Shown: positions 1 through 64,000 of the stretch, piece after piece
Layout: every line of letters starts with the position of its first letter
Position numbering within the stretch: position 1 is the stretch's first letter
Assembly: GCA_008632985.1 (NCBI GenBank)
Contig: QPGO01000153.1
Coordinates: 62,001 to 126,000 of the forward strand
DNA from: Psammoneis japonica
Taxonomy: Eukaryota
Length of the DNA stretch: 64,000 nucleotides
Direction: 5' to 3'
Position numbers and translations under genes: made by a program
The notes under the pieces: model-generated
Seen by the model: only the letters and a program-made list of their open reading frames with translations
Told to the model about the DNA's origin: nothing
Database searches by the model: none

Positions 1-788
1 CCGTTTTTTCCTGGCGGATCAGACCCCCCGTACTTGCTACCAGAAGACGGATTCAAGCTACCGCTACGACCAAAACGTGGTTCTGGGCTGTCAAAATTAA
101 TTACACCACTGGCCATGGTCTTTTTCTTTGACGTCAAGAGAAGAACAATTCATCAAGCGGCAAACAAACAAGCTACAGTACAACTGAATCAGCATGCATG
201 TTGTCGTTTTCTTCTTTCCGGCGACTTGATTTCGTGACGGTGCGCAAGGGCATAATTAATCTACAGAATGACCTTTGTACAAAATGACCCATGAATGACT
301 TTTGACTTGTGACATACCGTCCGTACGAGGTACAGACACTCGCTTCGATCCGCAATCGAATCTTCCAATCTCTCACATCTTCAATCTCACAAAAAATCTT
401 CTTGATTGATGGATGCAATGGCAGATGGCGGATGCGGCAGAACAACTTCGAACTTAGTCTTCGTTATGAACGTCGCACAACGTTCCAAACTGTTGTTTTC
501 TGTCCACCATAGACGCAGAGAAGTCCATGCAAGTTTCTCACGTTGCCAAGGCAACAATCCATGCCTTTTCTGCCGACGAGTTCCTTCGAAATCTAACGAA
601 TTCCAAATGGCTGCATACCCGTTTATTTTTACCGATGAGAGTTCTGTCGTAATCTTATGAACTCCATGGTATTATAACGATAGAAATCCTTAGAAGTCCA
701 AGTTGTGTCGAGTTTCGGATCCTTGGGGCACTCAAAATAGCTCACAAAATAAAAAAAACGAGCAAAGCAAAACAAAATCAACCCCACC

Positions 789-1968
789 ATGCCTCTTACT
801 CTCACCATTAGTGAAGATGCGCCTCTTCCTCACGACAGTATCGAAGAAGCCGTCAAGCTCCTCTCGGAATCTTTTTTGAAGCATCACGGCCTAACCAGCA
901 ACACCGTCATGACTCCCAATGTGACTGCCAATGTGGTGATTTCAGATTGTACCAAGGGGCCTATCCTTTTCAGGTGGCAACAAGTTTGCCGGAGTCTGGA
1001 TCGAATGGAAAGTCCCTTCTTTTGCGTTTGCGACACGTGAGATTCAAAAAGGATACGGACAAGATGCTGTCGAGATTATTCAAAAGCTTACCAAGGGGAA
1101 ACAGCCGAAGGATAACATCTACTTCAATGTTGTCCATACCGTCAATGGCGCTTGGAACTTGGACGGTAAGGCCATGACCAATGAAGAGCTTGCTGCATCC
1201 ATTGCTACTGGCGCTCCTGACAAGAATGAAGAAACCGGCAAGCATTTTCTTCTCATTCATGGAGCCTGGGGTGGGGCTCGGGAATTCGATGAAACCATTC
1301 AAGGACTAGAGCGCCGTGGGCATCAAGCCACCGCCATTGACCTTCCTGGACACGGGGACTTTAAGGCACTTATTTCTCAAGTAACTATGGAAGCTTACGT
1401 CAAACGGGTTGTTGAGGCAGCCAATGCTGTTGAGGGAGGATCATTTTAGTTGGTCATTCGCTGGGGGTTCCATCATTTCGCAAGTCGCAGAGAAGATGCC
1501 TGAAAAGATTGAGCGCCTTGTCTATGCTGCAGCGATTCTCCCAAAGAACGGTGAGACTGCCTTGGGACTGATGCAATCTGATCCCGATGGCCAGTTGCTT
1601 CCCCGCCTTGTCTTTTCAGAGGATGATCCTTCGTCACCGTTTCTCCCAAGGTGGTACAAGAAGTTCTTCTTCACGACGTAAAGGAGCCTGAAAGGCTCGC
1701 GCAGTTCTTGCCCCACTTTGGTGTGAAACAGGCTACAGAGCCGTTTACGTTTGTCGCCGACTTGAGCAATGAAGTGTTTGGCTCTGTACCCAAAACATAC
1801 CTTCGTGCATCAATCGACAAGGTTCTTTCTCCCGCACTCCAGAAGCAAATGATTTCGTCGTGGGACGTGGATCAAGTCTTGACGTTGGAGTCTGGTCACT
1901 TTCCATTAATGTCCATCCCGGAGAACTTGGTGGATGCTCTTGACCAAGCCTCCAAGTTTGACGAATAA
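789..1968 (+). pseudogene. Frameshifted fusion gene: tautomerase-like N-terminal domain plus alpha/beta hydrolase (methylesterase-like)
   Basis: Joining frames gives MPLTLTISE..FLKHHGLTSNTVMTPNVTA..WIEWKVPSFAFATRE..NVVHTVNGAWNLDG, then FLLIHGAWGG, AIDLPGHG, GHSLG (ggtcattcgctgggg ~1452) and LESGHFPLMS. About 4 frameshifts (~940, ~1440, ~1465, ~1628); no evident introns. Confidence 0.7.
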
Positions 1969-2373
1969 CCACATCCCTGTCACCCGTTTCTCGTTGTATA
2001 TGCCAAATACCCGTAGAAATTATTAGTAGTCACCGTGATATATACTCGACTCGAGTGATCTAGCAAAGAGAAATAGGTCTAGATTAATGCAGCTGCATCT
2101 TTGCACAATCCTGATTAATGCGGCACTAGTGCCCATTCTCTAGAGACGCATCTGTGACACTGCTAGCCGTCGAAGCCGGTTCAATGATTGTCGGAAGACT
2201 TTCGGGCTGAGACACATCTACTCGCTCCCTGTTATCCCTCGTGCTAGGTATTCGTTTAGAAAAGACCAATACAGTTGACCAGGCTCCCTTGTCACCCATG
2301 GCATCGACATCTGCCAATGCCGAATTGAATGCTTCCGACAAGATTGGTTCTTGATGATGAAACCCGTGATTGG

Positions 2374-3558
2374 TCAGCCACGCGATTGCTCCATGAAAAC
2401 TGGGATCGGGAGGATCTCGTAACTGCGTTCCTGCCCAATACGCAGGGCACTATCCGAAGATGGCACAACAAGTTTCACGACATTGGAAGCTAGCAGTTCG
2501 TCGGCTGGCCGAAGCAAGGCGACAAACTCGCGAGGCACAATGCCGATTGAGCCCTCGTCGTTGTTGTCGTCACTGAGTATTCGGGACTGCACACTCTCTC
2601 GACGACCAGCCAAGTCAACAGTGTCTTGTTTCACAAATAAAACATGAGAAAGGACTCGTCCCAAGCCAGGAACATCCTCTATATTCTTTTCGTTCCGCCA
2701 ACTCTGTTGCAGTGAAGCAGGTGCAAGAGCAAATCCTTCCTTACCCAGTCGATTCAAGACATTGATTGTATCACCCATTCTCAAAAGTTCGGGACTCACA
2801 TTTCCATAAACACAGGCACGAAACGGAAGTCGTAGAGACATTCGTGGTGAAGCAGCCGTTCGTTTCTTGTGAAGATAAACAGAAGCATACTCGAGACGAG
2901 CAGAAGAGGCAGCCATCAACTCTTGTTGTTTGAATAGTGAACCGCCGTACGTTTTAACCGCGTTCAACAGACTTCCATATTCGTCGTTAAACTTGACTAT
3001 GGATTTTTCATCATTACCCGCCCAACATAACTTTGTTTTGACAGCGTCTATCAGTGTCTCGATTCCAAGAAACTCGGCCAATTCCAGAACCTCACTCGAT
3101 AGTTTGGATTGTTCCACATGACCTCTCGTCATAAATTCTAACAATACCGAAAAAGCAACTGGATCTTGATTGAGAAATGGATTACATTTCAACTCCCAGC
3201 TGTCACTGAACTTTTCTCGGAAAAAACTCGATGACTCGACGAGTAACTTTTTCGACGTTTCCACGTGCGTTCCTCGGAGATTCAGCACAATTCGATCCAT
3301 GGTCCTTACAAAGCTAACAAAGCCCTCCACTTGATAATGAATGGCCTGTTTCAATACCTCATCCGTCACTCGAGAAGATTCGATACTTCCATTGCGCATA
3401 AAGCTGAGGAGAATGGCAAAGGCATCTGGATCGGAATCGAGAAACAGCGTGTCTTGCTTTTCACCCACATCGAATGCATTTGTCCATGCCGATAAAGTCT
3501 TTTTACTAGTGACAAACTTGGAACCGCCGACATCCAACACTATGCGATCATTTGGCAT
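2374..3558 (-). CDS. Tandem BTB/POZ (KCTD-type) domain protein
   Basis: Two BTB motifs: RIVLDVGGSKFVTSKKTL..FLDSDPDAFAILLSFMRNG and RIVLNLRGTHVETSK..FLNQDPVAFSVLLEFMTRG. The 3' end may continue via an intron toward ~2126. Confidence 0.85.
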   Translation of the reverse strand: MPNDRIVLDVGGSKFVTSKKTLSAWTNAFDVGEKQDTLFLDSDPDAFAILLSFMRNGSIESSRVTDEVLKQAIHYQVEGFVSFVRTMDRIVLNLRGTHVETSKKLLVESSSFFREKFSDSWELKCNPFLNQDPVAFSVLLEFMTRGHVEQSKLSSEVLELAEFLGIETLIDAVKTKLCWAGNDEKSIVKFNDEYGSLLNAVKTYGGSLFKQQELMAASSARLEYASVYLHKKRTAASPRMSLRLPFRACVYGNVSPELLRMGDTINVLNRLGKEGFALAPASLQQSWRNEKNIEDVPGLGRVLSHVLFVKQDTVDLAGRRESVQSRILSDDNNDEGSIGIVPREFVALLRPADELLASNVVKLVVPSSDSALRIGQERSYEILPIPVFMEQSRG

Positions 3559-3903
3559 TGTTTATGTGTAAAAAAGAGAGATAAATGGTAGAGTAAGAAG
3601 CATGCACTTTAAGATAGGCATCATGTTATTGTGCGATGCACGACGGCTATTTTCGCGCGTGTGGGCCGCGCGTCATGCGTGCTGCGGCGGCGTCAGGCGT
3701 CACCAGTGTGCTCTGTGCTCTTCCTTTGCCGCGAGACAACTGAACTAACTAAACTTACCGGTACATGCGTCTCTATTGAAGTCAAACAGTAGTCTCGCAA
3801 GTCGATACGCTAGAGTTATGCGACAGACTAAGTTTTCTTTCTCGGCGTCTTTCTTCCAGCAACATAAACCCACCCACACTCTAGTGTCAGGTGATTGGCC
3901 GCA

Positions 3904-4506
3904 TCAAAGGGGAGCTGGCTTGTATGTAGAAGAAAACGCCGTTGATTCGATACGATACACTTCATTCATGGCAGGATGGGGAGTTGCAAGATAATCATTT
4001 GGTTTGATCTTCATTTCACTCCCCCACGACGCAAAAACACGCCACTTGGAAATTCTTCATCCACCTCTTGTTGCGTGACCCGAAGCGCCAAGACTCTCCC
4101 TTGGGCCGATACAAGTCATACCCTTGTTTTCGCAACGTTAAATCTGACGATGGGATGGGATTGTCTGCAAAGTATCGTTCTTGAAACGTTTCTCTACTCA
4201 GTACATATCGTTCTCCTTGTGTCCCATGTAAAATGTAATCACCAGGCTCAAATGTATTGACGGTTTCCGTTTCTCCTCGAATTACAGTTGCAATGGTCCT
4301 TGACACTCTGCCCGATGAGCGTGCATTGTTTGAAACTTGACGTATAATTTTCCATGACTCTTGATACGCGGTATCCAGTTTTCCATCAAGTCAGACTGAG
4401 TGGGAACGATGGGATGATGCTGGTGTTGGTCGCTGTTGAAGCTCGTCATGTTGTGTGCATTCCACGCGAATAATGTTTTTCCCAAGTCCAGAACCATCAA
4501 GGGCAT
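3904..4506 (-). pseudogene. Frameshifted gene with two PGDYG-like repeats
   Basis: EPGDYILHGTQGERYVLSRETFQERY and, in another frame, KPNDYLATPHPAMNEVYRIESTAFSSTYKP; frame changes near 4306 and 4090. Confidence 0.5.
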
Positions 4507-5120
4507 CTATTGATCAAATATTATAAGAAGAAGCCCAAGGAGTCAATGAACTGCGCATATCGGATATCGACTGACCCATTCTTGCATCATGAAGAAAAGT
4601 TCAGGTCGCGCGGATCGCGACACTGCGCCACAAAATTCCAAATTTGTGTAGGCGCCCGTACGGTTTGTACGGAAAGAAAAATCACACTCAAAAGTGATCG
4701 CGTTTTCGTCGCCCGCAAATTCTATCTGCGACCACCGGCCGTGCGTACGTGGCTAAAAATTGTATTGAAATTTATTAGATTCTATATAAAATAATTATAC
4801 CAACGGAGAATCGTCTTTCCGTAACTTCGTTAATTGTTTGTTTATGTCTCTTCTACGTGGTCCTCTGTAGAAATCGAATGTAGATATCTGTTATCGTCTA
4901 TTCTTTTTCTAATAATTTAGCTTCATGAATAACCTCAAATCCAAGACACGCCGAGCGAATGGTTGCCGGACGATCTCTCCAGCTCCTCGTAGAAACATAC
5001 CATAGCGCTACGACGAGCAGCACATGCCCGCCTCTTTTTGGGTGCTGGTTGCACTCTCTCAAATCTTCCCTCCACAACTCTCATTTTTATTCTCGTTTTT
5101 GATCCCAACAAACAACGAAC

Positions 5121-8100
5121 ATGTCATCCGATCCACCACTAGTACCCAACAAGAAAGAGTCATCGTCTTCTCTGGAACGTGCTCAAACCCAGTACGAACG
5201 CAAGTTGGCTATTCAACAGGAATTAGCCAAGATGGATCACTACGCGTCCGGTGTGGAAGATTTCCTGGCCGAGGGATATCGTTCCACCTCGGGTCTCTTT
5301 GCTCCCATTGACAATATTAGTCATTCCTCCCGCAGCAGTTGTTCCTCTCAAAACAGTCATGCATCCATTCCACCGGGATTTCATTCTCCGCCCGAAGGAG
5401 CCGTGGAGGTGAGAAAAAGAAACAAATAGGAGTGTATGCTGTGTTACATAAAAATTTATGATATGCCTGCGATTCTTACAACTGCATGCTACTACTACTC
5501 TCTCAATTTACACACACAGACGGCACGCAAGTTTCTTTGGGACGAAGATGACGATGACATTAGTCTTCCTCCGATTCGTGACTTTGATGGTCGTCAGCAC
5601 AATGTGCCTACGACTCCCCAAGAAGGCTCTGCTACGGAAGAAACACCCCCGACGCCTCAAGCAAGCAATAGCTACAAAAAGGACCCCACCAGTGGCGGAT
5701 TGGTGTGGGGCGTTCTGAACCGCTTTTCCAAGAAACGTTATTCTCCTCTCGATCAACAGGAGAATTTGCGTAATACCGAAATGGTACACGCCGATGCTGC
5801 CTCGACGATTAGCTCGAATGAAGACATTGACAATCAGGGTGGAGCCATTGTTACGATTGATTTGGGTGGACCGGCGGATACCGGAAATCGTCAGCAGCAA
5901 TACTATCATGCTGCGGAAAGCAAGGCATCTTGGTGCTGCAAGACATGCTTTGCGCGCGTCCGTTATGGATGCTGTCGTATGCTCGGTTGTTGCACGTGCT
6001 GCTGCCGTGGCATGTCGTGCTGCCGTCGCAAGGTACTGCTGTTGCTGGTGGTCTTGTTGGGAATCCCGCTCATTGCGTTGAGTGTCATGGCTCTCTTGAA
6101 GAATCATGGTGGCTCTGATGATATGTCTCACAATGACTTGAACAATCAGACCAATACTACGACGACGTTGGTTCCTACGATTCTTCCAGAGTCCACCTTG
6201 TCTCCAACCATGATTGCGCCCAACACGACCGCAGAGCCAACGCTTTCGGTTGCCGTTCCGACTCTGACTCCTTCAACGAATCTCAATACCACGGTGGTTC
6301 CCAATGCTACAGCAGTTCCTACCGCTACGCAGAGCCCCACAAACATGGAGAACCAGACACAAGTCGTCGACGACTCGCCGTCCCCAAGTCCAACCACGGT
6401 GGTAGTAAATGAAACTACACCCACCTTGACTCCTACCACGGCAACTACTCCATCTCCGAGTGTCGTTTCGAGTGTCGTAGTCACGCCAGAAAATGGCACG
6501 GCTCCCTTTGATCTCGAGCGCTATGAAGCCCTCAAGTCTTTGATTGTCAAGTCGGGCATCACGACGGCACAACAAATGGAACTCTTGGGGACGGCTCAAA
6601 ACAAGGCGCTGCTGTGGCTTGTCGATTACGATGCTGCCAAAGTGGATCCCAACAACCAAGACGTAAGTCTCCAACGATATGCCTTGGCGACGCTCTTTTT
6701 TTCCACCACGTACAAGTCGGGACCCATTCCACACTACGATACCGTCCAACAAGCCATGAATGCTGCCTTGACGAATCCTAAACCACACAATTGGAAACGT
6801 GGTGGTGATACGTGGATGACGTCGAGTCACATTTGTGAGTGGGAAGGAGTTGTATGTGGCGCTGTTTCAAACAAAAACAACAACAATGAAACGGAGGACG
6901 ACACGCTGCGTCAAAAGTCGTTACAGAACGAGCAAGCCGTGATTCATTTCAATCTCACCGCCAATGGTTTGGAAGGCGAGTTACCGTCCGAGATTGCAGC
7001 CTTGACGGAATTGAAAACGTTGAATCTGAGCAACAACTCTCTTTCGGGACCCATTCCCGCGTCGATTGGTGAAATGAGCAAACTGGGTGAGTGTAGTACA
7101 TGGCAAGGAAAAAATTTGGTGTATTCTGCAAAAACCCACCTCTCAACTTTGTTTTGTTTTCTTAAGCGGTTTTGTTCTTGTCACACAATCAACTGGCGGA
7201 TCATATTCCGTCCGAGCTTGGTCGTGCTACAGGTCTGATGCGTCTCTCGTTGGAAAACAATAGGCTTGTGGGATCCATCCCACCGGAATTATCGAAACTA
7301 AAGGAATTGCGTAAGTTGAGGAGTCTCTATGTGAATATACTTTTGCACAAGATGGAGCTCACCAGGATGGTCGTGTGGTCATAGATGTGTTGCGGTTGCA
7401 AGAGAACCAATTGACTGGGATTCTACCCGACCTGACGGGTCTGGACGAGCTGCGTACGTATCAAAAAAGAAAACACTGTCCCATGTCAGTACTGCAATCA
7501 CCTTACTGTTATCGTCGTCGCGCTGGTCCTTTACAGATACGCTTCTCTTGAATAACAATGCCATTGGTGGAACGGTTTCCAAAGCGTACGGATCTCTTTT
7601 GGCTTTGAGTAAGTCTTGCGCGTTCTCATCGAAACTCCCATAGTTTCATATCACTCACTTTCTTTTTTAAAATGCCGTATCCATTTCATCTGTAGAAACG
7701 CTTGACATTAGTAGCAACGTGGTAAGTCAAATTCGTGCGTGCGCAACCTGCTGGGCCTTTTTTTTCAATGCTTCTCACGGTATAATGTGCTTCTCGTTTT
7801 GTTTCAGGTTCACGGAACACTTCCATTTGAGCTTTCCATGCTCACCAATCTCGGTACGTTCACTTTTTGAAAGGTGTTTGCTTCCAAAAAAGGCGACAAG
7901 GGCTCACTTGTATTGTTGTTCCCTTTTTGCAATTGATAATTATGCGTCAGAATTCCTAGCCATGGGCCACAACAAGTTTTACGGAACGGTCCCCGACATG
8001 TTTCAAAAGATGCGGGCCTTGAGGGAGCTCCAACTTGGAAAGAACAACTTTGTTGGATCTTTGCCCAAGACGCTTGGAGAGCTGTTGCTGATTCGTAAGT

Positions 8101-8867
8101 ACGCAATAGCTACTCGAGCTTGTCTTTCAGTATTTTGGCATTCACACCTTGTGCTACACTCCTTCACACTTGTATTAGGAAACCTTTCATTTGAGGACAA
8201 TGAATTTTCCGGGACCATTCCAATCATGTACGGAAACTTGAAGACTTTGGGTAAGTGCCGTTATCATTTCGGGTTTCATCTGCCGATTTATCTGGTCGAC
8301 TCATACTACTTGTCGAGCTCTTGTAGAATCTCTCTATTTGTTCAACAACAAACTGACCGGTTTCATCCCGAGTGTGATGGACGGTTGGGAAGTGTCCATG
8401 AGTAGGTGCTATTTGAGGCAGGCTTGATAAGGGACATGTGATATTTGCTAACTGACAAAACCAATGCCGTTTCTCTTTGTTGCAGCTGATTTTCGAGCGC
8501 ATCACAACAAATTGGTGGGAACGATTCCGCCCGCATTCGGTTCTGCTACGAAAATTGGTGCGTTCGGGTGTGTATTGTTGTTCTCGTGTGTTGGTGAAAC
8601 CAGAGAGCTAACAAAACTTTATTTTGCTGTCTTTCAGAGATTCTTCAGTTGGAAGATAACAACTTGGGCGGTACAGTTCCAACCTCTATAGGGCAGTTAA
8701 GCCAATTGCAGTCATTTCGAATCTACAACAACAACTTGACCGGCGTTGTGCCGAAAGAGGTGTGCAGTCTTATCAAGAATGATAAGCTCGAGTTCCTTGC
8801 AGCGGATTGCGCAAGAAAAGGGGGAACCATTCAGTGCGATTGTTGTCAGGAGTGTCATCCAATTTAA
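5121..8867 (+). CDS. LRR receptor-like membrane protein 1 (multi-exon; Cys-rich juxtamembrane region, TM, Thr/Pro-rich stalk, cap, LRRs, C-terminal CxCCxxC)
   Basis: TM VLLLLVVLLGIPLIALSVMALL; cap AQNKALLWL..QRYALATLFFST..CEWEGVVC; LxxNxLxGxIP LRRs across many short GT-AG exons; ends CDCCQECHPI*. Confidence 0.9.
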
Positions 8868-9420
8868 AAAAAAAACTGGGGGTAGATTGGACAGGTAGCA
8901 ATCTTGGGGAAGGGGGGAACGAACTACATAGTAAATGGGGGTTTTGGGATTTGGGACATCGTGTTGTGAATGCGAGATCAAGTCTAGAGAGCGCTTCAAT
9001 CACATCATGACCTTACGCCACAATACTGATGTCACGATACGAGTGTATAGTACTTTTAGAAGAATCTGTTAAAACTTTCCTCATACACATCGTCGCAACT
9101 GCCGCCGACTTGAAATTTCGGAATGGGCAAAGTCTTGAGTCTTCTTCAAAAAGTGTTTGTGGGCACCCAACGGCGGAACGACAATTTTTTTGAGGATACC
9201 TAATTACATGACATTTATAATATCATTGTAAATGATTTTATTAACACTCTAGAAAGTCGATTGTACAACGTTTCTCGTACACCCATTTTTGTATCACTTT
9301 TTCTGTGTTTTCCAAGACAGCTCAACCGATCGTCACATTTTTTATTTTCGGCTCTCACTTTTTTCCCCTATCCGAAGAGTAGTTTACTACATTGGCAAAA
9401 CCTCAATACGGTAGGTGACC

Positions 9421-11795
9421 ATGGAAACGACGGATACCTCGTTCCCAGTGTTGTCACTGAATACTTTTGACAATGCAAAGTATCAGGAAGAGCGGAAGCA
9501 GGCTCGAAAGCTACAGCTGGAGCAAATGGAAAAGGCCTTTGCGGCTGCTACAAACCACGATGAAGTCGTGCTTAAAGACGAATCTCCAAGTCATTCACTT
9601 CCTACCTCACCTATTACGTATGGCAAAAAGTCGATCCCAGGCAATGGCTCTATCAAGAGGGCTCGTGACTTAATGAAAAACCTCCGAAGCGGATTGTCGA
9701 TGAGGTCGGAAGGCGAAAATCTAGCTCCTCGCCACATGCCAGACGAGTCAGAGGAGCATATTCCCAATTCAGACATCGACATTGATATGCACGGTCATAC
9801 TGAGCCTACGAAAGAGAGACGACTCGCAAGCAGGATCAAGGATTGTTGCGCGGGTTTCTTCTACACCTTCGTTGGGCTTTCTGTGTTGGTGTGTGAAATA
9901 CTAGTGGCGTTTTGGGGGGCTCGCTCTCGTCGACAGAAAATTGCTCTACTGGCCTTAATTGTAGGCCTTCCTCTTCTCATCATGACTATCGTATTGGCCA
10001 CTAAAGACAAAGGTGGAAATGAAGAAATCCATGACGGTGGAAACGTCATCGTACCACCAACGGGCTCAAAGCCGATTGACATTGAGAGGTATGAAACCAT
10101 TCGCGGCACCATCATTGAGACTGGACTTACCGCAGAGGACTTTGTTGATACGGAGGGAACAGCGCAGAATTTGGCTCTTCGTTGGATTACAGACTACGAC
10201 AAGGCCAAGCTCGACACAGACCACGACGCACTATTGCAACGCTATGCGTTGGCTACCTTTTTTTTCAGCACATTTGTCACGACCAATACGACGCACACAA
10301 TCTCTACAGCTAACACGGAGGATGAATGGCTGAATTCTGATAACTGGATGTCCGACAAGGGTATTTGTATGTGGTTCGGTGTAGCGTGCCCTACTATACG
10401 CCACGAGGGCGTCGAGGAAGATGTCTACAACGACAACTCTGCTGTTCTTCGCCTAAATCTAACGGCAAACAACGTACAAGGCTCAATTCCTTCGGAAGTC
10501 GTAGCGCTCGAAAATCTCCAATTGCTTGAGTTGGGGGAGAACAACTTGCAAGGAACAGTTCCAGAGTCGCTTGGATATTTACCAGACCTAGGTATGTATA
10601 TTCGCTGACCTTGCAATTCCTCTCAACCTAGTTTCTTCATGTGGTGGACTCATTGTGTTATTTTCTTGTCTCAGTCCATCTCTATGCCATGGATAATCAG
10701 CTTACTGGAACTCTACCAACATCTTTAGGAGAGCTAAACGAGCTCGAAAACATGCACTTTGGAAACAACAAGCTCCAAGGAACGGTCCCGGAGGAGTTCT
10801 CAAATCTTCGGAAACTTGGTAAGACCAAAATAACTTTGAAGTAACATTACACTGTTTAGTTTAAATTTCGCAGCAACCCTCACTCTTTTTGTTTGGTAAT
10901 CACAATATGAAACAGAATCTCTTGGGTTGGATCAGAACTCCTTTTCCGGACCTATTCCGAATTTTTCGAGGCTCCAAAGCTTGAGTAAGTCTAAAGGATC
11001 CAACCTATTTTTCTCTTCCTTCTAGGGTTGGCTTAATCTAACTATGGTTTGCTTGCTTCAAAAACAGGGATTTTGTATTTAGACAAGAACGAGTTTACTG
11101 GTTCGATTCCTGAATACGTCGGCGCGTTGGCCTCCTTGGAAGACCTTCGTCTTGGAAGCAATTTTCTGACGGGAACAATTCCCAGTGAAATTTTCAATCT
11201 TTACCGCCTGGAGCTCTTATATTTGGACCAGAACAAACTCACTGGAACAATCCCTGATTTGTTTGCAATGACCCCACGCTTGGAAGAGATTCAGATTTAC
11301 AAGAACGAGCTCAGTGGTCCTCTACCGCCATCGATTGGTGAGCTGAACGTTCTTCGTCTCTTGTATCTGGACAGCAATGACTTAACTGGGTCAATTCCTA
11401 CCAGCTACGGTCAGTTGGACGATGTTACTACATTCTACGTATACAGCAATGAACTGACAGGCTCAATTCCTACTGAAGTTGGCAGGATGCAGGATCTCAA
11501 GGATCTTCGTATCTACCAGAATAAATTGACTGGAGAGTTACCTTCAGAGATTGGCTCAGCATTCAATCTTGAAGTTCTCTACATTCAAGATAATGAGCTG
11601 GTTGGAACGATACCCGATGAAATTGGCGAGCTTGATCACCTTCGTACCTTCCGCAGTTACAGGAACTTGTTTGCTGGCACAATGCCGCAATCAGTGTGCA
11701 AACTGACAACGAAGTATCATCTCATCTTTTTGGCTGCAGACTGTGACGAGGATTCCGGGACCGTTATGTGTGAGTGTTGCCATGAGTGCTTCTAG
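9421..11795 (+). CDS. LRR receptor-like membrane protein 2 (4 exons)
   Basis: ATG 9421; TM IALLALIVGLPLLIMTIVL; QRYALATFFFST; introns ~10592-10674, ~10819-10915, ~10986-11067; ends CECCHECF*. Confidence 0.9.
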
Positions 11796-11849
11796 GGGTA
11801 CCATAGCCTCTACTCTAGAGAGGGTAATAAACTAGGTACATGTTGCATG

Positions 11850-13808
11850 TTGAAGCCTTCACAGGTTCTTTCTTTCAGTTTGAACTTGTGCAATGATAAG
11901 CCCATGTCAGAACAACAGTTTGTGGCCACTTCAGCTTTTCGGGAGCTGTGGCAGCGGTAGATGGAACTGTTCTTTTTAACATGGCAACACAAAACAGCAG
12001 TGGCCAAAGGGGGGGGGGGGATCACAAATGTCTTTGGGAAAGAACAGGCAAAAGTCAAAAGCAGGGTCTCTTCCTTGTCTTCGCTCACAATGTAACTCCA
12101 CTCATTTCATTTGGTGAGACTCTTTGGCAATTCCACAAGATGCTCCTGTTGCCAACATTTTGAACAAGGCAATGTCAGCACCACATCAAGAAGCCCACTG
12201 GCTGAGCCTCAAACCTTTGTTGGTTTCTGCCATTCCAGTTGACAAAAGAGACACCCAAGTGCTGAGGTGTCCCACCCGTCGGCCAATTTTCAGCTGACAA
12301 TGTGGGAGGTGGAGCACAATTTTTGACATTTGAGGGTTGTGCTCAGATGCATCTGGTGCATGTCCAATGACAGAGAGCTGGCAACAAAAGCAGCCTTGGA
12401 ACAGATTTGCCAAGCAACCATTTGGTGCCTTGCCTTCACCCGGCCTTGTGACATTTTGTTGGCACTCCACTGCATTTGCTTGCACCACAGCACATGCACC
12501 TGTCAGCACTGTGCTCTGGCAACACATCAGCTGGCAGTCCTGCAGCAACTGGGGCTGGGGTTGTTGATGTTTTTGATGGCGGAAATGGCCCGCTTGGCTC
12601 AAAAGCTCATCTTCTCAGCACTGCACAAAAAGCATTGAGAGTGTTGGTTTTTGTGCAGAAATGTTCACAGCCCTTTGCATGTCAGAGGCCCTGCTGCACA
12701 AACAAATGTGCTGGGTGGTTTGCCCTGGGAGAGGAGGTGCCACACGAAAAGGCACTGTGAGGAGCCATGACGAAAATGGACAAACAGACTTCATGTGTTT
12801 TTGTTGCTGTGATGATGTACAGAGATGACAAAACAAGAGTGACAAAAAATTGGGCATGGTGCGGGGCTCTGTCACAAGTCATTCTGCTTGTGGGCAAAAA
12901 ACTGCACTTTCTTTGAGTCGCCAGAGCTCAAGTGCCCAGAGCTTTTGAAGTGTGTGCACAAGATGACACACACACTCCACTTCAAGAAAGGGGGGCTCAT
13001 GTGAGTGCTCCCTTCAGCAGCTCAAGCCCAAGAAATGCAAAGCTCATGCCAGGACCCAGAGCAAGTTTCAGTGCTTTTTGAAGGCAAGCCCGTCCCTTCT
13101 CCTGGACCCCCAGCACAATCTGCGCATGCAGAGCACACCCAAAAACAGCTTGTCCCAAGTGATGACAAAGAATTGCTGTCACACAAATTGTGCAGCTGAC
13201 TGGGATTGCCTGCCAAAAAATTTTACACTCCACCACTCTTCTTCAGCCAGTGGTTGGTTGGCTTGCACCCCTTTGAGAAGTGGTCTGCAAAAGGTGCTTC
13301 AAATGAGCCCAATTCTTTCTTCCCTTTAAAAAAGTCAGCTCCTTGACATCATCATTGTTTGGGTGCTGGTCTTGCCAGGCTTTCATCTTTTGTTGCATGT
13401 CACCAATGTGCACCTCGTCGCAATCAATGCATTTGACTGTGCACGACACACATCTTCCTGTCGATTCTCTCCACTGCCAGCAGAGCACACTCGAGAACAG
13501 AAGCCGCACTGCAGTGTGCGTGCGACAAAAGTGGCAGAGGACATGCCAATGTTGTGGTCACAAGGGATGCATTTTGGTCACAAGCCCTTCTACCTTTTCG
13601 TGACGTTGTTTTCACACTGCAATGCATGCACTGCAGCAGTCACATCATGCCGTGTGATGTCTTTTCCGATTTGACCACGTCTGTCTGGAGCAGTGCATCT
13701 CTCACGATGTGACCCCTTTGTCGGTCATTTTTCCCAAGTCTTTGCAACAAGCAACAAACCAAAAAATTGCCACGGAAGTCGGAAGTTTTAGTTTTTTCGT
13801 GCACTCAT
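11850..13808. repeat. TpA- and CpG-depleted degenerate sequence (probable element relic) with a GIY-YIG-like remnant on the - strand
   Basis: Almost no TA. CVSCTVKCIDCDEVHIGD (ORF 13243-13509 -) resembles a VYxxxCxxCxxxYIG motif if C/H are reverted to Y. Confidence 0.5.
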
Positions 13809-14084
13809 TGACAGGATTTGAACAGGATTTGGGTGCGCGCGAAATGTCGCGCGCTGTTTAGTTTACCGCGCACAGTTTTGTGTGCTTTAGTTCTGCGCGT
13901 TCGCGCGCGATGCAGTTTGCTTTCGAGCCACAAGGCTCACAAGAATGACAACAGCAGCCCGATTATACCGACTTACACGTCTTTCGGCTCCTGCAACGGT
14001 CTCTGAGCGGAGACTCATCTGCCATTTAGACAGCAGCAAGGAGTTGTTGTTTGAATTCTTGCCATTTGCCTTCAATTTCTGTCA
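13809..14084 (+). repeat. 5' LTR of Copia copy 1 (276 bp, TGACAG..CTGTCA)
   Basis: Direct repeat of 19614-19890; reverse complement of 54486-54761 and 61251-61526. Confidence 0.95.
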
Positions 14085-14809
14085 GATTGACAGTCTTGCT
14101 CATTGTCAACCCATTGAGCAACCGCCATCGTCGTCGTTGATTTACCGACGACGCCACTTCAATTCTGCGTGGACCTCCGCATGTGCTCTACACACATCGG
14201 CAAGTCTGCGCGCATTCAATGCCAGGCATCGGCAGGAATTTAACGTCACCGTCAAGTCTCCTCACCGCTGGACATCTGGATTGATCACACTGCCTTTGAT
14301 CGCTGAAGACATGCATCAACGGTCACATCCAAGTCTGTCCTTGATCCTCATCCCTTGACACACCCATTCATTGGTTAACGGTCAAGAACCCCACACATTC
14401 AAGGATCTTCGTCGCTGAAGACATGCACACATGTGCACATCTTCATGGCCAAGAACTTGTGCCCACTCTTCGGACTGCGGTTTTGCCACCACTCTGCGAG
14501 CACACCGAGTCCATTGCACCTGATCCACCCCGGACCACTGGTGCTCTGCAGTTCTGCCAGGTCCACGAGGATGACTGTGAGAGCAAGTGGCCGTGATTGC
14601 AGCCCACGTTGGGGTGAGGGTGTTTTTCCCGCGTTTGTTTGTTCGTCCACAGCGCCCAACGCCTGCATCAACTGGCCAGCCTGATCGGGAAATCCAACCG
14701 ACATAAAATGAGAACGGTTCAGGGGTCTTGTCCACCTCTGGTCAGCTTGCCTGCAGGGGTTTGCAACCTGCTGCTCCGCTCACAAGCAACCCAAAGTGCC
14801 GCTGGCTGC

Positions 14810-17800
14810 GGGTTCATCCTTCATTGGCAAGATCAGTTGCGCAAGTGCGAGGCACTCATCCCGGCCAGTGACCACTTCTCTGAAGGACAGAAGCGCATCA
14901 TGCTCGAGAATGCCGCACACCCTGTCGAGGAACTCCGTGCTGTCAAGAACCAAGCTGATCAGCATCGCACGCAGAGTGGCAAGAGCCTCACATGCGATCA
15001 ACACTGTGGCTTGCTCCTCTCCGCGGCGGCTCAATGCGACAGCACGTTTCAACCCAAGACGACACCTCGAGCTCCCCGACGTGCCACATGCGCACACGAT
15101 GTCCACTCCGACGAACCGTCCGACGATGTGTTCTGCAACATTGACAGCGACATTGACGTCCTTCAGGCTGATGCTGCCCACACCCGTGGTCCCAGCCTCA
15201 CCGGTGACCAATGGAAACGTCTCCCTCCTGCCCACCAACGGATTTGGGATTCGTTGCCCCATTCCTCCAAGGCGATCATCCTTGGGCATTCTCGTCCGCC
15301 TCCCCGCAACCCGCGAGCCAGCAACTGCCATGAGTTCATTGCGGCCAACCTTCACGACCAACGCCTTGGGAGTGACGGTGATGTCAACTTGTCCAACACG
15401 ACTCCTGCTGACTCTGGTGACTCCGCTCCAAATGTGGATGCCACTTCGGACAATCCCATCCTGGCGCACCTCACCAAGTGCAAGCCACTGCCACCCGGTG
15501 ATCTGCAACGTCTGTTGTCTCCTAATCAAGCCCCCAACGCTAGTCGACCGGGGCCATCCACCGCTCCCTCTACCCCGCCAGCTTCTGCCGATGACACAGA
15601 ACTTGGCAGCTGCACTTGCCGTCGCGTTGATGACCACAATGTCATTTGCTCTGCCTCTGCTCATCGCTCCACATGCACTGGTGCTCCAGTCGATCGTGGG
15701 GCCAACGGCGGCATTGCTGGCGACGACGTTCACGTCATTGCACGCACCTCTCACCAAGTCGACGTTCAGGGCATTGACGACCATCAATTGGTGGACATCC
15801 CCATTGTCACCGCTGGTGCCGTCATTGAGACCCAGCGTGGTCCCGTCATCGCCATCCTCCATCAGCACGCACACACGGGAAAGGGCAAGACCATCCATTC
15901 CTGTGGCCAGCTCGAATGGCACAAACAGGATGTCAACGATCGCTCTGTCAAGGTGCCCAACGGCTTGCAACGCATTGCCACTCCTGATGGCTGTGTCATC
16001 CCCATTGACATCAAGGGCGGCCTGCCTTGTGTTGCCATGTGACCTTACACTGACGCCGAATGGGACACCCTGCCCCATGTCATCCTCACCGGTGATGACA
16101 CATGGGATCCTTCCGTCCTCGATCACTCTGTCACTGACGATGACCAGTGGTGCAACGCGATCTCTGACCTGCAGGACGATCCCACTGCCAACCCATTTGA
16201 CGAATGCGGCAACTGCCGTCATCGTGTCATTGTCAACGAGACCATCATGTCCGCTTCCTTGTCTGCCGATCACGCGTCCGCCCTTGATGATCACCTCATT
16301 CCGAACGACGACATGTTCTGCAAGTGTCATCTACACGCGATTGACCCCAAGGACGATGACGTTCCGCCCCCGGAGCGCACTGTGCAGCCCAAGGACCCCC
16401 CCTTCGAGTCTCTTCGGCCTCACTTTGGCTTCCTCCCTGCCGATGCGGTCCGTCGTACTTTTGACTGCACCACGCAGCACGTCCGCATGCCCGCCGGTGC
16501 ACACCTTAGGAAGGCCCACAAATCACCCAACCCCACCCTTGGTGTGCACCGCCGCAACGAGCCTGTCGCCACTGACACCGTTCATGCCGACACCCCGGCC
16601 GTCGACTCTGGTTGCACCAGCGCCCAACTGTTTGTTGGCACCGAGTCTACCATCACTGACATCTGCGGCACCAAGACGGACAAAGAATTTGTCAACACAC
16701 TTGAGGATCAGATCCGGGAGCGTGGTGCCCCATCCAAACTCATTGGTGACCGTGCTCAAGTTGAGATCAGCAACAAGGTGCTCGGGATCCTGCGAGCCCT
16801 CTTCATCTCCAGCTGGCAAAGTGAGCCTCACCAGCAACACCAAAACTTTGCCGAGCGTTGACACCAGACCGTGAAGCACATGGCGAACACTGTCATGGAT
16901 CGTTTTGGTTCGCCCGCCCACACATGGCTGCTGGCGCTCATGCATGTGTGCTTCATGCTCAACCACACAGCGTCCTTGCATCTCCACTGGCGCACGCCCC
17001 TCGAGACTCTCGCTGGCTCCACCCCGGACATCAGCCCATTGCTTCGCTTTCACTGGTGGGAACCCGTGTGCTTCCACCTCGATGACTCCGATTGGCCGCC
17101 CGAATCCCGTGAGTTGCGTGGACGCTTTGTTGGCATTGCTGAGCACGTCGGCCACCAGATGACCTTCAAGATTCTTTCTGACGAGACTCAGAAGATCCTC
17201 TGCCGGTCCAACGTACGCTCCGCTGCCACCGATCCTGCCGTTCGAAACCTGCGTCTTGATCCTCCTGATGGGGAGCCACCTGAACCCATCATCAAATCTC
17301 GCCATGACGACAACCCCGTCGATTCTCCTGATGGGGAGATCAGGACACCCAAGATGCCAGTTTTCGATCCGCAAGACATCATCGGACGCACCTTCCTCAT
17401 GCAGCCACAAGAGGACGGACAACGCCACAGAGCTCGCATCGTCAAGGCCGTCAAAGACCACGAATGGAAAGTGAATGGCAATTTCGAGCTCACCAAGTTC
17501 GTCTGCTCTGTCAACAACGACGAATACGAGGAAGTCCTTGCCTGCAATGACATCATGAATCACATTGAGCAAGAAGACGAAGACACCACTGTTTGGAAAT
17601 TTCGATGCATCATGTCACATGAAGGACCTCTGAAGCCTCATGACCCAACCTGGAAAGGCTCAAGCTACAACATCATGCTTGAATGGGAAAGTGGGGAGAT
17701 CACGTCCGAGCCTCTTGCCATCATCGCCAAGGACGACCCCGTCACCTGCGCCATCTGTGCACGAGAGAACGGACTTCTCGACACTGATGGCTGGAAGCGG

Positions 17801-19613
17801 TTCCGCACCATCACGAGGCGCCAAAAGAAGCTATTTCGCATGGCCAACCAAGCCAAGCTTCGCTCCTTCCGCACTGCACCTCGCTGCAAGTGCGGATGCG
17901 AAGTTCCCCGGAACCACAAACACGCCATGTCACTAGACGAACGCAACGGCAACCGCAAATGGGGAGACGCAACTAATCTCGAGATGGACCAACTCGAGGA
18001 ATGCGAAGTCTTCCATGACTGCGGGCCCTTCGAGTCTTCCACTCCTCCTGCGGGACACAAGAAGATCCGAGTGCACCTGGTGCACGACGTGAAACACGAC
18101 GGTCGCCACAAGGCACGACTCGTAGCCGATGGGCACCTCACGGACGCACCTGTCGACAGTGTCTGCTCCGGAGCAGTCTCCCTCCGTGGCCTTCGGCTGA
18201 TGATTTTCCTGGCCGAACTCAACGAGTTGGAGACATGGGCCACCGACATTGGCAATGCCCACCTTGAAGCCACCACCAAGGAGAAGCTCTACATTGCAGC
18301 CGGACCCGAATTTGGCAAACTCGAAGGACACATCCTTGTCATCCACAAGGCCCTGTGTGGACTGCGCAGCTCTGGTCTCCGCTGGCACGAGCGCTTCGCC
18401 GACTGCCTGCGAGCTGAAGGATTCTTCCCCTGCCGCGCCGAACCCGACATTTGGATGCGCAGGAACAGCGACCACTGTGAATGCATTGCCGTTTGTGTGG
18501 ATGACCTCGCCATTGCTGTGAAGGACCCTCAATCTTTCGTCGACACTCTCACGGAAAAGCACAAGTTCAAGCTCAAGGGTGCGGGACCCATTGAGTTCCA
18601 TCTGGGTTGCGACTTTTCCCGGGATCCCAACGGCACCTTGTGCCTGTCTCCGCGCAAGTACATCGAGCGCATGGTCGACAGCTGCACCCGACTGTTTGGG
18701 GAGAAACCTGCCACCAATGCCCTGTCACCTCTGGAGAAGGGTGACCACCCCGAACTGGACACTTCCGAACTGCTGGGGCCCGATGGCATTCACAAGTTCC
18801 AGTCTCTTGTTGGTTCACTCCAATGGGCAGTGTCCCTTGGTCGAATTGACATTGCCACGGCCGTCATGTCACTCTCTAGCTTCCAAGCTGCGCCCCGTCA
18901 AGGCCACTTGGATCGTGCCAAACGCGTCTGTGGGTGCCTCTCCAAGATGCGACACGGCGCTCTCCGCGTTCGCACGGAAGAGCCCGACTGTTCGGATCTC
19001 CCTGCTCCGGCCTGTGAATGGATGCATTCCGTGTGCGGCGAAGCAGAAGAGATGATCCCGAAGGACGCTCCACCGCCCCTTGGCAAGTTCGTCACTGCCA
19101 CCCACTGCGTCGATGCAAACTTGCACCATTGCATGCTCACCGGACGCTCTGTCATGGGAATGCTCCACTTCCTCAACAAATTCCCGGCTGATTGGTTCTC
19201 TAAGAAGCAAGCCACTGTGGAGACTGCGACCTGCGGGTCTGAATTTGTTGCTGCAAGGACTTGTGTCGAGCAGATTGTTGACCTGCGCATCACCCTGCGC
19301 TGCCTTGGCATCCCGATCCGCAATGTCAGTCACATGTTCGGTGACAACAAGTCGGTTGTAGACAGTGCCACCATCCCGCACTCCAAGTTACACAAGCGAC
19401 ACACCGCACTGTCATTCCACCGTGTGTGTGAGGCAATTGCCTCTGGTTGCCTTGAGCTCCACTTCATCGAAGGCTCCCGCAACCCTGCTGACATTCTCAG
19501 CAAGCATTGGGGTCACTCCCAAATCTGGGACCTTTTCCGCCCCCCAATGTTCTGGAACTTCATTCCATCCGAAGTCGAATCTGTTTCTGTGGCTCCTCAA
19601 GCAAACTGGGGAG
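14810..19613 (+). pseudogene. Copia gag-pol remnant
   Basis: ORFs 14639-16042, 16247-16861 and 16871-19915 are in one frame, split by TGA stops where copy 2 has CGA (Arg); only ~4 Tyr in the 1014-aa segment. Confidence 0.9.
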
Positions 19614-19890
19614 TGACAGGATTTGAACAGGATTTGGGTGCGGCGCGAAATGTCGCGTGCTGTTTAGTTTGCCGCACACAGTTTTGTGTGCTTCAGTTCC
19701 GCGCGTTCGCGCGCGATGTGGTTTGCTTTCGAGCCACAAGGCTCACAAGAACAATGACAGCAGCCCGATTGTGCCAACTTGCACGTCTTTCGGCTCCTGT
19801 GATGGTCTCTGAGCGGAGACTCATCTGCCATTTAGACAGCAGCAAGGAGTTGTTGTTTGAACTCTTGCCACTTGCCTTCAATTTCTGTCG
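19614..19890 (+). repeat. 3' LTR of Copia copy 1 (277 bp, ends CTGTCG)
   Basis: Preceded by the PPT-like tract; differs from the 5' LTR mostly at TA and CG sites. Confidence 0.95.
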
Positions 19891-20024
19891 CTTGTCCTCG
19901 TTCCTGTCAACTTGACACAAGCGCATCAAATCACAACAGAGGATCTAAAGTTTGTCCACTTTGCAACACCTGAGTTGTGCTCTTTGTCTGATCTGCGTGT
20001 CTGATTGAATCAGTTAAACGGAGG

Positions 20025-21484
20025 ATGGCAACGGATGACTTCGTTTGGCCTTCGGGCTTCTTGTTCAAGAATGCACTGCTGGCTTCGACTTCCACATCGA
20101 TGTGCAATGGGCCTTCAGCCACTTCCATGTCGAATTGTGGCCAGGCGAGTCTTCTACGAAACGTGCAGATCATGTCCAATGGGAGGAGTCTCATGTCCAA
20201 TTCATTGCATCGAGTGGCCGCTGGCAGTGCTCTCGGCAGCGCCGCCATTCTTGGAGCGGCACCGAGCGGAATGAGCGGACCTGGCATTCTTTCACCCGTC
20301 TCCCAGCCTGCTTTGTCTACGTCAGCGCCAAGCCGAATGAGCAGACCTGACACCTCACCCATCTCTGAGCCTTCTATGTCTTCGTCGACACTGAAGAAAA
20401 TCACCCCATCGGCGCAGCTCGTATGCGATGAGACTGAATTGGCTAGAGCGCTGCAGATTGGTGATGACCAAGCCCGACTACCGCTTAAAAAGAGGGCCAA
20501 AATTGGTTGCATGAATTACATTGCGGCAGACAATAAGAAGGAAGACGAAACACTTGATGAAGATGTCAAGCTTATGACGATGCAGTACCAATCACGAGTT
20601 GAAAAGGACCGGTTAGGAGTAGGAGCGTCATCAGCGGTTAAGAAGTCACCGAAGCAGGACCGGTCACGAGTAGCGTCTACTGCAGTTGAAAACCGACCAA
20701 AGGAGGACCGATCACAAGAAGCGCCATCGACTGTAGTCAAAAAGTCGTCGGCTGTTCGGAAAAATGTGGACAGGAAGAAAGAAAGGTCTCCCAACCCTTC
20801 TACTGAGAAGCATTGGAATAAAATGTTTCTGAAACTTGTGAGTCCGCAATGTATTGCGTGTCGCATTTCATCCTCCTTTTAAACTCTCTTACTCATTGCT
20901 GCCTTATGTTCTTTGTCTCCACACAGCTCGCTTACAAAACTGTTCATGGCAATTGCAATGTCCCCAATAACTACAAGGACGACCCGCGCTTAGCAAAATG
21001 GGTCGGGTATCAAAGAAAGAGAAACAGGCTTCTCCCGGCCGATCGCAAGGAAAAGCTAGAAGAACTTGGCTTTGCTTTTTGCCTCAAAAAGCATGATTCG
21101 TGGGAAGTCATGTACAAACAGCTGGTCGAGTACAAACGCAAGCATGGCACATGCATGGTGCCACAACTCTACCGCGAGAACAAGAAACTAGGAAAATGGG
21201 TTGCAATCCAAAGATTCAACAAGAAATCACTCACGAAGGAGCGTTTTGAACTACTTAATGAGTTGGAATTTGTGTGGAATGCAAACAAATTCATATGGAA
21301 GACTAACTACGAAGCTTTGGTCGCGTTCCAAGCAAAGCATGGCCACTGCCGTGTTCCGTCTGACGACGAAGAATACAAGCAGCTATCGCATTGGGTGCGT
21401 AGACAACAACGAAACAAAGCTCTTCTCACTACACGTTGTGTGAAACTGCTTGAGGAAATTGGTCTTAAAATAATGCAGCCGTAG
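20025..21484 (+). CDS. Helicase-associated (HA) repeat protein, three HA domains
   Basis: Intron 20838-20926; WNKMFLKL|LAYKTVHGNCNVP..LAKWVGYQR, WEVMYKQLVEYKRKHGTCMVP..LGKWVAIQR, WKTNYEALVAFQAKHGHCRVP..LSHWVRRQ. Confidence 0.9.
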
Positions 21485-22310
21485 GTTCTTAGGTAACAGC
21501 TGACGAGATGCAAGGGACAAAGAAGAAAACAATATAAGGCTGAGAATGCACGGAGTGGGGGGCGTTTTCTTGAAACACGTTGCATATCATACTATCTGTA
21601 ATTCGTACAAACAACCATTATTCGAACTATTTCTCTGGAGCAATGACTTCGCAGTGTCAATCCCCATTCTTGATTCTCATGAAGAAGAGATGGCGGCTGT
21701 GGTCCTGGACGGCTTGGTCAAGTTTCACTTTTAGTTTGGACAGGTTTCGAGATGGAATTGATTCGTAAGCGATGGTGCTAAAAGTCTACTACGGCGCTTT
21801 TCAACTAAAGTAGCTCTCTAGTTATAGAGATTTCAGCCATGTCGAAGTTGAGGAGAAGACTTCTTGGGGGTGCCGAACGGCATCGAAGCCCAAACATGAA
21901 CAGCTCAGCGTGGGAGAAGACATCGTCATATCATAAGCCCTTTTCATTTCGGATGACCTCTCTGGCTAATCTCACCCTCGGGCCCTATCTTGCCCTACTA
22001 AAGTACTTACTGTAAGGGGCTTACTACAGGAGAGAGTAGCTTCACTGAAGCTAAGTATTCTACTACATACAGTGGCTTCACTATTACCAGTAGCTCTAAA
22101 ACACTAATTATGGACATACGCACCGTCAGGTGTCTACATTTATTTGTGGAGAATTGAGCCCTTCAGTCATGATTTTTTACGATCTACTTATACGAGGAAA
22201 GATTCGTGGCAAAGGCAAACGAAAGAGAGGAAGAGTTTTCCATTACGTGTATTAGACCTACTCACTCGATGTTTGATCTGCTGTCATGATTGTGTCATTT
22301 TTCTTGGAAG

Positions 22311-22700
22311 ATGGCATCGGATGACTACGTTTGGTCTTCCGGCTACCCGTATGTCGACCTACTGCTGCGCGAGTCTCTTTCGAAACATGCAGATAACGTC
22401 AAGTGGGAGGCTCGTATCTCATTCATTGCGTCAAGTGCCCACTGTTAGTGCTCTCAGTAGCGCAAGCTGCCATTCTCGGGGCGGCGCCTAGCCGCATGAG
22501 CGGATCGCAGATCGGTTCCACACCCCTCTCTCATGCTGCTTCAGCTTCATCTATTTCCGCACTCACCATCAACACAGCCGGTATCCTATGAGTCTGAATT
22601 GGCTAGAGCGCTAAAGATTGGGGATGAACAAGCCTGTCTATCGCAGAAAAAGAACGCCAAAATTGGTTTTGGCACTCATGATACTGAAGACAACAAAAGG
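22311..22700 (+). pseudogene. Degenerate partial duplicate of the 5' part of the HA gene
   Basis: MASDDYVW vs MATDDFVW; AAILGAAPSRMSG vs AAILGAAPSGMSG; ESELARALKIGDEQA vs ETELARALQIGDDQA; frameshifted. Confidence 0.75.
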
Positions 22701-23006
22701 GAGACGAAACATGGGATGAGGGTGATGGGCATACTGCGAAGCAGTGCCGGTCACCAGAAGTGTCATTGCGATGCGAGCGCGAAAAAGTGAGCTTAGATTC
22801 GTCACCACTGTTTTATATTCGCATACGGATAAAAAGTATGCTCGAATATTTTCGCCTCACAAAATCCCCAACCCGCGTCGCGAAACCAAAACTGACGGCA
22901 AACTTAGCCAGGCATCACGAATCGCAAAACACCATGTATCCGAAAAGCGCAGTACATAGATCCATCGAAATCTCTCGTCATTCGACAACGCAAACAAAGC
23001 TAATCA

Positions 23007-25199
23007 ATGGATCTCACCGACACGTCGTTTCCTGTTCGTTCTGTCGACACCTTTGGAAATGCAGCATATCAGGCCGAAAGGAAGAAGGAACGGGAGCGGC
23101 ACATGAAAAACTTGGAGAATGCTTTTAACAATGCGACTGATTTGTGTTGCAATCACGACTTTGTCGGTTTGCATCCTTCCAGCGTGGGCGGAGGACATGC
23201 TGACCCAGAAAGCCGCCGACGGAGATTCTCACCGCCCCACAGATCGGTCAACTTGTCACCTCATGTGGACGTATACGAAAGTGTCGGTCTTGAAGAACGT
23301 GGTGATTTGATGAACAACATTGGATATTGCGATGTATCACCTCCTGTGGACAAACCCAAGCCAGTTGTACAATGCATGTTGAGAGCGTATTTTACGACTG
23401 CTCGGTGCATTGATGGGCTTGTCGATTCTGGCGTCAACTGGTGGAGAGCGCGGACCAATCGGCAGCGTAAAGCCCTCCTGAGAGCTTGCGCTATGATTTC
23501 GCTTGTACTTGCTGTTATTGTCATTACCATTGCAGTTCATGAGAGTCGCGGCGTCAGAACGACTCTCCAGCAGAACTCGACACGGTTGCCTCCAATCAAT
23601 GGAACCATAAACAGTCCGGAACGCTATCGAGCGATTCGAGATATTGTATTGCAAGTTACACGTGAGACTGAACTAGACCTTGACGGATCACCGTCAGCTA
23701 TGGCTCTTGCGTGGCTTTCTGATTACGATGATACCGACCCATATCATCCATTTGTGTTGCAGCGCTACGCTCTTGCCGTCTTGTTTTTCCAAACGCAACA
23801 ATTCCAACAAGCCGAAAATGGCGAAACTATCATTATCCCCGATTCACAATGGATAAATTCGGAAAACTGGTTGTCGGCGCGCAGCATTTGTGAGTGGCAT
23901 GGCATTTCGTGTAATAACGACGACGACAAGAGCGTGATTGGGATCGATTTGTCGTACAACAATCTCGGCGGTCGACTCCCGCCCGAGTTGCAAGCCCTGC
24001 GAAACTTGACGTCGCTCGACTTGACGCACAATTCATTGAGAGATGCCGTTCCAACGAATGTCGGTCAATTGACGAGTTTGAGTAAGTCATTGTTTGTCTT
24101 CTTGTGTATCCCATTGACGCTGTAAAAATCGTGATCGAGCGACTGTACGCTAACAGAAACGTTTTGCACTGTTCAACCCATTGCACTTTATAGCGTCTCT
24201 CCGCTTGCGTGAAAACCTATTGACGGGTCGAGTCCCGTCCGAGTTGGGGCTTTTACAAGCTTTAACGGAATTGGATATGGGTTGGAATCGATTCAAAGAC
24301 AATGTGCCAACTACACTGACGTCCAACTTGACCAACTTGCAAGTACTACGACTCGATTCGAACTTTTTCAACGGGCACCTCTTGGATTATAGCAATCTCG
24401 AAAAAATAGGTGAGTATCCTCGGAAATGACTCTTTGATGCTATCATTTTGGTTTGCCAGCGATACTTGCTCTCAATTGTTTTCGTTGCACGTACTTAATA
24501 GTTTCATTGCATTTGCAAAACAATGCCTTTTCCGGTACCATATCGGAACCGCGCTTGGAGTCGCTCGAAGAACTTTATTTGGATCATAATGCCCTGATTG
24601 GAACCATTCCTGCTTTACTGTTTGAAGTACCAAAGCTAAAGTATGTATCCTTCTCAAACAACCACTTGGAGGGCACCCTGCCGGAAATCAAAAGGACGGC
24701 CTTGCAAGAGTTGCAGCTGCAACGAAACAAATTGACGGGAACACTGCCCGCATTGGAACACTGTCCCAATTTACAAATCCTGTACCTCAATGACAATCAT
24801 TTTCAAGGCATGAATGATGTATTATTTTTGCCCTCGCTACAAGAATTGCATCTTTACGACAATTACAATTTGGGCGGAACCATTCCAACGTCCCTTGGAC
24901 TCTTGACATCTCTACGTGTACTGCGCATGTACCGTACCAACATGTCGGGTCCGATTCCCTTTCAACTTGGTTACGCGACAAGCTTGGAAACGCTGTCTCT
25001 TCACGACAATTATGCACTATCGGGAACCGTCCCGTCGGCACTGGGAGAGTTGCTGCACTTGCAGTCACTTCGATTGTTTCGCAATCCAAAACTGCAAGGC
25101 AGCATTCCAAAGGAACTGTGTTTGTTGCACAATTTGACAACTCTGTTGGTGGATTGTGACTTGGAATGCCATTGTTGTCATGATTGTGTTTCGAAATAA
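23007..25199 (+). CDS. LRR receptor-like membrane protein 3 (3 exons)
   Basis: TM ACAMISLVLAVIVITIAV; QRYALAVLFFQT; CEWHGISC; LRRs; introns ~24083-24192 and ~24410-24500; ends CHCCHDCVSK*. Confidence 0.9.
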
Positions 25200-27567
25200 A
25201 GCAATATAAAGTTCCCATGGTTGATTTAATTGAGACAAATCATTTGAAATTAATGTGCTACACACGGCAGGAGCACACATCATTACATGCACGACACCAA
25301 AGATGGCGGGTTGAAGCCGTTCACTTGCGCTCAGGTCACCCTCCTCTGTTGGAACTGAGGAGGCACCAGAGACAACTGCTCTTCTTTGGCGCAATGAGCA
25401 TCAAGCCTGTCAGATCCAAGCACATTCTAAATTTTTTTGTGCCCCATGGCATCAACTCCCAGAGCACCAACAAGGGTCCGTCGTCCCGTCTTTCTCGGAG
25501 ATGGCTGCCATTCTGTGCTCATGGGGTTTGTTGGAAGGGACCGTCACACTGTGGCCAAGGTGGCTTCAGCCAGGAACCTTGTGCAGAGAATCACATCCCC
25601 AACAGTCACCCACTCCCTCCTCCTCTGTTGAGGAGCTGGGCTGCCCCAAATTGAGGCTGGAGCTCCTCAAAGCAATGAACCCCAGGGAGTTCACCCAGCT
25701 GCGGGGAGACCCACCACAGGTGATGAGACCGCACAGCAGATTTGGAAGATTGCCCATGCTCTTGCCTCATGCACCCCAATCTGCTCCTTTTGCTTGGCAC
25801 TGTCAGGAAAAAGCCCAAGAGCAGGGCCATCTCACACTCTCATTTTTTCATCTTGAGGGAGACCCTCACTTCCTGTGGGCAGAGCTGAACAGGGTTGGGT
25901 CTTTGCCATGCCACTGTGCGGCATTAAAAACAAACCATGATGGCAAAGCCTCCGGGGCCAGACCCAATCAGGAGGAGTGGAGGCCCCTGCTTTAGAGGAG
26001 CCCATCTCCCGGTGGGAAAATTGACATGAGAACAACCCCTCCAAACTCAACACATGGGAAAAGACCTTGCTTGGTCAGAACAGGAGCAACATGCTCACAA
26101 ACATTTTTGTTCATTGCTGGAAGTTGTTCCAATGTTTCCTCTTGAGCTTCTTCTCAATGGCATCTGTTTTGACAAAATGTCAGATCTTCTCAAAACAGCA
26201 CACACCAGCTGGCATGTCACCCGCTCTTGTTCAGTGGCTGTTCAACTTGCACCAACTGTCTCTCCCTTGCCAACACAGTGAGCTGCCATGCAGGTGGTCT
26301 GCGTTCCAAGTCAATGGCAACGACAACACCCAACACATGTGACTCAATCTTTCACACCCACTTGGCTTTTGCAGAATGTTGCTGCTTCAGTCAACTCTGA
26401 TGCTTCTTTTTTGGCATTCTTTCTGCTTGCACACACATGGCCTCACATGTTTCACAAACAGAGCTGCCAGTCACAACATGAAGGTTTCTGTGTGACAGCA
26501 ACACAATTGTCCAATTCAAGTCAGCCAAACTCTCACACTCACTCATCATTTGCAGAACTTCACTCAATCAACTTGACATGCAAAGCACATTTTTTGGCAT
26601 TTTTTCTGTGTGCACGCACAACTCACATGTTTCACAATGCTGTGAGAGATGTGCTGGGACAGCTGCTTCCCAAAAGTTCTGCTTGTCTGTGCATTTTTGG
26701 GGGGTGCCAGTGCAGTTTCCAGGTGTGAGAAAAGATGATTCTGTCCAGCATTGAATGGCCAAATTTGAGTGAAAAACCCACTCACACACTGTTGTTTGAC
26801 AGGCTGCTCTAGCACAAATGCTGGACATGATTTTTTGGACAGCAGCTGTCTAAAAACATGCTCCAAACAGACCCTCTCCCAATTTGCTTCTACTGAGAGG
26901 GGGGTGCGCTGCCTGGCAGCATGGCCCTGCTCATGTTTCTTCATGTGCCAGTGAGACAATTGTCAAATGACAGCATCAATCCAGCATGGCACCAAAAATG
27001 AACCCCTCCCCCCAACAATGCAACTTCATGTTTGAGCCAGTGCTTAAAACATTGACATGGGTGCAGCCAAGTGTGAGGCTTTGCAGCCTGGTGAGGACAG
27101 AGGGAAGGAACAATTTGTGAGGCAGAGTGCAGTGCACAGGTGCAAGGATTTTGTGCAGAAGCAGTGTGTCCAGCCACAGTGCTGATGGCTGCAGAAGGCA
27201 AAGGAAAAGAAACCAGAAGGGCTGCATGAGGTGTTGGCACACCAGCTCTCACAGAGAGCTGCACCTGCATGCTGCAGCTTGAAGAAGCAGTTTGAAGGAA
27301 TTAACAAGGTGCCAAAAGGGAAAGTTGTGAGAGCTGTGAGACTGTTTTGGGCACCAAAAGCAAGTGCAGGGGTTGTGAGATGCTCTGCAGCAAAACCCAG
27401 CAAGAGCCCCAGCCAGCCAGCAAAAGATCCCCGCATGTTGTCCATGACCAAGTCGCACTCCACAAAGTGATTTCAGCACCACTTTGGCAGAATTGCATCA
27501 GTGCTTGTTGCAAAATCTCCAAAATTAGCACACCCAAAGCATGTCATCAGAGCTTGCACTGAAAATG

Positions 27568-27594
27568 TCTCTCTCTCTCTCTCTCTCTCTCTCT
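27568..27594. repeat. (CT)n microsatellite
   Basis: About 13 TC units. Confidence 0.9.
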
Positions 27595-29460
27595 GCTGCC
27601 ATGTGCTGCTTGCATCAAATGAGAACACAAAAGCATGTCCTCCATGGCCTCTCTGCAGAGCTGGAAAATCATGTTTGTGCAGCTTTGGCTTGCAGCATTG
27701 GTGCAGAACTCCCAACATGACACTTCACAGAGACGTTGCCAAGACCCAACTTGTGAGAGCAGCACCAAAAGCAAAAAGCAGCACAGCAAGCAGTCAGTGC
27801 AACAGCAATGACAAAGAACAGATGAAAAGAGTGAAAATTCACAGGCACACAGCATCTGAGGTGGACAAAAATGACCTCCAGCACGTGCCAGCACAAGGTG
27901 AGCAGCCAGCACAGCAGAAGCAGAGCAAGCAAATGAAGGCTTGCTTTTGTTGAGGAGGGTGCATGAGCAAAGTCAAACAGCCATGCAGAGAGAAGCAAAC
28001 CAACTTTGTGCAGCCTTGGTCAGGTGGTGGCTCAAGAGTGCACACATTCTTGTCATGCACAGCCACAGCTGCTTGCAAGGCACACCAACAAGCACACCAA
28101 CAGCTGTGCTGGCATCAGCTCCCAGTTGCAAGAGCTTGCCTCTTGCATCACCAACTCAGCACACTTTGTGGAAAAGTTGAAAAGCAAAATGCTTTGACCG
28201 GTGTGTGTGACACGGCAACAGGTGTCTGCCTTGCAGAACCATCATTGGCACAATCTTGGCATGCCGAGAGATTGAGTTGGCATGCCAAGTTGTCGCACCA
28301 AGATTTACGTTTGCCCACCAACTTGGCCCACCAACTTGCTCTAAACCCAACAGAGAGTGTGCATTGCTTTTCAAACAACTCCACTCTTGGCAACAGAGTC
28401 ATCCTTGGATTTCTTCCAACAGTCAATCAGCCATCTTGGCTGGGTGGTGTCAACTTGACACTGAAGAAGAAGACACATGATTTTTGTCATTGGAAATGCA
28501 ACAGCGAGCAAATGGGCATCACTGGCATGCCTGGTTCTTTGAATGACATGGCAATGTGGTGCAATGGCAAGATGGAGTGGCATGTGAATGAAAGCAAAAT
28601 GCTCCACCAAAAGATCCAAAAGATGCTTTGCTCTGTTTGGGCTCCATGTCTGGTCAGCACTTCTCACATCCTGGGCAGATGAGCAGCTGTCATCAGCCTG
28701 TGACCAGCGCTGCATGCATGAAGCTGGTTGCAGGCCTGTCTTGTCCATCCTTCTGCTGGTGCAGCTCAAGACTCCCATGGTGGGTGATGCCATGAAGCTG
28801 ACATCAGCACACCGTGTGACAAAAAAGAGCACATTGTCAAAATTCAAGCAGACAACATGATTGCTGAAGACAGGTTGGCTTGGCCATTTGCTTTCATCCC
28901 ATCACTGAGCACTGAGCACAACACCACTCCCTGCAGCAAGCACTGATGGCAGAGAGTGGGAGCCCTTTGATCAAGTGTGGAAGCCCGTTGGACCATCATG
29001 GGTGTCATCTTCTGATTGGTCAGCATGGCCAAAGCCATTGTCTCTTCCACAGTGTTCCTTTTAAACTGCAGAGGCTGCACAAGCACCAGGAGAGAAACAT
29101 CTCTGGCCCATTGTCAACCAAAGTGAGGACAAGATTGTGAATCAGAGCTTCTTTTGTGCAGCCCCCCTTGATCACCAAGGCACACATTGCCGCTTGTCAA
29201 GATTGCAATGAGTGTGGCTCACTGCCATTCAAGGAAATGCGCACAATCTCAAGGGACTGCAGGGGTCCCACCCAGGTGGTGACACTGTGTTGTGGAAGCC
29301 CATTGGCTGTGCATGATGCAACAAAGAGATTCAAGGCTGTCGGACACACCACAGATGCCAAGGTCCTGATGAATGACTTTCTTGTTGTTGGGTGTGTCTG
29401 CCCAAACAAGCCTTCAGCAGAGCTTCCAACTTCCATGGACAGGAGAACAAAGATGCCAAG

Positions 29461-29532
29461 AAGCAGGAGTGGCTGCTCTTTGATGAAACCCAAAAGCTGG
29501 AGTGGCTGCTCTTTGATGAAACCCAGAAGCTG
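29461..29532. repeat. 33-bp tandem duplication
   Basis: gagtggctgctctttgatgaaaccca(a/g)aagctg twice. Confidence 0.85.
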
Positions 29533-32288
29533 AATTTGTGTCCAGGAACCATGATGAATCTTGACACCAGCAATCTCAAGGATGCAGAACTCAGCTTGAC
29601 AAAAGCTTTTGAGTTTGCAGTGGCTGTTGCTTTGCAGGTTGGGAACAACTGTGGCTCATCACCCAATCTTGTGCAAATGTTGATGATGTGAGAAAGTTCA
29701 AGGGAGATTGCAATGGAGCCAAGCCCTGACACATCAGCCAAGAGAGAAGCAGGAAGCACCTGCTCACATTCTTCTTCTGCTCAACAACTTCACCGCAGCC
29801 AACCAGACCCTGTGGTGCATCCATCTTTTTGGCGGGAAAGTGATGATCTGCCAGTCTCTGGCAACCAAGCTTGTTGTGCCAAGTTTCAAGGGTTTGGGGA
29901 TCAGGAACCCAGGAGTTGTGCACAGAGATGCTGTCAATGGCAGCAAGAAGCAGCAGAGCAGCATGAGAGTCAAGGCTTCTGGCAAAGGACAGCTTCTTGG
30001 GCAACTGAGCAGTCAATGATTGAAACACAGACTGTTGGGTGGCACAATGTTGCCATGCACAAAAGAAGGATTCAACAACACAGGGGGAAAAGCAACTTCC
30101 TTGCAGTTCTTGGCTTTGGAAATGTCTTCTTTCACCAGTGCTGATTCTTCCTGTTGCAAATGACAGTTTTTCTCTGCATTGCATCACACAAACCAAAGTT
30201 GCTGTTCTGGCACACAAACTCCACAATCTTTGTGGGCACCGCCCACTTTCAAAACATTTTAGGCCATTTTCTGCCATTTTGACTCCAAAATGGAGACCCA
30301 TTTTCTAAAACACCTGTTGTTGTTCTCTGTTTTGTTTTTGTTGCTGTTTTGGGATTTGCTGTTCTCAAATTTTCATTCAAAAACCTTGCAAAAACTGGAT
30401 GCCACAAATTTGTTTTGAGCACATTGTGCCCTGTTTCAACGCAAAATTTTGATTTTTTCATTCTCAACAACACTCCATTTTTGTTTCAGAATGAATCAAA
30501 AAGGAACAACATGCAATCTTTGCAAAATCACAAAGAAGAGTGCATTGCAGGTGATCGGCACAATGCTCGTTCATGGTGCATTCTGTCGCAATGGCTGTGC
30601 TGCTTCATGAGATTGTCTTTTGTTGGTGATGAGACATTGTGTGGCTTCTGTCTTTCAAATGGATGAGGCAGGGTTGGTCCAAAGTGACCACTCTACAAAG
30701 GCATCTTGTTTTGGTTCTGGTTCTTGGCAAAACTGGGGCAAAGGACTTGCCAATTGCCGTTGTTGATTGTTGGCTTCATTTGCATCACTTTTGATTGAGC
30801 TGCTTGCAAATGGAGTGTGTGGTTTTCTAAAAGATTGCATCAATGTGGGGGGCAAATGATGGGCATGATGCCATTGCCTTCATCTCGTCAAAGTGCAACA
30901 CCAAAATGCACGAGCTTGCCGTTTCATTTCCCCACACATTTTGTCATGACAATTCTGCCACTTGCACAACACAGACAGTTGCTTGCATCCTGTGCAATTG
31001 AACAGGGATGCAAAGAAAAAGGAACAGATTTCTTCCTTGCATGCAGAAACAATGCCAGCTTCTTGTGCAGTTTGCATGTTCCTCACAGGGAGCTTCATGT
31101 TTTTCACAACATTTTGTTCAAAATGTTCATCCATGAAGAATCTTTGTTGTCAGATTCTGCATTGATTTTGTGCACTGAACATCAATGCATGTGTGTCCTG
31201 CTGGGCCATTGGGGGTGCGCACTTGACTTCAGAGCATCCAGCCCACAAGGCTGCCACTGCATCAGAGTGCACGACATCGCAATGTCTGCACACATGATGA
31301 AAATGTGTTGCCAAATTATAAAATCTGCTCATCTGCACATGATGGTTTTTGTCATTTGGTCAATTGTCAATTTCCTGCTGTTCTTCATGTTTGAACACAG
31401 ATGCTTTTTAATTTTTGTGCTCAGCCTTTTTCACAACAACCAACGATCTTTAACGACAAGCCAAACATTGCAATTGCATGCAATGAAATTTTCATCATGC
31501 AAAGTGTGCACCAATTGTTTGATCAATGACTGTGCTCCAATTGGCCTGTTCGTCTGCATCATCCTCTTCATTCCATGTGTCTTGTCTGCTCTCTTGCAAG
31601 AATTTCAAACATGCCGCTGCCGCATTGGATGTTTCCTCGTCACCGTTCCAAAAAAGCCACACTGCCTTTCTTGCATTTGGGTGAACATCATCAAGAGGAA
31701 GAGGTCCCTCAAAACACAGAATCGCATCGCTGCTCCCCTCTTGACGTCGTGTCGTCTGCTTCTTTTTCTCTTTCTTCATTTTTCCCATCCCATTTTTCTC
31801 TTCCTTCTTCGTCTTGGCACCGCCTGTTTTCACCGTCTCTGGCGTCTTTCCATCCAAATCCTTCTTTTTCATTGATCCCGTTGCCGTCACCTTCATTGTG
31901 TGTCACTTTGTTTTGGATCCATGTTTCTGACTTCTCTCCATGCTGTCCCCATTTCCGAGTGCTTCTTTGTGATTGTTCGCATGCGTCACTTGAAGGCACC
32001 CACGTGTTCTTCATGCACCTTAATGTGCATGTAGAAATCCATGTTGTTTTCCAGTGCATGCACCCTTTCTCCTGATGCATGTTTTCACAATGTTTTCTTC
32101 CATCAATTCCACACTCTGCATTGCCCTTTCCCGGCACAATCTTACGTGGGATTTCTCTGGGAGAAGTCACATGCACGTCTGGTGGGTTTTTGTGTGTGAA
32201 ACTCCAAATCCTGCCAGGCACGCATGTGGCTTCTCCCGCGCACCACTCTGGCACATTTCTGTAGAAACCAGAATTTTGTGACTGACGC

Positions 32289-33356
32289 GTGACCAATCTG
32301 GTGAATGCAATGGTGGACCCACGACCACAACAATCAGAGCATTGGAAGAAAACCATGTCAGATGAACTCCGTCTGTCCGCTGCTGAGGATTTCCATCGCC
32401 GGATGATGGAGACAGTTGATGGTTTTGTTCACGCTGACGCTGCTTGTTGTTCGGAGGGACAGAGAGCAAAGGATGCAAAGGCTGCTGTGTCAAGATTGGT
32501 GGAAGCAATGGCAGAAGCCTGTTGTGTTGTTGTGGCTGCAATGACCGCACTTGACAGTGCTTTGTTAAATCAAGCAACAACCGCTCGCGAATTTAAGCAC
32601 ATCCATGTGCAGTTCATTGAGTCATCGATCGAGACACACTGTTCAGACAATGACCATGTTGTTGCAGTGGAAAATCACAGCAAAGCGGAAATGAGTTTCC
32701 AACGCTTTCTTCACGGTGACGCATTTGACGCAAAAGAATTGGGGCTCCCAATCTCCGTTGCGGGACATCAAAAATCAGAATGTGGGCCAAACATGCTGCA
32801 CAGCTGTGACTCGACGTTGCTTCTGAGAAGCCTCAGGGCAAATTCTGACACAGACGCCAACAGAGCAGCAGAGAGGGAGTTTTCTGTGATTGACAGCATT
32901 GACAAATCCATCCACCGCCGTGCCGTGCCACTCCTTCGAAGGCGACATCTAACACAGCCGCAGCGTGTCCTGAAGGACACACTCACGTTGCTCCACGAGG
33001 CCCTCAATGATTTGAGAAGGAAAGATGTTGCCTTGCAGCGACAGTGGCAAGCTTTGCATGATCTGAGGCCAGGCACAGATCAAATGCGGGGAGGGACATG
33101 GACCGCGATCCGGGCCATGGACGAAGAAGCCGTGGCAAGAGAAAGGGTCCTGCAGTTGGCATTGCAAATCGAGGCACAATTGGTGGCTGTCAACCAGCCT
33201 GACCACAGCGCCGACTTTCAGCAGGCGATTGTGGCTGCCAGGGAACATTTCATGGTGCAGGATGACCAAATGGACCGTGCAAGTGGACACTGCATAGAAT
33301 CTGTGAGGAAGCAATTGCTCCAAAAATGCACACACTGTGAGCGAATGACAGATTGA
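32289..33356 (+). pseudogene. Tyr-free helical ORF, probable mutated transposon accessory gene
   Basis: 355-aa protein-like, coiled-coil-rich ORF with no Tyr, converging on the transposase. Confidence 0.45.
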
Positions 33357-33369
33357 CACGCGTGTCCCA

Positions 33370-36300
33370 TTTTAGAAACAAATCTGACCAACACTTCCTT
33401 CTGTCCTGTGTGGCCCAAACAAACAGGGCCTTTTCTTGCGCTTCTGCTGCTCCTGGACATTCTTCATAAACCAAAACATTGTCCCCATTTGCTTTGACAG
33501 GGACAACACGTAACTTGGGTGAGTGCTGAGTCTTCTCAGGCGTTGAAAGCCAGTTGTTTCGTTTGTGATCAAGCTGCCAGCGACTGACCAAGTCTGCATG
33601 CTGATGCCGTTGCCTCACAGTTCTCTGGTCAGCTTGACAAGCAGTTGGATGGACAACTGCAAAAATCGATCCTGTGTCTTCCTGTTCAAAGAAACACAGC
33701 AAATGGGAGGGAAACTGTTGATTGCCCTTTCGTGTGCCAAAGGTCACACAGGCAAAGTCATGCCATGGTCCTTCGCTTTTGCAATCGGGGTGCGCACGGC
33801 ACGCATCCCTCCCGCTTGCATTGTAAAACTCTGTCTTACAAGTCAGGTGTGCACTTTCACTGTCTTCACCAACACAACTCCCAGCATGTGATTGTCCGTC
33901 CTGACTCTTGATGATTCCTTTTTCCCAGTTGGCAAAATCCAACTGCCAGCTGAAATTGCGGCGTTGAGCCTCATTTGGTCCTCCATGCGTGACACGACCT
34001 GCTTCAGAAAACTGTCGAGGTTGCGTTGTTGTGCGGCAGATGACGGCAGCTTGAAAAAGTCTTTCAAGAGACATTCCCCCAAGCCTGCGTCAAAGTTCAT
34101 CACATGTCGGTGATGACAAAGAAACACTGGGAGATGGAGTGTTTCATGAAGCTTTTGAAGCTTCCACCCGTGTCCTTCTGTTCGCGGGACGAATTGCACC
34201 ATCCGGTCAATGAGGAGACGGATTTTCTTGTTTATTTTCTGAACAGATGAACTGGGAGTTGCGCTTGTGATGGGTGGATTGCCTGGCCTGCACCATGCGT
34301 GGAAGACAAGAAGGTCCTCGAGCAATTGAATGAATTGCTGGACGCTGCAGTTGAGTCTTTTTCCCTTGCATTTTTTCTTTTTTTGGTTGTCGTCACCATC
34401 CTCAGAGCCTCACTCTCCTCTTTCTCATCCTCATTTTTGTCCCAGTCACCCTCTTTGGACTCCTCCGACCTTTCATTGCGTCAGAGTCGTCCAAGTGCTC
34501 ACCAGGTTGGCAGCAACTCTCAAAGTTTGCTTTGGGTGTCTTGCGATTCTCTGGAACAATGGGTTCATCTGCGTCCTCGTCAAGGAAGCATGACTCACAT
34601 GCGTTTCGTCCCTCGCTGGTTGGCAGGAGAAGGTAGAAAACAAAAGCCATTCCAGCCCAGTGGTGAGAGTTGAGGAAGGCAAGCGACGTTGCTCCTTCTT
34701 TGAAGTTTGTTTGCAAAAAGGATGCTTTGCAAGTTGACCGGTGATTGCTGAAAATCCTTTCCACCATGCTGTCCACCTCACTTGCGACCACAGGTGTCAT
34801 GCTGTCTACAAATGAATTGATTGCCCTTTTCAAGGTGCCATTTTCAAAGAGATGCATCATGTCGCTTGCTGTTGCAAGGGTGACGCCATGTGGTTGTGCG
34901 CCAAAGTCTGCCTCAAAAAGACAGTTGGCAGGTGCGTTGTGTTGCTTGAGGTGATGAAAGATGCCCAACCAGTGCTTCCTTTCTTGGTCTGATCTGTTGT
35001 CGTCGTTGGCCTTAGTTTGCACTTGGTGGAGATCCAGTCCTCGGATGAACTCGCATTCAATCCATGGGTCGTCCAGTTTGTTGAAGCCAGTGAGGCAAAA
35101 ACGACAGCAACGTTGACGACAGTTGTGACCTCCACATCGTCCGACGAGACAGTCGCCGCTTTTTGCGTCTCCTGTGATGAGAACAATCAGCGGGATCACG
35201 TGGAGGTGTCGCATCTCATCCCCTTGTCGCACGCATGTTTTCATGCCTCCTTTTCTCATGACTTCCAAAAGTGGCTCCAAAACAACATGCAAGCAAGTGT
35301 GGTGGTCTCTTGACAAGCGTCCCTTCTCCTCCTTGCGATTGTTTGAGAGATTCTTTGCCGCAGATGATGACATCTTTTCCAAATCCGGGAGACAACCAAC
35401 TGGTTTCCAGACACTCTTGTCCGACCATTTGTTGAAGGCAACATGCACAGAGGTCATGATCACTGGTTCTCCGCAATGTGATCCCATCCCTTGTGTCCTG
35501 CCAGTCTTGTCGAGGTAAATGACACTGCACTCAAGAAATTGTTTCTCCGGGTCAGTTGTCCATTCTTCGTAACTGCGCCTGCACCACTCACCCGCCAAAA
35601 GGCACTTGTCATCTGGTCCCTTCGCTTTGCACTTCCCAAAAGGATTGTCTGGATTGGCCATGTTCTCTCTGCTGCACCACAGGTGAGGATCGAGCAAAAA
35701 CTGTTCCCAAACCTTTGTGAAATCCCATCTTGGCACTGACACTCGTTTTGGCAAACCGGTTTTGAAATTTTTGGTTTCTAGAGTGACAGGAACAGACTCT
35801 CTGGGTGGAAGAGGGAAATGCTTGGTTAAGACGTGCATCAACTCTTTTCTCCTTGGCAGAACTGCACCAAGCTCAATGTTGCTGTTGCCAGTGTGCCTCT
35901 CAATGAAATCAACAGTGTGGTCGTGCAATTCCAGGGGAGCACCACGTGTGTCCATGAGCTTCTTGCACAACTCTGTGCAAGCTCTGTCAAGATTTGTCAA
36001 AGAGGGAGTAGAAGCCAAGGCCTCTTCTGCAGGAGCATCACACCTGATCCCCAAACGTTGATCCTCATCATTGATGTCCTCTTCCTCCTCCATTGTCACG
36101 TCCAACACTGCAGCAAAGGATTGATCACCGCCAACATCCAAATCGTTCATTGCCAAAAGTTCAACTCCTTGCATGCTGTGGTTTGATGAAATGGAGGACA
36201 TGTCGTCCATTCCGTGCGGTGCGTCATCCGGGGAGGGGAACAAGGGGCTGCTGCTCGGATCACTCGTTGAAGATCTTGGGAATCTGCTGCGAGTTGATCA

Positions 36301-36530
36301 CCTCGGATGGGATTTGTCATCATCAGAGGATGAAGAGGAAGAACTGCTGCTTTCTTTGGGTGGCCCCTCCATTGTGGCAGGAGTGTCACTTTGATCTGGG
36401 ATCAGATCTTGGGTTTGCAACTCTTGGGCAACTGAGTGACACGTTGGTGAGCATCTCCAATGGCATGCCATTCGCAAAAAACTTTGGCCACAACCGGGAC
36501 AGAGAAGAGGGTTTCCGTCCATTGTAAATC
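33370..36530 (-). mobile_element. Plavaka-like (CACTA-related) DNA transposase pseudogene
   Basis: IYLDKT..GEPVIMT..WKPVG[C]LP..HTCLHVVLEPL..LITGDAKSGD..CRFC..DMMHLFENG, and downstream GWKLQKLHETLHL..NFDAG.GE..KDFFK; broken by stops and frameshifts. Family call is from recalled motifs, not a search. Confidence 0.7.
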
Positions 36531-37031
36531 AGACAACATTGACAGGGCCTTCATCAAGACTCATGCTCGTCGTCCTTGTCTTGTGGATGAGAAGGGAAAA
36601 AAAGAACAACATGCAAAAAATGGCGGGAAATTGGCAAACATTGCACTGTCTTCCAGATTGGGATGATTCTTGTGGGTGTGACGCATCTGCATTTTGATTT
36701 TTTATCTGGCATCCACAACGAACATTGTGCTTTTTATTTGCCATCAAAATGCAGGACATCATCTCCGTTGAAACGCAATGACAGCCATGTCAAAAAGTGA
36801 GTTGGGCTGTTCGTTGTCATGTGTGAACACATTTTCAAATTTCAATGTTGCTGACAACAACTCATGCAATGTTGTGGAGAAAAACAGAGTGCCTGGCTGT
36901 CTCAACACGACCCAAATGACGGTTGCACTGTTGGACAGTGCCACTCCTCTCATTGTTGCCGTGAAAAGATCAAGATGTCGTCTCCAGCACAACTGGCAAA
37001 GAAGAGAAAGAAAAATGAGACCATTGAGCCA

Positions 37032-38288
37032 ATGAGCCCAAGACTTCAGGCAGTGTTGAAGAGAACAGGTGCGCAGGCAGCACATGGTGCATTGAAATCA
37101 GAAGTAGAGAAGGTGGCTAGAAATGATCTCTTTCCACAGGTGAAGTTTCTCAGTCCGTCAGAATTGGCAAGCAATGGCAGCATCTCAATGTTTGTCAAGA
37201 AACAGATTGCAGGTGGCAACATGGACACTTCAAATTTGTCAGGAACTTGGGAGGAATGGGCAAAAAAGGCAGTAAAAAGGCAAATTGACAATCGCAGAAA
37301 CACGGTGTGTTCGGCTGTTGGGGTGGAGGCAATGGCCCGCAAGTCAAGTGACCAATGTGTGTGATTCGAGAGTTGCGTGCATCTCACAAGAAGATGACGG
37401 TGATGCTTTGTCCACACAGGCGTTGTCACCAAGGAAGAGGGAAAGGAAAAAGAAAAGAAACTCAAGGTGGCAGACAGGAGGAAAAAGAGGAAAAAGTCAA
37501 GCCGTGACAAGAATGAAGAGAATGACATCACGTTTGTGCCGACATGGGATCCGTTTGGCCTGGACACTGTCACCGGCAGTAAACGAAGGAACAAGCAGGC
37601 ACACAAGTGGTTCTGTGATCACATCCTGCCTCAAACCAAGCAAAAGCAGGCACGGAGCAGCACCATCAAAACTGGGAACGCACAGGTCTCACAGTTGTTT
37701 ACGGTTGGTGACGAAGCTTTGGCGCCATTGGCTGTGGAGAATTGTTGGCAGGTGTGGGCATGCAGGAACAAGGAGGAGGCGGTGGAAGAATTGGGTGAGG
37801 AAATCGAGCCCGAAGAAACAAGGCCTGCCCCTCGGCACACAAAGCCAAAGAAACAATGAGTGTCTTGGGGAGATGACGGAATCAATCGGTTCAACGATTT
37901 GTGCAAAGAGGTGACGAAAGACAGAGACTCCAAGGAGGGCAAGGAGTTTGAAAAGTGGCATGCGGAGATCAAGAAAAGCAAGTGCGAGAAGTCCGGAGAA
38001 GCAAAAAAGAAGAAAAAGAAAGCACCAACCGGTGATGTGGACAAGGTGAAGGCAATGAACAGCCCAATGGTGGAGAGCAGCAGGGACGACAACAGTGACA
38101 ACGATGAGCAGGAGGAAGGCGCAAAAGGCAAAACGGATGACGGAGGAGACGAGTCCGATGGAGACGAGTCCGATGGAGACGAGTCCGATGATGATCGTCA
38201 GCTCAGTTTGAGAGAGTTGCAGCAAGAAAATGCGTGCACAGTTGACACAGCACTCGGTCATTGCACTGCAGACGTAACAAGGGATTGA
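37032..38288 (+). pseudogene. Degenerate transposon-associated gene divergent from the transposase
   Basis: LFPQVKF..RRNTVCSAVG; WFCDHILP..FTVGDEALA.LAVEN[C]W..WGDDGINRFNDLC; acidic tail with GDESD x3 (15-bp repeat, ~38145-38190). Confidence 0.5.
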
Positions 38289-40780
38289 CTCAGCCGATGA
38301 AATGCTTTTCTCATTTAAAACAATGTTTGCAAAAATTGACAAACCAAGGATTGTGTGGAAATGCAATCACGCATTGGCACATGGCAACAAGGTGGAGCCA
38401 GATGCAGTGATGTGGACACAGTGAAAAACAGCATGCACAATTCTTGATGAGTTGTTGCAACATTGGTGTGGCAAACTTGCAACCAGAGGTTGGCCTTTCA
38501 TCACATGACAACAATGTTTTGCAATGTTTTGACAAATTGTCATCATGCAAATCTGCACATTTTTAACATTTTGTGCGCTCTGATGTGCATGTGGTGCGTG
38601 GGTGCGTCACCAGGCGACTGTCTGTAAAACGGACAAAACAGGATGTGCACGTCAATGATGCCATGCATGCGGCGTGCCGGCCAACCCTCACTTCCAGCAC
38701 ACCACAAGGTGCGGCAGAAGAGGGCCACAATTAGCCGGAGTGGGCATCCCCCAAAGATGACACCCCGCCAGAGCAGCTGAAAAGGAACAATTTGCCCACA
38801 GAGTTCATTGCATTCTTGTCGGTGACAGCCCCAAAAGGCACACCACAATTGCAAAGGACAATTTCATTTGGAAAGGTTTTTAAAAGGATCCACAAAATGC
38901 CCTGGAACCTTGAAAGTGCCGGTGACATGAGCTGGTTTTTGCAGAAAATGTTCACTGCACGTAGAAACCATGCCGGATTTTGCACAGAAAAGCCAACAGA
39001 TGCATCAAAAGGATGACAAGCAAATGGCGCAGAAGAAGAACTCACACTCATGCTCTCAAGGGCCACAACAGAGGCAGCCCATCTCCACTTGAAACAGCGA
39101 AGGTCTTGACTGAACAGTGCAAAGTCCAAAGATGTGACCATCAGATCATCAGTGGTGCCACGTAGAAACAACACCAGGTCTTGCACAGAAATGCCGGTGG
39201 GAGCAGCAAACAGACAACAATTGATTGACGCCAAAGGATGATTTGCACTCTTGCTTGAAAGGGCCACAACAGAAGCAGTGCTTTCACCCCAAAGAGTGAA
39301 GGGCTTGATTGAACAGCAGAGAAAGAAAGTGGTGTTGCAAACCAATTGGCAAGGACAAAAAGTTGTCCGGAGAAGTGACATGCAGAACATCAGGAGCATC
39401 TGCGAATCCACACAGAATCTGCACTGGAACCTGTGTAGAAAAATTTCTGAAACAACAGAAAATTGTGAGAAATGACAACCAGCACACGAGCCACAAGGCT
39501 GCGACACTCGTCTTTTTCCACTGATGAGGATTGCTCATCATGCTGCAACAAGGTTGTGCCATTGGCTGGCAAATGTGGGCAGAATGGGCTTGTTAGAGCC
39601 AACGCAACACCATCTGAGAATGGCGACATCAGTGGCTGTGAATGTGCAGAGCTGACGTCGAAAAGTGTTTGCGCTCTCCATCAGCGAGTCACTCAGTTTT
39701 TGAAAGTTTGGCAAAGGGAATTTGAACAAAAGACCCAAACACCCGTGGTCAGGATTTGCCACAGTGAAGCTGGCTGGGGTTCAAAATTGAGTGTTTTCAA
39801 CAGCGTTGCAGCACAGATTGTCTCTGACATGCAAAAGCAGCATGAACCACTCACGCCATGAAGTCAACAGTCAACAACAAGAAGGCAGCAATGTCTTGGC
39901 TGCCTCGGAAATGGATGTGAGACTCATTCCAGTGTCCAGTGTTGACGCTGTGAGCTCTGGGACAATCAGTTGCACAAACTCCTTCTTTTTCTTTTGTGTG
40001 GTGCTGCTGCATCAGACAATCGTGCATGTTGCTCATCATGGGTCGACTCAAATGTCAAACCTGCAGTCATCAAAATTCCCTTCAACAGCTTCAAACTGTT
40101 GATTCCCTTGTCCTGCATGACATTTCTTGAGGTGGAGCTTGCCATTTTTTGTTCACAATGGCAAAGCATGAATTGGTTCCTGCCACCTGTGTGAGACATT
40201 CAAGCCAATCCCAAGTTCAATGAGCTCAAAGAACTGGCAGACAAAATGAAAGACATTTCAGAGCAGCAAGCTTTTGACAACTCAACAGCACAATTGGTGG
40301 TGGCCTCAAAGACATTCAAGCCAATCCCAAGTTCAGTGAACTCAAAGAGAACTGGGGGGCAAAATGAAAGATGTTTTGAATTGATGGCGCAGCCTCCAAA
40401 GCCGCTGAACCTGCCACCAGTCGCCAAAGAAGAAGAGGCCCTGGCAGCAGCCAAAGTGGCTGAAAAGGAATTTGGCATGAGCTCCCCAATCCCCACCAGA
40501 GGCCATTGTGGCCTGGATGGAATGCAAAGAAGTGGCATGGACGGGTGTCTGGGAAACAGCATGGGTGCTCACGTTGATGATGAGTGTTTGGTGGAATCAG
40601 CACAAGCCGCCTGCGAGGCCTTGGAAGAACTGAATTGTGTCATTTTGAGTGGCAAGGAGTGGCAGAGAATGAACAGAAAGAAAAACAAAGACATCTCTCT
40701 GCCAAATGAATGCAGCATGAAAACACGAGCATTGCCAACAAGCTTTCGCAATGGTGGCAGGTCACCTTTTTGGCTGGTTG

Positions 40781-40831
40781 TTTAGCAAATTTTAGCCCAT
40801 TTTAGCAATTTTAGGCTAATTTAGGCTAATT
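40781..40831. repeat. Imperfect ~10-bp tandem array at the edge of the TA-depleted block
   Basis: tttagcaaat tttagcccat tttagcaatt ttaggctaat ttaggctaat. Confidence 0.7.
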
Positions 40832-41063
40832 GGCGGTCAGTTCGCAGGGTTTTCAAAAACTCTATGAATACAGCCGAGTCATGGGTCCTGCTGGGTCGTC
40901 CGGGTTACAGACCTCCCAAGCCGGGAGTGGTCCGGGCCGGTTGGCAGGCGGCGGCGAACGACCGGCGACCGGCGCAACAACAGCGAAATTATATTCATTG
41001 AACACCAGGAAGTGTCGTTGTTGCTCCTGTCGTTTCTACGTTTGAGATTGCGTTCTATTTGCA

Positions 41064-42020
41064 ATGTCTCCAAAGAAGATTACAGTAGTAGATGCGAGTG
41101 GTGACGAGAGTAAGAGAAAGCTAAGCAATGAACAGGGCTACGAGAGTCTGCTTCAAAAGTTTGGCGTGGAGTCGTTGATTGACAACGAGGATTATGTGAT
41201 CGAGGACTTTGAGTCACTTGTGGATGGCGGAAAGTACACACTTGGTCCGCAACAGAAGCAGCGGAGTGTGCTGCCAGATGTTGAACGATTGCTTCCGCTG
41301 ATGACTGCGTTGCCTGATTTATTTCGAGAGGTGGGAATATCACGTAAGAGTCGTCTAAACTGTTGGGAGAGAGAATCAATGCGAACAAGCAGCAGCAAGC
41401 GCAGTAAACGTTTTCGGAAAAAGGTCATTGAATATTACAAACGTGCAAGCAACTCAGGGAAGAAAGTCAAGTGCCAGATCTTGGATGATTACATTTTCAA
41501 TAGCGAGGCAGAAGACGAAGCCACAGGTATTATTGCGGCTCACATTTGGAAGGCATCAACACGAGGACATGGGCTAGAAGAGTTTGGACTAAGACCTGAA
41601 GAAGTAAACAGTCCGCGAAATGGACTTTTTCTTACGAAAGGACTAGAAGATGCACTTGATCATCAGCAAATCTGTTTTCTTTACAACGTGCTCGAGAACA
41701 AAATTGTTCTGTGGGTTGCGGATACTTCGCTTATGAATAAGACAATTGCTGGATCTGGCAAGACGACAACTGATGGATCTGACATGAAGTTTTCTGATGT
41801 TCATCGAAAACCCTTGCTCTGCCCTCCTAACTGCTTGCCGTTCCGTCGTCTGCTTTCGTGGCACGCAAGGTTAACACTGGAACTGCGGCCTAAAACAGTA
41901 GACGCTCGACGCTTCACATCTGCGTATGACAACTCGCCAGGAAGAGAACATTCTGTCATCGACCCGATCACTCGGGCAATCAGTGAGATGGTGGAGCCCG
42001 GTGACGATGCATCGACCTGA
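41064..42020 (+). CDS. HNH endonuclease (HNH_2-type) protein with a short N-terminal header, Crinkler-like architecture
   Basis: Intact 318-aa ORF: KCQIL..IIAAHIWKAS..VNSPRNGLFLTKGLEDALD..PFRRLLSWHA; normal Tyr and TA content. Confidence 0.75.
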   Translation: MSPKKITVVDASGDESKRKLSNEQGYESLLQKFGVESLIDNEDYVIEDFESLVDGGKYTLGPQQKQRSVLPDVERLLPLMTALPDLFREVGISRKSRLNCWERESMRTSSSKRSKRFRKKVIEYYKRASNSGKKVKCQILDDYIFNSEAEDEATGIIAAHIWKASTRGHGLEEFGLRPEEVNSPRNGLFLTKGLEDALDHQQICFLYNVLENKIVLWVADTSLMNKTIAGSGKTTTDGSDMKFSDVHRKPLLCPPNCLPFRRLLSWHARLTLELRPKTVDARRFTSAYDNSPGREHSVIDPITRAISEMVEPGDDAST

Positions 42021-42336
42021 ATTGGTCTTTCAATAGATATGAGTGCGGCATTGATGAGGTCCCGATATATGGACGACCGGTCGAAAATTGTTAAGGACTG
42101 AAAGGTCGAAGCCAGCAATACCGGCACCACCATGGCGTCCGATCCTACCGCCACCGTCAACGACGGCTTCCTTTCTGTTGACGGGGGCTCCTTCCCTGCC
42201 GAATTTGATTTGCGAATTTCATCATTTGGAGGCAGAACGCTCTACTCGCAAGCTCGAGGTTCCCATGCAATGCTATAAAAAATTATAAACGATAAAGACA
42301 AATATTTCGCTTTCTTTCCATCTTTTTCAGAGTGCC

Positions 42337-42574
42337 GAGAACATTCTGTCATCGACCCGATCACTCGGGCAATCAGTGCGATGGTGGAGCCCGGGGACGA
42401 TGCATCGATCTGAATTGGTCTTTCAATAGATGTGAGTACGGCATTGATGAGGTCCCGCTTTATGGACGACCGGTCGAAAATTGTGAAGGACTGAAAGGTC
42501 GAAGCCATCAATGCCGGCACCACCATGGCGTCCGATCCTACCGCCACCGCCAAAGACAGCGTCCTTTCTGTTGA
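42337..42574 (+). repeat. Local duplicate of 41944-42182 (HNH gene 3' end and UTR)
   Basis: gagaacattctgtcatcgacccgatcac...tttctgttgac occurs twice. Confidence 0.9.
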
Positions 42575-44560
42575 CTTGCTCTGAGAGAGGAAGGGGGGCA
42601 GCTGCTGTGCACTGCAAAATGAGAAAAAGACCAAAGAGAGATGGGAAACATGCAACAGCTGACAATGGCACTTCTTTGTGCTTAGCATGCCTTCGCATTT
42701 TCTGAGTCCACTGTCCACATTGCTTGCATTGGACTGATGACATTTGTGCCAAGATCTGTCCTCTCCATGCACGCTGCATCGCATGGTGGTTTCAAGCTGT
42801 GTTTGACTGGCAGGGCAAGTGTGATGACTCTAAAAGTCACCCCGTTGAGCATGCAACAAATTTGTCCTTGATGAAGAGCTTTCAGCATGAGCTCTTCTCC
42901 ACACAAGGGGAGATGGGCAACCCCAACCCTCCGCAGGGTCCTGTCCTGAGCACAGGGTCTCTTGGTCTAAAGGAGTGTGCGGTGCTGCCTTGGGTGTGTT
43001 TTGGGATGCCGCCTGCTGACCATTGCACAAGAGGAACAAAAGCAAGGCCAAAACTGCAGGAAATGCCAGACCCTGCTCTCCAGCACTGGAGTGCAGTTCC
43101 CAAAAGGCACAGTGTTGTGCTTCCTACCCTGACATCACTTCAGTGACTCCCCAGGTCAGCCAAAGCAAGTCAAGCACACAATTCCCCCCTTGATGAGACT
43201 CCTGGGCAGTGATGCCCCAAAAGAACTGGAAGCAAGGAAGGCCTCCAAAACCTTCGCACAACACAAGCCAGTGAGTGACTCAAGTCACACAGCCTGTGCA
43301 CAGCAGCACAAAAAAGAGGGAAGCAAAAGAGCAATGTCCATGCAGTGCTGCCACATCTTGTGAGCAGGTCCAGCCACTCCCAACTTTTCTTTCTTCTTCC
43401 GTTGGTTGACTGCATCAATGTCATCTGCCACGACCTTGTGGGCAACAGCCCAAGAGTCATGCCCTCACCAAAAGGAATGACTCACATCACACATGTCTTG
43501 AATGTCCACAAGCAAAGTGATGTCAGCCACAACAGGGCAGGGCAATCATCACAAATGTTCCCCAGGAGGTCCTGCAGCAGAGCATGTTGAGATCCAGGGT
43601 TGTCAAAACCTTCCCGTCCAGGCTCAACACAGTGGGGCCTCTGGCACAACCATGCTCAGCTTGAATTGCAGCCACTGTTTCCACCCAACACCATGTGTTT
43701 GTTCCCAAACTTGTGGTGTTGACACTCGGGAGGAGGTGCTGCCACTCCCCTTGTTCTCCCTTGACCCATCCTGGCAGAGGCACAACAATGCACAAAGGAT
43801 GCTTGGGGAGATGGTGCGCCAATGCCGACAAGCCTGTCAACAGGCCTTCCGGCCCTCCAACAGCACACAGCTTGCCACAAAATGCAACTCCACTGCAAGG
43901 CACACAAACTGGCCCACCTCCATTGGGAAGCAATGTGCTTTTTCATCCAATCAGGGGAGGAGGAGATGCTGCATCACTTCTTCCACCTTTGCCACCTGGT
44001 CCAGGTGCCAGTCTTGGCCCATCCTCTTCTTGCACCCTGTCACAAAATGCTGAAACCACAACAATGCACAAGGGTCTTTGCATGTTTGCAGGTGCTGTTT
44101 TCCTTCAAGGTCCCCTGATGCAAGGGCTCTGGCATTTGCCTGAGCCGCGGCTTGTGCTTGATTTGAACAAGCTGTGCGCAACTTCCGGATGGTGTCAAAC
44201 TGGGTGTGGGCAGGTTGGCTGGTCAATGCACCAAAAACACCCAAAAATGACATTGTGAGGAGGATTGTCTCCTGTCACCATCACAACCACCAGCACATTG
44301 GGCCATTTTCTCTGGGATCACTTGCAGCAAAATGCGCACAGTGTGGGGTGGTGCAAACATGAGCGCACAAAAAACAATTTAATCTGTGAGCTGTTTGGCG
44401 TGCAGAACTGACCATGGGGTCACCAGCACTGGCCACCACCACCACAAATCACCATGTCATCAACAAGAAGGAAGAACTTTGTGTTGCTGCCGCCAAACAC
44501 ACAGTGAGAGCCAAATCTTCTAACACTGCAGCATGTGGCAAGAAACCAGGAACATTTTCA
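42575..44560. repeat. TpA/CpG-depleted degenerate element, family not recognised
   Basis: Sharp loss of TA and CG relative to both flanks. Confidence 0.6.
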
Positions 44561-44981
44561 TTTTTAAGACATTTTATTCAAACAAATCTTTTGAAAATTT
44601 TTAATAGAAAACATACCACGTTCTACATACAAGGCTTTCAGTACAGAGGTCACGGTAATTCGTGGCAACGCTCTTCCCGCGCAAAAATTAGTCGGTGCTC
44701 CTCAACATATCTTTATATTTGTCAATAAAATATAACATTAATCATATCAAATAAATAACGATGACGCAATATCGAAGACTAACCTAAGTATTATCTCTCA
44801 TGCATAATTGTCTGCATGCCCCAAAAATGAAACGGCACTAAGTAACACCCCACGTGCTTCGTGGTACTGAAAGAGCAGCCCAACGCACAAAAAAACAACG
44901 GGTCGCCACCCACGACAGCAATAACAACAAAGCAAAAAGGGGGGTGCTCTGTGTTGTGTTGTGTGCCTTTTTTCCACAATC

Positions 44982-47246
44982 ATGGAATCGTCTACAACCG
45001 ACACATCGTTTCCGTTGCGTTCCATCAATACCTTTGATAACACATCGTATCAAGCGGAACGCCGCTTGGCACGCAAAAAGCAAATGGAACAAATGGAGCA
45101 GGCGTTTGCCCGTGCGGGGACGCTTCGGGAAGAAGACTTTTCGTCGTCGGGCAGTGACATGCAATCCCTCACTTCGACACACACGGCTCCGGCTGCCTTT
45201 GGGGGGCGGTCGTCGTCTTCGGTCAAGCGTGCACGAGACATGGTGACGGATTTGTATTCGCCGTCGAAATCGAATCTGGCACCGCGTTCTCATGAAGAGG
45301 AAGAGTTGCAAACGCTGCGGCGTGAGAATTTTTTAATCATGGAAGATGTCGAGTTGCAGCAGCAACAGCCCTATGGTATTACCAAGGAAAACAGTCACCG
45401 TCGCTGTTGTTATTATTATTCACCCAGAGCATTGTATCACCGATGCTTTGGCAGCAACTCGAGAAAATTCTTGCTCTGTGTGGTGCTCTTTGTGATTTTG
45501 CCACTTCTGATTGCCGTGATTGTCGTGAGCACGAAAAAGAACAATGGCTCAAGTGGTAGTAGCAGTACTGCCGAGACGCGCTTGGAGCTCATTCCCGCCA
45601 TGGCGGTGTCTCCGTTGGACCAAGACCGTCACGATTCGATTCGTGCCAATGTGTTGGCACTGGACATTTCGACGCCAGAAGCGCTCGATACCACGGGCAC
45701 ACCGGCCAATCTTGCCTTGCGTTGGTTGACGGATTATGACAAGGCCAAGCTCGCGGTCGATCACTTGGCACTCAGTCAGCGTTTTGCTCTGGCGACGCTC
45801 TTCTTTTCGACCCACACCAAGACGAACGATGGCGATACCATTGTCATTGTGGAAAAGGCAGACGAAACATGGAGCAATATGGAACATTGGATGACGGAAA
45901 AGGGCATTTGTGTGTGGCACGGTGTGTCGTGTCCACCCATTATTGTGGGTGGACGAGAGGTAACGACCTACAACGACAATTCGGGCGTGCAAGAGTTGAA
46001 TTTGAACAATAACAATGTCCGCGGCAACATTCCCATGGAGGTTCGGGCTATGGAGAATTTGAAATTGTTGGATTTGGGGGGAAACAGTTTGCATGGTAGC
46101 ATTCCGACGCATGTGGGACATTTGCGGGCCTTGAGTGAGTTGAGACAAAGGGAGAGTTGGACTGGATACACTTTTGAGACTGTTTTGCTCACTGTTTTGA
46201 TCCTTTTTCCATCGTTCAGCCAACTTGTACTTTATGCAAAACAAACTCACGGGTTTTGTGCCTTCGGAATTGGGTGTCTTGACCGATTTGGAAAATTTTC
46301 ACGTTGGAAACAACCTCTTGGAAGGCCAGGTTCCGACGGAGATTTCCTTGCTCAAGAAGCTGGAGTCGTTTGGATTGGATCAGAATTATCTTTCGGGGGC
46401 ACTTCCGGATGTGTCCAAGTTTGATAAATTGAGTAAGTATTCAAAGCGAGTGCTGTTAACGGAAAGCTTCAGTTTACGTGATACTTATGCATGCTATTTT
46501 GTCACACTTTTACAGCGGCTCTCTATTTGGACAATAATGCCTTTAGCGGTTCCATTCCGTTTGAATGGTCCAGTCTTGTGTCTCTCAAGGATTTGCGCTT
46601 GAACCGAAACTACTTGACGGGAGAGTTGCCATCGACTCTGTTCAAGATGCCCCGTTTGGAACTCATGTATTTGGGAAACAATATCTTTACGGGTACTGTC
46701 CCAGATTTGTTTTCTGGAACACCCCGCTTGCTGGAGGTCCAGCTGTACAAGAATGAGTTTACGGGCTCCGTGCCGGCTTCGTTGGGATCGTTGAGTCTGT
46801 TGCGTCTCTTGTATTTGGACACAAACGACTTTTCGGGAGAGCTCCCGGATACCCTGGGTAACTTGGATGACTTGACGGCGCTTTATGCCTATGACAATTA
46901 CTTGGAGGGCCAGTTGCCCACGACGCTGGCCAAAATGAAGAATCTCAAGGACCTGCGGGTCGACCAAAACTCGTTGACTGGAACGATTCATACAGAAATG
47001 AGTCAGTTGATCAATTTGGAGTATCTTCATTTACATAGTAACGAGCTGACGGGTTCCGTGCCTGGCGAACTCCAGGAACTGGATCGCCTCAAGTCGTTCC
47101 GTTTTTATTGGAACCAATTTACCGGCACGGTGCCGGATCAAGTCTGTGCTCTCAAGTCAAAGCATCAACTCGCGTTTATCGCTGCTGATTGTGATGAAAC
47201 GGAAGGTAATATTGAATGCGAGTGCTGCAATGAGTGCTTTCCGTAA
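44982..47246 (+). CDS. LRR receptor-like membrane protein 4 (long cytoplasmic N-terminus)
   Basis: Exons 44982-46134, 46220-46432, 46516-47246; TM FLLCVVLFVILPLLIAVIVV; ends CECCNECFP*. Confidence 0.92.
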
Positions 47247-47475
47247 AGTTGAATGGTTGAGATGCATTGTTGGTAGTTGGAAAAGTAGACGAAGTTAAAG
47301 TTATGAACTTATATATTACCGCAAAGTCTTTGTCCCTTTGCAATCTATCGCATGTTTTTCTTCTTGTGGCTGCAAATCTTGAAGTTTCCGCACTGTCTTT
47401 TTCAGTCTTATTGACACCACACCGTGTTATAATTCCCACGCCTCATCTTGGATGGACTGCCCCAATCGAGAGAAA

Positions 47476-49300
47476 CCATGTCATCAGCAGACAATGAAGG
47501 CACTAGAAACACCATCTGTCACCCCTAAATGGTTTTCCAGAGTTTGCACTATCATTGCAAACATCCGAGCTTTACGCGGCACAAACTGCAAAGGGAATTG
47601 CACATGAGCCAGCAAACATGCTTCATGGACCACAGCCAAAAGACATTGACAAACACAATGGCCAAGTTGGCTCTGATTCAGAGTGCATTCAACTGAGGGT
47701 GCAAGAGGCAGAAAAAGTGGCCAGACCCAGCATCGGGATGTGCTGGCAATGGCAGTGGCTGTTTTGCAGCATCCAAAACACTTGCTTGCATCAACAAAAA
47801 TGATCAAGGCAACGCAACGGGGAAGGTGTTCAAAAGCAAAGCACAACCCACACCACAGCAAAGAAGCTTTCAATGGAAACAACTGCTTTCAGCAGATGGA
47901 AACTTGCTTGCTTGCATTTGATCATCTGAGAACAGCTGCAGCCAAGGCCAGCAGCACACCAATGAACATGGGGGGCACCACAGGTCATGAACAAGCCCGG
48001 AGTGCTCTCACCAACATGTTGGCCATTGCGTCTTGGCAGCGACAGCTCTGATGTCACAAGCACCTTGGCTTTGATGGAGGGTGCACACATCACCCAAGTT
48101 GTCCTTCCAACAAATGTTCCAGTGGTTGCTCTGGACATCAACGGAGAGACCACAAGTGTGAGATGTTTTGCCATGTGGTGCCTGTTTTGACAGTTTGGGG
48201 GATGTCTCTAGCCAGCTGTGCTTGCTGAAAAAAGTCTGCCTGTCAGTGCATTTGGGGGTTTTGCCAGTGCATTTTTATGTGCATGGACCAGGCCTGCAGG
48301 GAGCGTTGACCACTTGTCTTTGTTGATGTTGTGTGGTGCCTGCACAGTGTTGCTGTTGCACGCATGTGCGGGCAGTGGCGCGCCTGGCGTGCGCAGAAGC
48401 ACCAAGCACATGGAGCCCCACCGCTGGGGCTGCACTGCAGCGCATGGCACAGCAGCAGGGTGGCGGGGCCACCGGCGCCACAGATGACCATTGTGCTTGA
48501 TGGATTGTGCCATTTTGGAGGCTGCAGTGAGGTGCACAGACACTCTTTTTTTCAATTTGCCGCCAAAATGGCGCATCACACAAACTCACTTGTCGCTCGA
48601 TGTGTTTTTTCCAGTGTGGCTGTTTCATGTGCAGTTCATGACAAATTGCATTTGTTCAAAGCTGAGCATGTTTTTCAACTTGCCACACTGGCAACCCCAA
48701 TTTTGCAGCAGTTTTGAGCTCTTTCAAAAACAGCTCCATGCACACGTCGCAGGGAATTTGTCCATTTTTTGGGAAGTTCCCATGAGCTGTGGCGTCCTCA
48801 ATGGTCATTCTGCAAATCTGAGCAACACCTTTGCACCAGACAGCCCATGTCATTTCAAAATCCAAAGGACACACTTTCAAATGGTGACAGACACCCCACA
48901 CCCTGGCTGCCCGACCGACCGACCGACCCACACGAAAAAGTTTGCAGCTGCCAGCCGCTGAGTGGTCAATGAAGATGTCGACTCCATCCTGCATTCACCA
49001 AAACCCCCAAATGCACAGATTGGCAGACTCTTCCAGTGCAAATTCCACACAAGATTCTTCAGCCAGCAGCTGGCTGGAGACTTCCCCCAAGTTGAAGGAG
49101 CCTTCTTGGACAAACCAAAAACACGGGACGAAGAAGTGTGTGTGTGCTTGACTGCAGCTCTGCCATTGCTGAGCCAGAAGTTGAGTGCATCCTCATCAGG
49201 GCCAGGGCATTGGCACAGGGTGTTGAAAGCATCATCACCAGGTCAGGCGCAGAATCACCAACAAGAAAAAGACCAAGTAACTCCAGCTTGTCTGCCAGCT
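47476..49300. repeat. TpA-depleted degenerate insert between LRR genes 4 and 5 (duplicated at ~51643-53465)
   Basis: Begins where similarity to the gene 6 3' flank (~63440) ends; nearly no TA. Confidence 0.7.
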
Positions 49301-49567
49301 CTTGCAACTTTTGTGACAGGTTATGTTGCTTCGATTTTGACTGATGTTCGTTTTGAAGGCCGGTTGTCAAGATTCAAGTTGTCGAACAAAATAGAGCAAA
49401 CGAAGCAAAAAATCCAAAATCGACACCTTTCGCTCATGGAACAACAACAAACGAACTACAATTATTCTGTCTTGAAACAAAAGCGACACTCACGACACTC
49501 TCTCCGTTCTCCATGTCACTGAATTTCGCTCGCATGTGCATTTCATGTTATATGACCAAACAACAAC

Positions 49568-51412
49568 ATGACGAATTTGAGCACACTTAGCACCATTTTA
49601 CTGGCGTTGGGAAGTGTGTTTTTGTTGACGGGAATCATCACCACGGCGGTTTCCGTGGCCAATCAAAACAACAGCAATAATGATGAGGATAAGAAGAAGG
49701 ATGTGTCTAAACCATCAGGTGGAACAAATAATGGCGAGACACGCTTGGAGCTCATTCCCGCCATGGCGGTGTCTCCGTTGGACCAAGACCGTCACGATTC
49801 GATTCGTGCCAATGTGGTGGCACTGGACATTTCGACGCCAGAAGCGCTCGATACCACGGGCACACCGGCCAATCTTGCCTTGCGTTGGTTGACGGATTAC
49901 GACAAGGCCAAGCTCGCGGTCGATCACTTGGCACTCAGTCAGCGTTTTGCTCTGGCGACTCTCTTCTTTTCGACCCACACCAAGGTGAATAATGGCGATA
50001 CTAGCATTGTCATTGTGCAAAAGGCAGACGAAACGTGGAGCAATATGGAACATTGGATGACGGAAAAGGGCATTTGTGTGTGGCACGGTGTGTCGTGTCC
50101 ACCCATTATTGTGGGTGGACGAGAGGTAACGACCTACAACGACAATTCGGGCGTGCAAGAGTTGAATTTGAACAATAACAATGTCCGCGGCAACATTCCC
50201 ATGGAGGTTCGGGCTATGGAGAATTTGAAATTGTTGGATTTGGGGGGAAACAGTTTGCATGGTAGCATTCCGACGCATGTGGGACATTTGCGGGCCTTGA
50301 GTGAGTTGAGACAAAGGGCGAGTTGGACTGGATACACTTTTGAGACTGTTTTGCTCACTGTTTTTATTCTTTTTCCATCGTTCAGCCAACTTATATTTTA
50401 TGCAAAACAAACTCACGGGCTTTGTACCCTCGGAATTGGGTATCTTGACCGATTTGGAAAATTTTCACGTTGGAAACAACCTCTTGGAAGGCCAGGTTCC
50501 GACGGAGATTTCCTTGCTCAAGAAGCTGGAGTCGTTTGGATTGGATCAGAATTATCTTTCGGGGGCACTTCCGGATGTGTCCAAGTTTGATAAATTGAGT
50601 AAGTATTCAAAGCGAGTGCTGCTATCGGAAAGCTTCATTTTACATGATACTTATGCATGCGCTTTTGTCACACTTTTACAGCGGCTCTCTATTTGGATAA
50701 TAATGCCTTTAGCGGTTCCATTCCGTTTGAATGGTCCAGTCTTGTGTCTCTCAAGGATTTGCGCTTGAACCGAAACTACTTGACGGGAGAGTTGCCATCG
50801 ACTCTGTTCAAGATGCCCCGTTTGGAACTCATGTATTTGGGAAACAATATCTTTACGGGAACTGTCCCAGATTTGTTTTCTGGAACACCCCGCTTGCTGG
50901 AGGTCCAGCTGTACAAGAATGAGTTTACGGGCTCCGTGCCGGCTTCGTTGGGATCGTTGAGCCTGTTGCGTCTCTTGTATTTGGACACAAACGACTTTTC
51001 GGGAGAGCTCCCGGATACCCTGGGTAACTTGGATGACTTGACGGCGCTTTATGCCTATGACAATTACTTGGAGGGCCAGTTGCCCACGACGCTGGCCAAA
51101 ATGAAGAATCTCAAGGACCTGCGGGTCGACCAAAACTCGTTGACTGGAACGATTCATACAGAAATGAGTCAGTTGATCAATTTGGAGTATCTTCATTTAC
51201 ATAGTAACGAGCTGACGGGTTCCGTGCCTGGCGAACTCCAGGAACTGGATCGCCTCAAGTCGTTCCGTTTTTATTGGAACCAATTTACCGGCACGGTGCC
51301 GGATCAAGTCTGTGCTCTCAAGTCAAAGCATCAACTCGCGTTTATCGCTGCTGATTGTGATGAAACGGAAGGTAATATTGAATGCGAGTGCTGCAATGAG
51401 TGCTTTCCGTAA
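49568..51412 (+). CDS. LRR receptor-like protein 5 (short N-terminal signal/anchor)
   Basis: Exons 49568-50300, 50386-50598, 50682-51412; starts MTNLSTLSTILLALGSVFLLTGIITTAVSVA. Confidence 0.9.
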
Positions 51413-53731
51413 AGTTGAATGGTTGAGATGCATTGTTGGTAGTTGGAAAAGTAGACGAAGTTAAAGTTATGAACTTATATATTACCGCAAAGTCTTTGTC
51501 CCTTTGCAATCTATCGCATGTTTTTCTTCTTGTGGCTGCAAATCTTGAAGTTTCCGCACTGTCTTTTTGCAGTCTTATTGACACCACACCGTGTTATAAT
51601 TCCCACGCCTCATCTTGGATGGACTGCCCCAATCGAGAGAAACCATGTCATCAGCAGACAATGAAGGCACTAGAAACACCATCTGTCACCCCCAAATGGT
51701 TTTCCAGAGTTTGCACTGTCATTGCAAACATCCGAGCTTTACGCGGCACAAACTGCAAAGGGAATTGCACATGAGCCAGCAAACATGCTTCATGGACCAC
51801 AGCCAAAAGACATTGACAAACACAATGGCCAAGTTGGCTCTGATTCAGAGTGCATTCAACTGAGGGTGCAAGAGGCAGAAAAAGTGGCCAGACCCAGCAT
51901 CGGGATGTGCTGGCAATGGCAGTGGCTGTTTTGCAGCATCCAAAACACTTGCTTGCATCAACAAAAATGATCAAGGCAACGCAACGGGGAAGGTGTTCAA
52001 AAGCAAAGCACAACCCACACCACAGCAAAGAAGCTTTCAATGGAAATGACTGCTTTCAGCAGATGGAAACTTGCTTGCTTGCATTTGATCATCTGAGAAC
52101 AGCTGCATCCAAGGCCAGCAGCACACCAGTGAACATGGGGGGCACCACAGGTCATGAACAAGCCCGGAGTGCTCTCACCAACATGTTGGCCATTGCGTCT
52201 TGGCAGCGACAGCTCTGATGTCACAAGCACCTTGGCTTTGATGGAGGGTGCACACATCACCCAAGTTGTCCTTCCAACAAATGTTCCAGTGGTTGCTCTG
52301 GACATCAACAGAGAGACCACAAGTGTGAGATGTTTTGCCATGTGGTGCCTGTTTTGACAGTTTGGGGGATGTCTCCAGCCAGCTGTGCTCGCTAAAAAAA
52401 GTCTGCCTGTCAGTGTGTTTGGGGGTTTTGCCAGTGCATTTTTATGTGCATGGACCAGGCCTGCAGGGAGCGTTGACCACTTGTCTTTGTTGATGTTGTG
52501 TGGTGCCTGCACAGTGTTGCTGTTGCACGCATGTGCGGGCAGTGGCACCTGGTGTGCGCAGAAGCACCAAGCACATGGAGCCCCACCGCCGGGGCTGCAC
52601 TGCAGCGCATGGCACAGCAGCAGGGTGGCGGGGCCACCGGCGCCACAGATGACCATTGTGCTTGATGGATTGTGCCATTTTGGAGGCTGCAGTGAGGTGC
52701 ACAGACACTCTTTTTTCAATTTGCCGCCAAAATGGCGCATCACACAAACTCACTTGTCGCTCGATGTGTTTTTTCCAGTGTGGCTGTTTCATGTGCAGTT
52801 CATGACAAATTGCATTTGTTCAAAGCTGAGCATGTTTTTCAACTTGCCACACTGGCAACCCCAATTTTGCAGCAGTTTTGAGCTCTTTCAAAAACAGCTC
52901 CATGCACACGTTGCAGGGAATTTGTCCATTTTTTGGGAAGTTCCCATGAGCTGTGGCGTCCTCAATGGTCATTCTGCAAATCTGAGCAACACCTTTGCAC
53001 CAGACAGCCCATGTCATTTCAAAATCCAAAGGACACACTTTCAAATGGTGACAGACACCCCACACCCTGGCTGCCCGACCGACCGACTGACCCACACGAA
53101 AAAGTTTGCAACTGCCAGCCGCTGAGTGGTCAATGAAGATGTCGACTCCATCCTGCATTCACCAAAACCCCCAAATGCACAGATTGGCAGACTCTTCCAG
53201 TGCAAATTCCACACAAGATTCTTCAGCCAGCAGCTGGCTGGAGACTTCCCCCAAGTTGAAGGAGCCTTCTTGGACAAACCAAAAACACGGGACGAAGAAG
53301 TGTGTGTGTGCTTGACTGCAGCTCTGCCATTGCTGAGCCAGAAGTTGAGTGCATCCTCATCAGGGCCAGGGCATTGGCACAGGGTGTTGAAAGCATCATC
53401 ACCAGGTCAGGTGCAGAATCACCAACAAGAAAAAGACCAAGCAACTCCAGCTTGTCTGCCAGCTCTTGCAACTTTTGTGACAGGTTGTGTTGCTTCTATT
53501 TTGACTGATGTTCGTTTTGAAGGCCGGTTGTCAAGATTCAAGTTGTCGAACAAAATGGAGCAAACGAAGCAAAAAATCCAAAATCAACACCTTTCGCTCA
53601 TGGAACAACAACAAACGAACTACGGTTGTTCTGTCTTGAAACAAAAGCGACACTCACGACACTCTCTCCGTTCTCCATGTCACTGAATTTCGCTCGCATG
53701 TGCATTTCATGTCATGTGACCAAACAACAAC

Positions 53732-56700
53732 ATGACGAATTTGAGCACACTTGGCACCATTTTACTGGCATTGGGAAGTGTGTTTTTGTTGGCGGGAATC
53801 ATCACCACGGCGGTTTCCGTGGCCAATCAAAACAACAGCAACAATGATGAGGACAAGAAGAAGGATGTGTCTAAACCATCAGGTGGAACAAATGATGGCG
53901 AGACACGCTTGGAGCTCATTCCCGCCATGGCGGTGTCTCCGTTGGACCAAGACCGTCACGATTCGATTCGTGCCAATGTGGTGGCACTGGACATTTTGAC
54001 GCCAGAAGTGCTCGACACCACGGGCACACCGGCCAATCTTGCCTTGCGTTGGTTGACGGATTGCGACAAGGCCAAGCTCGCGGTCGATCACTTGGCACTC
54101 AGTCAGCGTTTTGCTCTGGCGACTCTCTTCTTTTCGACCCACACCAAGGTGAACAATGGCGATGCTGGCATTGTCATTGTGCAAAAGGCAGACGAAACGT
54201 GGAGCAACATGGAACATTGGATGACGGAAAAGGGCATTTGTGTGTGGCATGGTGTGTCGTGTCCACCCATTGTTGTGGGTGGTCGAGAGGTGATGACCTG
54301 CAACGACAATTCGGGCATGCAAGAGTTGAATTTGAACAACAACAATGTCCGCGGCAACATTCCCATGGAGGTTCGGGCCATGGAGAATTTGAAATTGTTG
54401 GATTTGGGAGGAAACAGTTTGCATGGCAGCATTCCGACGCATGTGGGACATTTGCGGGCCTTGAGTGAGTTGAGACAAAGGGCGATGACAGAAATTGAAG
54501 GCAAATGGCAAGAATTCAAACAATGACTCCTTGCTGCTGTCTAAATGGCAGATGAGTCTCCGCTCAGAGACCGTTGCAGGAGCCGAAAGGCGTGCAAGTC
54601 GGTGTGATCGGGCTACTGTCATCATTCTTGTGAGCCTTGTGGCTCGAAAGCAAACTGCATCACGCGTGAACGCGCGGAGCTAAAGCACACAAAACTGTGC
54701 GCGGCAAACTAAACAGCGCGCGACACTTCGCGCGCACCCAAATCCTGTTCTAATCCTGTCACTCCCCAGTTTGCTTGAGGAGTCACAGAAACAGATCCGA
54801 CTTCGGATGGAATGAAGTTCCAGAACATGAGGGGGCAGAGAAGGTCCCAGATTTGGGAGCAACCCCAATGCTTGCTGAGAATGTCAGCAGGGTTGCGGGA
54901 GCCTTCGATGAAGTGGAACTCAAGGCAACCAGAGGCAATTGCCTCACGCACATGGTGGAACGACAGTGCGGTGTGTCGTTTGTGTAACTTGGAGTGCGGG
55001 ATGGTGGCACTGTCTACAACCGACTTGTTGTCACCGAACATGTAGCTGACATTGCAGATCGGGATGCCAAGGTGGCGCAGGGTGATGCGCAGGTCAACAA
55101 TCTGCTCGACACAAGTCCTTGCGGCAACAAATTCAGACCCGCAGGTCGCAGTCTCCATGGTGGCTTGCTTCTTAGAGAACCAATCAGCCGGGAATTTGTT
55201 GAGGAAGTGGAGCATTCCCATGACAGAGCGTCCGGTGAGCATGCAATGGCACAAGTTTGCATCGACGCAGTGGGTGGCAGTGACGAACTTGCCAAGGGGC
55301 GGTGGAACGTCCTTCGGGATCATCTCTTCTGCCTCGCCGCACACGGAATGCATCCATTAACAGGCCGGAGCAGGGAGATCCGAATGGTCGGGCTCTTCCG
55401 TACGAACGCGGAGAGCACCGTGTCGCATCTTGGAGAGGCACCCACAGACGCGTTTGGCATGATCCAAGTGGCCTTGACGGGGCGCAGCTCGGAAGCTAGA
55501 GAGTGACATGACGGCCGTGGCAATGTCAATTCGACCAAGGGACACTGCCCATTGGAGTGAACCAACAAGAGACTGGAACTTGTGAATGCCATCGGGCTCC
55601 AGCAGCTTGGAAGTGTCCAGTTCGGGGTGGTCACCCTTCTCCAGAGGTGGCAGGGCATTGGTGGCAGGTTTCTCCCCAAACAGTCGGGTGCAACTGTCGA
55701 CCATGCGCTTGATGCACTTGCGCGGAGACAGGCACAAGGTGTCGTCAGGATCCCGGGAAAAGTCGCAACCCAGATGGAACTCAATGGGTCCCGCACCCTT
55801 GAGCTTGAACTTGTGCTTTTCCGTGAGAGCATCGACAAAAGATTGAGGGTCCTTCATGGCAATGGCGAGGTCATCCACATAAACGGCAATGCATTCACAG
55901 TGGTCGCCATTCCTGCGCATCCAAATGTCGGGTTCGGCGCGGCAGGGGAAGAAGCCTTCAGCTCGCAGGCAGTCGGCGAAGCGCTCGTGCCAGCAGAGAC
56001 CGGAGCTGCGCAGTCCATGCAGGGCCTTGTGGATGACAAGGATGTGTCCTTCAAGTTTGCCAAATTCGGGTCCGGCTGCAATGTAGAGCTTCTCTTTGGT
56101 GGTGGCTTCAAGGCAGGCATTGCCAATGTTGGTGGCCCATGTCTCCAACTCGTTGAGTTCGGCCAGGAAAATCATCAGCCGAAGGCCACGGAGGGAGACT
56201 GCTCCGGAGTGGACACCATCGACAGGTACGTCCGTGAGGTGCCCATCGGCTACAAGTCGTGCCTTGTGGCGACCGTCGTGTTTCACGTCGCACACTGGGT
56301 GCACTCGGATCTTCTTGTGTCCTGCAGGAGGAGTGGAAGACTCGAAGGGCCCGCAGTCATGGAAGACTTCATATTCGTCGAGTTGGTCCATCTCGAGATT
56401 AGTTGCGTCTCCCCATTTGCGGTTGCCGTTGCGCTCGTCTAGTGACATGGTGTGTTTGCAGTTCCGGGGAACTTCGCATCCACACTTGCAGCGAGGTGCA
56501 GTGCGGAAGGAGCGAAGCTTGGCTTGGTTGGCCATGCAAAATGGCTTCTTTTGGCGCCTCGCGATGGCGCGGAACCGCTTCCAGCCATCCGTGTCGAGAA
56601 GTCCGTTCTCTCGTGCATAGATGGCGCAGGTGACGGGGTCGTCCTTGGCGATGATGGCAAGAGGCTCGGACGTGATCTCCCCAATTTCCCATTCAAGCAT

Positions 56701-59700
56701 GATGTTGTAGCTCGAGCCTTTCCAGGTTGGGTCGTGAGGCTTCAGAGGTCCTTCGTGTGACACGATGCGTCGAAATTTCCAAACAGCAGTGTCTTCGTCT
56801 TCTTGCTCAATGTGATTCACGATGTCGTTGCAGGCAAGGACTTCCTCGCATTCGTCGTTGTTGACGGAGCAGACGAACTTAGTGAGCTCGGGATTGCTGT
56901 TCACTTTCCATTCGTGGTTTTCGACGGCCTTGACAGTGCGAGCTCTGTGGCGTTGTCCGTCCTCTTGTGGCTGCATGAGGAAGGTGCGTCCGATGATGTC
57001 TTGCGGATCGAAAACTGGCATCTTGGGTGTCCTGATCTCCCCATCAGGAGAATCGACGGGGTTGTCGTCATGGCGAGATTTGATGATGGGTTCAGGTGGC
57101 TCCCCATCAGGAGGATCAAGACGCAGGTTTCGAACGGCAGGATCGGTGGCAGCGGAGCGTACGTTGGACCGGCAGAGGATCTTCTGAGTCTCGTCAGAGA
57201 GAATCTTGAAGGTCATCTGGTGGCCGACGTGCTCAGCAATGCCAACGAAGCGTCCACGCAACTCACGGGATTTGGACGGCCAATCGGAGTCATCAAGGTG
57301 GAAGTGCACGGGTTCCCACCAGTGAAAGCGAAGCAATGGGCTGATGTCCGGGGTGGAGCCAGTGAGAGTCTCGAGGGGCGTGCGCCAGTGGAGACGTGGG
57401 GATGCTGCATGGTTGAGCATGAAGCACACATGCATGAGCGCCAGCAGCCATGTGTGGGCGGGTGAACCAAAACGATCCATGACAGTGTTCGCCATGCACT
57501 TCACGGTCTGGTGTCGACGCTCGGCAAAGTTTTGGTGTTGCTGGTGAGGCTCACTTTGCCAGCTGGAGATGAAGAGGGCTCGTAGGATCCCGAGCACTTT
57601 GTTGCTGATCTCAACTTGAGCACGGTCGCCAATGAGTTTGGGTGGGGCACCACGCTCACGGATTTGATCCTCGAGTGTGTTGACAAACTCTTTGTCCGTC
57701 TTGGTGCCGCAGACGTCAGTGACGGTAGACTCGGTGCCAACAAACAGTTGGGCACTGGTGCAACCAGAGTCGATGGCCGGGGTGTTGGCACAAACGGTGT
57801 CAGTGGCGACAGGCTCGTTGCGGCGGTGCACATTAAGGGCGGGGTTGGGTGATTTGCAGGCCTTCCTAAGGTGTGTGCCGGCGGGCATGCGGGCGCACTG
57901 CGTGGTGCAGTCAAAAGTACGACGGACCGCATCGGTGGGCAGGAAGCCAAAGCAAGGCCGAAGAGACTCGAAGGGGGGGTCCTTGGGCTGTGCAGTGCGC
58001 TCCGGGGGCGGAACGTTGTCGTCCTTGGGGTCAATCGCGTGCAGATGACACTCGTAGAACACGTCGTCATTCGGAATGAGGTGATCATCGAGGGCGGACG
58101 CGTGATCGGCAGACAAGGAAGTGGACATGATGGTCTCGTTGACAATGACACGATGACGGCAGTTGCCGCATTCGTCAAATGGGTTGGCAGTGGGATCGTC
58201 CTGCAGGTCAGAGATCGCATCGCACCACTGGTCGTCGTCAGTGACAGAGTGATCGAGGACGGAAGGATCCCATGTGTCATCACCGGTGAGGATGACATGG
58301 GGCAGGGTGTCCCATTCGGCGTCAGTGTGAGGTCGCATGGCAACACAAGGCAGGCCGGCCTTGATGTCAATGGGGATGACACAGCCATCAGGAGTGGCAA
58401 TGCGTTGCAAGCCATTGGGCACCTTGACAGAGCAATTGTTGACATCCTGTTTGTGCCATTCGAGCTGGCCACAGGAATGGATGGTCTTGCCCTTGCCCGT
58501 GCATGCGCACTGATGGAGGATGGCGATGACGGGACCACGCTGGGTCTCAATGACGGCACCAGCGGTGACAATGGGGATGTCCACCAATTGATGGTCGTCA
58601 ATGCCCTGAATGTCGACTTGGCGAGAGGTGCGTGCAATGACGCGAACGTCGTCACCAGCAATGCCGCCGTTGGCCCCACGATCGACTGGAGCACCAGTGC
58701 GTGTGGAGCGATGAGCAGAGGCAGAGCAAATGACATTGTGGTTGTTGGCACGACGGTGAGTGCGGCCGTTGAGTTCTGTGTCATCGGTGAGAGCTGGCGG
58801 AGCAGTGGGAGCGGCGGATGGCCCCGGTCGACTGGCGTTGGGGGCTTGGTTAGGAGACAACAGGCGTTGCAGATCACCGGGTGGCAGTGGCTTGCGCTTG
58901 GTGAGGTGCGCCAGGATGGGATCATCCGAAGTGGCGTCCACATTTGGAGCGGGTTCACCAGAGTCAGCAGGAGTCATGTTGGACAAGTTGACATCACCGT
59001 CACTCCCAAGGCGTTGGTCGTGAAGGTTGGCCGTAATGGACTCATGGCAGTTGCTGGCTCGCGGGTTGCTGGGAGGCGGATGAGAATGCTCAAGGATGAT
59101 CGCCTTGGAGGAATGGGGCAACGAATCCCAAATCCGTTGGTGGTCGGGAGGGAGACGTTTCCATTGGTCACCGGCGAGGCTGGGACCACGGGTGCAGGCA
59201 GCATTGGCCTGAAGGACGTCATGGCACGTCGGGGAGCTCGAGGTGTCGTCTTGGGTTGAAACGTGCTGTCGCATTGAGCTGCCGCGGAGAGGAGCAAGCC
59301 ACAGCATTGATTGCATGTGAGGCTCTTGCCACTCTGCGTGCGATGCTGATCAGCTTGGTTCTTGACAGCACGGAGTTCCTCGACAGGGTGTGCGGCATTC
59401 TCGAGCATGACGCGCTTCTGTCCTTCAGAGAAGTGGTCACTGGCCGGGATGAGTGCCTCGTGCTTGCGCAACTGATCTTGCCAATGAAGGATGAACCCGT
59501 GGGTCGGACCCTTCCAAGTGCCATCACCAAGACGTGCGGTGGTGAGGTGCGTTGGCAAGGTGGAGGACTCGACAGATGCGCGGGTGGAAGCGAGCGCACA
59601 CTCAGACAGGGCGCGGCAGACGGTCTGGGCATCAGAAGACCCCACATTTTCGCGGATGAGAGCCTTGCCCTTGTCGGTGAGAAGGATGCGTTTGAAGATG

Positions 59701-62700
59701 GCGAACATGCACTTTTGCTGTTCAGCAAAGAGCAGTTTGTCTTTGGGGCTGGTCGGTTTGTACGACGAGTCTAGAGTGCACTCGACGTCTTGGGCACGGG
59801 CTTGTGCCACAAGTGAGGTGTGCCAAGTGTGCCACTGCTTGTCGGATTTGAGAGCCGTGAAAGCGGTGGGATCACGCTTGATGCCTCGCTTGAAGTCCCG
59901 TGCCGGGTCGCGTGCCTTGGTCGGGTTGGTGACATGCGGAGGTGCGAGGGGTGAGCTGCCGATGGACACAGAAGACATGTGGTCGGGGCTGAGGCGGCAG
60001 GCAAGGAACTCGTCATGCGTGAACAACGAGGAGTCATTGGCAACGTCAAGACCTTTGTGTGCTTTGACAATGTACAGACCAACTGGAGCTGCTAACATGT
60101 TCTTATAACCACGGGGCAAAGGGATCACATTGGTGCCGTTGTCGCACTCAAGCGAGTCGATTTGGGACGGTATGAACGTGAATAGTTCTTGATGCGAGTC
60201 CGCGCCGTCTTGGGCCAAAGCCAAACGAAGAGGGCTCCCAGCACCTTGGGCAAGCACGGTTCCAACAACGTGCTCGAAACCATCGGTTTGTTGCTGACGA
60301 GTGAGAACCATGGCAGACAAAATTGGTGTCAGGACAAGCAATTCTTGTTGGGAAGCGAAGGTGGACTTGAAGCTTGGGTGAGAATGGACTTGACTTGAAA
60401 CGGACTTGACTTGAAATCTTGAACTGCCTTAAAATCAGAAGTCGCCGGGTTTTGCTGTCCCGTTCGTTGTCAAGTGCTAAACTTCCCATCCGGTCCGCAG
60501 AGTTGTGCCGGCACGTCCGAACCCGCAGCTGGTGGCGCTTTGGGTTGCTTACGAGCGGAGCAGCGGGTTGCAAACCCCTGCAGGCAAGCTGACCAGAGGT
60601 GGACAAGACCCCTGAACCGTTCTCACTTTGTGTCGGTTGGATTTCCCGATCAGGCTGGCCAGTTGATGCAGGCGTCAGGCGCTGTGGACGAATGAACAAA
60701 CGCGGGAAAGCACCCTCGCCCCAACGTAGACTGCAATCACGGCTGCTTGCTCTCACAGTCGTCCTCGTGGACCTGGCAGAACTGTGGAGCACCAGCAGTC
60801 CGGGGCGGATCAGATGCAATGGACTCGGTGTGCTTGTAGAGTGGCAGCAAAACCGCAGTCCGAAGAGTGGGTGCAGGTTCTTGGCCGTGAAGACATGTGT
60901 GTGTGCACATGTCCTCAGCGACAAAGATCCTTGAACATGCAGGGTTCTTGACCGTTGACCGATGAACAGGCATGTCAAGGGATGAGGATCAAGGATGGAC
61001 TTGGACATGACCGTTGAATGCATGTCTTCAGCGATCAAAGGCAGTGTGATCAATCCAGACATCCAGCGGCAAGGAGACTTGATGGTGACGTTAACTTCCT
61101 GCCGATGCCCTGGCATTGAATGCGCGCAGACTTGCCGATGCATGCAGAACATGCACGGAGGTCCACGCAGAATTGAGGTGGCGTTGTTGGCAAATCAACG
61201 ACGACGATGGCGGTTGCTCAATGGGTTGACAATGAGCAAGACTGTTGATCTGACAGAAATTGAAGGCAAATGGCAAGAATTCAAACAACAACTCCTTGCT
61301 GCTGTCTAAATGGCAGATGAGTCTCCGCTCAGAGACCGTTGCAGGAGCCGAAAGACGTGTGAGTCGGCACAATCGGGCTGCTGTCATCATTCTTGTGAGC
61401 CTTGTGGCTCGAAAGCAAACTGCATCACGCGCGAACGCGCGGAACTAAAGCACACAAAACTGTGCGCGGCAAACTAAACAGCGCGCGATGCTTCGCGTGC
61501 ACCTAAATCCTGTTCAAATCCTGTCAGGCGAGTTGGACTGGGTGCACTTTTGAGACTGTTTTGCTCACTGTTTTTGTTCTTTTTCCATTTTTCAGCCAAC
61601 TTGCACTTTGTGCAAAACAAACTCACGGGCTTTGCACCCTCGGAATTGGGCATCTTGACCGATCTGGAAAATTTTCACGTTAGAAACAACCTCTTGGAAG
61701 GCCAGGTTCCGACGGAGATTTCCTTGCTCAAGAAGCTGGAGTCGTTTGGATTGGATCAGAATCATCTTTCGGGGGCACTTCCGGATGTGTCCAAGTTTGA
61801 TAAATTGAGTAAGTGTTCAAAGCGAGTGCTGCTGTGGGCGCGCTGAATTAATCTCACGTATTGGGCGCAACCTTCGCGGTGAAGGGGGGGGGAGGGGGGG
61901 AATCGTAAAATCACGTGTTATTCTGTAAAACACGTGCTTCGTCGTGTAAAACACACATTTTGGCTCATTATCCTATATCTTACGTAGGATCCTACGTAGC
62001 AGGCTTTTTCGAGCATTCGTCGGTCTGTCGTCGGTCTGTCGTCGGTCTGTCGTCGGTCATTTTTGATGGCAAACTCAAACCAAAAGGAACCCGGAAGTGA
62101 ACATTCACTGTCAGTGCGCGCGATTTGAATGCGCAAACACCAAAAACTGCTCGACTCGACTGTCGAAAGCACCATGACGACCCAAGCCGCTGCTTGTTAC
62201 TAGGGCGTTTTACAAAACAGGGGTGTTTTACACATTTTGACAATCTGGGGTGAAAGTGGGGTCAGGGGCACCGCCCAATACGTGAGATTAATTCAGTGCG
62301 CCCTATCGGAAAGCTTCATTTTACATGATACTTATGCATGCGCTTTTGTCACACTTTTACAGCGGCTCTCTATTTGGATAATAATGCCTTTAGCGGTTCC
62401 ATTCCGTTTGAATGGTCCAGTCTTGTGTCTCTCAAGGATTTGCGCTTGAACCGAAACTACTTGACGGGAGAGTTGCCATCGACTCTGTTCAAGATGCCCC
62501 GTTTGGAACTCATGTATTTGGGAAACAATATCTTTACGGGAACTGTCCCAGATTTGTTTTCTGGAACACCCCGCTTGCTGGAGGTCCAGCTGTACAAGAA
62601 TGAGTTTACGGGCTCCGTGCCGGCTTCGTTGGGATCGTTGAGTCTGTTGCGTCTCTTGTATTTGGACACAAACGACTTTTCGGGAGAGCTCCCGGATACC

Positions 62701-63093
62701 CTGGGTAACTTGGATGACTTGACGGCGCTTTATGCCTATGACAATTACTTGGAGGGCCAGTTACCCACGACGCTGGCCAAAATGAAGAATCTCAAGGACC
62801 TGCGGGTCGACCAAAACTCGTTGACTGGAACGATTCATACAGAAATGAGTCAGTTGATCAATTTGGAGTATCTTCATTTACATAGTAACGAGCTGACAGG
62901 TTCCGTGCCGGGCGAACTCCAGGAACTGGATCGCCTCAAGTCGTTCCGTTTTTATTGGAACCAATTTTCCGGCACGGTGCCGGATCAAGTCTGTGCTCTC
63001 AAGTCAAAGCATCAACTCGAGTTTATCGCTGCTGATTGCGATGAAACGGAAGGTAATATTGAATGCGAGTGCAGCAATGAGTGCTTTCCGTAA
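53732..63093 (+). CDS. LRR receptor-like protein 6; Copia in intron 1, MITE in intron 2; exons 1-2 hypermutated but open (may be a pseudogene)
   Basis: Exons 53732-54464, 61596-61808, 62363-63093; GT/AG sites intact; TDYDK->TDCDK, TYNDN->TCNDN, LYFMQ->LHFVQ, QNYLS->QNHLS. Confidence 0.8.
54486..54761 (-). repeat. 3' LTR of Copia copy 2 (276 bp)
   Basis: Adjacent to the PPT-like tract (ctccccag on +). Confidence 0.95.
61251..61526 (-). repeat. 5' LTR of Copia copy 2 (276 bp)
   Basis: Direct repeat of 54486-54761. Confidence 0.95.
61836..62303. mobile_element. 468-bp MITE, 32-bp TIRs, 3-bp TSD (possibly PIF/Harbinger-type)
   Basis: TIR GGGCGC(G/A)CTGAATTAATCTCACGTATTGGGCG; flanks TGT (61833-61835) and TAT (62304-62306); empty site gctgc-tat-cgg in gene 5 (~50623). 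Confidence 0.92.
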
Positions 63094-64000
63094 AGTTGAA
63101 TGGTTGAGATGCATTGTTGGTAGTTGGAAAAGTAGACGAAGTTAAAGTTACGAACTTACATATTGCAGCAAAATATTTGTCCTTGTGCAATCTATGGGAT
63201 GTTGTTCTTCTTGTGCCCGCAAATCGTGCACTTTCTGCACTAGCTTTTTGCGGTCTGCTTGAGCCCAGCAGGACTCCCGTCAATGCTCTTTACAAGCACC
63301 TTGAATTGATTCAGCATCTCGACAAATGACCGTAGTTGGTAGAAAAAGGAGAAAAAGTGCGTATCAGCAAAGCCTGATACCGCATAGATGGTGCTGTAAT
63401 TCCCACACCTCATCTTGGATGGACCGCCCAAATCGAGAGAAACTGTCGTTGACGCTTCGTTGGTGGAATTCGAGTTGCAGCTGTGCGCTCACAAAGGACT
63501 CAAGACAACTCGTTGCTGAGGATCAAACAATCATGCCGCCGGTGGATCTCCGTCGGTCGCATTGAGTCCGAACACTTTAGTCGAAATGATTGAAAACGTC
63601 TTGGACTCGGTGGATCATGTACTCCTCATCCCATCTGCAGCTGTGGCGGTCAACCCATAATTGGTGGACAGGACTACATTCCATGACGGACAAGATCAAA
63701 AAGATCCGAAAGCGGATTGTAGACCTAGACGAGGATACTGACTTTGAAGTTAGCCGTAAGAACAAGGCAACTAAGGATGCCATTGGCGCGTGTGCCGCTA
63801 CCAATCGCTTCATTGCCGGATCCGGTCTCTTGGCATGCGATGATACGGCACAAAGAGTAAAGGAGCTGCCTTACAAGGACAAGGCGTGAAGGTCGAAGAA
63901 AAAATGAAGCGGCACTAGCTAGAATGTTGTAACGACGCAATGCGCAACAGCATTCTATGTAAGCTCGTCGCACCATCTTGTTTTTGATCTCGTTTCCGCA

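Follow-up and report, generated by a model that had tools for sequence, protein, structure and literature searches.

Probable in-place conversion of TpA to TpG or CpA in transposon-rich blocks of a Psammoneis japonica genome window

A 64,000-nucleotide stretch of the genome of Psammoneis japonica (GCA_008632985.1, QPGO01000153.1:62001-126000), hereafter called the window and numbered from its first letter, contains five discrete blocks that have lost most of their TpA dinucleotides. The best explanation, to which we assign a probability of about 0.8, is a DNA-level process that rewrites TpA to TpG or CpA in place within silenced transposon domains. Each event would be an A:T to G:C transition affecting either one of the A:T pairs in a TpA. 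The comparisons below show that the change follows integration and strikes a DNA transposon and unclassified decayed blocks as well as an LTR retrotransposon. It extends about 300 bp into adjoining host sequence and then stops, and it spares intact or expressed genes even where these are tandem repeats of 98% identity. Each TA site is resolved independently, preferentially at an A that precedes a pyrimidine.

The depletion of TpA in the five blocks is confirmed. The initial annotation had described five TpA-poor domains with TA-normal genes between them, and this description was borne out: the observed/expected ratio (O/E) of TpA is 0.02-0.15 at 11.9-20.0, 25.45-40.7, 42.55-44.4, 47.65-49.2 and 51.8-61.8 kb, against 0.51-0.59 in the gene regions between them. 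The blocks hold 165 TA in 36,555 bp, where the TA density of the genes in between predicts about 1,460; normal sequence has 997 TA in 24,955 bp. The frequency of TA in the blocks is 0.001-0.007 and that of CA+TG 0.18-0.23, versus 0.036-0.042 and 0.14-0.15 in the normal parts. The O/E of TG and CA is raised to 1.4-1.9 in the blocks, with no drop in AA, TT or AT (O/E 0.9-1.5 for AA, 1.0-1.5 for TT). In counts per 250 bp, TA density changes over within about 250 bp at the block edges. The O/E of CpG is 0.13-0.34 in the older blocks and 0.86-0.87 in two Copia copies. Within the window, the depletion is confined to transposon-rich blocks lying beside intact genes.

The first block begins with a TA- and CpG-depleted stretch to which no origin was assigned (11900..13808; TA O/E 0.06, CpG O/E 0.28) and in which no Pfam-bearing ORF was seen. 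It lies 5' of Copia copy 1, a Copia-type LTR retrotransposon on the plus strand (13809..19889; TA O/E 0.12, CpG 0.86), which was identified by self-BLAST, LTR alignment and an RVT_2 match (E 5e-24). The LTRs of copy 1 (13809-14084 and 19614-19889) have TG..CA ends, and the copy is without about 1 kb that is found in copy 2. Its 3' flank (19890..20250) is also low in TA (2 TA in 20001-20250 versus 6-15 per 250 bp beyond), a weak signal that is not polarised, there being no paralogue. The second block opens with the most decayed sequence (25450..31300), where TA and CpG are almost absent (TA O/E 0.04, CpG 0.13); it is single-copy by exact-word depth and gave no Pfam match. It is followed by a high-copy DNA-transposon-like element on the minus strand (31300..38700; TA O/E 0.08), recognized by word depth and a Plavaka/KDZ-type transposase ORF (34402-36297, minus strand), and by a TA-depleted stretch (38700..40700; TA O/E 0.05) with a sharp right edge, at which the TA counts per 250 bp run 0, 0, 0 and then 12 at 40751. 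The third block is depleted in both TA and CpG (42550..44400; TA O/E 0.05, CpG 0.18).

The fourth block is a segment within tandem unit u1 (47650..49200; TA O/E 0.02), and the fifth starts with a depleted segment within tandem unit u2 (51800..53400; TA O/E 0.02). The fifth block continues through the end of u2 (53400..53891) and a 5' fragment of a third LRR-gene unit, u3 (53892..54485, plus strand), which is cut by Copia copy 2. This second Copia-type LTR retrotransposon lies on the minus strand (54486..61526; TA O/E 0.15, CpG 0.87) and was identified by the same means (RVT_2 E 1.5e-22). Its LTRs are located at 54486-54761 and 61251-61526, and its target-site duplication is the 5-bp GGCGA at 54481-54485 and 61527-61531. 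Host sequence to its right closes the block (61527..61820, plus strand). Both main targets show the hallmarks of Ty1/Copia elements (TG..CA LTRs, a 5-bp target duplication, a polypurine tract and an RVT_2 polymerase), and their relatives among the matches listed are 43-69% identical (57-69% for 119 of 120).

The direction of the change can be read from the host gene units. Inside the domain, 16 of the 18 TA sites common to the two paralogous copies u1 and u2 are now TG or CA in u3, and the reverse pattern is found at none of the 18. The fragment left of copy 2 has no TA left, all 11 of its shared sites having become TG (6) or CA (5). Right of copy 2, sequence is converted over about 290 bp (five of seven shared sites, the last at 61814), and beyond the domain, from 62304 to 63257, 37 of 41 shared sites are kept. 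The end of u2, whose u1 counterpart is TA-normal, adds ten changes from TA in u1 to TG or CA in u2 (53442-53854) and none in reverse. The proposed polarity from TA to TG/CA, opposite to that of fungal RIP, was thus upheld. Per base, the changes inside the domain in u3 affect 13 of 31 TpA positions, 7 of 96 CpG, 3 of 387 other A/T and 2 of 303 other G/C positions, and all 13 changes at TpA are A>G or T>C. The TpA process amounts to about 100 times the background rate and, by arithmetic from these counts and the mismatches between the Copia copies, about 12 times CpG decay in the same DNA.

The initial annotation had further called the process repeat-targeted, which was not shown. TA is at normal levels in the gene parts of tandem units u1 and u2 (4,163 bp, 98% identical), and the LRR genes of u1 (44600..47400, plus strand; LRR Pfam matches), which serve as a control, are repeated yet TA-normal (TA O/E 0.53, CpG 1.06). 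The depleted segments of the two units are also 98% identical, with the same TG/CA choices at all but two sites. Sequence duplication as such is not the trigger. With host DNA beside the Copia insertion converted and 98%-identical gene repeats spared, a chromatin or silencing domain appears to be the target, and not duplication. The CpG decay of these blocks is suggestive of cytosine methylation, and from this decay and the kinds of sequence hit we infer that chromatin or silencing state is what is recognized. Fungal RIP changes C to T, mostly at CpA, creates TpA and is triggered by the duplication of sequences of a few hundred bp or more. It resembles the process here in that transitions saturate transposons, leave a dinucleotide signature and can leak into neighbouring sequence (on RIP, see PMC7296669 and PMC3318451). 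It differs in that TpA is made and not destroyed, and in its duplication trigger, against 98%-identical 4.2-kb repeats that are spared here; neither C-to-T change at CpA nor a duplication trigger was found in this window.

Within the Copia elements, the LTR pairs of copies 1 and 2 differ at 9 and 7 TA-derived, 5 and 1 CpG-derived, and 2 and 4 other sites, respectively. Between the copies there are 352 mismatches, 336 of which are transitions; they include 74 TG/CA disagreements, 103 CG-versus-TG/CA and 32 TA-versus-TG/CA mismatches, each site being settled as TG or CA, never CG. The example put forward for such disagreements, directly after the 5' LTR, is present (GATTGACAG at 14085 in copy 1, GATCAACAG in copy 2, reverse complement at 61242), but alone it cannot separate a TA from a CG ancestor and needs the other comparisons; CG ancestry is estimated, by arithmetic from the mismatch counts, for about 4 of the 74. 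Conserved Tyr columns, defined on 20 intact relatives, now read 3 Y, 17 C, 6 H and 3 F in copy 1 (29 columns) and 5 Y, 18 C, 5 H and 3 F in copy 2 (31 columns), and other residue classes are 74-100% retained. The reported loss of conserved Tyr to Cys or His therefore stands in both copies for most columns; its showcase, YVDD to CVDD, is seen in copy 1, whereas copy 2 still has YVDD, as do six of six relatives among the matches listed. Tyr content is 0.4% in the window's Copia versus 2.9-5.0% in all 120 relatives listed. Together, the host fragment, the LTR pairs and the loss of Tyr point to a process at the DNA level, operating after integration and within regional limits.

Of 62 informative events, 43 altered the A that precedes a pyrimidine (5'-TAY-3'; p 0.003). 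Tyr has turned into Cys 35 times and into His 11 times (p 0.0005), and 45% of the surviving TA sites are YTAR, versus 15% in normal DNA (p 1e-16). The tRNA adenosine deaminases TadA and ADAT2-ADAT3, the former of which gave rise to adenine base editors, target A34 preceded by U33, and the TadA site is U-A-C-G. A 5' U or T before the target A would thus be common to these enzymes and the process here, and the TAC/TAY context is consistent with them. A TadA/ADAT2-like deaminase converting adenine to hypoxanthine in DNA is our most likely candidate for the chemistry, at clearly less than even odds. The 3' preference here (C and T) is not shared by all ADAT substrates. Chemistry on the T of the TpA, where a T oxidised or otherwise modified in silent chromatin mispairs with G or is repaired with error (T to C), predicts the same pattern and is indistinguishable here: TA is self-complementary, so that T>C equals A>G on the opposite strand and all patterns read equally as R-T-A. 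Modified thymines are concentrated at TpA in some protists. We nevertheless consider this reading unlikely, since in the published text available the only proposal for the signature is adenine deamination.

The initial annotation knew of no description of such a signature, but a 2026 preprint on Bigelowiella natans provides one (Mettrop et al., bioRxiv 10.64898/2026.01.13.699255). In its mutation-accumulation lines, two viral inserts gained 231 de novo mutations, of which 230 were A>G or T>C and all of these lay at TpA; they arose in some lines only, at rates of roughly 1e-7 to 1e-6 per site and generation, and 124 TpA-depleted, CpA+TpG-enriched clusters were described. ADAT2 was proposed as a candidate, and the only cases of natural TadA/ADAT action on chromosomal DNA known to us are those cited in that preprint. 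According to the available text, both systems show TpA to TpG/CpA change only, discrete foreign regions and TpA-poor, CpA+TpG-rich clusters. In B. natans, RT and DDE-transposase domains are enriched in TpA-poor genes, and the rate excess is comparable in order (about 1000-fold, versus about 100-fold per base in this window). The window itself displays A>G/T>C transitions, confinement to TpA, discrete mobile-DNA regions and a gain of CA+TG. The two cases differ in several respects. In B. natans, de novo mutations were seen in viral inserts that are partly depleted (rho 0.45), whereas only the end state (0.02-0.15) is seen here. The targets here are a Copia LTR element, a Plavaka-like transposon and decayed blocks instead of viral inserts, and no viral genes were found in the window's depleted blocks. 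Spread into host flanks, spared repeat genes, the 3' pyrimidine preference and the CpG comparison are absent from the preprint text available. The organisms also seem to differ: the database contained no near-identical protein, the DNA was present in a single sample with no RNA run listed, and the window has long uninterrupted ORFs. By analogy, we infer that the process is the same in kind as the TpA hypermutation of B. natans, and P. japonica appears to be a second organism with this signature.

It is very unlikely that the elements were TA-poor by origin or selection (through foreign composition or avoidance of a TA-reading nuclease), as opposed to decaying where they lie. This is contradicted, as far as the Copia copies and their flanks go, by converted host fragments, LTR pairs that diverge at TA, destruction of catalytic and other conserved Tyr, and 80 related metagenome Copia loci with TA O/E of 0.35-1.02. 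In all 11 metagenome loci tested most conserved Tyr survive, each locus retaining 20 or more of its 24 covered columns. Judged by these comparisons, TA loss is not a property of the Copia lineage; flanks, LTR pairs and related loci agree with the earlier claim of a mutational process confined to transposon-rich blocks. A TA-poor origin draws its support from the high-copy element, which shares its TG/CA choices with most of its other copies. Word depth over this element is 4,600-20,000, versus about 60 elsewhere, and a deletion derivative omits 33631-36539. Its transposase ORF has 958 relatives, nine of the ten scanned matching Pfam Plavaka, and contains 3 Tyr in 631 residues (0.5%), compared with 3.1% in 22 relatives. 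Among 40 of the 128 differences in its copies, there are only three swaps and no TA variant. The choices common to most copies suggest that the element spread while already TA-poor, and it seems to have multiplied after TA loss. Such a spread is not accounted for by a simple picture of insertion followed by decay.

Error-prone, Pol-eta-like repair in methylated or silent DNA, one of the mechanisms first suggested, is a shade less probable still. Change of A to G after T belongs to its WA signature, and CpG decay in the blocks could supply lesions, but WA also covers AA, and the blocks show no depletion of AA (O/E 0.9-1.5). The figures of 3 of 387 for other A/T and 13 of 31 for TpA stand equally against it. 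TA loss is near complete in the Copia copies with CpG still at 0.86-0.87, so it is not tracking CpG lesions. Methyl-CpG deamination does operate in the same blocks (CpG O/E 0.13-0.34; 103 CG mismatches), but it cannot remove TpA and lags about 12-fold behind the TpA process.

A-to-I editing of transposon RNA by an ADAR-like enzyme, fixed by reverse transcription before integration, is highly improbable. ADAR hyperediting and APOBEC act on RNA or RT intermediates and leave strand-biased clusters of changes that stay within the element. In common with the process here, they disable mobile elements through deaminase-type transitions that favour certain neighbouring bases. An element's two LTRs start out identical when it integrates, yet the pairs here differ mainly at TA sites. 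The changes here are post-integration, involve both strands about equally and form no runs: neighbouring sites have the same strand choice in 31 of 73 cases (permutation p 0.90), which also lends no weight to a processive single-strand deaminase. Copy 2 is flanked left and right by converted host DNA, the changes extend to a DNA transposon and to unclassified DNA, and neither pre-integration change nor strand-coordinated clustering was found in this window. Both the change of A to G and the preference for a T on its 5' side do fit, and the B. natans preprint, whose Discussion states that ADAR favours a 5' U, notes the likeness (bioRxiv 10.64898/2026.01.13.699255; on ADAR and APOBEC editing of retroelements, see also PMC4866542 and PMC8586724). 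What the flanks and LTR pairs show is incompatible with ADAR-type editing.

A sequencing or assembly artefact, in which a modified base at TpA in heterochromatin is misread, is just as improbable. The read check advised at the outset used contigs of run X1, which are of short-read type, built of exact 31-letter words and have a depth of 59-66; the reads come from one sample of unrecorded library type, from which the assembly itself may have been made. These contigs carry the depleted letters. Two of them (3,978 and 3,284 nt) match the 25.3-31.3 kb block with one or two differences at a depth of 64-66, versus 59-64 over genes, and they have no half-depth alternative letters of the kind that strand-specific misreading would produce. 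Over about 11,300 places, contigs and window disagree at 4, with no TA, TG or CA site among them, so that the contigs are not a mere copy of the window; the normal depth of the depleted sequence argues against an artefact. Moreover, sites are fixed as TG or CA, never CG, and some TA survive in defined contexts. Least probable of all is GC-biased gene conversion among repeats, which would yield a net AT to GC change in repeated DNA but is contradicted by the context specificity, as the changes are confined to TpA, repeated genes are spared and single-copy blocks are the most depleted.

The in-place rewriting of TpA is a rare signature, first reported in 2026 in one alga; its spread to flanks, the sparing of repeats, the TAY context and the CpG comparison go beyond the available text of that report. 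A broader reading, possible but on balance doubtful, is that TpA editing is a chromatin-guided genome defence that extends beyond one chlorarachniophyte. It would have reached saturation over all silent transposon DNA and the nearest few hundred bases of its flanks in a second, unrelated protist, with 5'-TAY-3' pointing to a TadA/ADAT-like enzyme acting on DNA, and at least one DNA-transposon family, having exhausted its TA, would then have expanded to a copy number of about a hundred or more. If this is true, target exhaustion may render an element invisible to the system.

Dinucleotide counting across the window in 1-kb and 250-bp bins delimited five TpA-depleted blocks at about 11.9-20.0, 25.45-40.7, 42.55-44.4, 47.65-49.2, and 51.8-61.8 kb. 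The observed/expected ratio (O/E) of TpA is 0.02-0.15 within the blocks versus 0.51-0.59 in the intervening gene regions, and the five discrete TpA-poor domains amid TA-normal genes that were proposed in the initial annotation are thus real and strong. The blocks contain 165 TA in 36,555 bp, where ~1,460 would be expected at the density of normal sequence (997 in 24,955 bp). The O/E values of TG and CA rise up to 1.4-1.9 in the blocks, and AA, TT, and AT are undiminished. Block borders are sharp, with TA counts per 250 bp of 0, 0, 0, and then 12 at 40.7 kb. CpG O/E is 0.13-0.34 in some blocks and nearly normal (0.86-0.87) in the two Copia copies, indicating that the TA loss is no by-product of CpG loss.

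Between the blocks lie genes for LRR proteins, a BTB protein, a helicase-associated-domain (HA) protein, and an HNH protein. The presence of HA-domain and LRR genes alongside Copia elements may hint at a diatom-like gene content. The best database protein matches of two window genes are 52% and 70% identical, with no near-identical protein, and tRNA and Rfam scans gave no match. The HA gene (20025-21484) has an 89-nt GT..AG intron at 20838-20926, as seen in a spliced contig of sequencing run X2; this run therefore looks like RNA, though it is recorded as ‘DNA?’. It covers three out of 30 bins of the compared stretch and is uninformative on silence elsewhere.

Self-comparison identified two Copia-type LTR retrotransposons, copy 1 at 13809-19889 on the plus strand (LTRs at 13809-14084 and 19614-19889) and copy 2 at 54486-61526 on the minus strand (LTRs at 54486-54761 and 61251-61526). 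In both, the LTRs are 276 bp long and end in TG..CA; a polypurine tract and RVT_2 polymerase domains are also present, and copy 2 is bordered by the 5-bp target duplication GGCGA. A high-copy, Plavaka-like DNA transposon lies at 31.3-38.7 kb. No domain hits were obtained in the remaining blocks outside the Copia copies and this element; Pfam analysis of 22 long ORFs of 25.3-40.8 kb gave a single weak match (Plavaka). The window ORFs are long and uninterrupted. Long ORFs overlap in large numbers on either strand of the decayed blocks (14639-19915 and 55357-61152), one example being a 1,319-codon ORF in a dead Copia copy. Since TAA and TAG are lost and TGA is the sole stop left, such overlapping ORFs arise and gene finders would be misled.

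Self-comparison also revealed a three-copy tandem array of a 4,163-bp LRR-gene unit, spanning 45566-54485 and 61527-63262: u1 (45566-49728), u2 (49729-53891), and u3 (53892-54485, then from 61527), the third unit being split by copy 2. About 472 bp of u3 (61832-62303) have no counterpart in u1 and u2. A site that reads TG in one copy and CA in another can derive from TA or from CG. The ancestral TA that had been deduced from such disagreements is thus ambiguous on this ground alone, and three polarised comparisons were used; host flanks, LTR pairs, and proteins do point to TA ancestry. For the host flanks of copy 2, the TA sites common to the paralogous units u1 and u2 served as polarising reference. 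On the left side of copy 2, a 594-bp gene fragment of u3 has all 11 such sites converted (6 TG, 5 CA). To the right, five out of seven are converted, the last one at 61814, and at 62304-63257, 37 out of 41 are kept. Past 63.26 kb, the aligned u3 sequence lacks homology to what is depleted in u1 and u2, and the 29 ‘TG/CA>CG’ and 14 ‘TG/CA>TA’ rows arising there were dropped. Counted per base inside the block, u3 is changed at 13/31 TpA positions (all A>G or T>C), 7/96 CpG positions, 3/387 other A/T, and 2/303 other G/C. The last 480 bp of u2, adjoining this block, carry 10 changes from TA to TG/CA when compared with u1, and no change in the opposite direction. Together with u3, this upholds the earlier claim of a polarity reverse to that of fungal RIP.

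In their depleted segments, u1 and u2 have nearly all TG/CA choices in common (two sites are resolved differently), so this depletion predates the duplication. The end of u2, by contrast, lost its TA sites after the duplication, and the TpA process has thus been active over a long time. In u1, three changes from TA (u2) to TG lie within 50 bp (46227, 46260, and 46276) in a gene part that is otherwise TA-normal; they may represent a small spill of the process outside the blocks.

Both LTRs of an element are identical at integration. The LTR pairs of the two elements now show 9 and 7 TA-derived, 5 and 1 CpG-derived, and 2 and 4 other differences. Copies 1 and 2 differ by 352 mismatches, 336 of which are transitions. 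Among the mismatches are 74 TG/CA disagreements (148 bases), 103 sites with CG against TG/CA, and 32 with TA against TG/CA; 350 CG and 20 TA are common to both. From these counts, we estimate ~460 ancestral CpG with ~13% decayed per copy, so that ~4 of the 74 disagreements could stem from CpG. Ancestral TA is estimated at ~190, or 3.2% of dinucleotides (3.6-4.2% in normal genes here), of which ~81% decayed per copy; other bases are ~0.7% different per copy. The TpA rate per base is thus roughly 110 times that of ordinary bases and about 12 times that of CpG, and the u3 data are similar. In the copy and unit comparisons, former TA sites become TG or CA, never CG. Neighboring sites are resolved independently (31/73 neighbors alike), and along the Copia copies the TG and CA choices do not cluster.

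The sequence context was tested on polarised events only, as any disagreeing site necessarily supplies a TG as well as a CA. Among 88 such events, the changed A is followed by a pyrimidine in 43 out of 62 informative ones (p 0.003), and in 22 out of 30 when LTR events are left out. Tyr codons (TAY) went to Cys 35 times and to His 11 times (p 0.0005). Of the residual TA sites, 45% are YTAR versus 15% in normal DNA (p 1e-16), the enriched forms being CTAA/TTAG, TTAA, and CTAG. At three TTTAG sites in the LTRs, TA is kept in 11 out of 12 instances, while neighboring TA sites are converted.

A sequencing or assembly artefact, for instance a modified base that is misread, was considered as a source of the depletion. 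The window DNA was found in three runs of one sample, possibly the assembly source, none of them listed as RNA. The contigs of run X1 (exact 31-letter words; reads from no independent isolate) cover the TA-normal genes and the depleted 25.3-31.3 kb at equal depth (59-66); each piece is 3-4 kb long and has one or two differences from the window. None of the four differences in 20.0-31.3 kb bears on TA. A modified base misread on one strand would give half-depth alternative letters, and none are listed in the X1 contigs. The depleted letters are thus reproduced at normal depth, within the same sample, and the sites are fixed as TG or CA, never CG, which makes an artefact very unlikely.

The Copia proteins of both copies were compared with 20 intact relatives (55-61% identity over the full alignment), taking columns with Tyr in at least 80% of them as conserved. 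In copy 1, 29 such columns hold 3 Tyr, 17 Cys, 6 His, and 3 Phe; in copy 2, 31 columns hold 5 Tyr, 18 Cys, 5 His, and 3 Phe. All other residue classes are 74-100% kept. Tyr content is 0.4% here versus 2.9-5.0% in all of the 120 relatives listed. The suggested replacement of Tyr by Cys or His therefore applies to most conserved Tyr and to the polymerase motif of copy 1 (CVDD), although copy 2 still has YVDD. TA poverty as a property of the Copia lineage was rejected: 80 related metagenome loci have TA O/E values of 0.35-1.02 (median 0.73), and all 11 loci tested for Tyr (the eight lowest in TA and three close relatives) keep most conserved Tyr, each at least 20 out of 24 covered columns. The locus with the lowest TA O/E of the 80 (L049; 0.35, with TG 1.51, CA 1.32, and 20/24 Tyr kept) may represent either a mild case of the process in another organism or ordinary variation.

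The 631-residue ORF of the high-copy element has 958 relatives, and a scan of 10 of these assigned nine to the Plavaka transposase family; no convincing terminal inverted repeats of the element were found. Its Tyr content is 0.5% versus 3.1% in 22 relatives, and of eight columns with Tyr in at least half of the relatives, two are kept, four are Cys, and one is His. The depth of the element by exact words is 4,600-20,000 versus ~60 for single-copy DNA, corresponding to about 75-330 copies, and a 2.9-kb deletion derivative skipping 33631-36539 is also abundant (depth 889). The whole 20-kb stretch compared with reads contains 128 variable places. Among the 40 best-supported of these, 36 lie in the element, and most are CG in other copies versus CA or TG in this one; TG/CA swaps number just three and TA variants are absent, in contigs that drop rare variants. 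Independent TA loss in each copy would have split ~200 sites about half TG and half CA, whereas few swaps are seen. Judging from these variants, the family seems to have multiplied after most TA was gone, though the transposase has a damaged appearance. Candidate routes are mobilisation in trans, segmental amplification, and escape through target-site exhaustion.

The findings give good support to a regional mutator that is specific for TpA, changes A:T to G:C, and is aimed at silent mobile DNA. The A-to-G mutator on TpA in repeats that was postulated initially stands as to its TpA specificity, its regional action, and its mobile targets. Targeting of repeats is not supported: u1 and u2 are 98% identical over 4.2 kb, yet their gene parts are spared and TA-normal, so duplication as such is no trigger. 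The process acts in place after integration, as the LTR pairs and flanks show, and follows domain borders, spreading into host DNA and ending within ~300 bp of the element border. It prefers an A followed by a pyrimidine (TAY). As a DNA transposon is affected, the process is not limited to retroelements. Pol-eta-like error-prone repair, put forward earlier for its WA to WG signature, fails as the cause because ApA is untouched here. ADAR-type editing likewise fails, since the changes postdate integration and the host flanks of copy 2 are converted. Fungal RIP differs in both its opposite polarity (TA is lost here) and its duplication trigger, given the spared 98% repeats.

To our knowledge, no genome defence or regional mutator rewriting A:T pairs at one dinucleotide was known before 2026. 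The initial annotation was aware of no description of such a process. A full-text search of the literature found none for TpA-specific hypermutation besides one preprint on the chlorarachniophyte Bigelowiella natans, which does describe the signature (Mettrop et al., bioRxiv 10.64898/2026.01.13.699255). According to its text, two integrated viral regions received 231 out of 302 nuclear point mutations in mutation-accumulation lines; all but one of the 231 were A>G or T>C, and these 230 all lay on TpA, at a rate of ~6e-7 per site per generation and in some lines only. It further reports 124 TpA-poor, CpA+TpG-rich clusters in the genome, an enrichment of transposon domains among TpA-poor genes, and an ADAT2-like adenine deaminase as the authors’ proposal (10.64898/2026.01.13.699255). 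The window matches every sequence-level feature given in that text. Beyond the preprint text, it offers LTR elements, the spread into host flanks, and spared gene repeats, as well as near saturation, a preference for TAY, and a comparison with CpG decay; the supplements of the preprint may hold context data. The window probably does not stem from B. natans, given the lack of near-identical proteins for two of its genes, the occurrence of the DNA in one sample with no run listed as RNA, and the long uninterrupted ORFs. In addition, a single element family here comprises some hundred or more TA-poor copies, compared with the 124 clusters reported for all of B. natans. The system of the window is a further case, probably in a second lineage, of the kind first described in 2026.

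The loss of Tyr codons and of TAA and TAG stops gives decayed elements long but spurious ORFs and hides them from domain searches, and dating LTR elements by divergence would make them far too old if TA sites were counted. Near saturation and base-by-base resolution at the insertion borders allow the window to constrain any mechanism: action after integration, obedience to domain borders and not to duplication, a spread of ~300 bp, a rate ~10 times that of CpG decay, and the TAY preference. If the signature does occur in a second organism, the process is more than a curiosity of one strain.

Follow-up and report, generated by a model that had tools for sequence, protein, structure and literature searches.

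TpA-targeted hypermutation of integrated DNA has been described in the chlorarachniophyte Bigelowiella natans. In mutation-accumulation lines, two integrated viral regions gained 231 mutations, of which 230 were A-to-G or T-to-C changes, each at a TpA (Mettrop et al., bioRxiv 10.64898/2026.01.13.699255). In this preprint, the targets measured are a single insert of a giant virus and a single virophage insert, with TpA about 1.8-fold depleted, and the TpA-poor coding sequences are enriched in reverse-transcriptase and DDE Pfam families (bioRxiv 10.64898/2026.01.13.699255). It was the sole paper on TpA-targeted hypermutation in the literature searched, which comprised sources outside subscription journals; none of the papers returned dealt with diatoms or LTR elements. 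A term search of the preprint returned no mention of diatom, retrotransposon, LTR, or flank.

RIP in fungi resembles the process at the locus described here in that it acts on DNA, produces only transitions, hits both strands, targets TEs, spreads into adjacent DNA, and destroys coding capacity. However, RIP converts CpA to TpA and raises TpA and AT, whereas here TpA is destroyed, GC goes up, and stop codons are removed. In animals, APOBEC3 and ADAR leave retroelement copies with clustered transitions of the deaminase type in specific contexts, as seen here. Unlike the process at this locus, they work before integration, on cDNA or RNA and on one strand, and are not known to affect host flanks.

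The window analyzed here, meaning the whole 64-kb stretch of DNA, holds two copies of a Copia LTR retrotransposon, and its host is probably a diatom, whereas B. natans is a chlorarachniophyte. An ORF with an HA domain had one named hit, at 41% identity, to a gene model labelled jgi/Psemu1; Psemu1 stands for Pseudo-nitzschia multiseries, and the papers listed under that label deal with diatoms or with marine eukaryote references. A BTB ORF matched nothing but unnamed sequences, at up to 70% identity. None of the hits for pol, the HA-domain ORF, or the BTB ORF came close to 100% identity, which speaks against a genome with deposited proteins, B. natans among them. The two systems have in common A:T-to-G:C changes almost only at TpA, TpG or CpA products according to strand, restriction to foreign or integrated DNA, and TpA depletion with CpA and TpG enrichment. 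At this locus, the direction at TpA is seen in 16/18 host TpA sites, in 16/22 CA/TG doubles in pol, and in the Tyr codons, of which 7/60 are kept. Both strands are hit (9 TG and 7 CA in the flanks; 37 plus 37 doubles between the copies), and the changes are confined, with TpA depleted and CpA and TpG in excess. The systems differ in their targets, which are viral inserts in B. natans and LTR retrotransposons plus other repeats here, and in extent, with TpA about 1.8-fold depleted there and near saturation here (O/E of about 0.1). The changes here spread 300 to 600 bp into host DNA and prefer a 3' pyrimidine. Mutation in B. natans was seen directly in the accumulation lines, whereas here it is read from sequence alone.

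Copia copy 1 spans positions 13809-19890 and is framed by CTCAT on the left and CTTGT on the right. Its parts and surroundings are as follows.

11980..13803, no strand assigned: older block left of copy 1, TpA-poor and CpG-poor by composition
13804..13808, plus strand: left target-site duplication (TSD) of copy 1, now CTCAT, directly before the 5' LTR; boundary from the four-LTR alignment
13809..14084, plus strand: 5' LTR of copy 1, 276 bp, TGACAGG...CTGTCA, from the four-LTR alignment
14085..19615, plus strand: internal region of copy 1, with open frames 14796-16874 and 16871-19612
19616..19890, plus strand: 3' LTR of copy 1, ending in CTGTCG, the most mutated of the four LTRs
19891..19895, plus strand: right TSD of copy 1, which now reads CTTGT and abuts the 3' LTR
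19896..20400, no strand assigned: TpA-poor host flank right of copy 1, overlapping the start of ORF 20025-20882

The letters of both flanks had been reported in an initial annotation, and re-reading together with the LTR boundaries confirmed them. CTCAT and CTTGT match at 3/5 positions. For two unrelated 5-mers, the analytic chance of agreeing at three positions and differing by an adjacent CA/TG pair is only 4.9e-4, so the flanks of copy 1 are a decayed duplication. Both TSD copies fall within TA-poor DNA. The interval 11851-13950 has a TA O/E of 0.09 and a CG O/E of 0.37, and the right flank has 5 TpA in about 510 bp and 24 over the next 600 bp. In the internal region, TpA O/E is about 0.1 and CpG O/E is about 0.85. 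We conclude that the mismatched TSD is very probably a by-product of region-targeted chromosomal TpA hypermutation.

The element has the direct LTRs (276 bp) and TG...CA termini of Ty1/Copia, with the ends intact in 3/4 LTRs. All four LTRs start with TGACAGG, and three end in CTGTCA. The 3' LTR of copy 1 ends in CTGTCG (...TTTCTGTCG at 19890), its last A now being G. The 5-bp TSD expected of Ty1/Copia is found as GGCGA on both sides of copy 2 and as CTCAT/CTTGT at copy 1. A Copia-type reverse transcriptase (Pfam RVT_2, PF07727, E = 4.5e-24, 85.8 bits against a cutoff of 31.6) occupies residues 393 to 604 of the second frame of copy 1 (16871-19612). RVT_2 is the only Pfam match in the 914-aa frame, and the 692-aa frame has none. 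No integrase model matched in the approximately 390 residues upstream of RVT_2, where heavy Tyr-codon loss may mask a match. The pol sequence has 1,328 homologues at E <= 1e-10, the best of them anywhere being 63 to 66% identical, and a search of the 64-kb window gave no Rfam matches. The family is very abundant, with a summed contig depth of 54,000 to 227,000 over the element versus about 59 in the flanks. The read-derived contigs have 369 variant places over the stretch.

Copy 2 exceeds copy 1 by about 1,026 bp, located at about 59500-60525. It is inserted in unit 3 of a 4,166-bp tandem array, in which units 1 and 2 supply the polarity of each change.

50317..50321, plus strand: tandem unit 2, empty site paralogous to the copy 2 target, with a single GGCGA, from the unit comparison
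53882..54480, no strand assigned: host DNA left of copy 2, at the start of tandem unit 3; 11/11 ancestral TpA converted (6 TG, 5 CA), CpG changed at 5/39
54486..61526, minus strand: Copia copy 2, 7,041 bp, with perfect GGCGA at 54481-54485 and 61527-61531
61532..61830, no strand assigned: host DNA right of copy 2; 5/7 ancestral TpA converted, plus three-state sites

As the initial annotation had stated, the GGCGA of copy 2 is a perfect duplication without TA. The equivalent of this target site in unit 1 is GGAGA, at 46151-46155. With units 1 and 2 as the outgroup, 16/18 ancestral TpA were converted in host DNA within 300 to 600 bp of copy 2, 9 to TG and 7 to CA. Farther out, at 61827-63140 on the right, conversion was 0/33 (near versus far, Fisher p = 2e-11); element proximity and repeat status are not fully separable in this comparison, because the copy 2 flanks lie in a tandem repeat and unit 1 also has a few TA-to-TG changes. 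The three-state sites right of copy 2 read TA in unit 2, TG in unit 1, and CA in unit 3. CpG was changed at 6/50 near sites and 1/45 far sites. There are also A:T-to-G:C changes outside TpA: in the host DNA right of copy 2, at 61542, 61576, and 61664, and in the 3' LTR of copy 1, as two T-to-C changes plus the terminal A-to-G. The polarised flanks demonstrate the direction of the change, its action at the DNA level and on both strands, and its limited spread into host DNA. The earlier proposal of a two-strand TA-to-CA/TG process acting on chromosomal DNA after integration is thereby supported, mainly by evidence beyond the TSD from which it was drawn.

Inside the element, copies 1 and 2 differ at 353/6013 aligned sites, with 337 transitions and 16 transversions. 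Among the transitions, 148 make up 74 adjacent CA-versus-TG doubles, 37 per orientation. The pol region has 22 of these doubles: 16 trace to TA and 4 to CG, with 2 assigned to neither. Half of the 22 lie at codon positions 1 and 2, and since the third base is C or T in 11/11, none of these 11 would imply an ancestral TAA or TAG. At 10 of these 11 codons, Tyr is found in 25 to 79 of 80 homologues and Arg in at most 1. In the 30 pol columns with Tyr in at least 70% of homologues, the two copies together (60 cases) have Tyr 7, Cys 32, His 13, Phe 6, and Trp 2 times. Most other conserved pol residues are retained at 84 to 100% (for example, Arg 68/76, Asn 30/30, Trp 28/28), and retention is lower for Ile (37/50) and Thr (34/50). 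The per-column Tyr-codon patterns of the two copies are TG/TG 11, CA/TG 8, TA/TG 4, CA/CA 2, CA/TA 1, and TA/TA 1, which by our own arithmetic fits independent hits in each copy. On the sense strand, TGY exceeds CAY at Tyr codons (32 versus 13, binomial p = 0.007). The two LTRs of one copy are separated by 4 CA/TG doubles in copy 1 and 5 in copy 2. Across the four LTRs, three dinucleotide sites show TA, TG, and CA, and none shows CG.

The window contains nine blocks poor in TA, whose lengths sum to 39.2 kb with a slight overlap in two pairs; they have a TpA O/E of 0.06 to 0.17 and a CA/TG O/E of 1.3 to 1.8. Most unique DNA of the window has a TpA O/E of about 0.4 to 0.8. The blocks coincide with both Copia copies and with other degenerate repeats, and TpA loss in them is near saturation. 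The CpG O/E of the older blocks is 0.06 to 0.4. Surviving TpA has a 3' purine on both strands: relative survival is 0.36 for AA, 0.40 for AG, and 0.21 for GG, versus 0.01 for TT and 0.012 for CT. TpA followed by a pyrimidine is the preferred target.

We suggest that, after integration, each Copia copy and about 300 to 600 bp of host DNA on either side lost nearly all TpA to TpG or CpA. The changes are A:T-to-G:C transitions on one strand or the other, and the first hit would remove the TpA, so that the site would never proceed to CG. The duplication at copy 1 was most likely CTTAT; a change on one strand would have turned its left copy into CTCAT, and a change on the opposite strand its right copy into CTTGT. 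The GGCGA of copy 2, which has no TpA, is unaltered. A slower decay of CpG to TpG or CpA proceeds in parallel in the same regions. The foremost candidate for the enzyme is a TadA/ADAT2-like adenine deaminase that may act on DNA, by analogy with the proposal for B. natans. Alternatively, a modified thymine at TpA, mispairing with G, would produce this pattern equally well.

The initial annotation had placed each flank of copy 1 one step from CTTAT. This is correct, but it overlooked that CTCGT is equally one step away, by CpG-to-CpA on the left and CpG-to-TpG on the right, and the TSD alone cannot fix the ancestor. It is very unlikely, however, that the TSD was CTCGT and that 5-methylcytosine deamination removed a methylated CpG in each copy. 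CpG decay, as in silenced TEs, is real here, in the same blocks and the near flank (the 6/50 above), in the 4/22 pol doubles, and in the CpG depletion of the older blocks. However, it is about 7 times rarer per site than the TpA change in young Copia copies and cannot explain the Tyr codon loss. We measured conversion rates in the copy 2 flanks and applied them to the TSD of copy 1. CTCGT needs two independent hits at about 0.12 per site, versus about 0.89 for TpA in comparable DNA (Fisher p = 6e-9). The squared ratio is about 55 to 1 against it, or about 40 to 1 with CpG roughly estimated to be slightly commoner than TpA in unique DNA, so that local rates favour CTTAT by about 40-55 to 1. The CpG within the GGCGA of copy 2 is intact on both sides. 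CTTAT is thus drawn from rates and not observed, since no empty allele of copy 1 was found: among contigs from four runs of one sample in one study, at a likeness of at least 85%, none of the 15 joints listed (of 37) links 13808 to 19896. The read-derived flank contigs, 12500-13830 and 19850-21500, run into the LTRs. For the flanking ORF 19992-20879, none of 125 pattern matches in metagenomes was confirmed as a relative by tblastn, and since the best pol homologue anywhere reaches no more than 63 to 66% identity, the species seems to be missing from the metagenome collections searched.

Just as improbable is that the changes are systematic base-calling errors of a long-read assembly, made at modified bases such as the T or A of TpA in silenced DNA. 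Modified motifs cause transition-type consensus errors in nanopore assemblies, and the sequencing chemistry is not on record. However, contigs of run X1, with an even depth of about 59, reproduce both copy 1 flanks with 1 other letter in 1,331 bp and 1 in 1,651 bp; these contigs come from the single sample that carries the stretch, possibly the assembly source, and are not independent. Moreover, the sites are CA or TG and never CG, which fits target removal by the first hit, and a given Tyr codon stands in different, stable states from copy to copy.

A-to-I editing of the element RNA by an ADAR-type enzyme, or reverse-transcriptase error, before integration is less credible still. ADAR prefers A after U, and TGY exceeds CAY on the sense strand at Tyr codons. 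However, the 3' pyrimidine preference explains this excess, because a TAY codon always offers a pyrimidine on the sense strand. In the flanks, hits fall on the two strands in about equal numbers, and CA/TG doubles distinguish the two LTRs of a single copy. The same changes occur in host DNA outside the element, which never passed through RNA or cDNA. The argument of the initial annotation against both processes is therefore borne out, and they are refuted for the flanks; inside the element, they could have a minor share.

There is almost no chance that the copy 1 flanks were never duplicated and are unrelated host DNA, through recombination of two Copia insertions or mis-set ends: the abundance of the family makes ectopic recombination possible, but the 4.9e-4 chance of such 5-mer likeness, the agreement of all four LTRs on the ends, and a TSD mismatch of the same form as the 74 doubles within the element stand against it. 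Fungal-direction RIP, which raises TpA through C-to-T changes at CpA or another CpN, was also considered and was rejected for its opposite polarity, as TpA goes down here and CA/TG goes up; among the polarised flank sites, ancestral CA is unchanged at 60/60 sites and ancestral TG at 73/74, with one TG-to-TA.

Region-targeted TpA hypermutation at this locus would, if the host is a diatom, add a second, distant lineage to a phenomenon hitherto known from a single 2026 preprint. New here are the LTR retrotransposon targets, the near-saturation, the footprint that ends a few hundred bases out, the TpA-pyrimidine preference, and the independent hits per copy. We tentatively raise the possibility that a reverse-RIP-like genome defence by a DNA adenine deaminase exists in diatoms also, beyond one chlorarachniophyte. 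Chromatin or small RNA might direct it to each transposon insertion, where it would erase TpA, T-A-pyrimidine preferred, to near saturation and spill 0.3 to 0.6 kb into host genes. If so, the process would be ancient, or would have arisen repeatedly, in distant algal lineages, host genes adjoining transposons would suffer collateral Tyr-to-Cys/His changes, and dates from LTR divergence would be inflated.

Host exons beside insertions are also altered. The LTR divergence is 6 to 8% and is mostly hypermutation, so the insertions cannot be dated by it. Tools that require perfect TSDs miss elements whose duplication held TA, and repeats that have lost TAA and TAG come to contain long false ORFs on both strands.

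Among six ORFs in the 25 to 44 kb range, which includes other TA-poor blocks, the only matches were a sub-threshold one to Plavaka transposase (E = 0.0016, 18.2 bits against a cutoff of 26.3) and one to HNH_2 in ORF 41046-42017, within a TA-normal gap between TA-poor blocks.

The 64-kb window contains two copies of one Ty1/Copia element, one of them inserted in a tandem array of host sequence:

13809-19890, + strand: Copia copy 1, boundaries by LTR alignment
13809-14084 and 19616-19890, + strand: 276-bp LTRs of copy 1, by LTR comparison
54486-61526, - strand: Copia copy 2, by sequence comparison within the window
45555-54485 and 61532-63150: tandem array of 4166-bp units with LRR-protein exons

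A Pfam search placed RVT_2 (PF07727, E = 4.5e-24) in the second of the two long frames of copy 1; this frame had 1328 homologues at E <= 1e-10, the best being 63-66% identical. The element ends are set by the agreement of a four-LTR alignment, in which all four LTRs start with TGACAGG and three end in CTGTCA; the exception, the 3' LTR of copy 1, has CTGTCG. Copy 2 has about 1026 bp (59500-60525) absent from copy 1, copy 1 has 67 bp (15087-15153) absent from copy 2, and there are three single-base indels besides. The family seems to be very high-copy in this genome, as the summed contig depth (12,283 contigs) was 54,000-227,000 over 13704-20024 versus about 59 in unique flanks.

Copy 2 sits in the third unit of the array and has a perfect target-site duplication (TSD), GGCGA on both sides. 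Because of this location, its empty site is legible in unit 2, where GGCGA occurs once (50317-50321). Identity between units 1 and 2 is 95-100% over the repeat segments compared, and the homology of unit 3 stops near 63150. To polarize changes in the host DNA flanking copy 2, we compared it with units 1 and 2 as outgroup.

Ancestral dinucleotides changed in host DNA beside copy 2
Left, 53882-54485 (604 bp): TpA converted 11/11 (6 TG, 5 CA); CpG changed 5/39
Right, near, 61527-61826: TpA converted 5/7 (3 TG, 2 CA); CpG changed 1/11
Right, far, 61827-63140: TpA converted 0/33; CpG changed 1/45

TpA conversion differed sharply between near and far DNA (Fisher p = 2e-11), and near copy 2 it exceeded CpG change (p = 6e-9). 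CpG change near versus far gave p = 0.11. The direction was from TA. Ancestral CA near copy 2 was unchanged at 60 of 60 sites and TG at 73 of 74, the exception being a TG->TA change in the right flank. The conversion spread into host DNA to a limited extent, stopping sharply at about 61830 on the right. Host DNA never transits RNA or cDNA, and the process therefore acts on chromosomal DNA after integration. The initial annotation had argued this from the TSD of copy 1; the flanks settle the point more firmly than a 5-bp TSD does. The right flank also holds at least two further three-state sites (TA in unit 2, TG in unit 1, CA in unit 3), two of which, 61635 and 61651, are TpA events. Three A:T->G:C changes there lie outside TpA (61542, 61576, and 61664). 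Host coding sequence beside copy 2 was altered, for example from TAC to TGC. At about 46220-46260, TA is retained in unit 2 but has become TG at a few sites in unit 1, where no element adjoins.

Over 6013 aligned sites, the two copies show 353 differences, 337 of them transitions and 16 transversions. Among the transitions, 148 form 74 adjacent CA-versus-TG doubles, 37 in each orientation, and such a double must derive from TA or CG. Single differences comprise 103 of CG versus TG/CA and 32 of TA versus CA/TG. About 350 CpG but only about 20 TpA are unchanged between the copies, and both copies have a TpA observed/expected ratio (O/E) of about 0.05-0.2 and a CpG O/E of about 0.7-0.95. Between the LTRs of copy 1 (92% identity) there are 4 CA/TG doubles, with 5 single differences each of the TA and CpG types; for copy 2 (94%), the counts are 5 doubles and 2 TA-type and 1 CpG-type singles. 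At three dinucleotide sites, TA, TG, and CA all occur among the four LTRs, and CG occurs at none of these. LTR divergence is thus mostly hypermutation, so the insertions cannot be dated by it. The proposed two-strand TA->CA/TG hypermutation was borne out by both products in the flanks (6 + 3 TG, 5 + 2 CA) and by the 37 + 37 doubles. Both strands were hit, and conversion came near saturation.

The chemistry may be adenine deamination by a TadA/ADAT-like enzyme, with a targeting signal as a further putative part of the mechanism. TadA/ADAT enzymes act on A34 following U33 in tRNA, and the T-A context fits them for this reason. Modification of thymine at TpA, leading to mispairing with G, is possible as well, as it is expected to give the same symmetric pattern.

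The flanks of copy 1, CTCAT (13804-13808) and CTTGT (19891-19895), were confirmed. The probability of such a resemblance between unrelated 5-mers is 4.9e-4; therefore, the flanks are a decayed duplication. The initial annotation derived both from CTTAT, which is one transition from each and is favored by the rates. It overlooked that CTCGT is equally close. Judged by its sequence, the TSD alone is ambiguous between the two, and a CTCGT ancestor could have decayed classically on either strand, from CpG to CpA on the left and to TpG on the right. At the flank rates (conversion per site of about 0.89 at TpA and 0.12 at CpG), however, TA is favored over CG as the source of a CA/TG pair by about 55 to 1, or by about 40 to 1 after a rough estimate that CpG is slightly commoner than TpA in unique DNA. 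Both TSD copies lie inside TA-poor DNA. The left flank is part of an older block (11851-13950; TA O/E 0.09, CG O/E 0.37), and TpA is scarce in the right flank as well, with 5 in 19891-20400 versus 24 in the next 600 bp. The ancestral TSD was very likely CTTAT, as judged from rates rather than read from an empty site, and the earlier interpretation is supported. No empty allele was seen in the runs carrying this stretch, all from one sample, which show the filled allele.

Coding constraint in pol (16871-19612) also bears on the ancestor of the doubles. Eleven of its 22 doubles fall at codon positions 1-2, where one copy encodes His and the other Cys. The third base is C or T in all 11, so that a TA ancestor would in no case have been a stop codon; a CG ancestor would also have permitted CGA or CGG, and neither occurs. 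At 10 of these 11, Tyr is found in 25-79 of the 80 homologues and Arg in no more than one. The remaining double, at 16877, has Arg in 23 homologues and Tyr in none. A double was called resolved if a minimum of 10 homologues carried the favored residue and it outnumbered the alternative by three to one or more; by this rule, 16 of the 22 pointed to TA, 4 to CG (16877, 18466, 18628, and 19216), and 2 were undecided. Thirty pol columns have Tyr in at least 70% of homologues. The 60 cases in the two copies are 7 Tyr, 32 Cys, 13 His, 6 Phe, and 2 Trp. Most other conserved residues were retained at 84-100% (Arg 68/76, Asn 30/30, Trp 28/28), with lower retention of Ile (37/50) and Thr (34/50). Across the copy pair, the Tyr columns read TG/TG (11), CA/TG (8), TA/TG (4), CA/CA (2), CA/TA (1), and TA/TA (1). 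By our arithmetic on these counts, this matches the expectation for independent hits in each copy, and therefore the source element still had its Tyr codons.

The TA-poor blocks hold 197 TpA in 38.6 kb, versus 1030 in the 25.4 kb elsewhere. Among the survivors, TpA with a 3' purine on each strand is overrepresented: relative survival was 0.36 for AA, 0.40 for AG, and 0.21 for GG, versus 0.01 for TT, 0.012 for CT, 0.06 for GT, and 0.08 for AT. The preferred target is therefore T-A-pyrimidine, provided that the original TpA contexts of the repeats resembled those of unique DNA. This preference explains why TTTAG is intact in all four LTRs. It also accounts for the excess of TGY over CAY on the sense strand at conserved Tyr codons of pol (32 versus 13, p = 0.007), since in every TAY codon the A is followed by a pyrimidine on that strand. 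The excess fits this preference, but a transcription-linked strand bias may contribute as well.

Nine TA-poor blocks, two pairs of them slightly overlapping, total 39.2 kb of the window. The older blocks have nearly lost CpG too, as at 26-31 kb (TA O/E 0.02-0.05, CG O/E 0.06-0.2, mean CA/TG O/E up to 1.98), which indicates that TpA was lost first and CpG later. The 15.5-kb block at 25251-40800 (TpA O/E 0.06, CpG O/E 0.38) is probably old transposon DNA that has been converted completely; the one protein match there, to a Plavaka transposase in an ORF at 34402-36294 (-), falls below threshold. The antisense strand of copy 1 has long open frames of 516, 349, and 204 aa (14780-16330, 16523-17572, and 17665-18279, all -). 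Such false ORFs open in converted DNA because TAA, TAG, and their complements are lost, and they are a trap for gene prediction. The ORF at 20025-20882 (285 aa, ATG at 20025) begins some 130 bp away from copy 1, with its first ~400 bp in the TA-poor zone, and may be a host gene with collateral damage; it had no Pfam match and no relative in a metagenome scan. Between two TA-poor blocks, the ORF at 41046-42017 (+) has an HNH_2 endonuclease domain (E = 2.6e-7). In its unique parts, the window has coding sequence for BTB proteins, many LRR proteins, and one protein with three HA domains. The only named relative is a jgi/Psemu1 gene model (41% identity), presumably from Pseudo-nitzschia multiseries; the label turns up in diatom papers among those listed. 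The protein searches gave no hit close to 100% identity, which speaks against B. natans or another genome whose proteins are deposited, and the host is likely a diatom.

The phenomenon is real and striking, yet a previous account exists from another alga. According to a preprint (Mettrop et al., bioRxiv 10.64898/2026.01.13.699255), the only relevant report in our literature search, 231 of 302 nuclear single-nucleotide mutations in Bigelowiella natans mutation-accumulation lines fell in one giant-virus and one virophage insert, at about 6e-7 per site per generation. All but one of the 231 were A->G or T->C, every one of these at TpA; reverse-transcriptase and DDE domains were enriched in TpA-poor coding sequences, and an ADAT2-like deaminase was proposed. 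A term search of its text returned no mention of diatom, retrotransposon, LTR, or flank. The process in the P. japonica window is of the same kind, in a host that probably differs. Its targets are LTR retrotransposons and other repeats rather than viral inserts, and, unlike in B. natans, it is near saturation and visibly spreads into host DNA.

Follow-up and report, generated by a model that had tools for sequence, protein, structure and literature searches.

The closest described counterpart of the process examined here occurs in the alga Bigelowiella natans, in which integrated viral and other foreign DNA undergoes TpA-specific hypermutation (Mettrop et al., bioRxiv 10.64898/2026.01.13.699255). 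As described in that preprint, mutation-accumulation lines of B. natans acquire de novo changes of TpA to TpG or CpA, and genomic clusters that are poor in TpA and rich in CpA and TpG are enriched for reverse transcriptase and DDE domains (bioRxiv 10.64898/2026.01.13.699255). TpA hypermutation of foreign DNA has been described only recently and in one alga, and our literature searches found TpA-to-TpG/CpA hypermutation in no other paper; passages from the SPLASH preprint and PMC6506237 had no bearing on it. The terms "trinucleotide", "context", "flank" and "neighbo-" are absent from the main text of the preprint (bioRxiv 10.64898/2026.01.13.699255), and no flank rule is therefore given there. 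Hypermutation at TpA is thus already known from B. natans (2026 preprint); new here are a rule for the flanking bases and the presence of the process in a likely diatom.

Fungal RIP, in its general outline, is a further relative in behavior. It is dinucleotide-specific, causes transitions only, ruins transposons, and acts on DNA in place within sharply bounded blocks, as does the process at this locus. However, the two run in opposite directions: RIP converts CpA to TpA and creates stop codons, whereas the process here removes TpA and with it TAA and TAG. RIP is also triggered by duplication, whereas here 2-kb duplicates of 98% identity are spared and a single fragment lying between transposons is hit. 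Fungal RIP was rejected as a candidate on both counts, with TpA lost and CpA/TpG gained, and with duplicates normal.

The window, a stretch of 64 kb, contains five transposon-derived blocks in which TpA occurs at 6–10% of expectation, compared with 58% in the flanking genes. Block limits were set with a two-state HMM on TpA starts, expected TpA was derived from base composition, and all counts refer to this one window (173 surviving TpA in the blocks) and to fetched loci. The focal block is the HMM segment 25285–40782 (no strand assigned; 60 TpA, 1032 expected), close to the limits of 25260–40790 originally proposed. The remaining blocks are 11978–20317 on the plus strand, which contains copia element A (44 TpA, 429 expected); a small block poor in both TpA and CpG at 42462–44520 (no strand; 6 and 117); the depleted transposon part of tandem unit 1 at 47574–49456 (no strand; 5 and 115); and 51598–61800 on the minus strand, in which copia element B lies together with a mutated host-gene fragment and the remnant of a transposon (58 and 529). 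The depletion is limited to mobile DNA: all five blocks have sharp edges, two of them carry the copia RVT_2 domain, and the flanking LRR, BTB and HNH genes are normal. Among dinucleotides, observed/expected values shift between blocks and background for TA, TG/CA and CG only. CA and TG reach 1.61 in the blocks, and ApA stands at 1.23 in the blocks and 1.19 in the background.

The locus shares with B. natans, as the preprint portrays it, near-exclusive A:T to G:C transitions, confinement to TpA, TpG and CpA as products, and restriction to blocks of foreign or transposon DNA. The degree of saturation differs, with observed/expected TpA of 0.06–0.10 in the blocks here and, according to the preprint, 0.45 in the B. 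natans NCLDV region. The hosts differ as well: B. natans is a chlorarachniophyte, and the host of the window is probably a diatom. The Atlas clusters of the window's LRR protein point to diatoms, and a copia relative in Fistulifera solaris is 55% identical; the Atlas yielded no usable taxon for the BTB protein. Two host genes have their closest protein matches at 70% and 32% identity, and no near-identical protein was found in the collection searched.

The surviving TpA sites are not a random sample of those expected. They were classed as YTAR (TAR on both strands), mixed (YTAY or RTAR), and RTAY. The focal block retains 29, 31 and 0 sites of these classes (n = 60) and all blocks together retain 78, 81 and 14 (n = 173), against 169, 586 and 294 in the background (n = 1049). 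The skew is strong in the focal block (chi-square p = 1.4e-11) and in all blocks (p = 1.1e-19), measured against background genes that are an imperfect proxy for ancestral transposon composition. The original prediction held that survivors are mostly YTAR; the threefold enrichment (p = 1e-19) agrees with it, but "mostly" is slightly overstated because the YTAR share is only about half, 45–48%. The eight survivors quoted as examples were all found, at 25428, 25925, 25993, 26810, 26851, 27045, 27526 and 30260. Counted as NTAN tetramers inside and outside the blocks, the per-bp ratio of block to background is 0.36 for CTAA, 0.34 for TTAA, 0.19 for CTAG, 0.16 for CTAC, 0.11 for GTAA, 0.105 for GTAC, 0.056 for ATAA, 0.041 for ATAG, 0.013 for ATAC, and 0.010 for ATAT. 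Loss thus ranges from about 3-fold (CTAA, TTAA) to about 100-fold (ATAT), so the classes are not depleted equally, the outcome that had been named beforehand as contrary to a context preference.

A Poisson model in which the two strands contribute additively describes the ten tetramer classes (deviance 9.4, 6 df). With A as the reference for the position 3' of the adenine, log-survival is −0.08 ± 0.13 for G, −0.79 ± 0.15 for C, and −1.94 ± 0.23 for T. In a separate count of the survivors, an A at +2 is protective (TARA). The rate at an adenine is set by its 3' bases, with T > C >> G = A at +1 and a lower rate where A occupies +2. This flank-dependent rate explains why sites that read TAR on both strands, chiefly TTTAG/CTAAA, persist while ATAT and ATAC are almost gone. 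The initial proposal was that TAY is hit fast and TAR slowly, with TAR hit on occasion; survival, the direction of change, and hits at TAR all support it, in the refined form of 3' T > C >> G = A with protection by A at +2. It had further equated the target with the Tyr codons. TAY is indeed preferred, but the codon match is a by-product of the flank rule and not its cause. The same ranking of classes recurs in four controls that require no background: the copia pair, the four LTRs, unmutated relatives, and environmental copies.

Copia element A (13809–19911, plus strand; RVT_2 E = 5e-24) was delimited by LTR alignment, with LTRs at about 13809–14084 and 19614–19889 on the same strand. Copia element B (54486–61526, minus strand; RVT_2 E = 1.5e-22) has LTRs at 54486–54761 and 61251–61526. 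The elements differ by 337 substitutions, 321 of which are transitions, and where one copy has TA the other has TG (18), CA (14), or something else (2). TA is kept at 29/44 YTAR, 30/118 mixed and 8/52 RTAY site-copies (p = 9e-8), counts that are not fully independent because A and B possibly share mutations from before their split. The LTRs had been expected to keep tttag/ctaaa, and across the four of them TTAG sites are kept in 12/16 copies, against 5/44 for other TA-derived sites (Fisher p = 5e-6). LTR comparison places three kept TTTAG sites in the 5' LTR of A at 13857, 13886 and 14025 (span 13857–14029, plus strand), with homologous CTAAA sites in B at 54541, 54680, 54709, 61306, 61445 and 61474. 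Two of the TTAG sites are TA in 4/4 LTRs and a third in 3/4. As a counter-case, two ATAA sites in the LTRs changed in the "wrong" direction, in 3/4 copies each. The 5' and 3' LTRs of a single element differ at 13 (A) and 12 (B) TpA-type positions, with 2 (A) and 4 (B) differences that are neither TpA- nor CpG-type. Strand-coordinated clustering was not seen in a runs test on an ascertained set of sites (51 and 47 runs versus 43 and 42 expected). Copia sites discordant as TG and CA split 49:39, a count that lies near 1:1 by construction and so carries no information on direction.

Relatives of the copia elements elsewhere supply a baseline. They were sorted into 42 unmutated and 3 mutated copies, and four metagenome loci with intermediate TpA observed/expected (L004, 0.54; L007, 0.52; L039, 0.59; L043, 0.53) were kept out of both sets. 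YTAR accounts for 1410/8727 in the unmutated relatives and 36/84 in copia A and B together (p = 1e-10). The environmental copies L030 and L035 retain TA at 18/36, 14/38 and 2/16 sites, ranked as in the other controls. Metagenome contigs carry a like signature, in which CVDD or HVDD replaces YVDD. In the window, the catalytic motif of copia A reads CVDD and copia B retains YVDD.

A piece of known ancestry allows the changes to be read directly. The third, truncated tandem unit (53604–54485, plus strand) is a copied piece of a host LRR gene set between two transposons, with an unmutated twin at 49440–50321 and a second unmutated copy at 45555–46155. In this fragment 19/22 ancestral TpA have changed, 10 to TG and 9 to CA, alongside 6/54 CpG and 5 other substitutions; of the 30 substitutions with a known ancestor, 19 are TpA changes of the A>G or T>C type and 6 fall at CpG. 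In tandem units 1 and 2 the gene parts (2 kb, 98% identical) retain normal TpA, which argues against homology as the driver of the process. The depleted transposon part of unit 1 has a twin in unit 2 at about 51737–53619, from which it differs where TG alternates with CA or TA with TG (47880-1, 48249-50, 48209, 48227, 49278, 49323, 49393). The mutated fragment together with the LTR-pair divergence establishes action on integrated DNA.

Direction and strand agree with the flank rule. At sites that read TAY on one strand only, the A of the TAY strand is the one changed by 9:4 in the host-gene fragment and by 14:4 at half-retained copia sites, or 23/31 pooled (p = 0.011). Columns of conserved Tyr now read Cys (28), His (8), Phe (6), or Tyr (4). 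With shared states counted once, the outcome is 14 Cys:2 His after a pyrimidine and 8:4 after a purine, a contrast that is not significant alone (Fisher p = 0.35). A single copy can show both Cys and His outcomes, and thus hits on both strands. TAR is hit too, as at 49588 (TTAG to TTGG) and 50002 (CTAG to CTGG). A compositional test, based on the excess of NTGN over NCAN, is noisy: for ATAG, CTAC and GTAA the focal and CpG-poor sets agree with the rule in sign, ATAA lies near 50:50 in the focal set, and the copia set shows no clear direction. Copies are hit independently at each TpA and on either strand, almost exclusively by transitions, and ApA and the other dinucleotide steps are spared.

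The most probable account is an after-integration, block-limited process of the B. natans kind, and we hold it with good confidence. Transposon-derived DNA would be mutated once integrated, TpA becoming TpG or CpA. The agent would most likely be a DNA adenine deaminase that converts A to inosine, which is copied as G, with a preference for 5'-T-A-Y-3'. Targeting would proceed through silenced chromatin rather than sequence homology, and the process is probably the same as that of B. natans, here in a probable diatom. No deaminase gene was found within the 64-kb window. To our knowledge, the bacterial toxin DddA, which attacks cytosine and is not chromatin-targeted, has no natural adenine counterpart. 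DddA nevertheless resembles the proposed agent as a duplex-DNA deaminase (5'-TC) with a one-base 5' context rule, as summarized in PMC10442228. Among adenine deaminases, TadA/ADAT and TadA-derived base editors need a U (T) directly before the A that they deaminate, according to PMC11472039, and a 5' T is present here. The same source gives UACG as the core of bacterial mRNA sites, at which UAC becomes UIC and Tyr becomes Cys (PMC11472039). That core does not describe this locus: T at +1 outranks C, and of the TAC contexts TACG survives comparatively well, with a per-bp ratio of 0.137 versus 0.05 for TACT, and above TACC too. In addition, the natural substrates of TadA are RNA loops, whereas here both strands of chromosomal DNA are attacked. 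Comparison with the signatures of Pol eta and TadA had been suggested at the outset, and neither matches, on account of WA and transversions for the former and UACG for the latter.

Several other readings of the same counts can be set against a TAY-preferring deaminase. The flank pattern may be one of repair, with TpA attacked evenly and an intermediate (e.g., I:T or G:T) better reverted in YTAR and TARA contexts. The additive two-strand model fits that account equally well, and the sequence records only the net outcome, in which enzyme preference and context-dependent repair look the same; the strand-proximal bias (23/31; 14 Cys:2 His) would require repair that depends on the same neighboring base, which is possible. 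No count here weighs directly against this reading, which we nevertheless regard as unlikely. The chemistry may instead start at thymine, if the T in 5'-R-T-A-3' came to be copied as C through modification or mispairing, with a base of the hydroxymethyluracil type as one route. A-to-G is T-to-C on the other strand, and all counts are blind to the attacked base; we nonetheless consider a thymine origin quite improbable, as TA partners are TG or CA in 32/34 cases, that is, clean transitions, and we know of no thymine route that yields clean T-to-C transitions. The B. natans authors also prefer adenine deamination, a preference their preprint states without proof (bioRxiv 10.64898/2026.01.13.699255). 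Pol eta-like error-prone synthesis during repair of silenced DNA has some likeness to the pattern, since WA motifs are hot in somatic hypermutation and T-to-C transitions build up on TA, according to PMC9723645. Pol eta yields both transitions and transversions by the same account (PMC9723645), whereas transitions make up 321/337 of the copia A/B substitutions and all but two of the TA partners here, and ApA is untouched. Near-saturation of one dinucleotide would also be unlike patchy repair synthesis, and the Pol eta reading is disfavored as very unlikely.

Even less can be said for the view that the survivors are new TpA, formed by ordinary C-to-T change at CpA/TpG after saturation. The blocks are so rich in CA and TG that some back-mutation must occur, and column 22 of the LTR alignment, with TA in 1/4 copies, could be a case of it. 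Even back-mutation would give 39 YTAR, 91 mixed and 43 RTAY, against the 78, 81 and 14 observed (p = 1.6e-13), and TTAG retention across the LTRs (4/4, 4/4, 3/4) would need 11 parallel events; this reading is disfavored and highly improbable. That the pattern is an artefact of assembly or base calling where TpA is modified has a negligible probability in our judgment. The sole run with this stretch may be the assembly's own sample, but independently built contigs from run X1 match 24500–27179 with 1 difference and 28005–31287 with 2, at about 65x word depth. Moreover, a site that is TG in one copy can be CA in the next, and unrelated metagenome assemblies show the same signature. ADAR-like editing of transposon RNA, with the changes made permanent when the transcript is reverse-transcribed ahead of integration, would suit copia elements, which pass through RNA, and hyper-editing of repeat-derived dsRNA is in general similar in turning A to I in clusters within repeats. 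Its preferred 3' neighbor is G, whereas here it is a pyrimidine, T above all, and the 5' T is near obligatory. The substrate is also integrated DNA: LTR pairs of a single element differ as TG versus CA, both strands are changed within one copy, and a host-gene fragment without an RNA route is mutated. ADAR does favor U before the edited A, as the discussion of the B. natans preprint mentions (bioRxiv 10.64898/2026.01.13.699255), but the LTR comparison refutes RNA editing before integration for the bulk of the changes, and the reading as a whole has practically no chance of being right.

The flank rule provides a testable fingerprint: a required T at −1, then T > C >> G = A at +1, protection by A at +2, action on both strands, transitions only, and no loss of ApA. 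This fingerprint speaks against Pol eta and ADAR and does not agree with the UACG core of TadA-type enzymes. Should the window come from a diatom, the process would be present in a second lineage, and an ecologically dominant one. A bolder and more doubtful idea, which we offer tentatively, is that diatoms and chlorarachniophytes have a RIP-like transposon defence in which a natural adenine deaminase, aimed by chromatin, reads 5'-T-A-Y-3' on both strands of the chromosomal duplex. If true, protist genome defence would include an arm that is either ancient or has been acquired repeatedly, and the flank rule would serve as a fingerprint for a gene search. A natural adenine deaminase of duplex DNA would have practical value for base editing where guide RNAs cannot reach.

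The process also affects how the blocks are annotated. They lose TAA and TAG stops and Tyr, and therefore contain long false open frames and give real transposon proteins poor family-model scores. The focal block is of two kinds: 25.3–31.3 kb has single-copy word depth (~65) and is CpG-poor as well, and 31.3–38.7 kb is a high-copy repeat with a word depth of 5,000–28,000. Pfam searches with 15 open frames of the focal block returned sub-threshold matches only. One of these is to a 631-aa frame in the high-copy repeat (34402–36297, minus strand), which matches PF18759 weakly (E = 0.0016; 18.2 bits, under the 26.3-bit cut-off) and, as a lead, may resemble a Plavaka (CACTA-like) transposase.

Five blocks of the window, with limits set by a two-state HMM on TpA starts, are depleted of TpA: 11978–20317 (44 TpA seen, 429 expected), the focal block at 25285–40782 (60, 1032), 42462–44520 (6, 117), 47574–49456 (5, 115), and 51598–61800 (58, 529). 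By HMM segment, the blocks hold 6–10% of expected TpA and the six normal segments ~58%. The window is eukaryotic, and its normal parts have a GC content of ~0.46 and LRR, BTB, and HNH_2 open frames. Between normal DNA and blocks, shifts among the 16 dinucleotides are limited to TA (observed/expected 0.57 to 0.08), TG and CA (1.17 to 1.61), and CG (1.01 to 0.58, a drop in some blocks only), while ApA is unchanged (1.19 versus 1.23). CpG loss is also strong at 12000–13500, 25500–31500, 42500–44500, 47500–49500, and 51600–53500. These CpG-poor parts contain 2–7 CpG per 500 bp versus ~25–35, which suggests older, cytosine-methylated remnants; the copia elements retain most CpG. Since the process eliminates TAA and TAG and never generates them, many long overlapping open frames occupy both strands of the blocks (e.g., 14618–19915 and 55357–60428); many of the 51 frames of at least 200 amino acids in the window are stacked there. 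Such stacks would mislead gene callers.

The TpA that survives in the blocks is skewed by context. Sites are classed as YTAR, which reads TAR on both strands; RTAY, which reads TAY on both; and mixed (YTAY/RTAR). All blocks together keep 78 YTAR, 81 mixed, and 14 RTAY sites (173 in total), and the focal block 29, 31, and 0 (60), compared with 169, 586, and 294 (1049) in normal DNA (p = 1e-19 for all blocks versus normal DNA). The YTAR excess of the original prediction is real and far beyond chance. Depletion is unequal across NTAN tetramers, with per-bp block/normal ratios running from 0.36 (CTAA) and 0.34 (TTAA) down to 0.013 (ATAC) and 0.010 (ATAT). A survival model that lets the 3′ neighbor of the A on each strand determine how fast that A is lost fits with a deviance of 9.4 (6 df), and the effects relative to a 3′ A are −0.08 ± 0.13 for G, −0.79 ± 0.15 for C, and −1.94 ± 0.23 for T. 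The proposal that the mutator prefers TAY and hits TAR more slowly is supported in this sharpened form. The base after +1 affects survival too: TARA on either strand makes up 109/173 survivors versus 285/1049 sites in normal DNA, TTTAG/CTAAA 27/173 versus 35/1049, and oriented ratios are highest for TAGA (0.33) and TAAA (0.27) and lowest for TATC (0.004). Immediately to the right of the focal block, at 40783–40830, are short repeats (gtttagc, ttttagc, ttttagg, atttagg) rich in TTTAG, the word that resists the mutator within blocks.

Two Ty1/copia elements with RVT_2 domains, A (13809–19911, plus strand) and B (61526–54486, minus strand), lie in separate blocks. Their proteins contain 0.4–0.5% Tyr, 3.6–4.2% Cys, and 5.0% His, compared with 2.8–5.3% Tyr and 0.5–2.7% Cys in homologues P0009–P0040. 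The catalytic YVDD is intact in B and CVDD in A, and at another site NACLEA in B corresponds to NAHLEA in A. Transitions account for 321 of the 337 substitutions between the elements; 166 are TA/TG/CA alternations, including 67 TG-versus-CA sites, and 103 are CG-to-TG/CA changes. The TpA deficit of the blocks is the product of mutation, not composition.

The context effect is also found where host genes are not the baseline. Of the 119 TA sites inferred, 107 have the same flanks in A and B; at these, TA is retained per site-copy in 29/44 YTAR, 30/118 mixed, and 8/52 RTAY contexts (p = 9e-8), and the per-tetramer order agrees with block survival. The expectation that the LTRs keep tttag/ctaaa holds: over 15 TA-derived sites in the four LTRs, TTAG is retained in 12/16 copies and other contexts in 5/44. 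Relative to 42 unmutated copia relatives (163 kb), taken as the ancestral composition, the YTAR share rises from 16% to 36/84 in A and B together (p = 1e-10) and to 31/88 in three depleted metagenome copia loci (p = 2e-6). Between two of these, L030 and L035, TA is retained in 18/36 YTAR, 14/38 mixed, and 2/16 RTAY cases (p = 0.036).

An effect of the 3′ base on the A of its own strand predicts that a site reading TAY on just one strand will change on that one. The TAY strand changed at 9 sites versus 4 in a host-gene fragment and at 14 versus 4 among half-retained copia sites (9 uninformative), for a pooled 23/31 (p = 0.011). Across 28 alignment columns with Tyr in at least 60% of 21 homologues, A and B together carry Cys 28, His 8, Phe 6, and Tyr 4 times. 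With shared states counted once, Cys:His is 14:2 for Tyr codons after a pyrimidine, where the other strand reads TAR, and 8:4 after a purine; this test is not fully independent of the half-retained one because some Tyr sites overlap that set. Counter to the rule, two LTR ATAA sites became ATGA in 3/4 copies each, and a noisy compositional direction test is counted against it.

The mutation acts on integrated DNA. The LTR pair of one element is identical at insertion; the pair of A now has 13 TpA-type, 6 CpG-type, and 2 other differences, and that of B 12, 1, and 4, with one site reading TATA, TGTG, TGTG, and CACA over the four LTRs. A tandem duplication at 45555–54485 (period ~4.16 kb, ~4163 bp; 98% identity) comprises an LRR gene and a TpA-depleted transposon remnant. 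Its third, truncated unit (53604–54485) contains part of the host LRR gene, located between a transposon remnant and copia B, whose LTR truncates it at 54486. Compared with its unmutated twin at 49440–50321, this piece has 19/22 TpA changed (10 to TG, 9 to CA), 6/54 CpG changed, and 5 other substitutions; by arithmetic from these counts, TpA decays ~17 times as fast as CpG and a few hundred times as fast as other sites. In units 1 and 2, the gene parts are duplicated but not embedded and retain TpA, so the trigger is position, not homology, and is probably chromatin state. The mutator continued to act after the duplication, as TG/CA discordance between units 1 and 2 shows.

Even back-mutation from CA/TG predicts 39 surviving YTAR sites where 78 are seen (p = 1.6e-13), and it cannot explain TTAG present in all four LTRs. 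The proposed comparison with Pol eta and TadA-type signatures was carried out, and the pattern departs from both. Pol eta has WA as its hot motif (PMC9723645), but the blocks show no change in ApA, and there are almost no transversions in the blocks or the A–B comparison. TadA-type sites share a UACG core (PMC11472039), but the blocks show a stronger effect of T than C at +1, and TACG survives better than TACT. For most of the changes, the LTR and host-fragment results rule out ADAR-type RNA editing; same-strand runs of changes were not seen. The flank rule may be one of attack or of repair, and the base attacked may be A or the paired T.

The TpA loss is not an artefact. Independently built contigs of sequencing run X1, which may be the assembly's own sample, cover 24500–27179 with 1 difference and 28005–31287 with 2, both at ~65x word depth. 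Within the focal block, the read contigs break at 27574–27595, which is a (CT)n microsatellite. The interval 31300–38700 is a high-copy family (word depth 5,000–28,000 versus ~65 for single-copy DNA) whose copies in X1 contigs are distinguished almost exclusively by transitions. A 631-aa frame within it (34402–36297, minus strand) resembles Plavaka/CACTA-type transposases at a score below threshold; this likeness, if true, would make the family a DNA transposon without an RNA stage. Among 49 related metagenome copia loci, three are TpA-depleted (L035, 0.13; L030, 0.27; L017, 0.31), so the process is present in environmental populations too. The contigs L030 (129–1871), L035 (1–1738), and L017 carry elements of another copia family, with the same TpA loss and YTAR-rich survivors; the catalytic motif is CVDD in L035 and HVDD in L030, and these two share 94% identity and show TG/CA discordance at 20 sites.

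The loss is a second instance of a kind of process just described in Bigelowiella natans. A 2026 preprint on that species reports the same TpA-to-TpG/CpA spectrum arising de novo in two viral inserts, along with clusters that are poor in TpA and enriched for transposon domains, and proposes an ADAT2-like deaminase; its main text contains no flank analysis (bioRxiv 10.64898/2026.01.13.699255). The flank rule is new and directly testable. Beyond this preprint, the literature search returned only fungal RIP as a related process, which runs in the opposite direction. The window probably derives from a species other than B. natans, as three pointers short of proof suggest: two host genes have no near-identical protein in the database search, the nearest Atlas clusters of the LRR protein are mostly diatom, and among copia relatives the closest one with a name belongs to the diatom Fistulifera solaris. 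An open frame resembling HNH_2 endonucleases (41046–42020, E = 2.6e-7) sits in the 1.7 kb of TpA-normal DNA that separates two mutated blocks.

Follow-up and report, generated by a model that had tools for sequence, protein, structure and literature searches.

The 64-kb window analysed here (the whole stretch of 64,000 nucleotides) contains a tandem array with a period of ~4165 bp, in which units 1 and 2 are 98% identical. Unit 1 (45566-49728, + strand) holds most of gene 4 (full-length start at 44982, +), a transposon-free copy that served as a second control. Unit 2 spans 49729-53893. Gene 5 (49568..51412, +), our transposon-free control, has exons at 49568-50300, 50386-50598, and 50682-51412 and introns of 85 and 83 nt. 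Unit 3 is split, with 53894-54485 followed by a retrotransposon, TE2 (54486-61526), then by 61527-61833, a MITE (61834-62302), and finally 62303-63256. Gene 6 (53732..63093, +), an LRR receptor-like paralogue, extends across these pieces, with exons at 53732-54464, 61596-61808, and 62363-63093. Its intron 1, at 7131 nt, contains TE2 and its intron 2, at 554 nt, contains the MITE; the model is based on homology with gene 5 and stays open over 558 codons. The MITE (469 bp, with ~31-bp terminal inverted repeats) is a single copy within the window, is without a counterpart in units 1 and 2, and is unmutated, with 19 TpA and 36 CpG present. A homologue search with exon 3 of gene 5 returned 121 matches, all at no more than 51% identity and none close, while an N-terminal query from gene 4 returned six, of which the best named was from Seminavis robusta (26%). 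For the homologue P0124, the top clusters were mostly Bacillariophyta, a hint at taxonomy that falls short of proof.

TE2 (minus strand, 7041 bp) is a hypermutated Copia-type LTR retrotransposon with a pol ORF at 55357-59316 (−). Its 276-bp LTRs (54486-54761 and 61251-61526) with TG..CA ends, its 5-bp target duplication GGCGA (54481-54485 and 61527-61531), and its Copia-type reverse transcriptase (Pfam RVT_2, E = 1.5e-22) are those of a Ty1/Copia element, and relatives of 1700-1900 aa were found at 49-61% identity. An apparent 25-bp extension beyond the element ends proved to be only a shared pyrimidine-rich run. The observed/expected ratio of TpA in TE2 is 0.15, and its G+C content is 56.5% compared with ~48% around it. 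A second copy of the same element, TE1 (13809..19889, +), has been hypermutated independently. Both copies fall within a set of TpA-poor domains, at 12-20, 25-41, 43-44, 48-49, and 52-61 kb, with observed/expected ratios of 0.02-0.15 for TpA and 1.4-2.0 for TpG plus CpA; the TpA ratio of genic DNA is 0.5-0.7. In the old blocks, CpG is also reduced (observed/expected 0.06-0.2), and all protein similarity is gone. One older, TpA-free relic lies in the spacer of unit 2 (51740..53400) and adjoins the mutated sequence 5' of TE2. Its counterpart in unit 1, at ~47600-49200, is TpA-free too, and the two units differ there by two TG-versus-CA double differences. Pfam searches gave no match for the two long ORFs of the spacer relic and, for nine long ORFs of the 25-41 kb block, no transposon domain, only HNH_2 at 41046-42017. 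A self-BLAST of the window in purine/pyrimidine coding found no further old repeats.

The effect of this process on host sequence was evaluated by comparing each stretch around TE2 with its transposon-free counterpart in the preceding repeat unit. In gene 6, the hypermutated 5' flank (53412..54485) takes in the sequence upstream of the gene, exon 1, and 21 nt at the beginning of intron 1; the hypermutated 3' flank (61527..61815) takes in the remainder of that intron, together with exon 2 and the first part of intron 2. Over 53400-54480, compared with 49236-50316, TpA was replaced by TpG or CpA at 22 of 25 sites, with no change in the reverse direction. Over 61527-61833, 9 of 11 sites had changed and one reverse change was observed; the loss here was 7/7 in 61527-61680 and 2/4 in 61681-61833, and is accompanied by five off-motif A>G/T>C changes. 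The unmutated stretch of gene 6 (62303..63150, +), which covers the end of intron 2 and exon 3, had lost 0 of 36 TpAs relative to 50622-51470, compared with 31/36 in the two flanks together (Fisher p = 3.4e-15). CpG was changed to TpG or CpA at 8/61 sites in the 5' flank, 0/12 in the 3' flank, and 1/46 in the exon 3 stretch. These counts agree with a sequence-only reading of the locus, which had counted by hand ~20 TpA and ~7 CpG changes in the 5' flank, had noted several more at 61532-61835, and had described exon 3 as clean. The mutated zone is contiguous with TE2 and on its 3' side ends within ~0.3 kb.

The signature in the flanks is dominated by A:T>G:C transitions at TpA. They make up 31 of the 51 substitutions, the rest being 9 G:C>A:T changes at CpG, 6 other A:T>G:C, 2 other G:C>A:T, and 3 transversions, such that A:T>G:C accounts for 37/51 overall and TpA for 31/37 of these. 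A and T bases in TpA steps were changed at 31/72 positions compared with 6/668 for other A and T bases, a 48-fold difference (p = 6e-29). The ratio of transitions to transversions in the 5' flank was 34:2, and over 588 bp of the 5' segment the mutated copy has only two private changes besides those at TpA and CpG. A further preference concerns the 3' base. A pyrimidine follows the changed A in 23/31 flank changes, which is marginal from the flanks alone (p = 0.07). Among the TpAs that survive in the TpA-poor domains (n = 168), compared with those elsewhere (1059), a 3' purine is 3-fold enriched on both strands and a 3' T is depleted 8- to 11-fold. The order of preference is T-A-T > T-A-C > T-A-R, which any candidate enzyme would be required to reproduce.

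Duplication alone does not trigger these changes, as the sequence-only reading had also argued. In the genic part of the near-identical, transposon-free units 1 and 2, TpAs differ at only 1/65 and 4/68 sites. Three near-identical gene copies, one of them with a transposon, form a natural internal control that separates a foreign or silent domain from a repeat as the trigger.

The one-way nature of the losses, claimed before from the TE-bearing copy, was tested with paralogues, outgroup transposon proteins, and LTRs. Tyr 111 of gene 5 is Tyr in three distant paralogues and Tyr 190 is Tyr in one; both are Cys in gene 6. At 31 alignment columns with Tyr in at least 9 of 11 outgroup Copia polyproteins, TE2 has Tyr at 3, Cys at 18, and His at 7, while its other residue classes are kept at 85-100%. 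On these sequence comparisons, the polarity, that of ancestral TpA being lost, is secure. The four LTRs of TE1 and TE2 carry TpA, TpG, or CpA at the same sites, with independent outcomes, and the two LTRs of one element differ at 17/276 positions (~94% identity), with one transversion per 276-bp pair. The LTRs of an element are identical at integration. Since the LTRs resolved the same ancestral TpAs independently and host flanks are affected as well, the change took place in situ, after insertion. TE1 and TE2 are 94.15% identical over 6012 aligned bases and 99.58% identical in purine/pyrimidine coding. Their dinucleotide differences consist of 74 TG/CA, 32 TA/TG-or-CA, and 103 CG/TG-or-CA sites; only 16 of the remaining 69 differences are transversions. 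The CpG loss inside the element was estimated at ~11% per copy, and an indirect ordering of the rates sets ~88% TpA loss against ~12% CpG loss. TG and CA states alternate along the element without long runs, giving no sign of processive single-strand action.

We consider it probable that these patterns reflect an in-place, domain-limited DNA mutation process from TpA to TpG or CpA, which targets silenced or foreign domains and not duplication; the evidence base is one locus in one window. Such a DNA-level process would turn the A:T pairs of TpA steps into G:C within sharply bounded domains with transposon DNA, nearly to saturation, and ordinary CpG decay would run alongside at a much lower rate. 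One domain would span ~51.7-61.8 kb and consist of the old relic, the young TE2, and, next to these, host DNA over 0.3 to 1.1 kb. In gene 6, its spill-over would have rewritten the first two exons and the intron between them but left exon 3 alone, and genes 4 and 5 would have been spared. By analogy with Bigelowiella natans, the enzyme may be an adenine deaminase acting on DNA; a thymine-modifying route is also conceivable because TpA is its own complement. The guide might be silent chromatin, DNA methylation, or RNA, with chromatin spreading from the transposon a candidate mode of targeting, and the TE2 insertion itself may have caused the change in the 5' flank.

To what extent TE2 was responsible for the 5' flank depends on a reading that reverses the order of events, in which the domain made up of the relic and the 5' portion of gene 6 had fallen silent and lost its TpAs before the Copia element landed at its edge, perhaps by silent-chromatin-directed integration of the kind known for yeast Ty5, with only the changes in the ~0.3 kb on the 3' side caused by the insertion. 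Both elements form the right-hand end of a longer TpA-poor tract, with 12093-13808 lying beside TE1 and 51740-54485 beside TE2, and the 5' flank, situated between two transposon-derived blocks, is ambiguous as to the source of its change. A 151-nt short-read contig from run X3 agrees letter for letter with the mutated copy across 54375-54485, with 3/3 derived letters, and crosses the empty insertion site into a 3' flank with intact TpAs (first 30 nt). It implies that at least the last 111 bp of the 5' flank exist in mutated form without TE2, and the 5' flank may have been mutated before, or independently of, the insertion. The contig has a depth of 2, however, and between its two informative parts lies a 73-bp stretch common to all copies, across which a 31-mer graph could have joined two loci. 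The relic in unit 1 also leaves gene 5 alone, with 25 TpAs intact in 49236-50316, and the CpG loss of the 5' flank is no higher than that inside the element, giving no sign of longer exposure. We regard this order of events as rather unlikely, although the X3 contig qualifies the TE-centred spreading proposed in the sequence-only reading: the mutated zone is contiguous with TE2, yet derived letters of its 5' part occur in a TE2-free contig. Another reading concerns the data themselves, in that modified TpA in silent chromatin could be read as G (or C) by a long-read base-caller and so enter the consensus. Near-complete conversion within sharp domains and a choice of TG or CA that looks random from site to site would fit such an artefact, as would the results from runs X1 and X2, the only deep DNA runs found. 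Both runs contained exact matches to units 1 and 2 but lacked any word peculiar to the mutated copy, and their contigs over 53300-54800 were unit-1/2-like, with none bridging the flank and the LTR among the pieces listed. The mutated copy is unconfirmed in these two runs, since their share of 0.32 is no different from the 0.329 that paralogous words by themselves would give. Against an artefact stand the derived letters of the X3 contig and relatives, likewise purged of TpA, that come from independently assembled metagenomes. Of the 78 related loci in these, six were examined at the protein level; locus L077 has 3 TpA in 2766 bp and, at 35 Tyr positions, 12 His, 8 Cys, and 1 Tyr; locus L021 is intermediate (9 Cys, 6 His, and 14 Tyr of 39). 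An exact 38-base LTR word had 0 matches in the metagenome contigs. CpG was found at 0 of the 36 flank TpAs, though taking the majority at each position from two strands that both carry errors ought to yield it now and then; the old blocks are also short of CpG and of protein similarity, and in B. natans the process was measured with short reads. We consider an artefact very unlikely.

The remaining explanations invoke known mutational processes, and we consider them more improbable still. RIP changes C to T at CpA (or CpG), makes TpA, lowers G+C, and requires duplicated sequence and a sexual stage; it also leaks into neighbouring single-copy DNA. As in the RIP of ascomycetes, the changes here are defence-like transitions that inactivate transposons and can spill into adjacent single-copy genes, and the element is multi-copy, with a very high LTR depth in run X1. 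Its chemistry and direction are nevertheless the opposite, with TpA destroyed and not made, as the outgroup-polarized Tyr to Cys/His changes attest, and transposon-free duplicates are untouched, including the 4.1-kb, 98%-identical units 1 and 2 and the three-copy exon 3. A repeat-triggered process of this type thus has hardly any probability in our view. We assign as little to A-to-I editing of the element RNA before reverse transcription, to GC-biased gene conversion, or to a greater age of unit 3. All changes raise G+C, and ADARs typically prefer a 5' U. ADARs and APOBECs hypermutate retroelements and viruses by deaminase-type, context-dependent transitions that cripple mobile elements. Those enzymes act on RNA or replication intermediates and leave host flanks alone, whereas here host exons, never reverse-transcribed, are mutated and the LTR pairs diverged after integration. 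Biased conversion would not yield a 48-fold TpA specificity, and only two private changes in 588 bp of the 5' segment fall outside TpA and CpG.

The domain-limited process that we favour has its closest counterpart in B. natans, where measurements in mutation-accumulation lines showed A>G/T>C hypermutation at TpA only, with integrated giant-virus and virophage DNA as targets and a DNA-acting, ADAT2-like adenine deaminase as the hypothesis; the Discussion of the preprint mentions the 5' U preference of ADAR (Mettrop et al., bioRxiv 10.64898/2026.01.13.699255). As far as described in that preprint, the two cases share the change itself, its restriction to local domains of foreign DNA, the capacity to target single-copy DNA, and a long-term trace of TpA depletion with CpA/TpG enrichment; in B. 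natans, the depleted sequences include those that code for reverse transcriptase and DDE. They differ in host, which is a chlorarachniophyte there and probably a diatom (a stramenopile) in the present case, and in target, here LTR retrotransposons and their relics. In addition, TpA observed/expected falls to 0.02-0.15 compared with 0.45 reported for the B. natans viral region, and CpG>TpG/CpA also occurs (9/51 flank substitutions). Spill-over into host exons and a 3' base preference are not described in the main text of the preprint. In our literature search, the TpA signature was found only in that preprint, with none for diatoms or host flanks, and a search on the HA domain in diatoms returned nothing useful. 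In diatoms, LTR retrotransposons have been described as CpG-methylated, with decay of 5-methylcytosine (Maumus et al. 2009, PMC2806351), and the available text of that paper contains no mention of hypermutation, RIP, or point mutation. The minor CpG>TpG/CpA component here (103 differing CpG sites between TE1 and TE2, 8/61 in the 5' flank) resembles such decay, but TpA>TpG/CpA cannot arise that way. New here are the near-saturation, the T-A-Y preference, and a spill-over that extends measurably into host DNA, by 0.3 to 1.1 kb, and has a sharp edge. With the TpA-purged metagenome relatives as backing, this would be a probable second, distant lineage for TpA hypermutation. More tentatively, and with somewhat greater doubt than belief, we propose a domain-limited DNA-editing defence in diatoms that converts essentially every T-A-Y of the element to T-G-Y on either strand after a retrotransposon lands, works roughly ten times as fast as CpG decay, extends into the adjacent gene by one to several nucleosomes, and is shared by Rhizaria and stramenopiles. 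If so, each insertion would be a local, context-specific mutator of adjacent host exons, turning every Tyr codon into Cys or His, and the sharing would point to an old, widespread eukaryotic system.

Intron 1 of gene 6 has grown from 85 to 7131 nt. Relative to gene 5, the gene differs at 21 synonymous and 20 non-synonymous codons; within exons 1 and 2, the changes affect 17 non-synonymous and 16 synonymous codons. All 4 Tyr codons there are affected, two of them conserved across paralogues. The sequence-only reading had taken survival of the frame and splice sites as a sign that leakage might diversify surface receptors. The frame does stay open, but this survival is uninformative, as TpA>TpG/CpA cannot create a stop codon, and adaptive receptor diversification finds no support. 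The simpler and most likely reading is that gene 6, a redundant paralogue truncated at its 5' end, suffered collateral damage.

There are also two practical consequences for sequence analysis. In such genomes LTR divergence is useless for dating insertions, being 6% in full coding compared with 0.4% for transversions only, and TpA-free tracts give long spurious ORFs in all frames.

The array genes lie in tandem units with a period of ~4165 bp, as found by self-comparison of the window, and each of the three units carries an LRR receptor-like gene. Units 1 (45566-49728) and 2 (49729-53893) are transposon-free; unit 3 is broken at two places, by the retrotransposon TE2 and by a MITE. Gene 4 starts at 44982 on the plus strand and is full length, and genes 5 and 6 each have their start codon within the unit and three exons in a homology-based model. 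TE2 (54486-61526) is a 7041-bp LTR retrotransposon whose 276-bp LTRs have TG..CA ends and are 94% mutually identical, with an RVT_2 match (E = 1.5e-22) that identifies a Copia-type reverse transcriptase on the minus strand. Its 5-bp target duplication, GGCGA, is present as a single copy in units 1 and 2. The insertion point is 21 nt into intron 1 of gene 6, which is now 7131 nt long, while the gene 5 introns are 85 and 83 nt. The MITE (61834-62302; 469 bp, inverted ends of ~31 bp) lies in intron 2 of gene 6 and has no counterpart in genes 4 and 5. TE1 (13809-19889, 6081 bp), a second copy of the same element in the opposite orientation, does not have ~1 kb that is present in TE2 (59500-60519), and the TE2 polyprotein frame ends at 55357, ~330 residues shorter than its 1850-aa relatives. 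The window holds at least six LRR receptor-like paralogues on the plus strand (5430-8400, 9415-11795, 23004-25199, 44982-47246, 49568-51412, and 53732-63093). The best named LRR match is from Seminavis robusta, at 26% identity, and gene 4 has a homologue (50% identical) that groups with Atlas clusters of mostly Bacillariophyta members; taken with the HA-domain gene and the TpA frequency given below, these matches make a diatom origin likely but not proven.

Each flank of TE2 was scored against the transposon-free copy one unit upstream, with a loss defined as a TpA that reads TpG or CpA on the transposon side. TpA loss in the 5' flank was 4/5 at 53401-53700, 6/8 at 53701-53900, and 12/12 at 53901-54480; in the 3' flank it was 7/7 at 61527-61680 and 2/4 at 61681-61833. 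Near the element, 31 of 36 TpAs were lost, versus 0/36 on the exon 3 side (62303-63150; Fisher p = 3.4e-15). The opposite pattern, a TpA solely in the transposon-side copy, was seen at no site in the 5' flank and one in the 3' flank. CpG loss was 8/61 in the 5' flank, 0/12 in the 3' flank, and 1/46 in exon 3. The sequence-only reading had described TpA and CpG losses in the transposon-bearing copy of gene 6 and an essentially unmutated exon 3, and these counts agree with it on both points. The two flanks together hold 51 substitutions, comprising 31 A:T>G:C changes at TpA, nine G:C>A:T changes at CpG, six other A:T>G:C, two other G:C>A:T, and three transversions. Per base, the rate at TpA (31/72) is 48-fold that at other A/T bases (6/668; p = 6e-29). 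In a three-copy alignment of the 588 bp adjoining TE2, 18 changes are private to the transposon-bearing copy C (11 TpA-type, five CpG-type, and two other), 11 to copy A, five of them transversions, and one to copy B.

Because three copies by themselves give no root, we used outgroups for both the genes and the element. Three distant LRR paralogues from the window (5430, 9415, and 23004) were aligned with the array genes. The DYD-motif Tyr is conserved throughout these three but replaced by Cys in gene 6; a YNDN-motif Tyr, where only one paralogue aligns, is Tyr in that paralogue and again Cys in gene 6; and where all three share a Val, a CpG>CpA change has given gene 6 a Met. For the transposon, 11 polyproteins (49-61% identity) were taken from the top of the 120 matches listed of 1145. 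At the 31 columns with Tyr in at least nine of the 11, TE2 has Tyr at three, Cys at 18, His at seven, Phe at two, and Ser at one, and it retains 85-100% of the conserved columns of the non-Tyr residue classes. Tyr content is 0.5% in the TE2 protein versus 3.3-4.0% in its relatives. Since TAY>TGY turns Tyr into Cys and TAY>CAY turns it into His, TpA is the ancestral state and TpG/CpA the derived one. The earlier claim of one-way losses in the transposon-bearing copy is borne out by the polarity of the paralogue Tyr and Val residues and of the 11 Copia outgroups.

Among the four LTRs of TE1 and TE2, the same site reads TpA in one and TpG or CpA in others, and two adjacent TpAs are both TpG in one LTR and both CpA in another. 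The LTR pair of one element is identical at integration, so differences within a pair arose in the chromosome, and mutation acts in place, after insertion. TE1 and TE2 share 94.15% of 6012 aligned bases. Their differing dinucleotides are TG versus CA at 74 sites, TA versus TG at 18, TA versus CA at 14, and CG versus TG or CA at 103, with 69 other single differences, including 16 transversions. No long runs of TG or CA outcomes were found along the element in this comparison; the states alternate. When bases are recoded as purine/pyrimidine, identity rises to 99.58% between the two elements and to 99.64% within the LTR pairs, so both elements are young. The TpA process and CpG decay account for nearly all of their divergence, and each copy acquired its mutations separately, starting from a source in which TpA content was normal. 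A loss of ~88% of TpAs versus ~11-13% of CpGs suggests that, site for site, the TpA process runs roughly ten times as fast as CpG decay.

Duplication itself does not drive the mutation, as had been proposed from the contrast with exon 3. Genic DNA from units 1 and 2 is transposon-free and 98.4% identical over 1985 aligned bases, with transitions to transversions at 19:12, and only 1/65 and 4/68 of its TpAs differ. We rejected a RIP-like repeat trigger on the grounds that these units are clean, that the three-copy exon 3 is also clean, and that the direction of change is the reverse of that in RIP, TpA being destroyed here.

TpA counts per 200 bp and dinucleotide ratios across the whole window delimit TpA-poor tracts with sharp limits, in which TpA observed/expected is 0.02-0.15 and TpG+CpA 1.4-2.0; genic DNA has TpA at 0.5-0.7. 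These tracts lie at ~12.1-20.4 kb (including TE1), 25.3-40.8 kb, 42.6-44.4 kb, 47.6-49.2 kb (an older TpA-free relic lying in the unit 1 spacer), and 51.7-61.7 kb (the same relic in unit 2, the 5' part of gene 6, and TE2). CpG is depleted as well (0.06-0.2) in the block that looks oldest, at 26-31 kb. A Pfam search of the 15.5-kb tract (25300-40780; TpA observed/expected 0.02-0.1) gave no match, and the tract probably consists of old transposon or viral DNA that has decayed completely; its many long ORFs on both strands would be spurious, as stop codons are rare where TpA is absent. The MITE, 307 bp from the TE2 LTR, is unmutated and keeps 19 TpAs, so that it either lies outside the mutated domain or arrived later. 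The 500 bp past the right TE1 LTR (19890-20400) contain only five TpAs before the normal density (~8 per 200 bp) returns. This stretch, the start of an ORF upstream of an HA-domain gene (20822-21484; PF03457 match), has no control copy and may be a short spill-over like that beside TE2. A TpA-poor block also lies ~100-350 bp past the stop codon in four LRR paralogues (ends 11795, 25199, 47246, and 51412).

The straightforward reading of the 3' flank is spill-over from TE2, and TE2 may also have set off the mutation of the 5' flank, 1.07 kb long. There are hints, however, that the 5' flank was mutated independently of TE2, within a pre-existing TpA-poor domain. TE1 and TE2 each lie on the margin of a longer TpA-poor block, which would fit this account and also integration directed to silent chromatin. 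In addition, one 151-nt contig of depth 2 from an unrelated sequencing run (X3) matches the mutated copy over 54375-54485 without difference, including 3/3 derived letters, and beyond 54485 continues into an empty insertion site with one GGCGA and then a 3' flank that still has the TpAs mutated in the window. The contig shows that the derived letters occur in short-read data and gives the polarity of the first changes in the 3' flank. Read as one molecule, it carries the mutated 5' flank without a transposon, although its two informative parts are separated by a 73-bp stretch common to all copies and at this low depth the graph may have joined two loci. Against an independent origin, gene 5 is intact beside the same relic in unit 1, and the TpA and CpG losses of the 5' flank match the element's own rates.

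Two other runs, X1 and X2, match units 1 and 2 exactly at the variable places, and LTR sequence is very abundant in both. In these, the only deep DNA runs sharing the locus, no words specific to the mutated copy (53300-54800) were found, which suggests strain-level polymorphism for mutated gene 6 or for the insertion. Of the sampled words they contain 0.32, the same proportion as that of the stretch's 31-mers shared with paralogues (0.329). Either the isolate does not have the mutated copy or its reads do not have the mutated letters.

Our literature search found one report of a TpA-hypermutation signature (Mettrop et al., bioRxiv 10.64898/2026.01.13.699255). Its mutation-accumulation lines of Bigelowiella natans gained 231 mutations within a stretch of integrated giant-virus DNA and a virophage region; 230 of them were A>G/T>C, each of these at a TpA, and the rate was ~1000x background. 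The same authors describe clusters poor in TpA and rich in CpA+TpG, in which reverse-transcriptase and DDE domains are over-represented, and put forward a DNA adenine deaminase resembling ADAT2. TpA frequency is 6.0% in B. natans, compared with ~3.9% in normal DNA of our window (1059 TpA in ~26.9 kb). In the available text of that preprint, supplements aside, 'flank', 'trinucleotide', 'neighbo', and 'stramenopile' do not occur. Diatom LTR retrotransposons are CpG-methylated, and the available text of the study concerned does not report hypermutation (Maumus et al. 2009, PMC2806351). The evidence is best read as a B. natans-type process acting on silenced, transposon-containing domains. It would convert TpA to TpG/CpA there, and overlap from the element's domain into neighbouring host DNA. 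The signature, direction, post-integration timing, sharp limits, and independence from duplication are demonstrated at this locus; the enzyme and its guide we infer.

A scan of metagenome contigs with a polyprotein alignment gave 78 Copia loci, of which 76 have TpA observed/expected of at least 0.41. L077 (2766 bp) has 0.02, with three TpAs in total, and L021 (2759 bp) is intermediate at 0.31. Six loci were examined at the protein level. L077 has His at 12, Phe at 10, Cys at eight, Tyr at one, and other residues at four of 35 Tyr positions, and L021 has Tyr at 14, Cys at nine, His at six, and others at 10 of 39. Cys or His occupies 0 of 82 positions in L001, 1 of 39 in L035, 1 of 32 in L070, and 2 of 26 in L064. 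The TpA purge and Tyr>Cys/His replacements of L077 and L021 show that the same signature is present on related elements in independent assemblies.

The 3' neighbour of the changed A in the flanks (n = 31) is T in 15 cases, C in eight, G in four, and A in four; for the unchanged A of the other strand it is A in 13, T in 11, C in four, and G in three (pyrimidine versus purine, Fisher p = 0.07). A larger sample compared the 168 TpAs surviving in poor domains with the 1059 elsewhere in the window. Survivors with a 3' purine on both strands were 3.0- and 3.2-fold enriched, and those with a 3' T were depleted (0.09- to 0.47-fold). The excess of Tyr>Cys over Tyr>His in TE2 (18 versus 7, p = 0.04) fits a 3' pyrimidine preference, because the sense A of a Tyr codon always precedes a pyrimidine. 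As TpA is self-complementary, the preference could also be R-T-A, with T as the target.

Gene 6 keeps an open frame of 558 codons and its splice-site dinucleotides, as had been noted from the sequence, but this is expected in any case because A>G and T>C make no stop codon; among CpG changes, only CGA>TGA could create one. Relative to gene 5, exons 1-2 carry 17 non-synonymous and 16 synonymous codon differences, each of their four Tyr codons is altered (Y111C, Y190C, Y248H, and Y301H), and TpA loss is complete whatever the codon position. No sign of selection was seen in this comparison, and the suggestion that TpA leakage might diversify surface receptors gains no support. Elsewhere in the window, an ORF at 41046-42017 has an HNH_2 endonuclease match (E = 2.6e-7), and a 239-bp tandem duplicate (41944-42575; 94% identical) overlaps its end.
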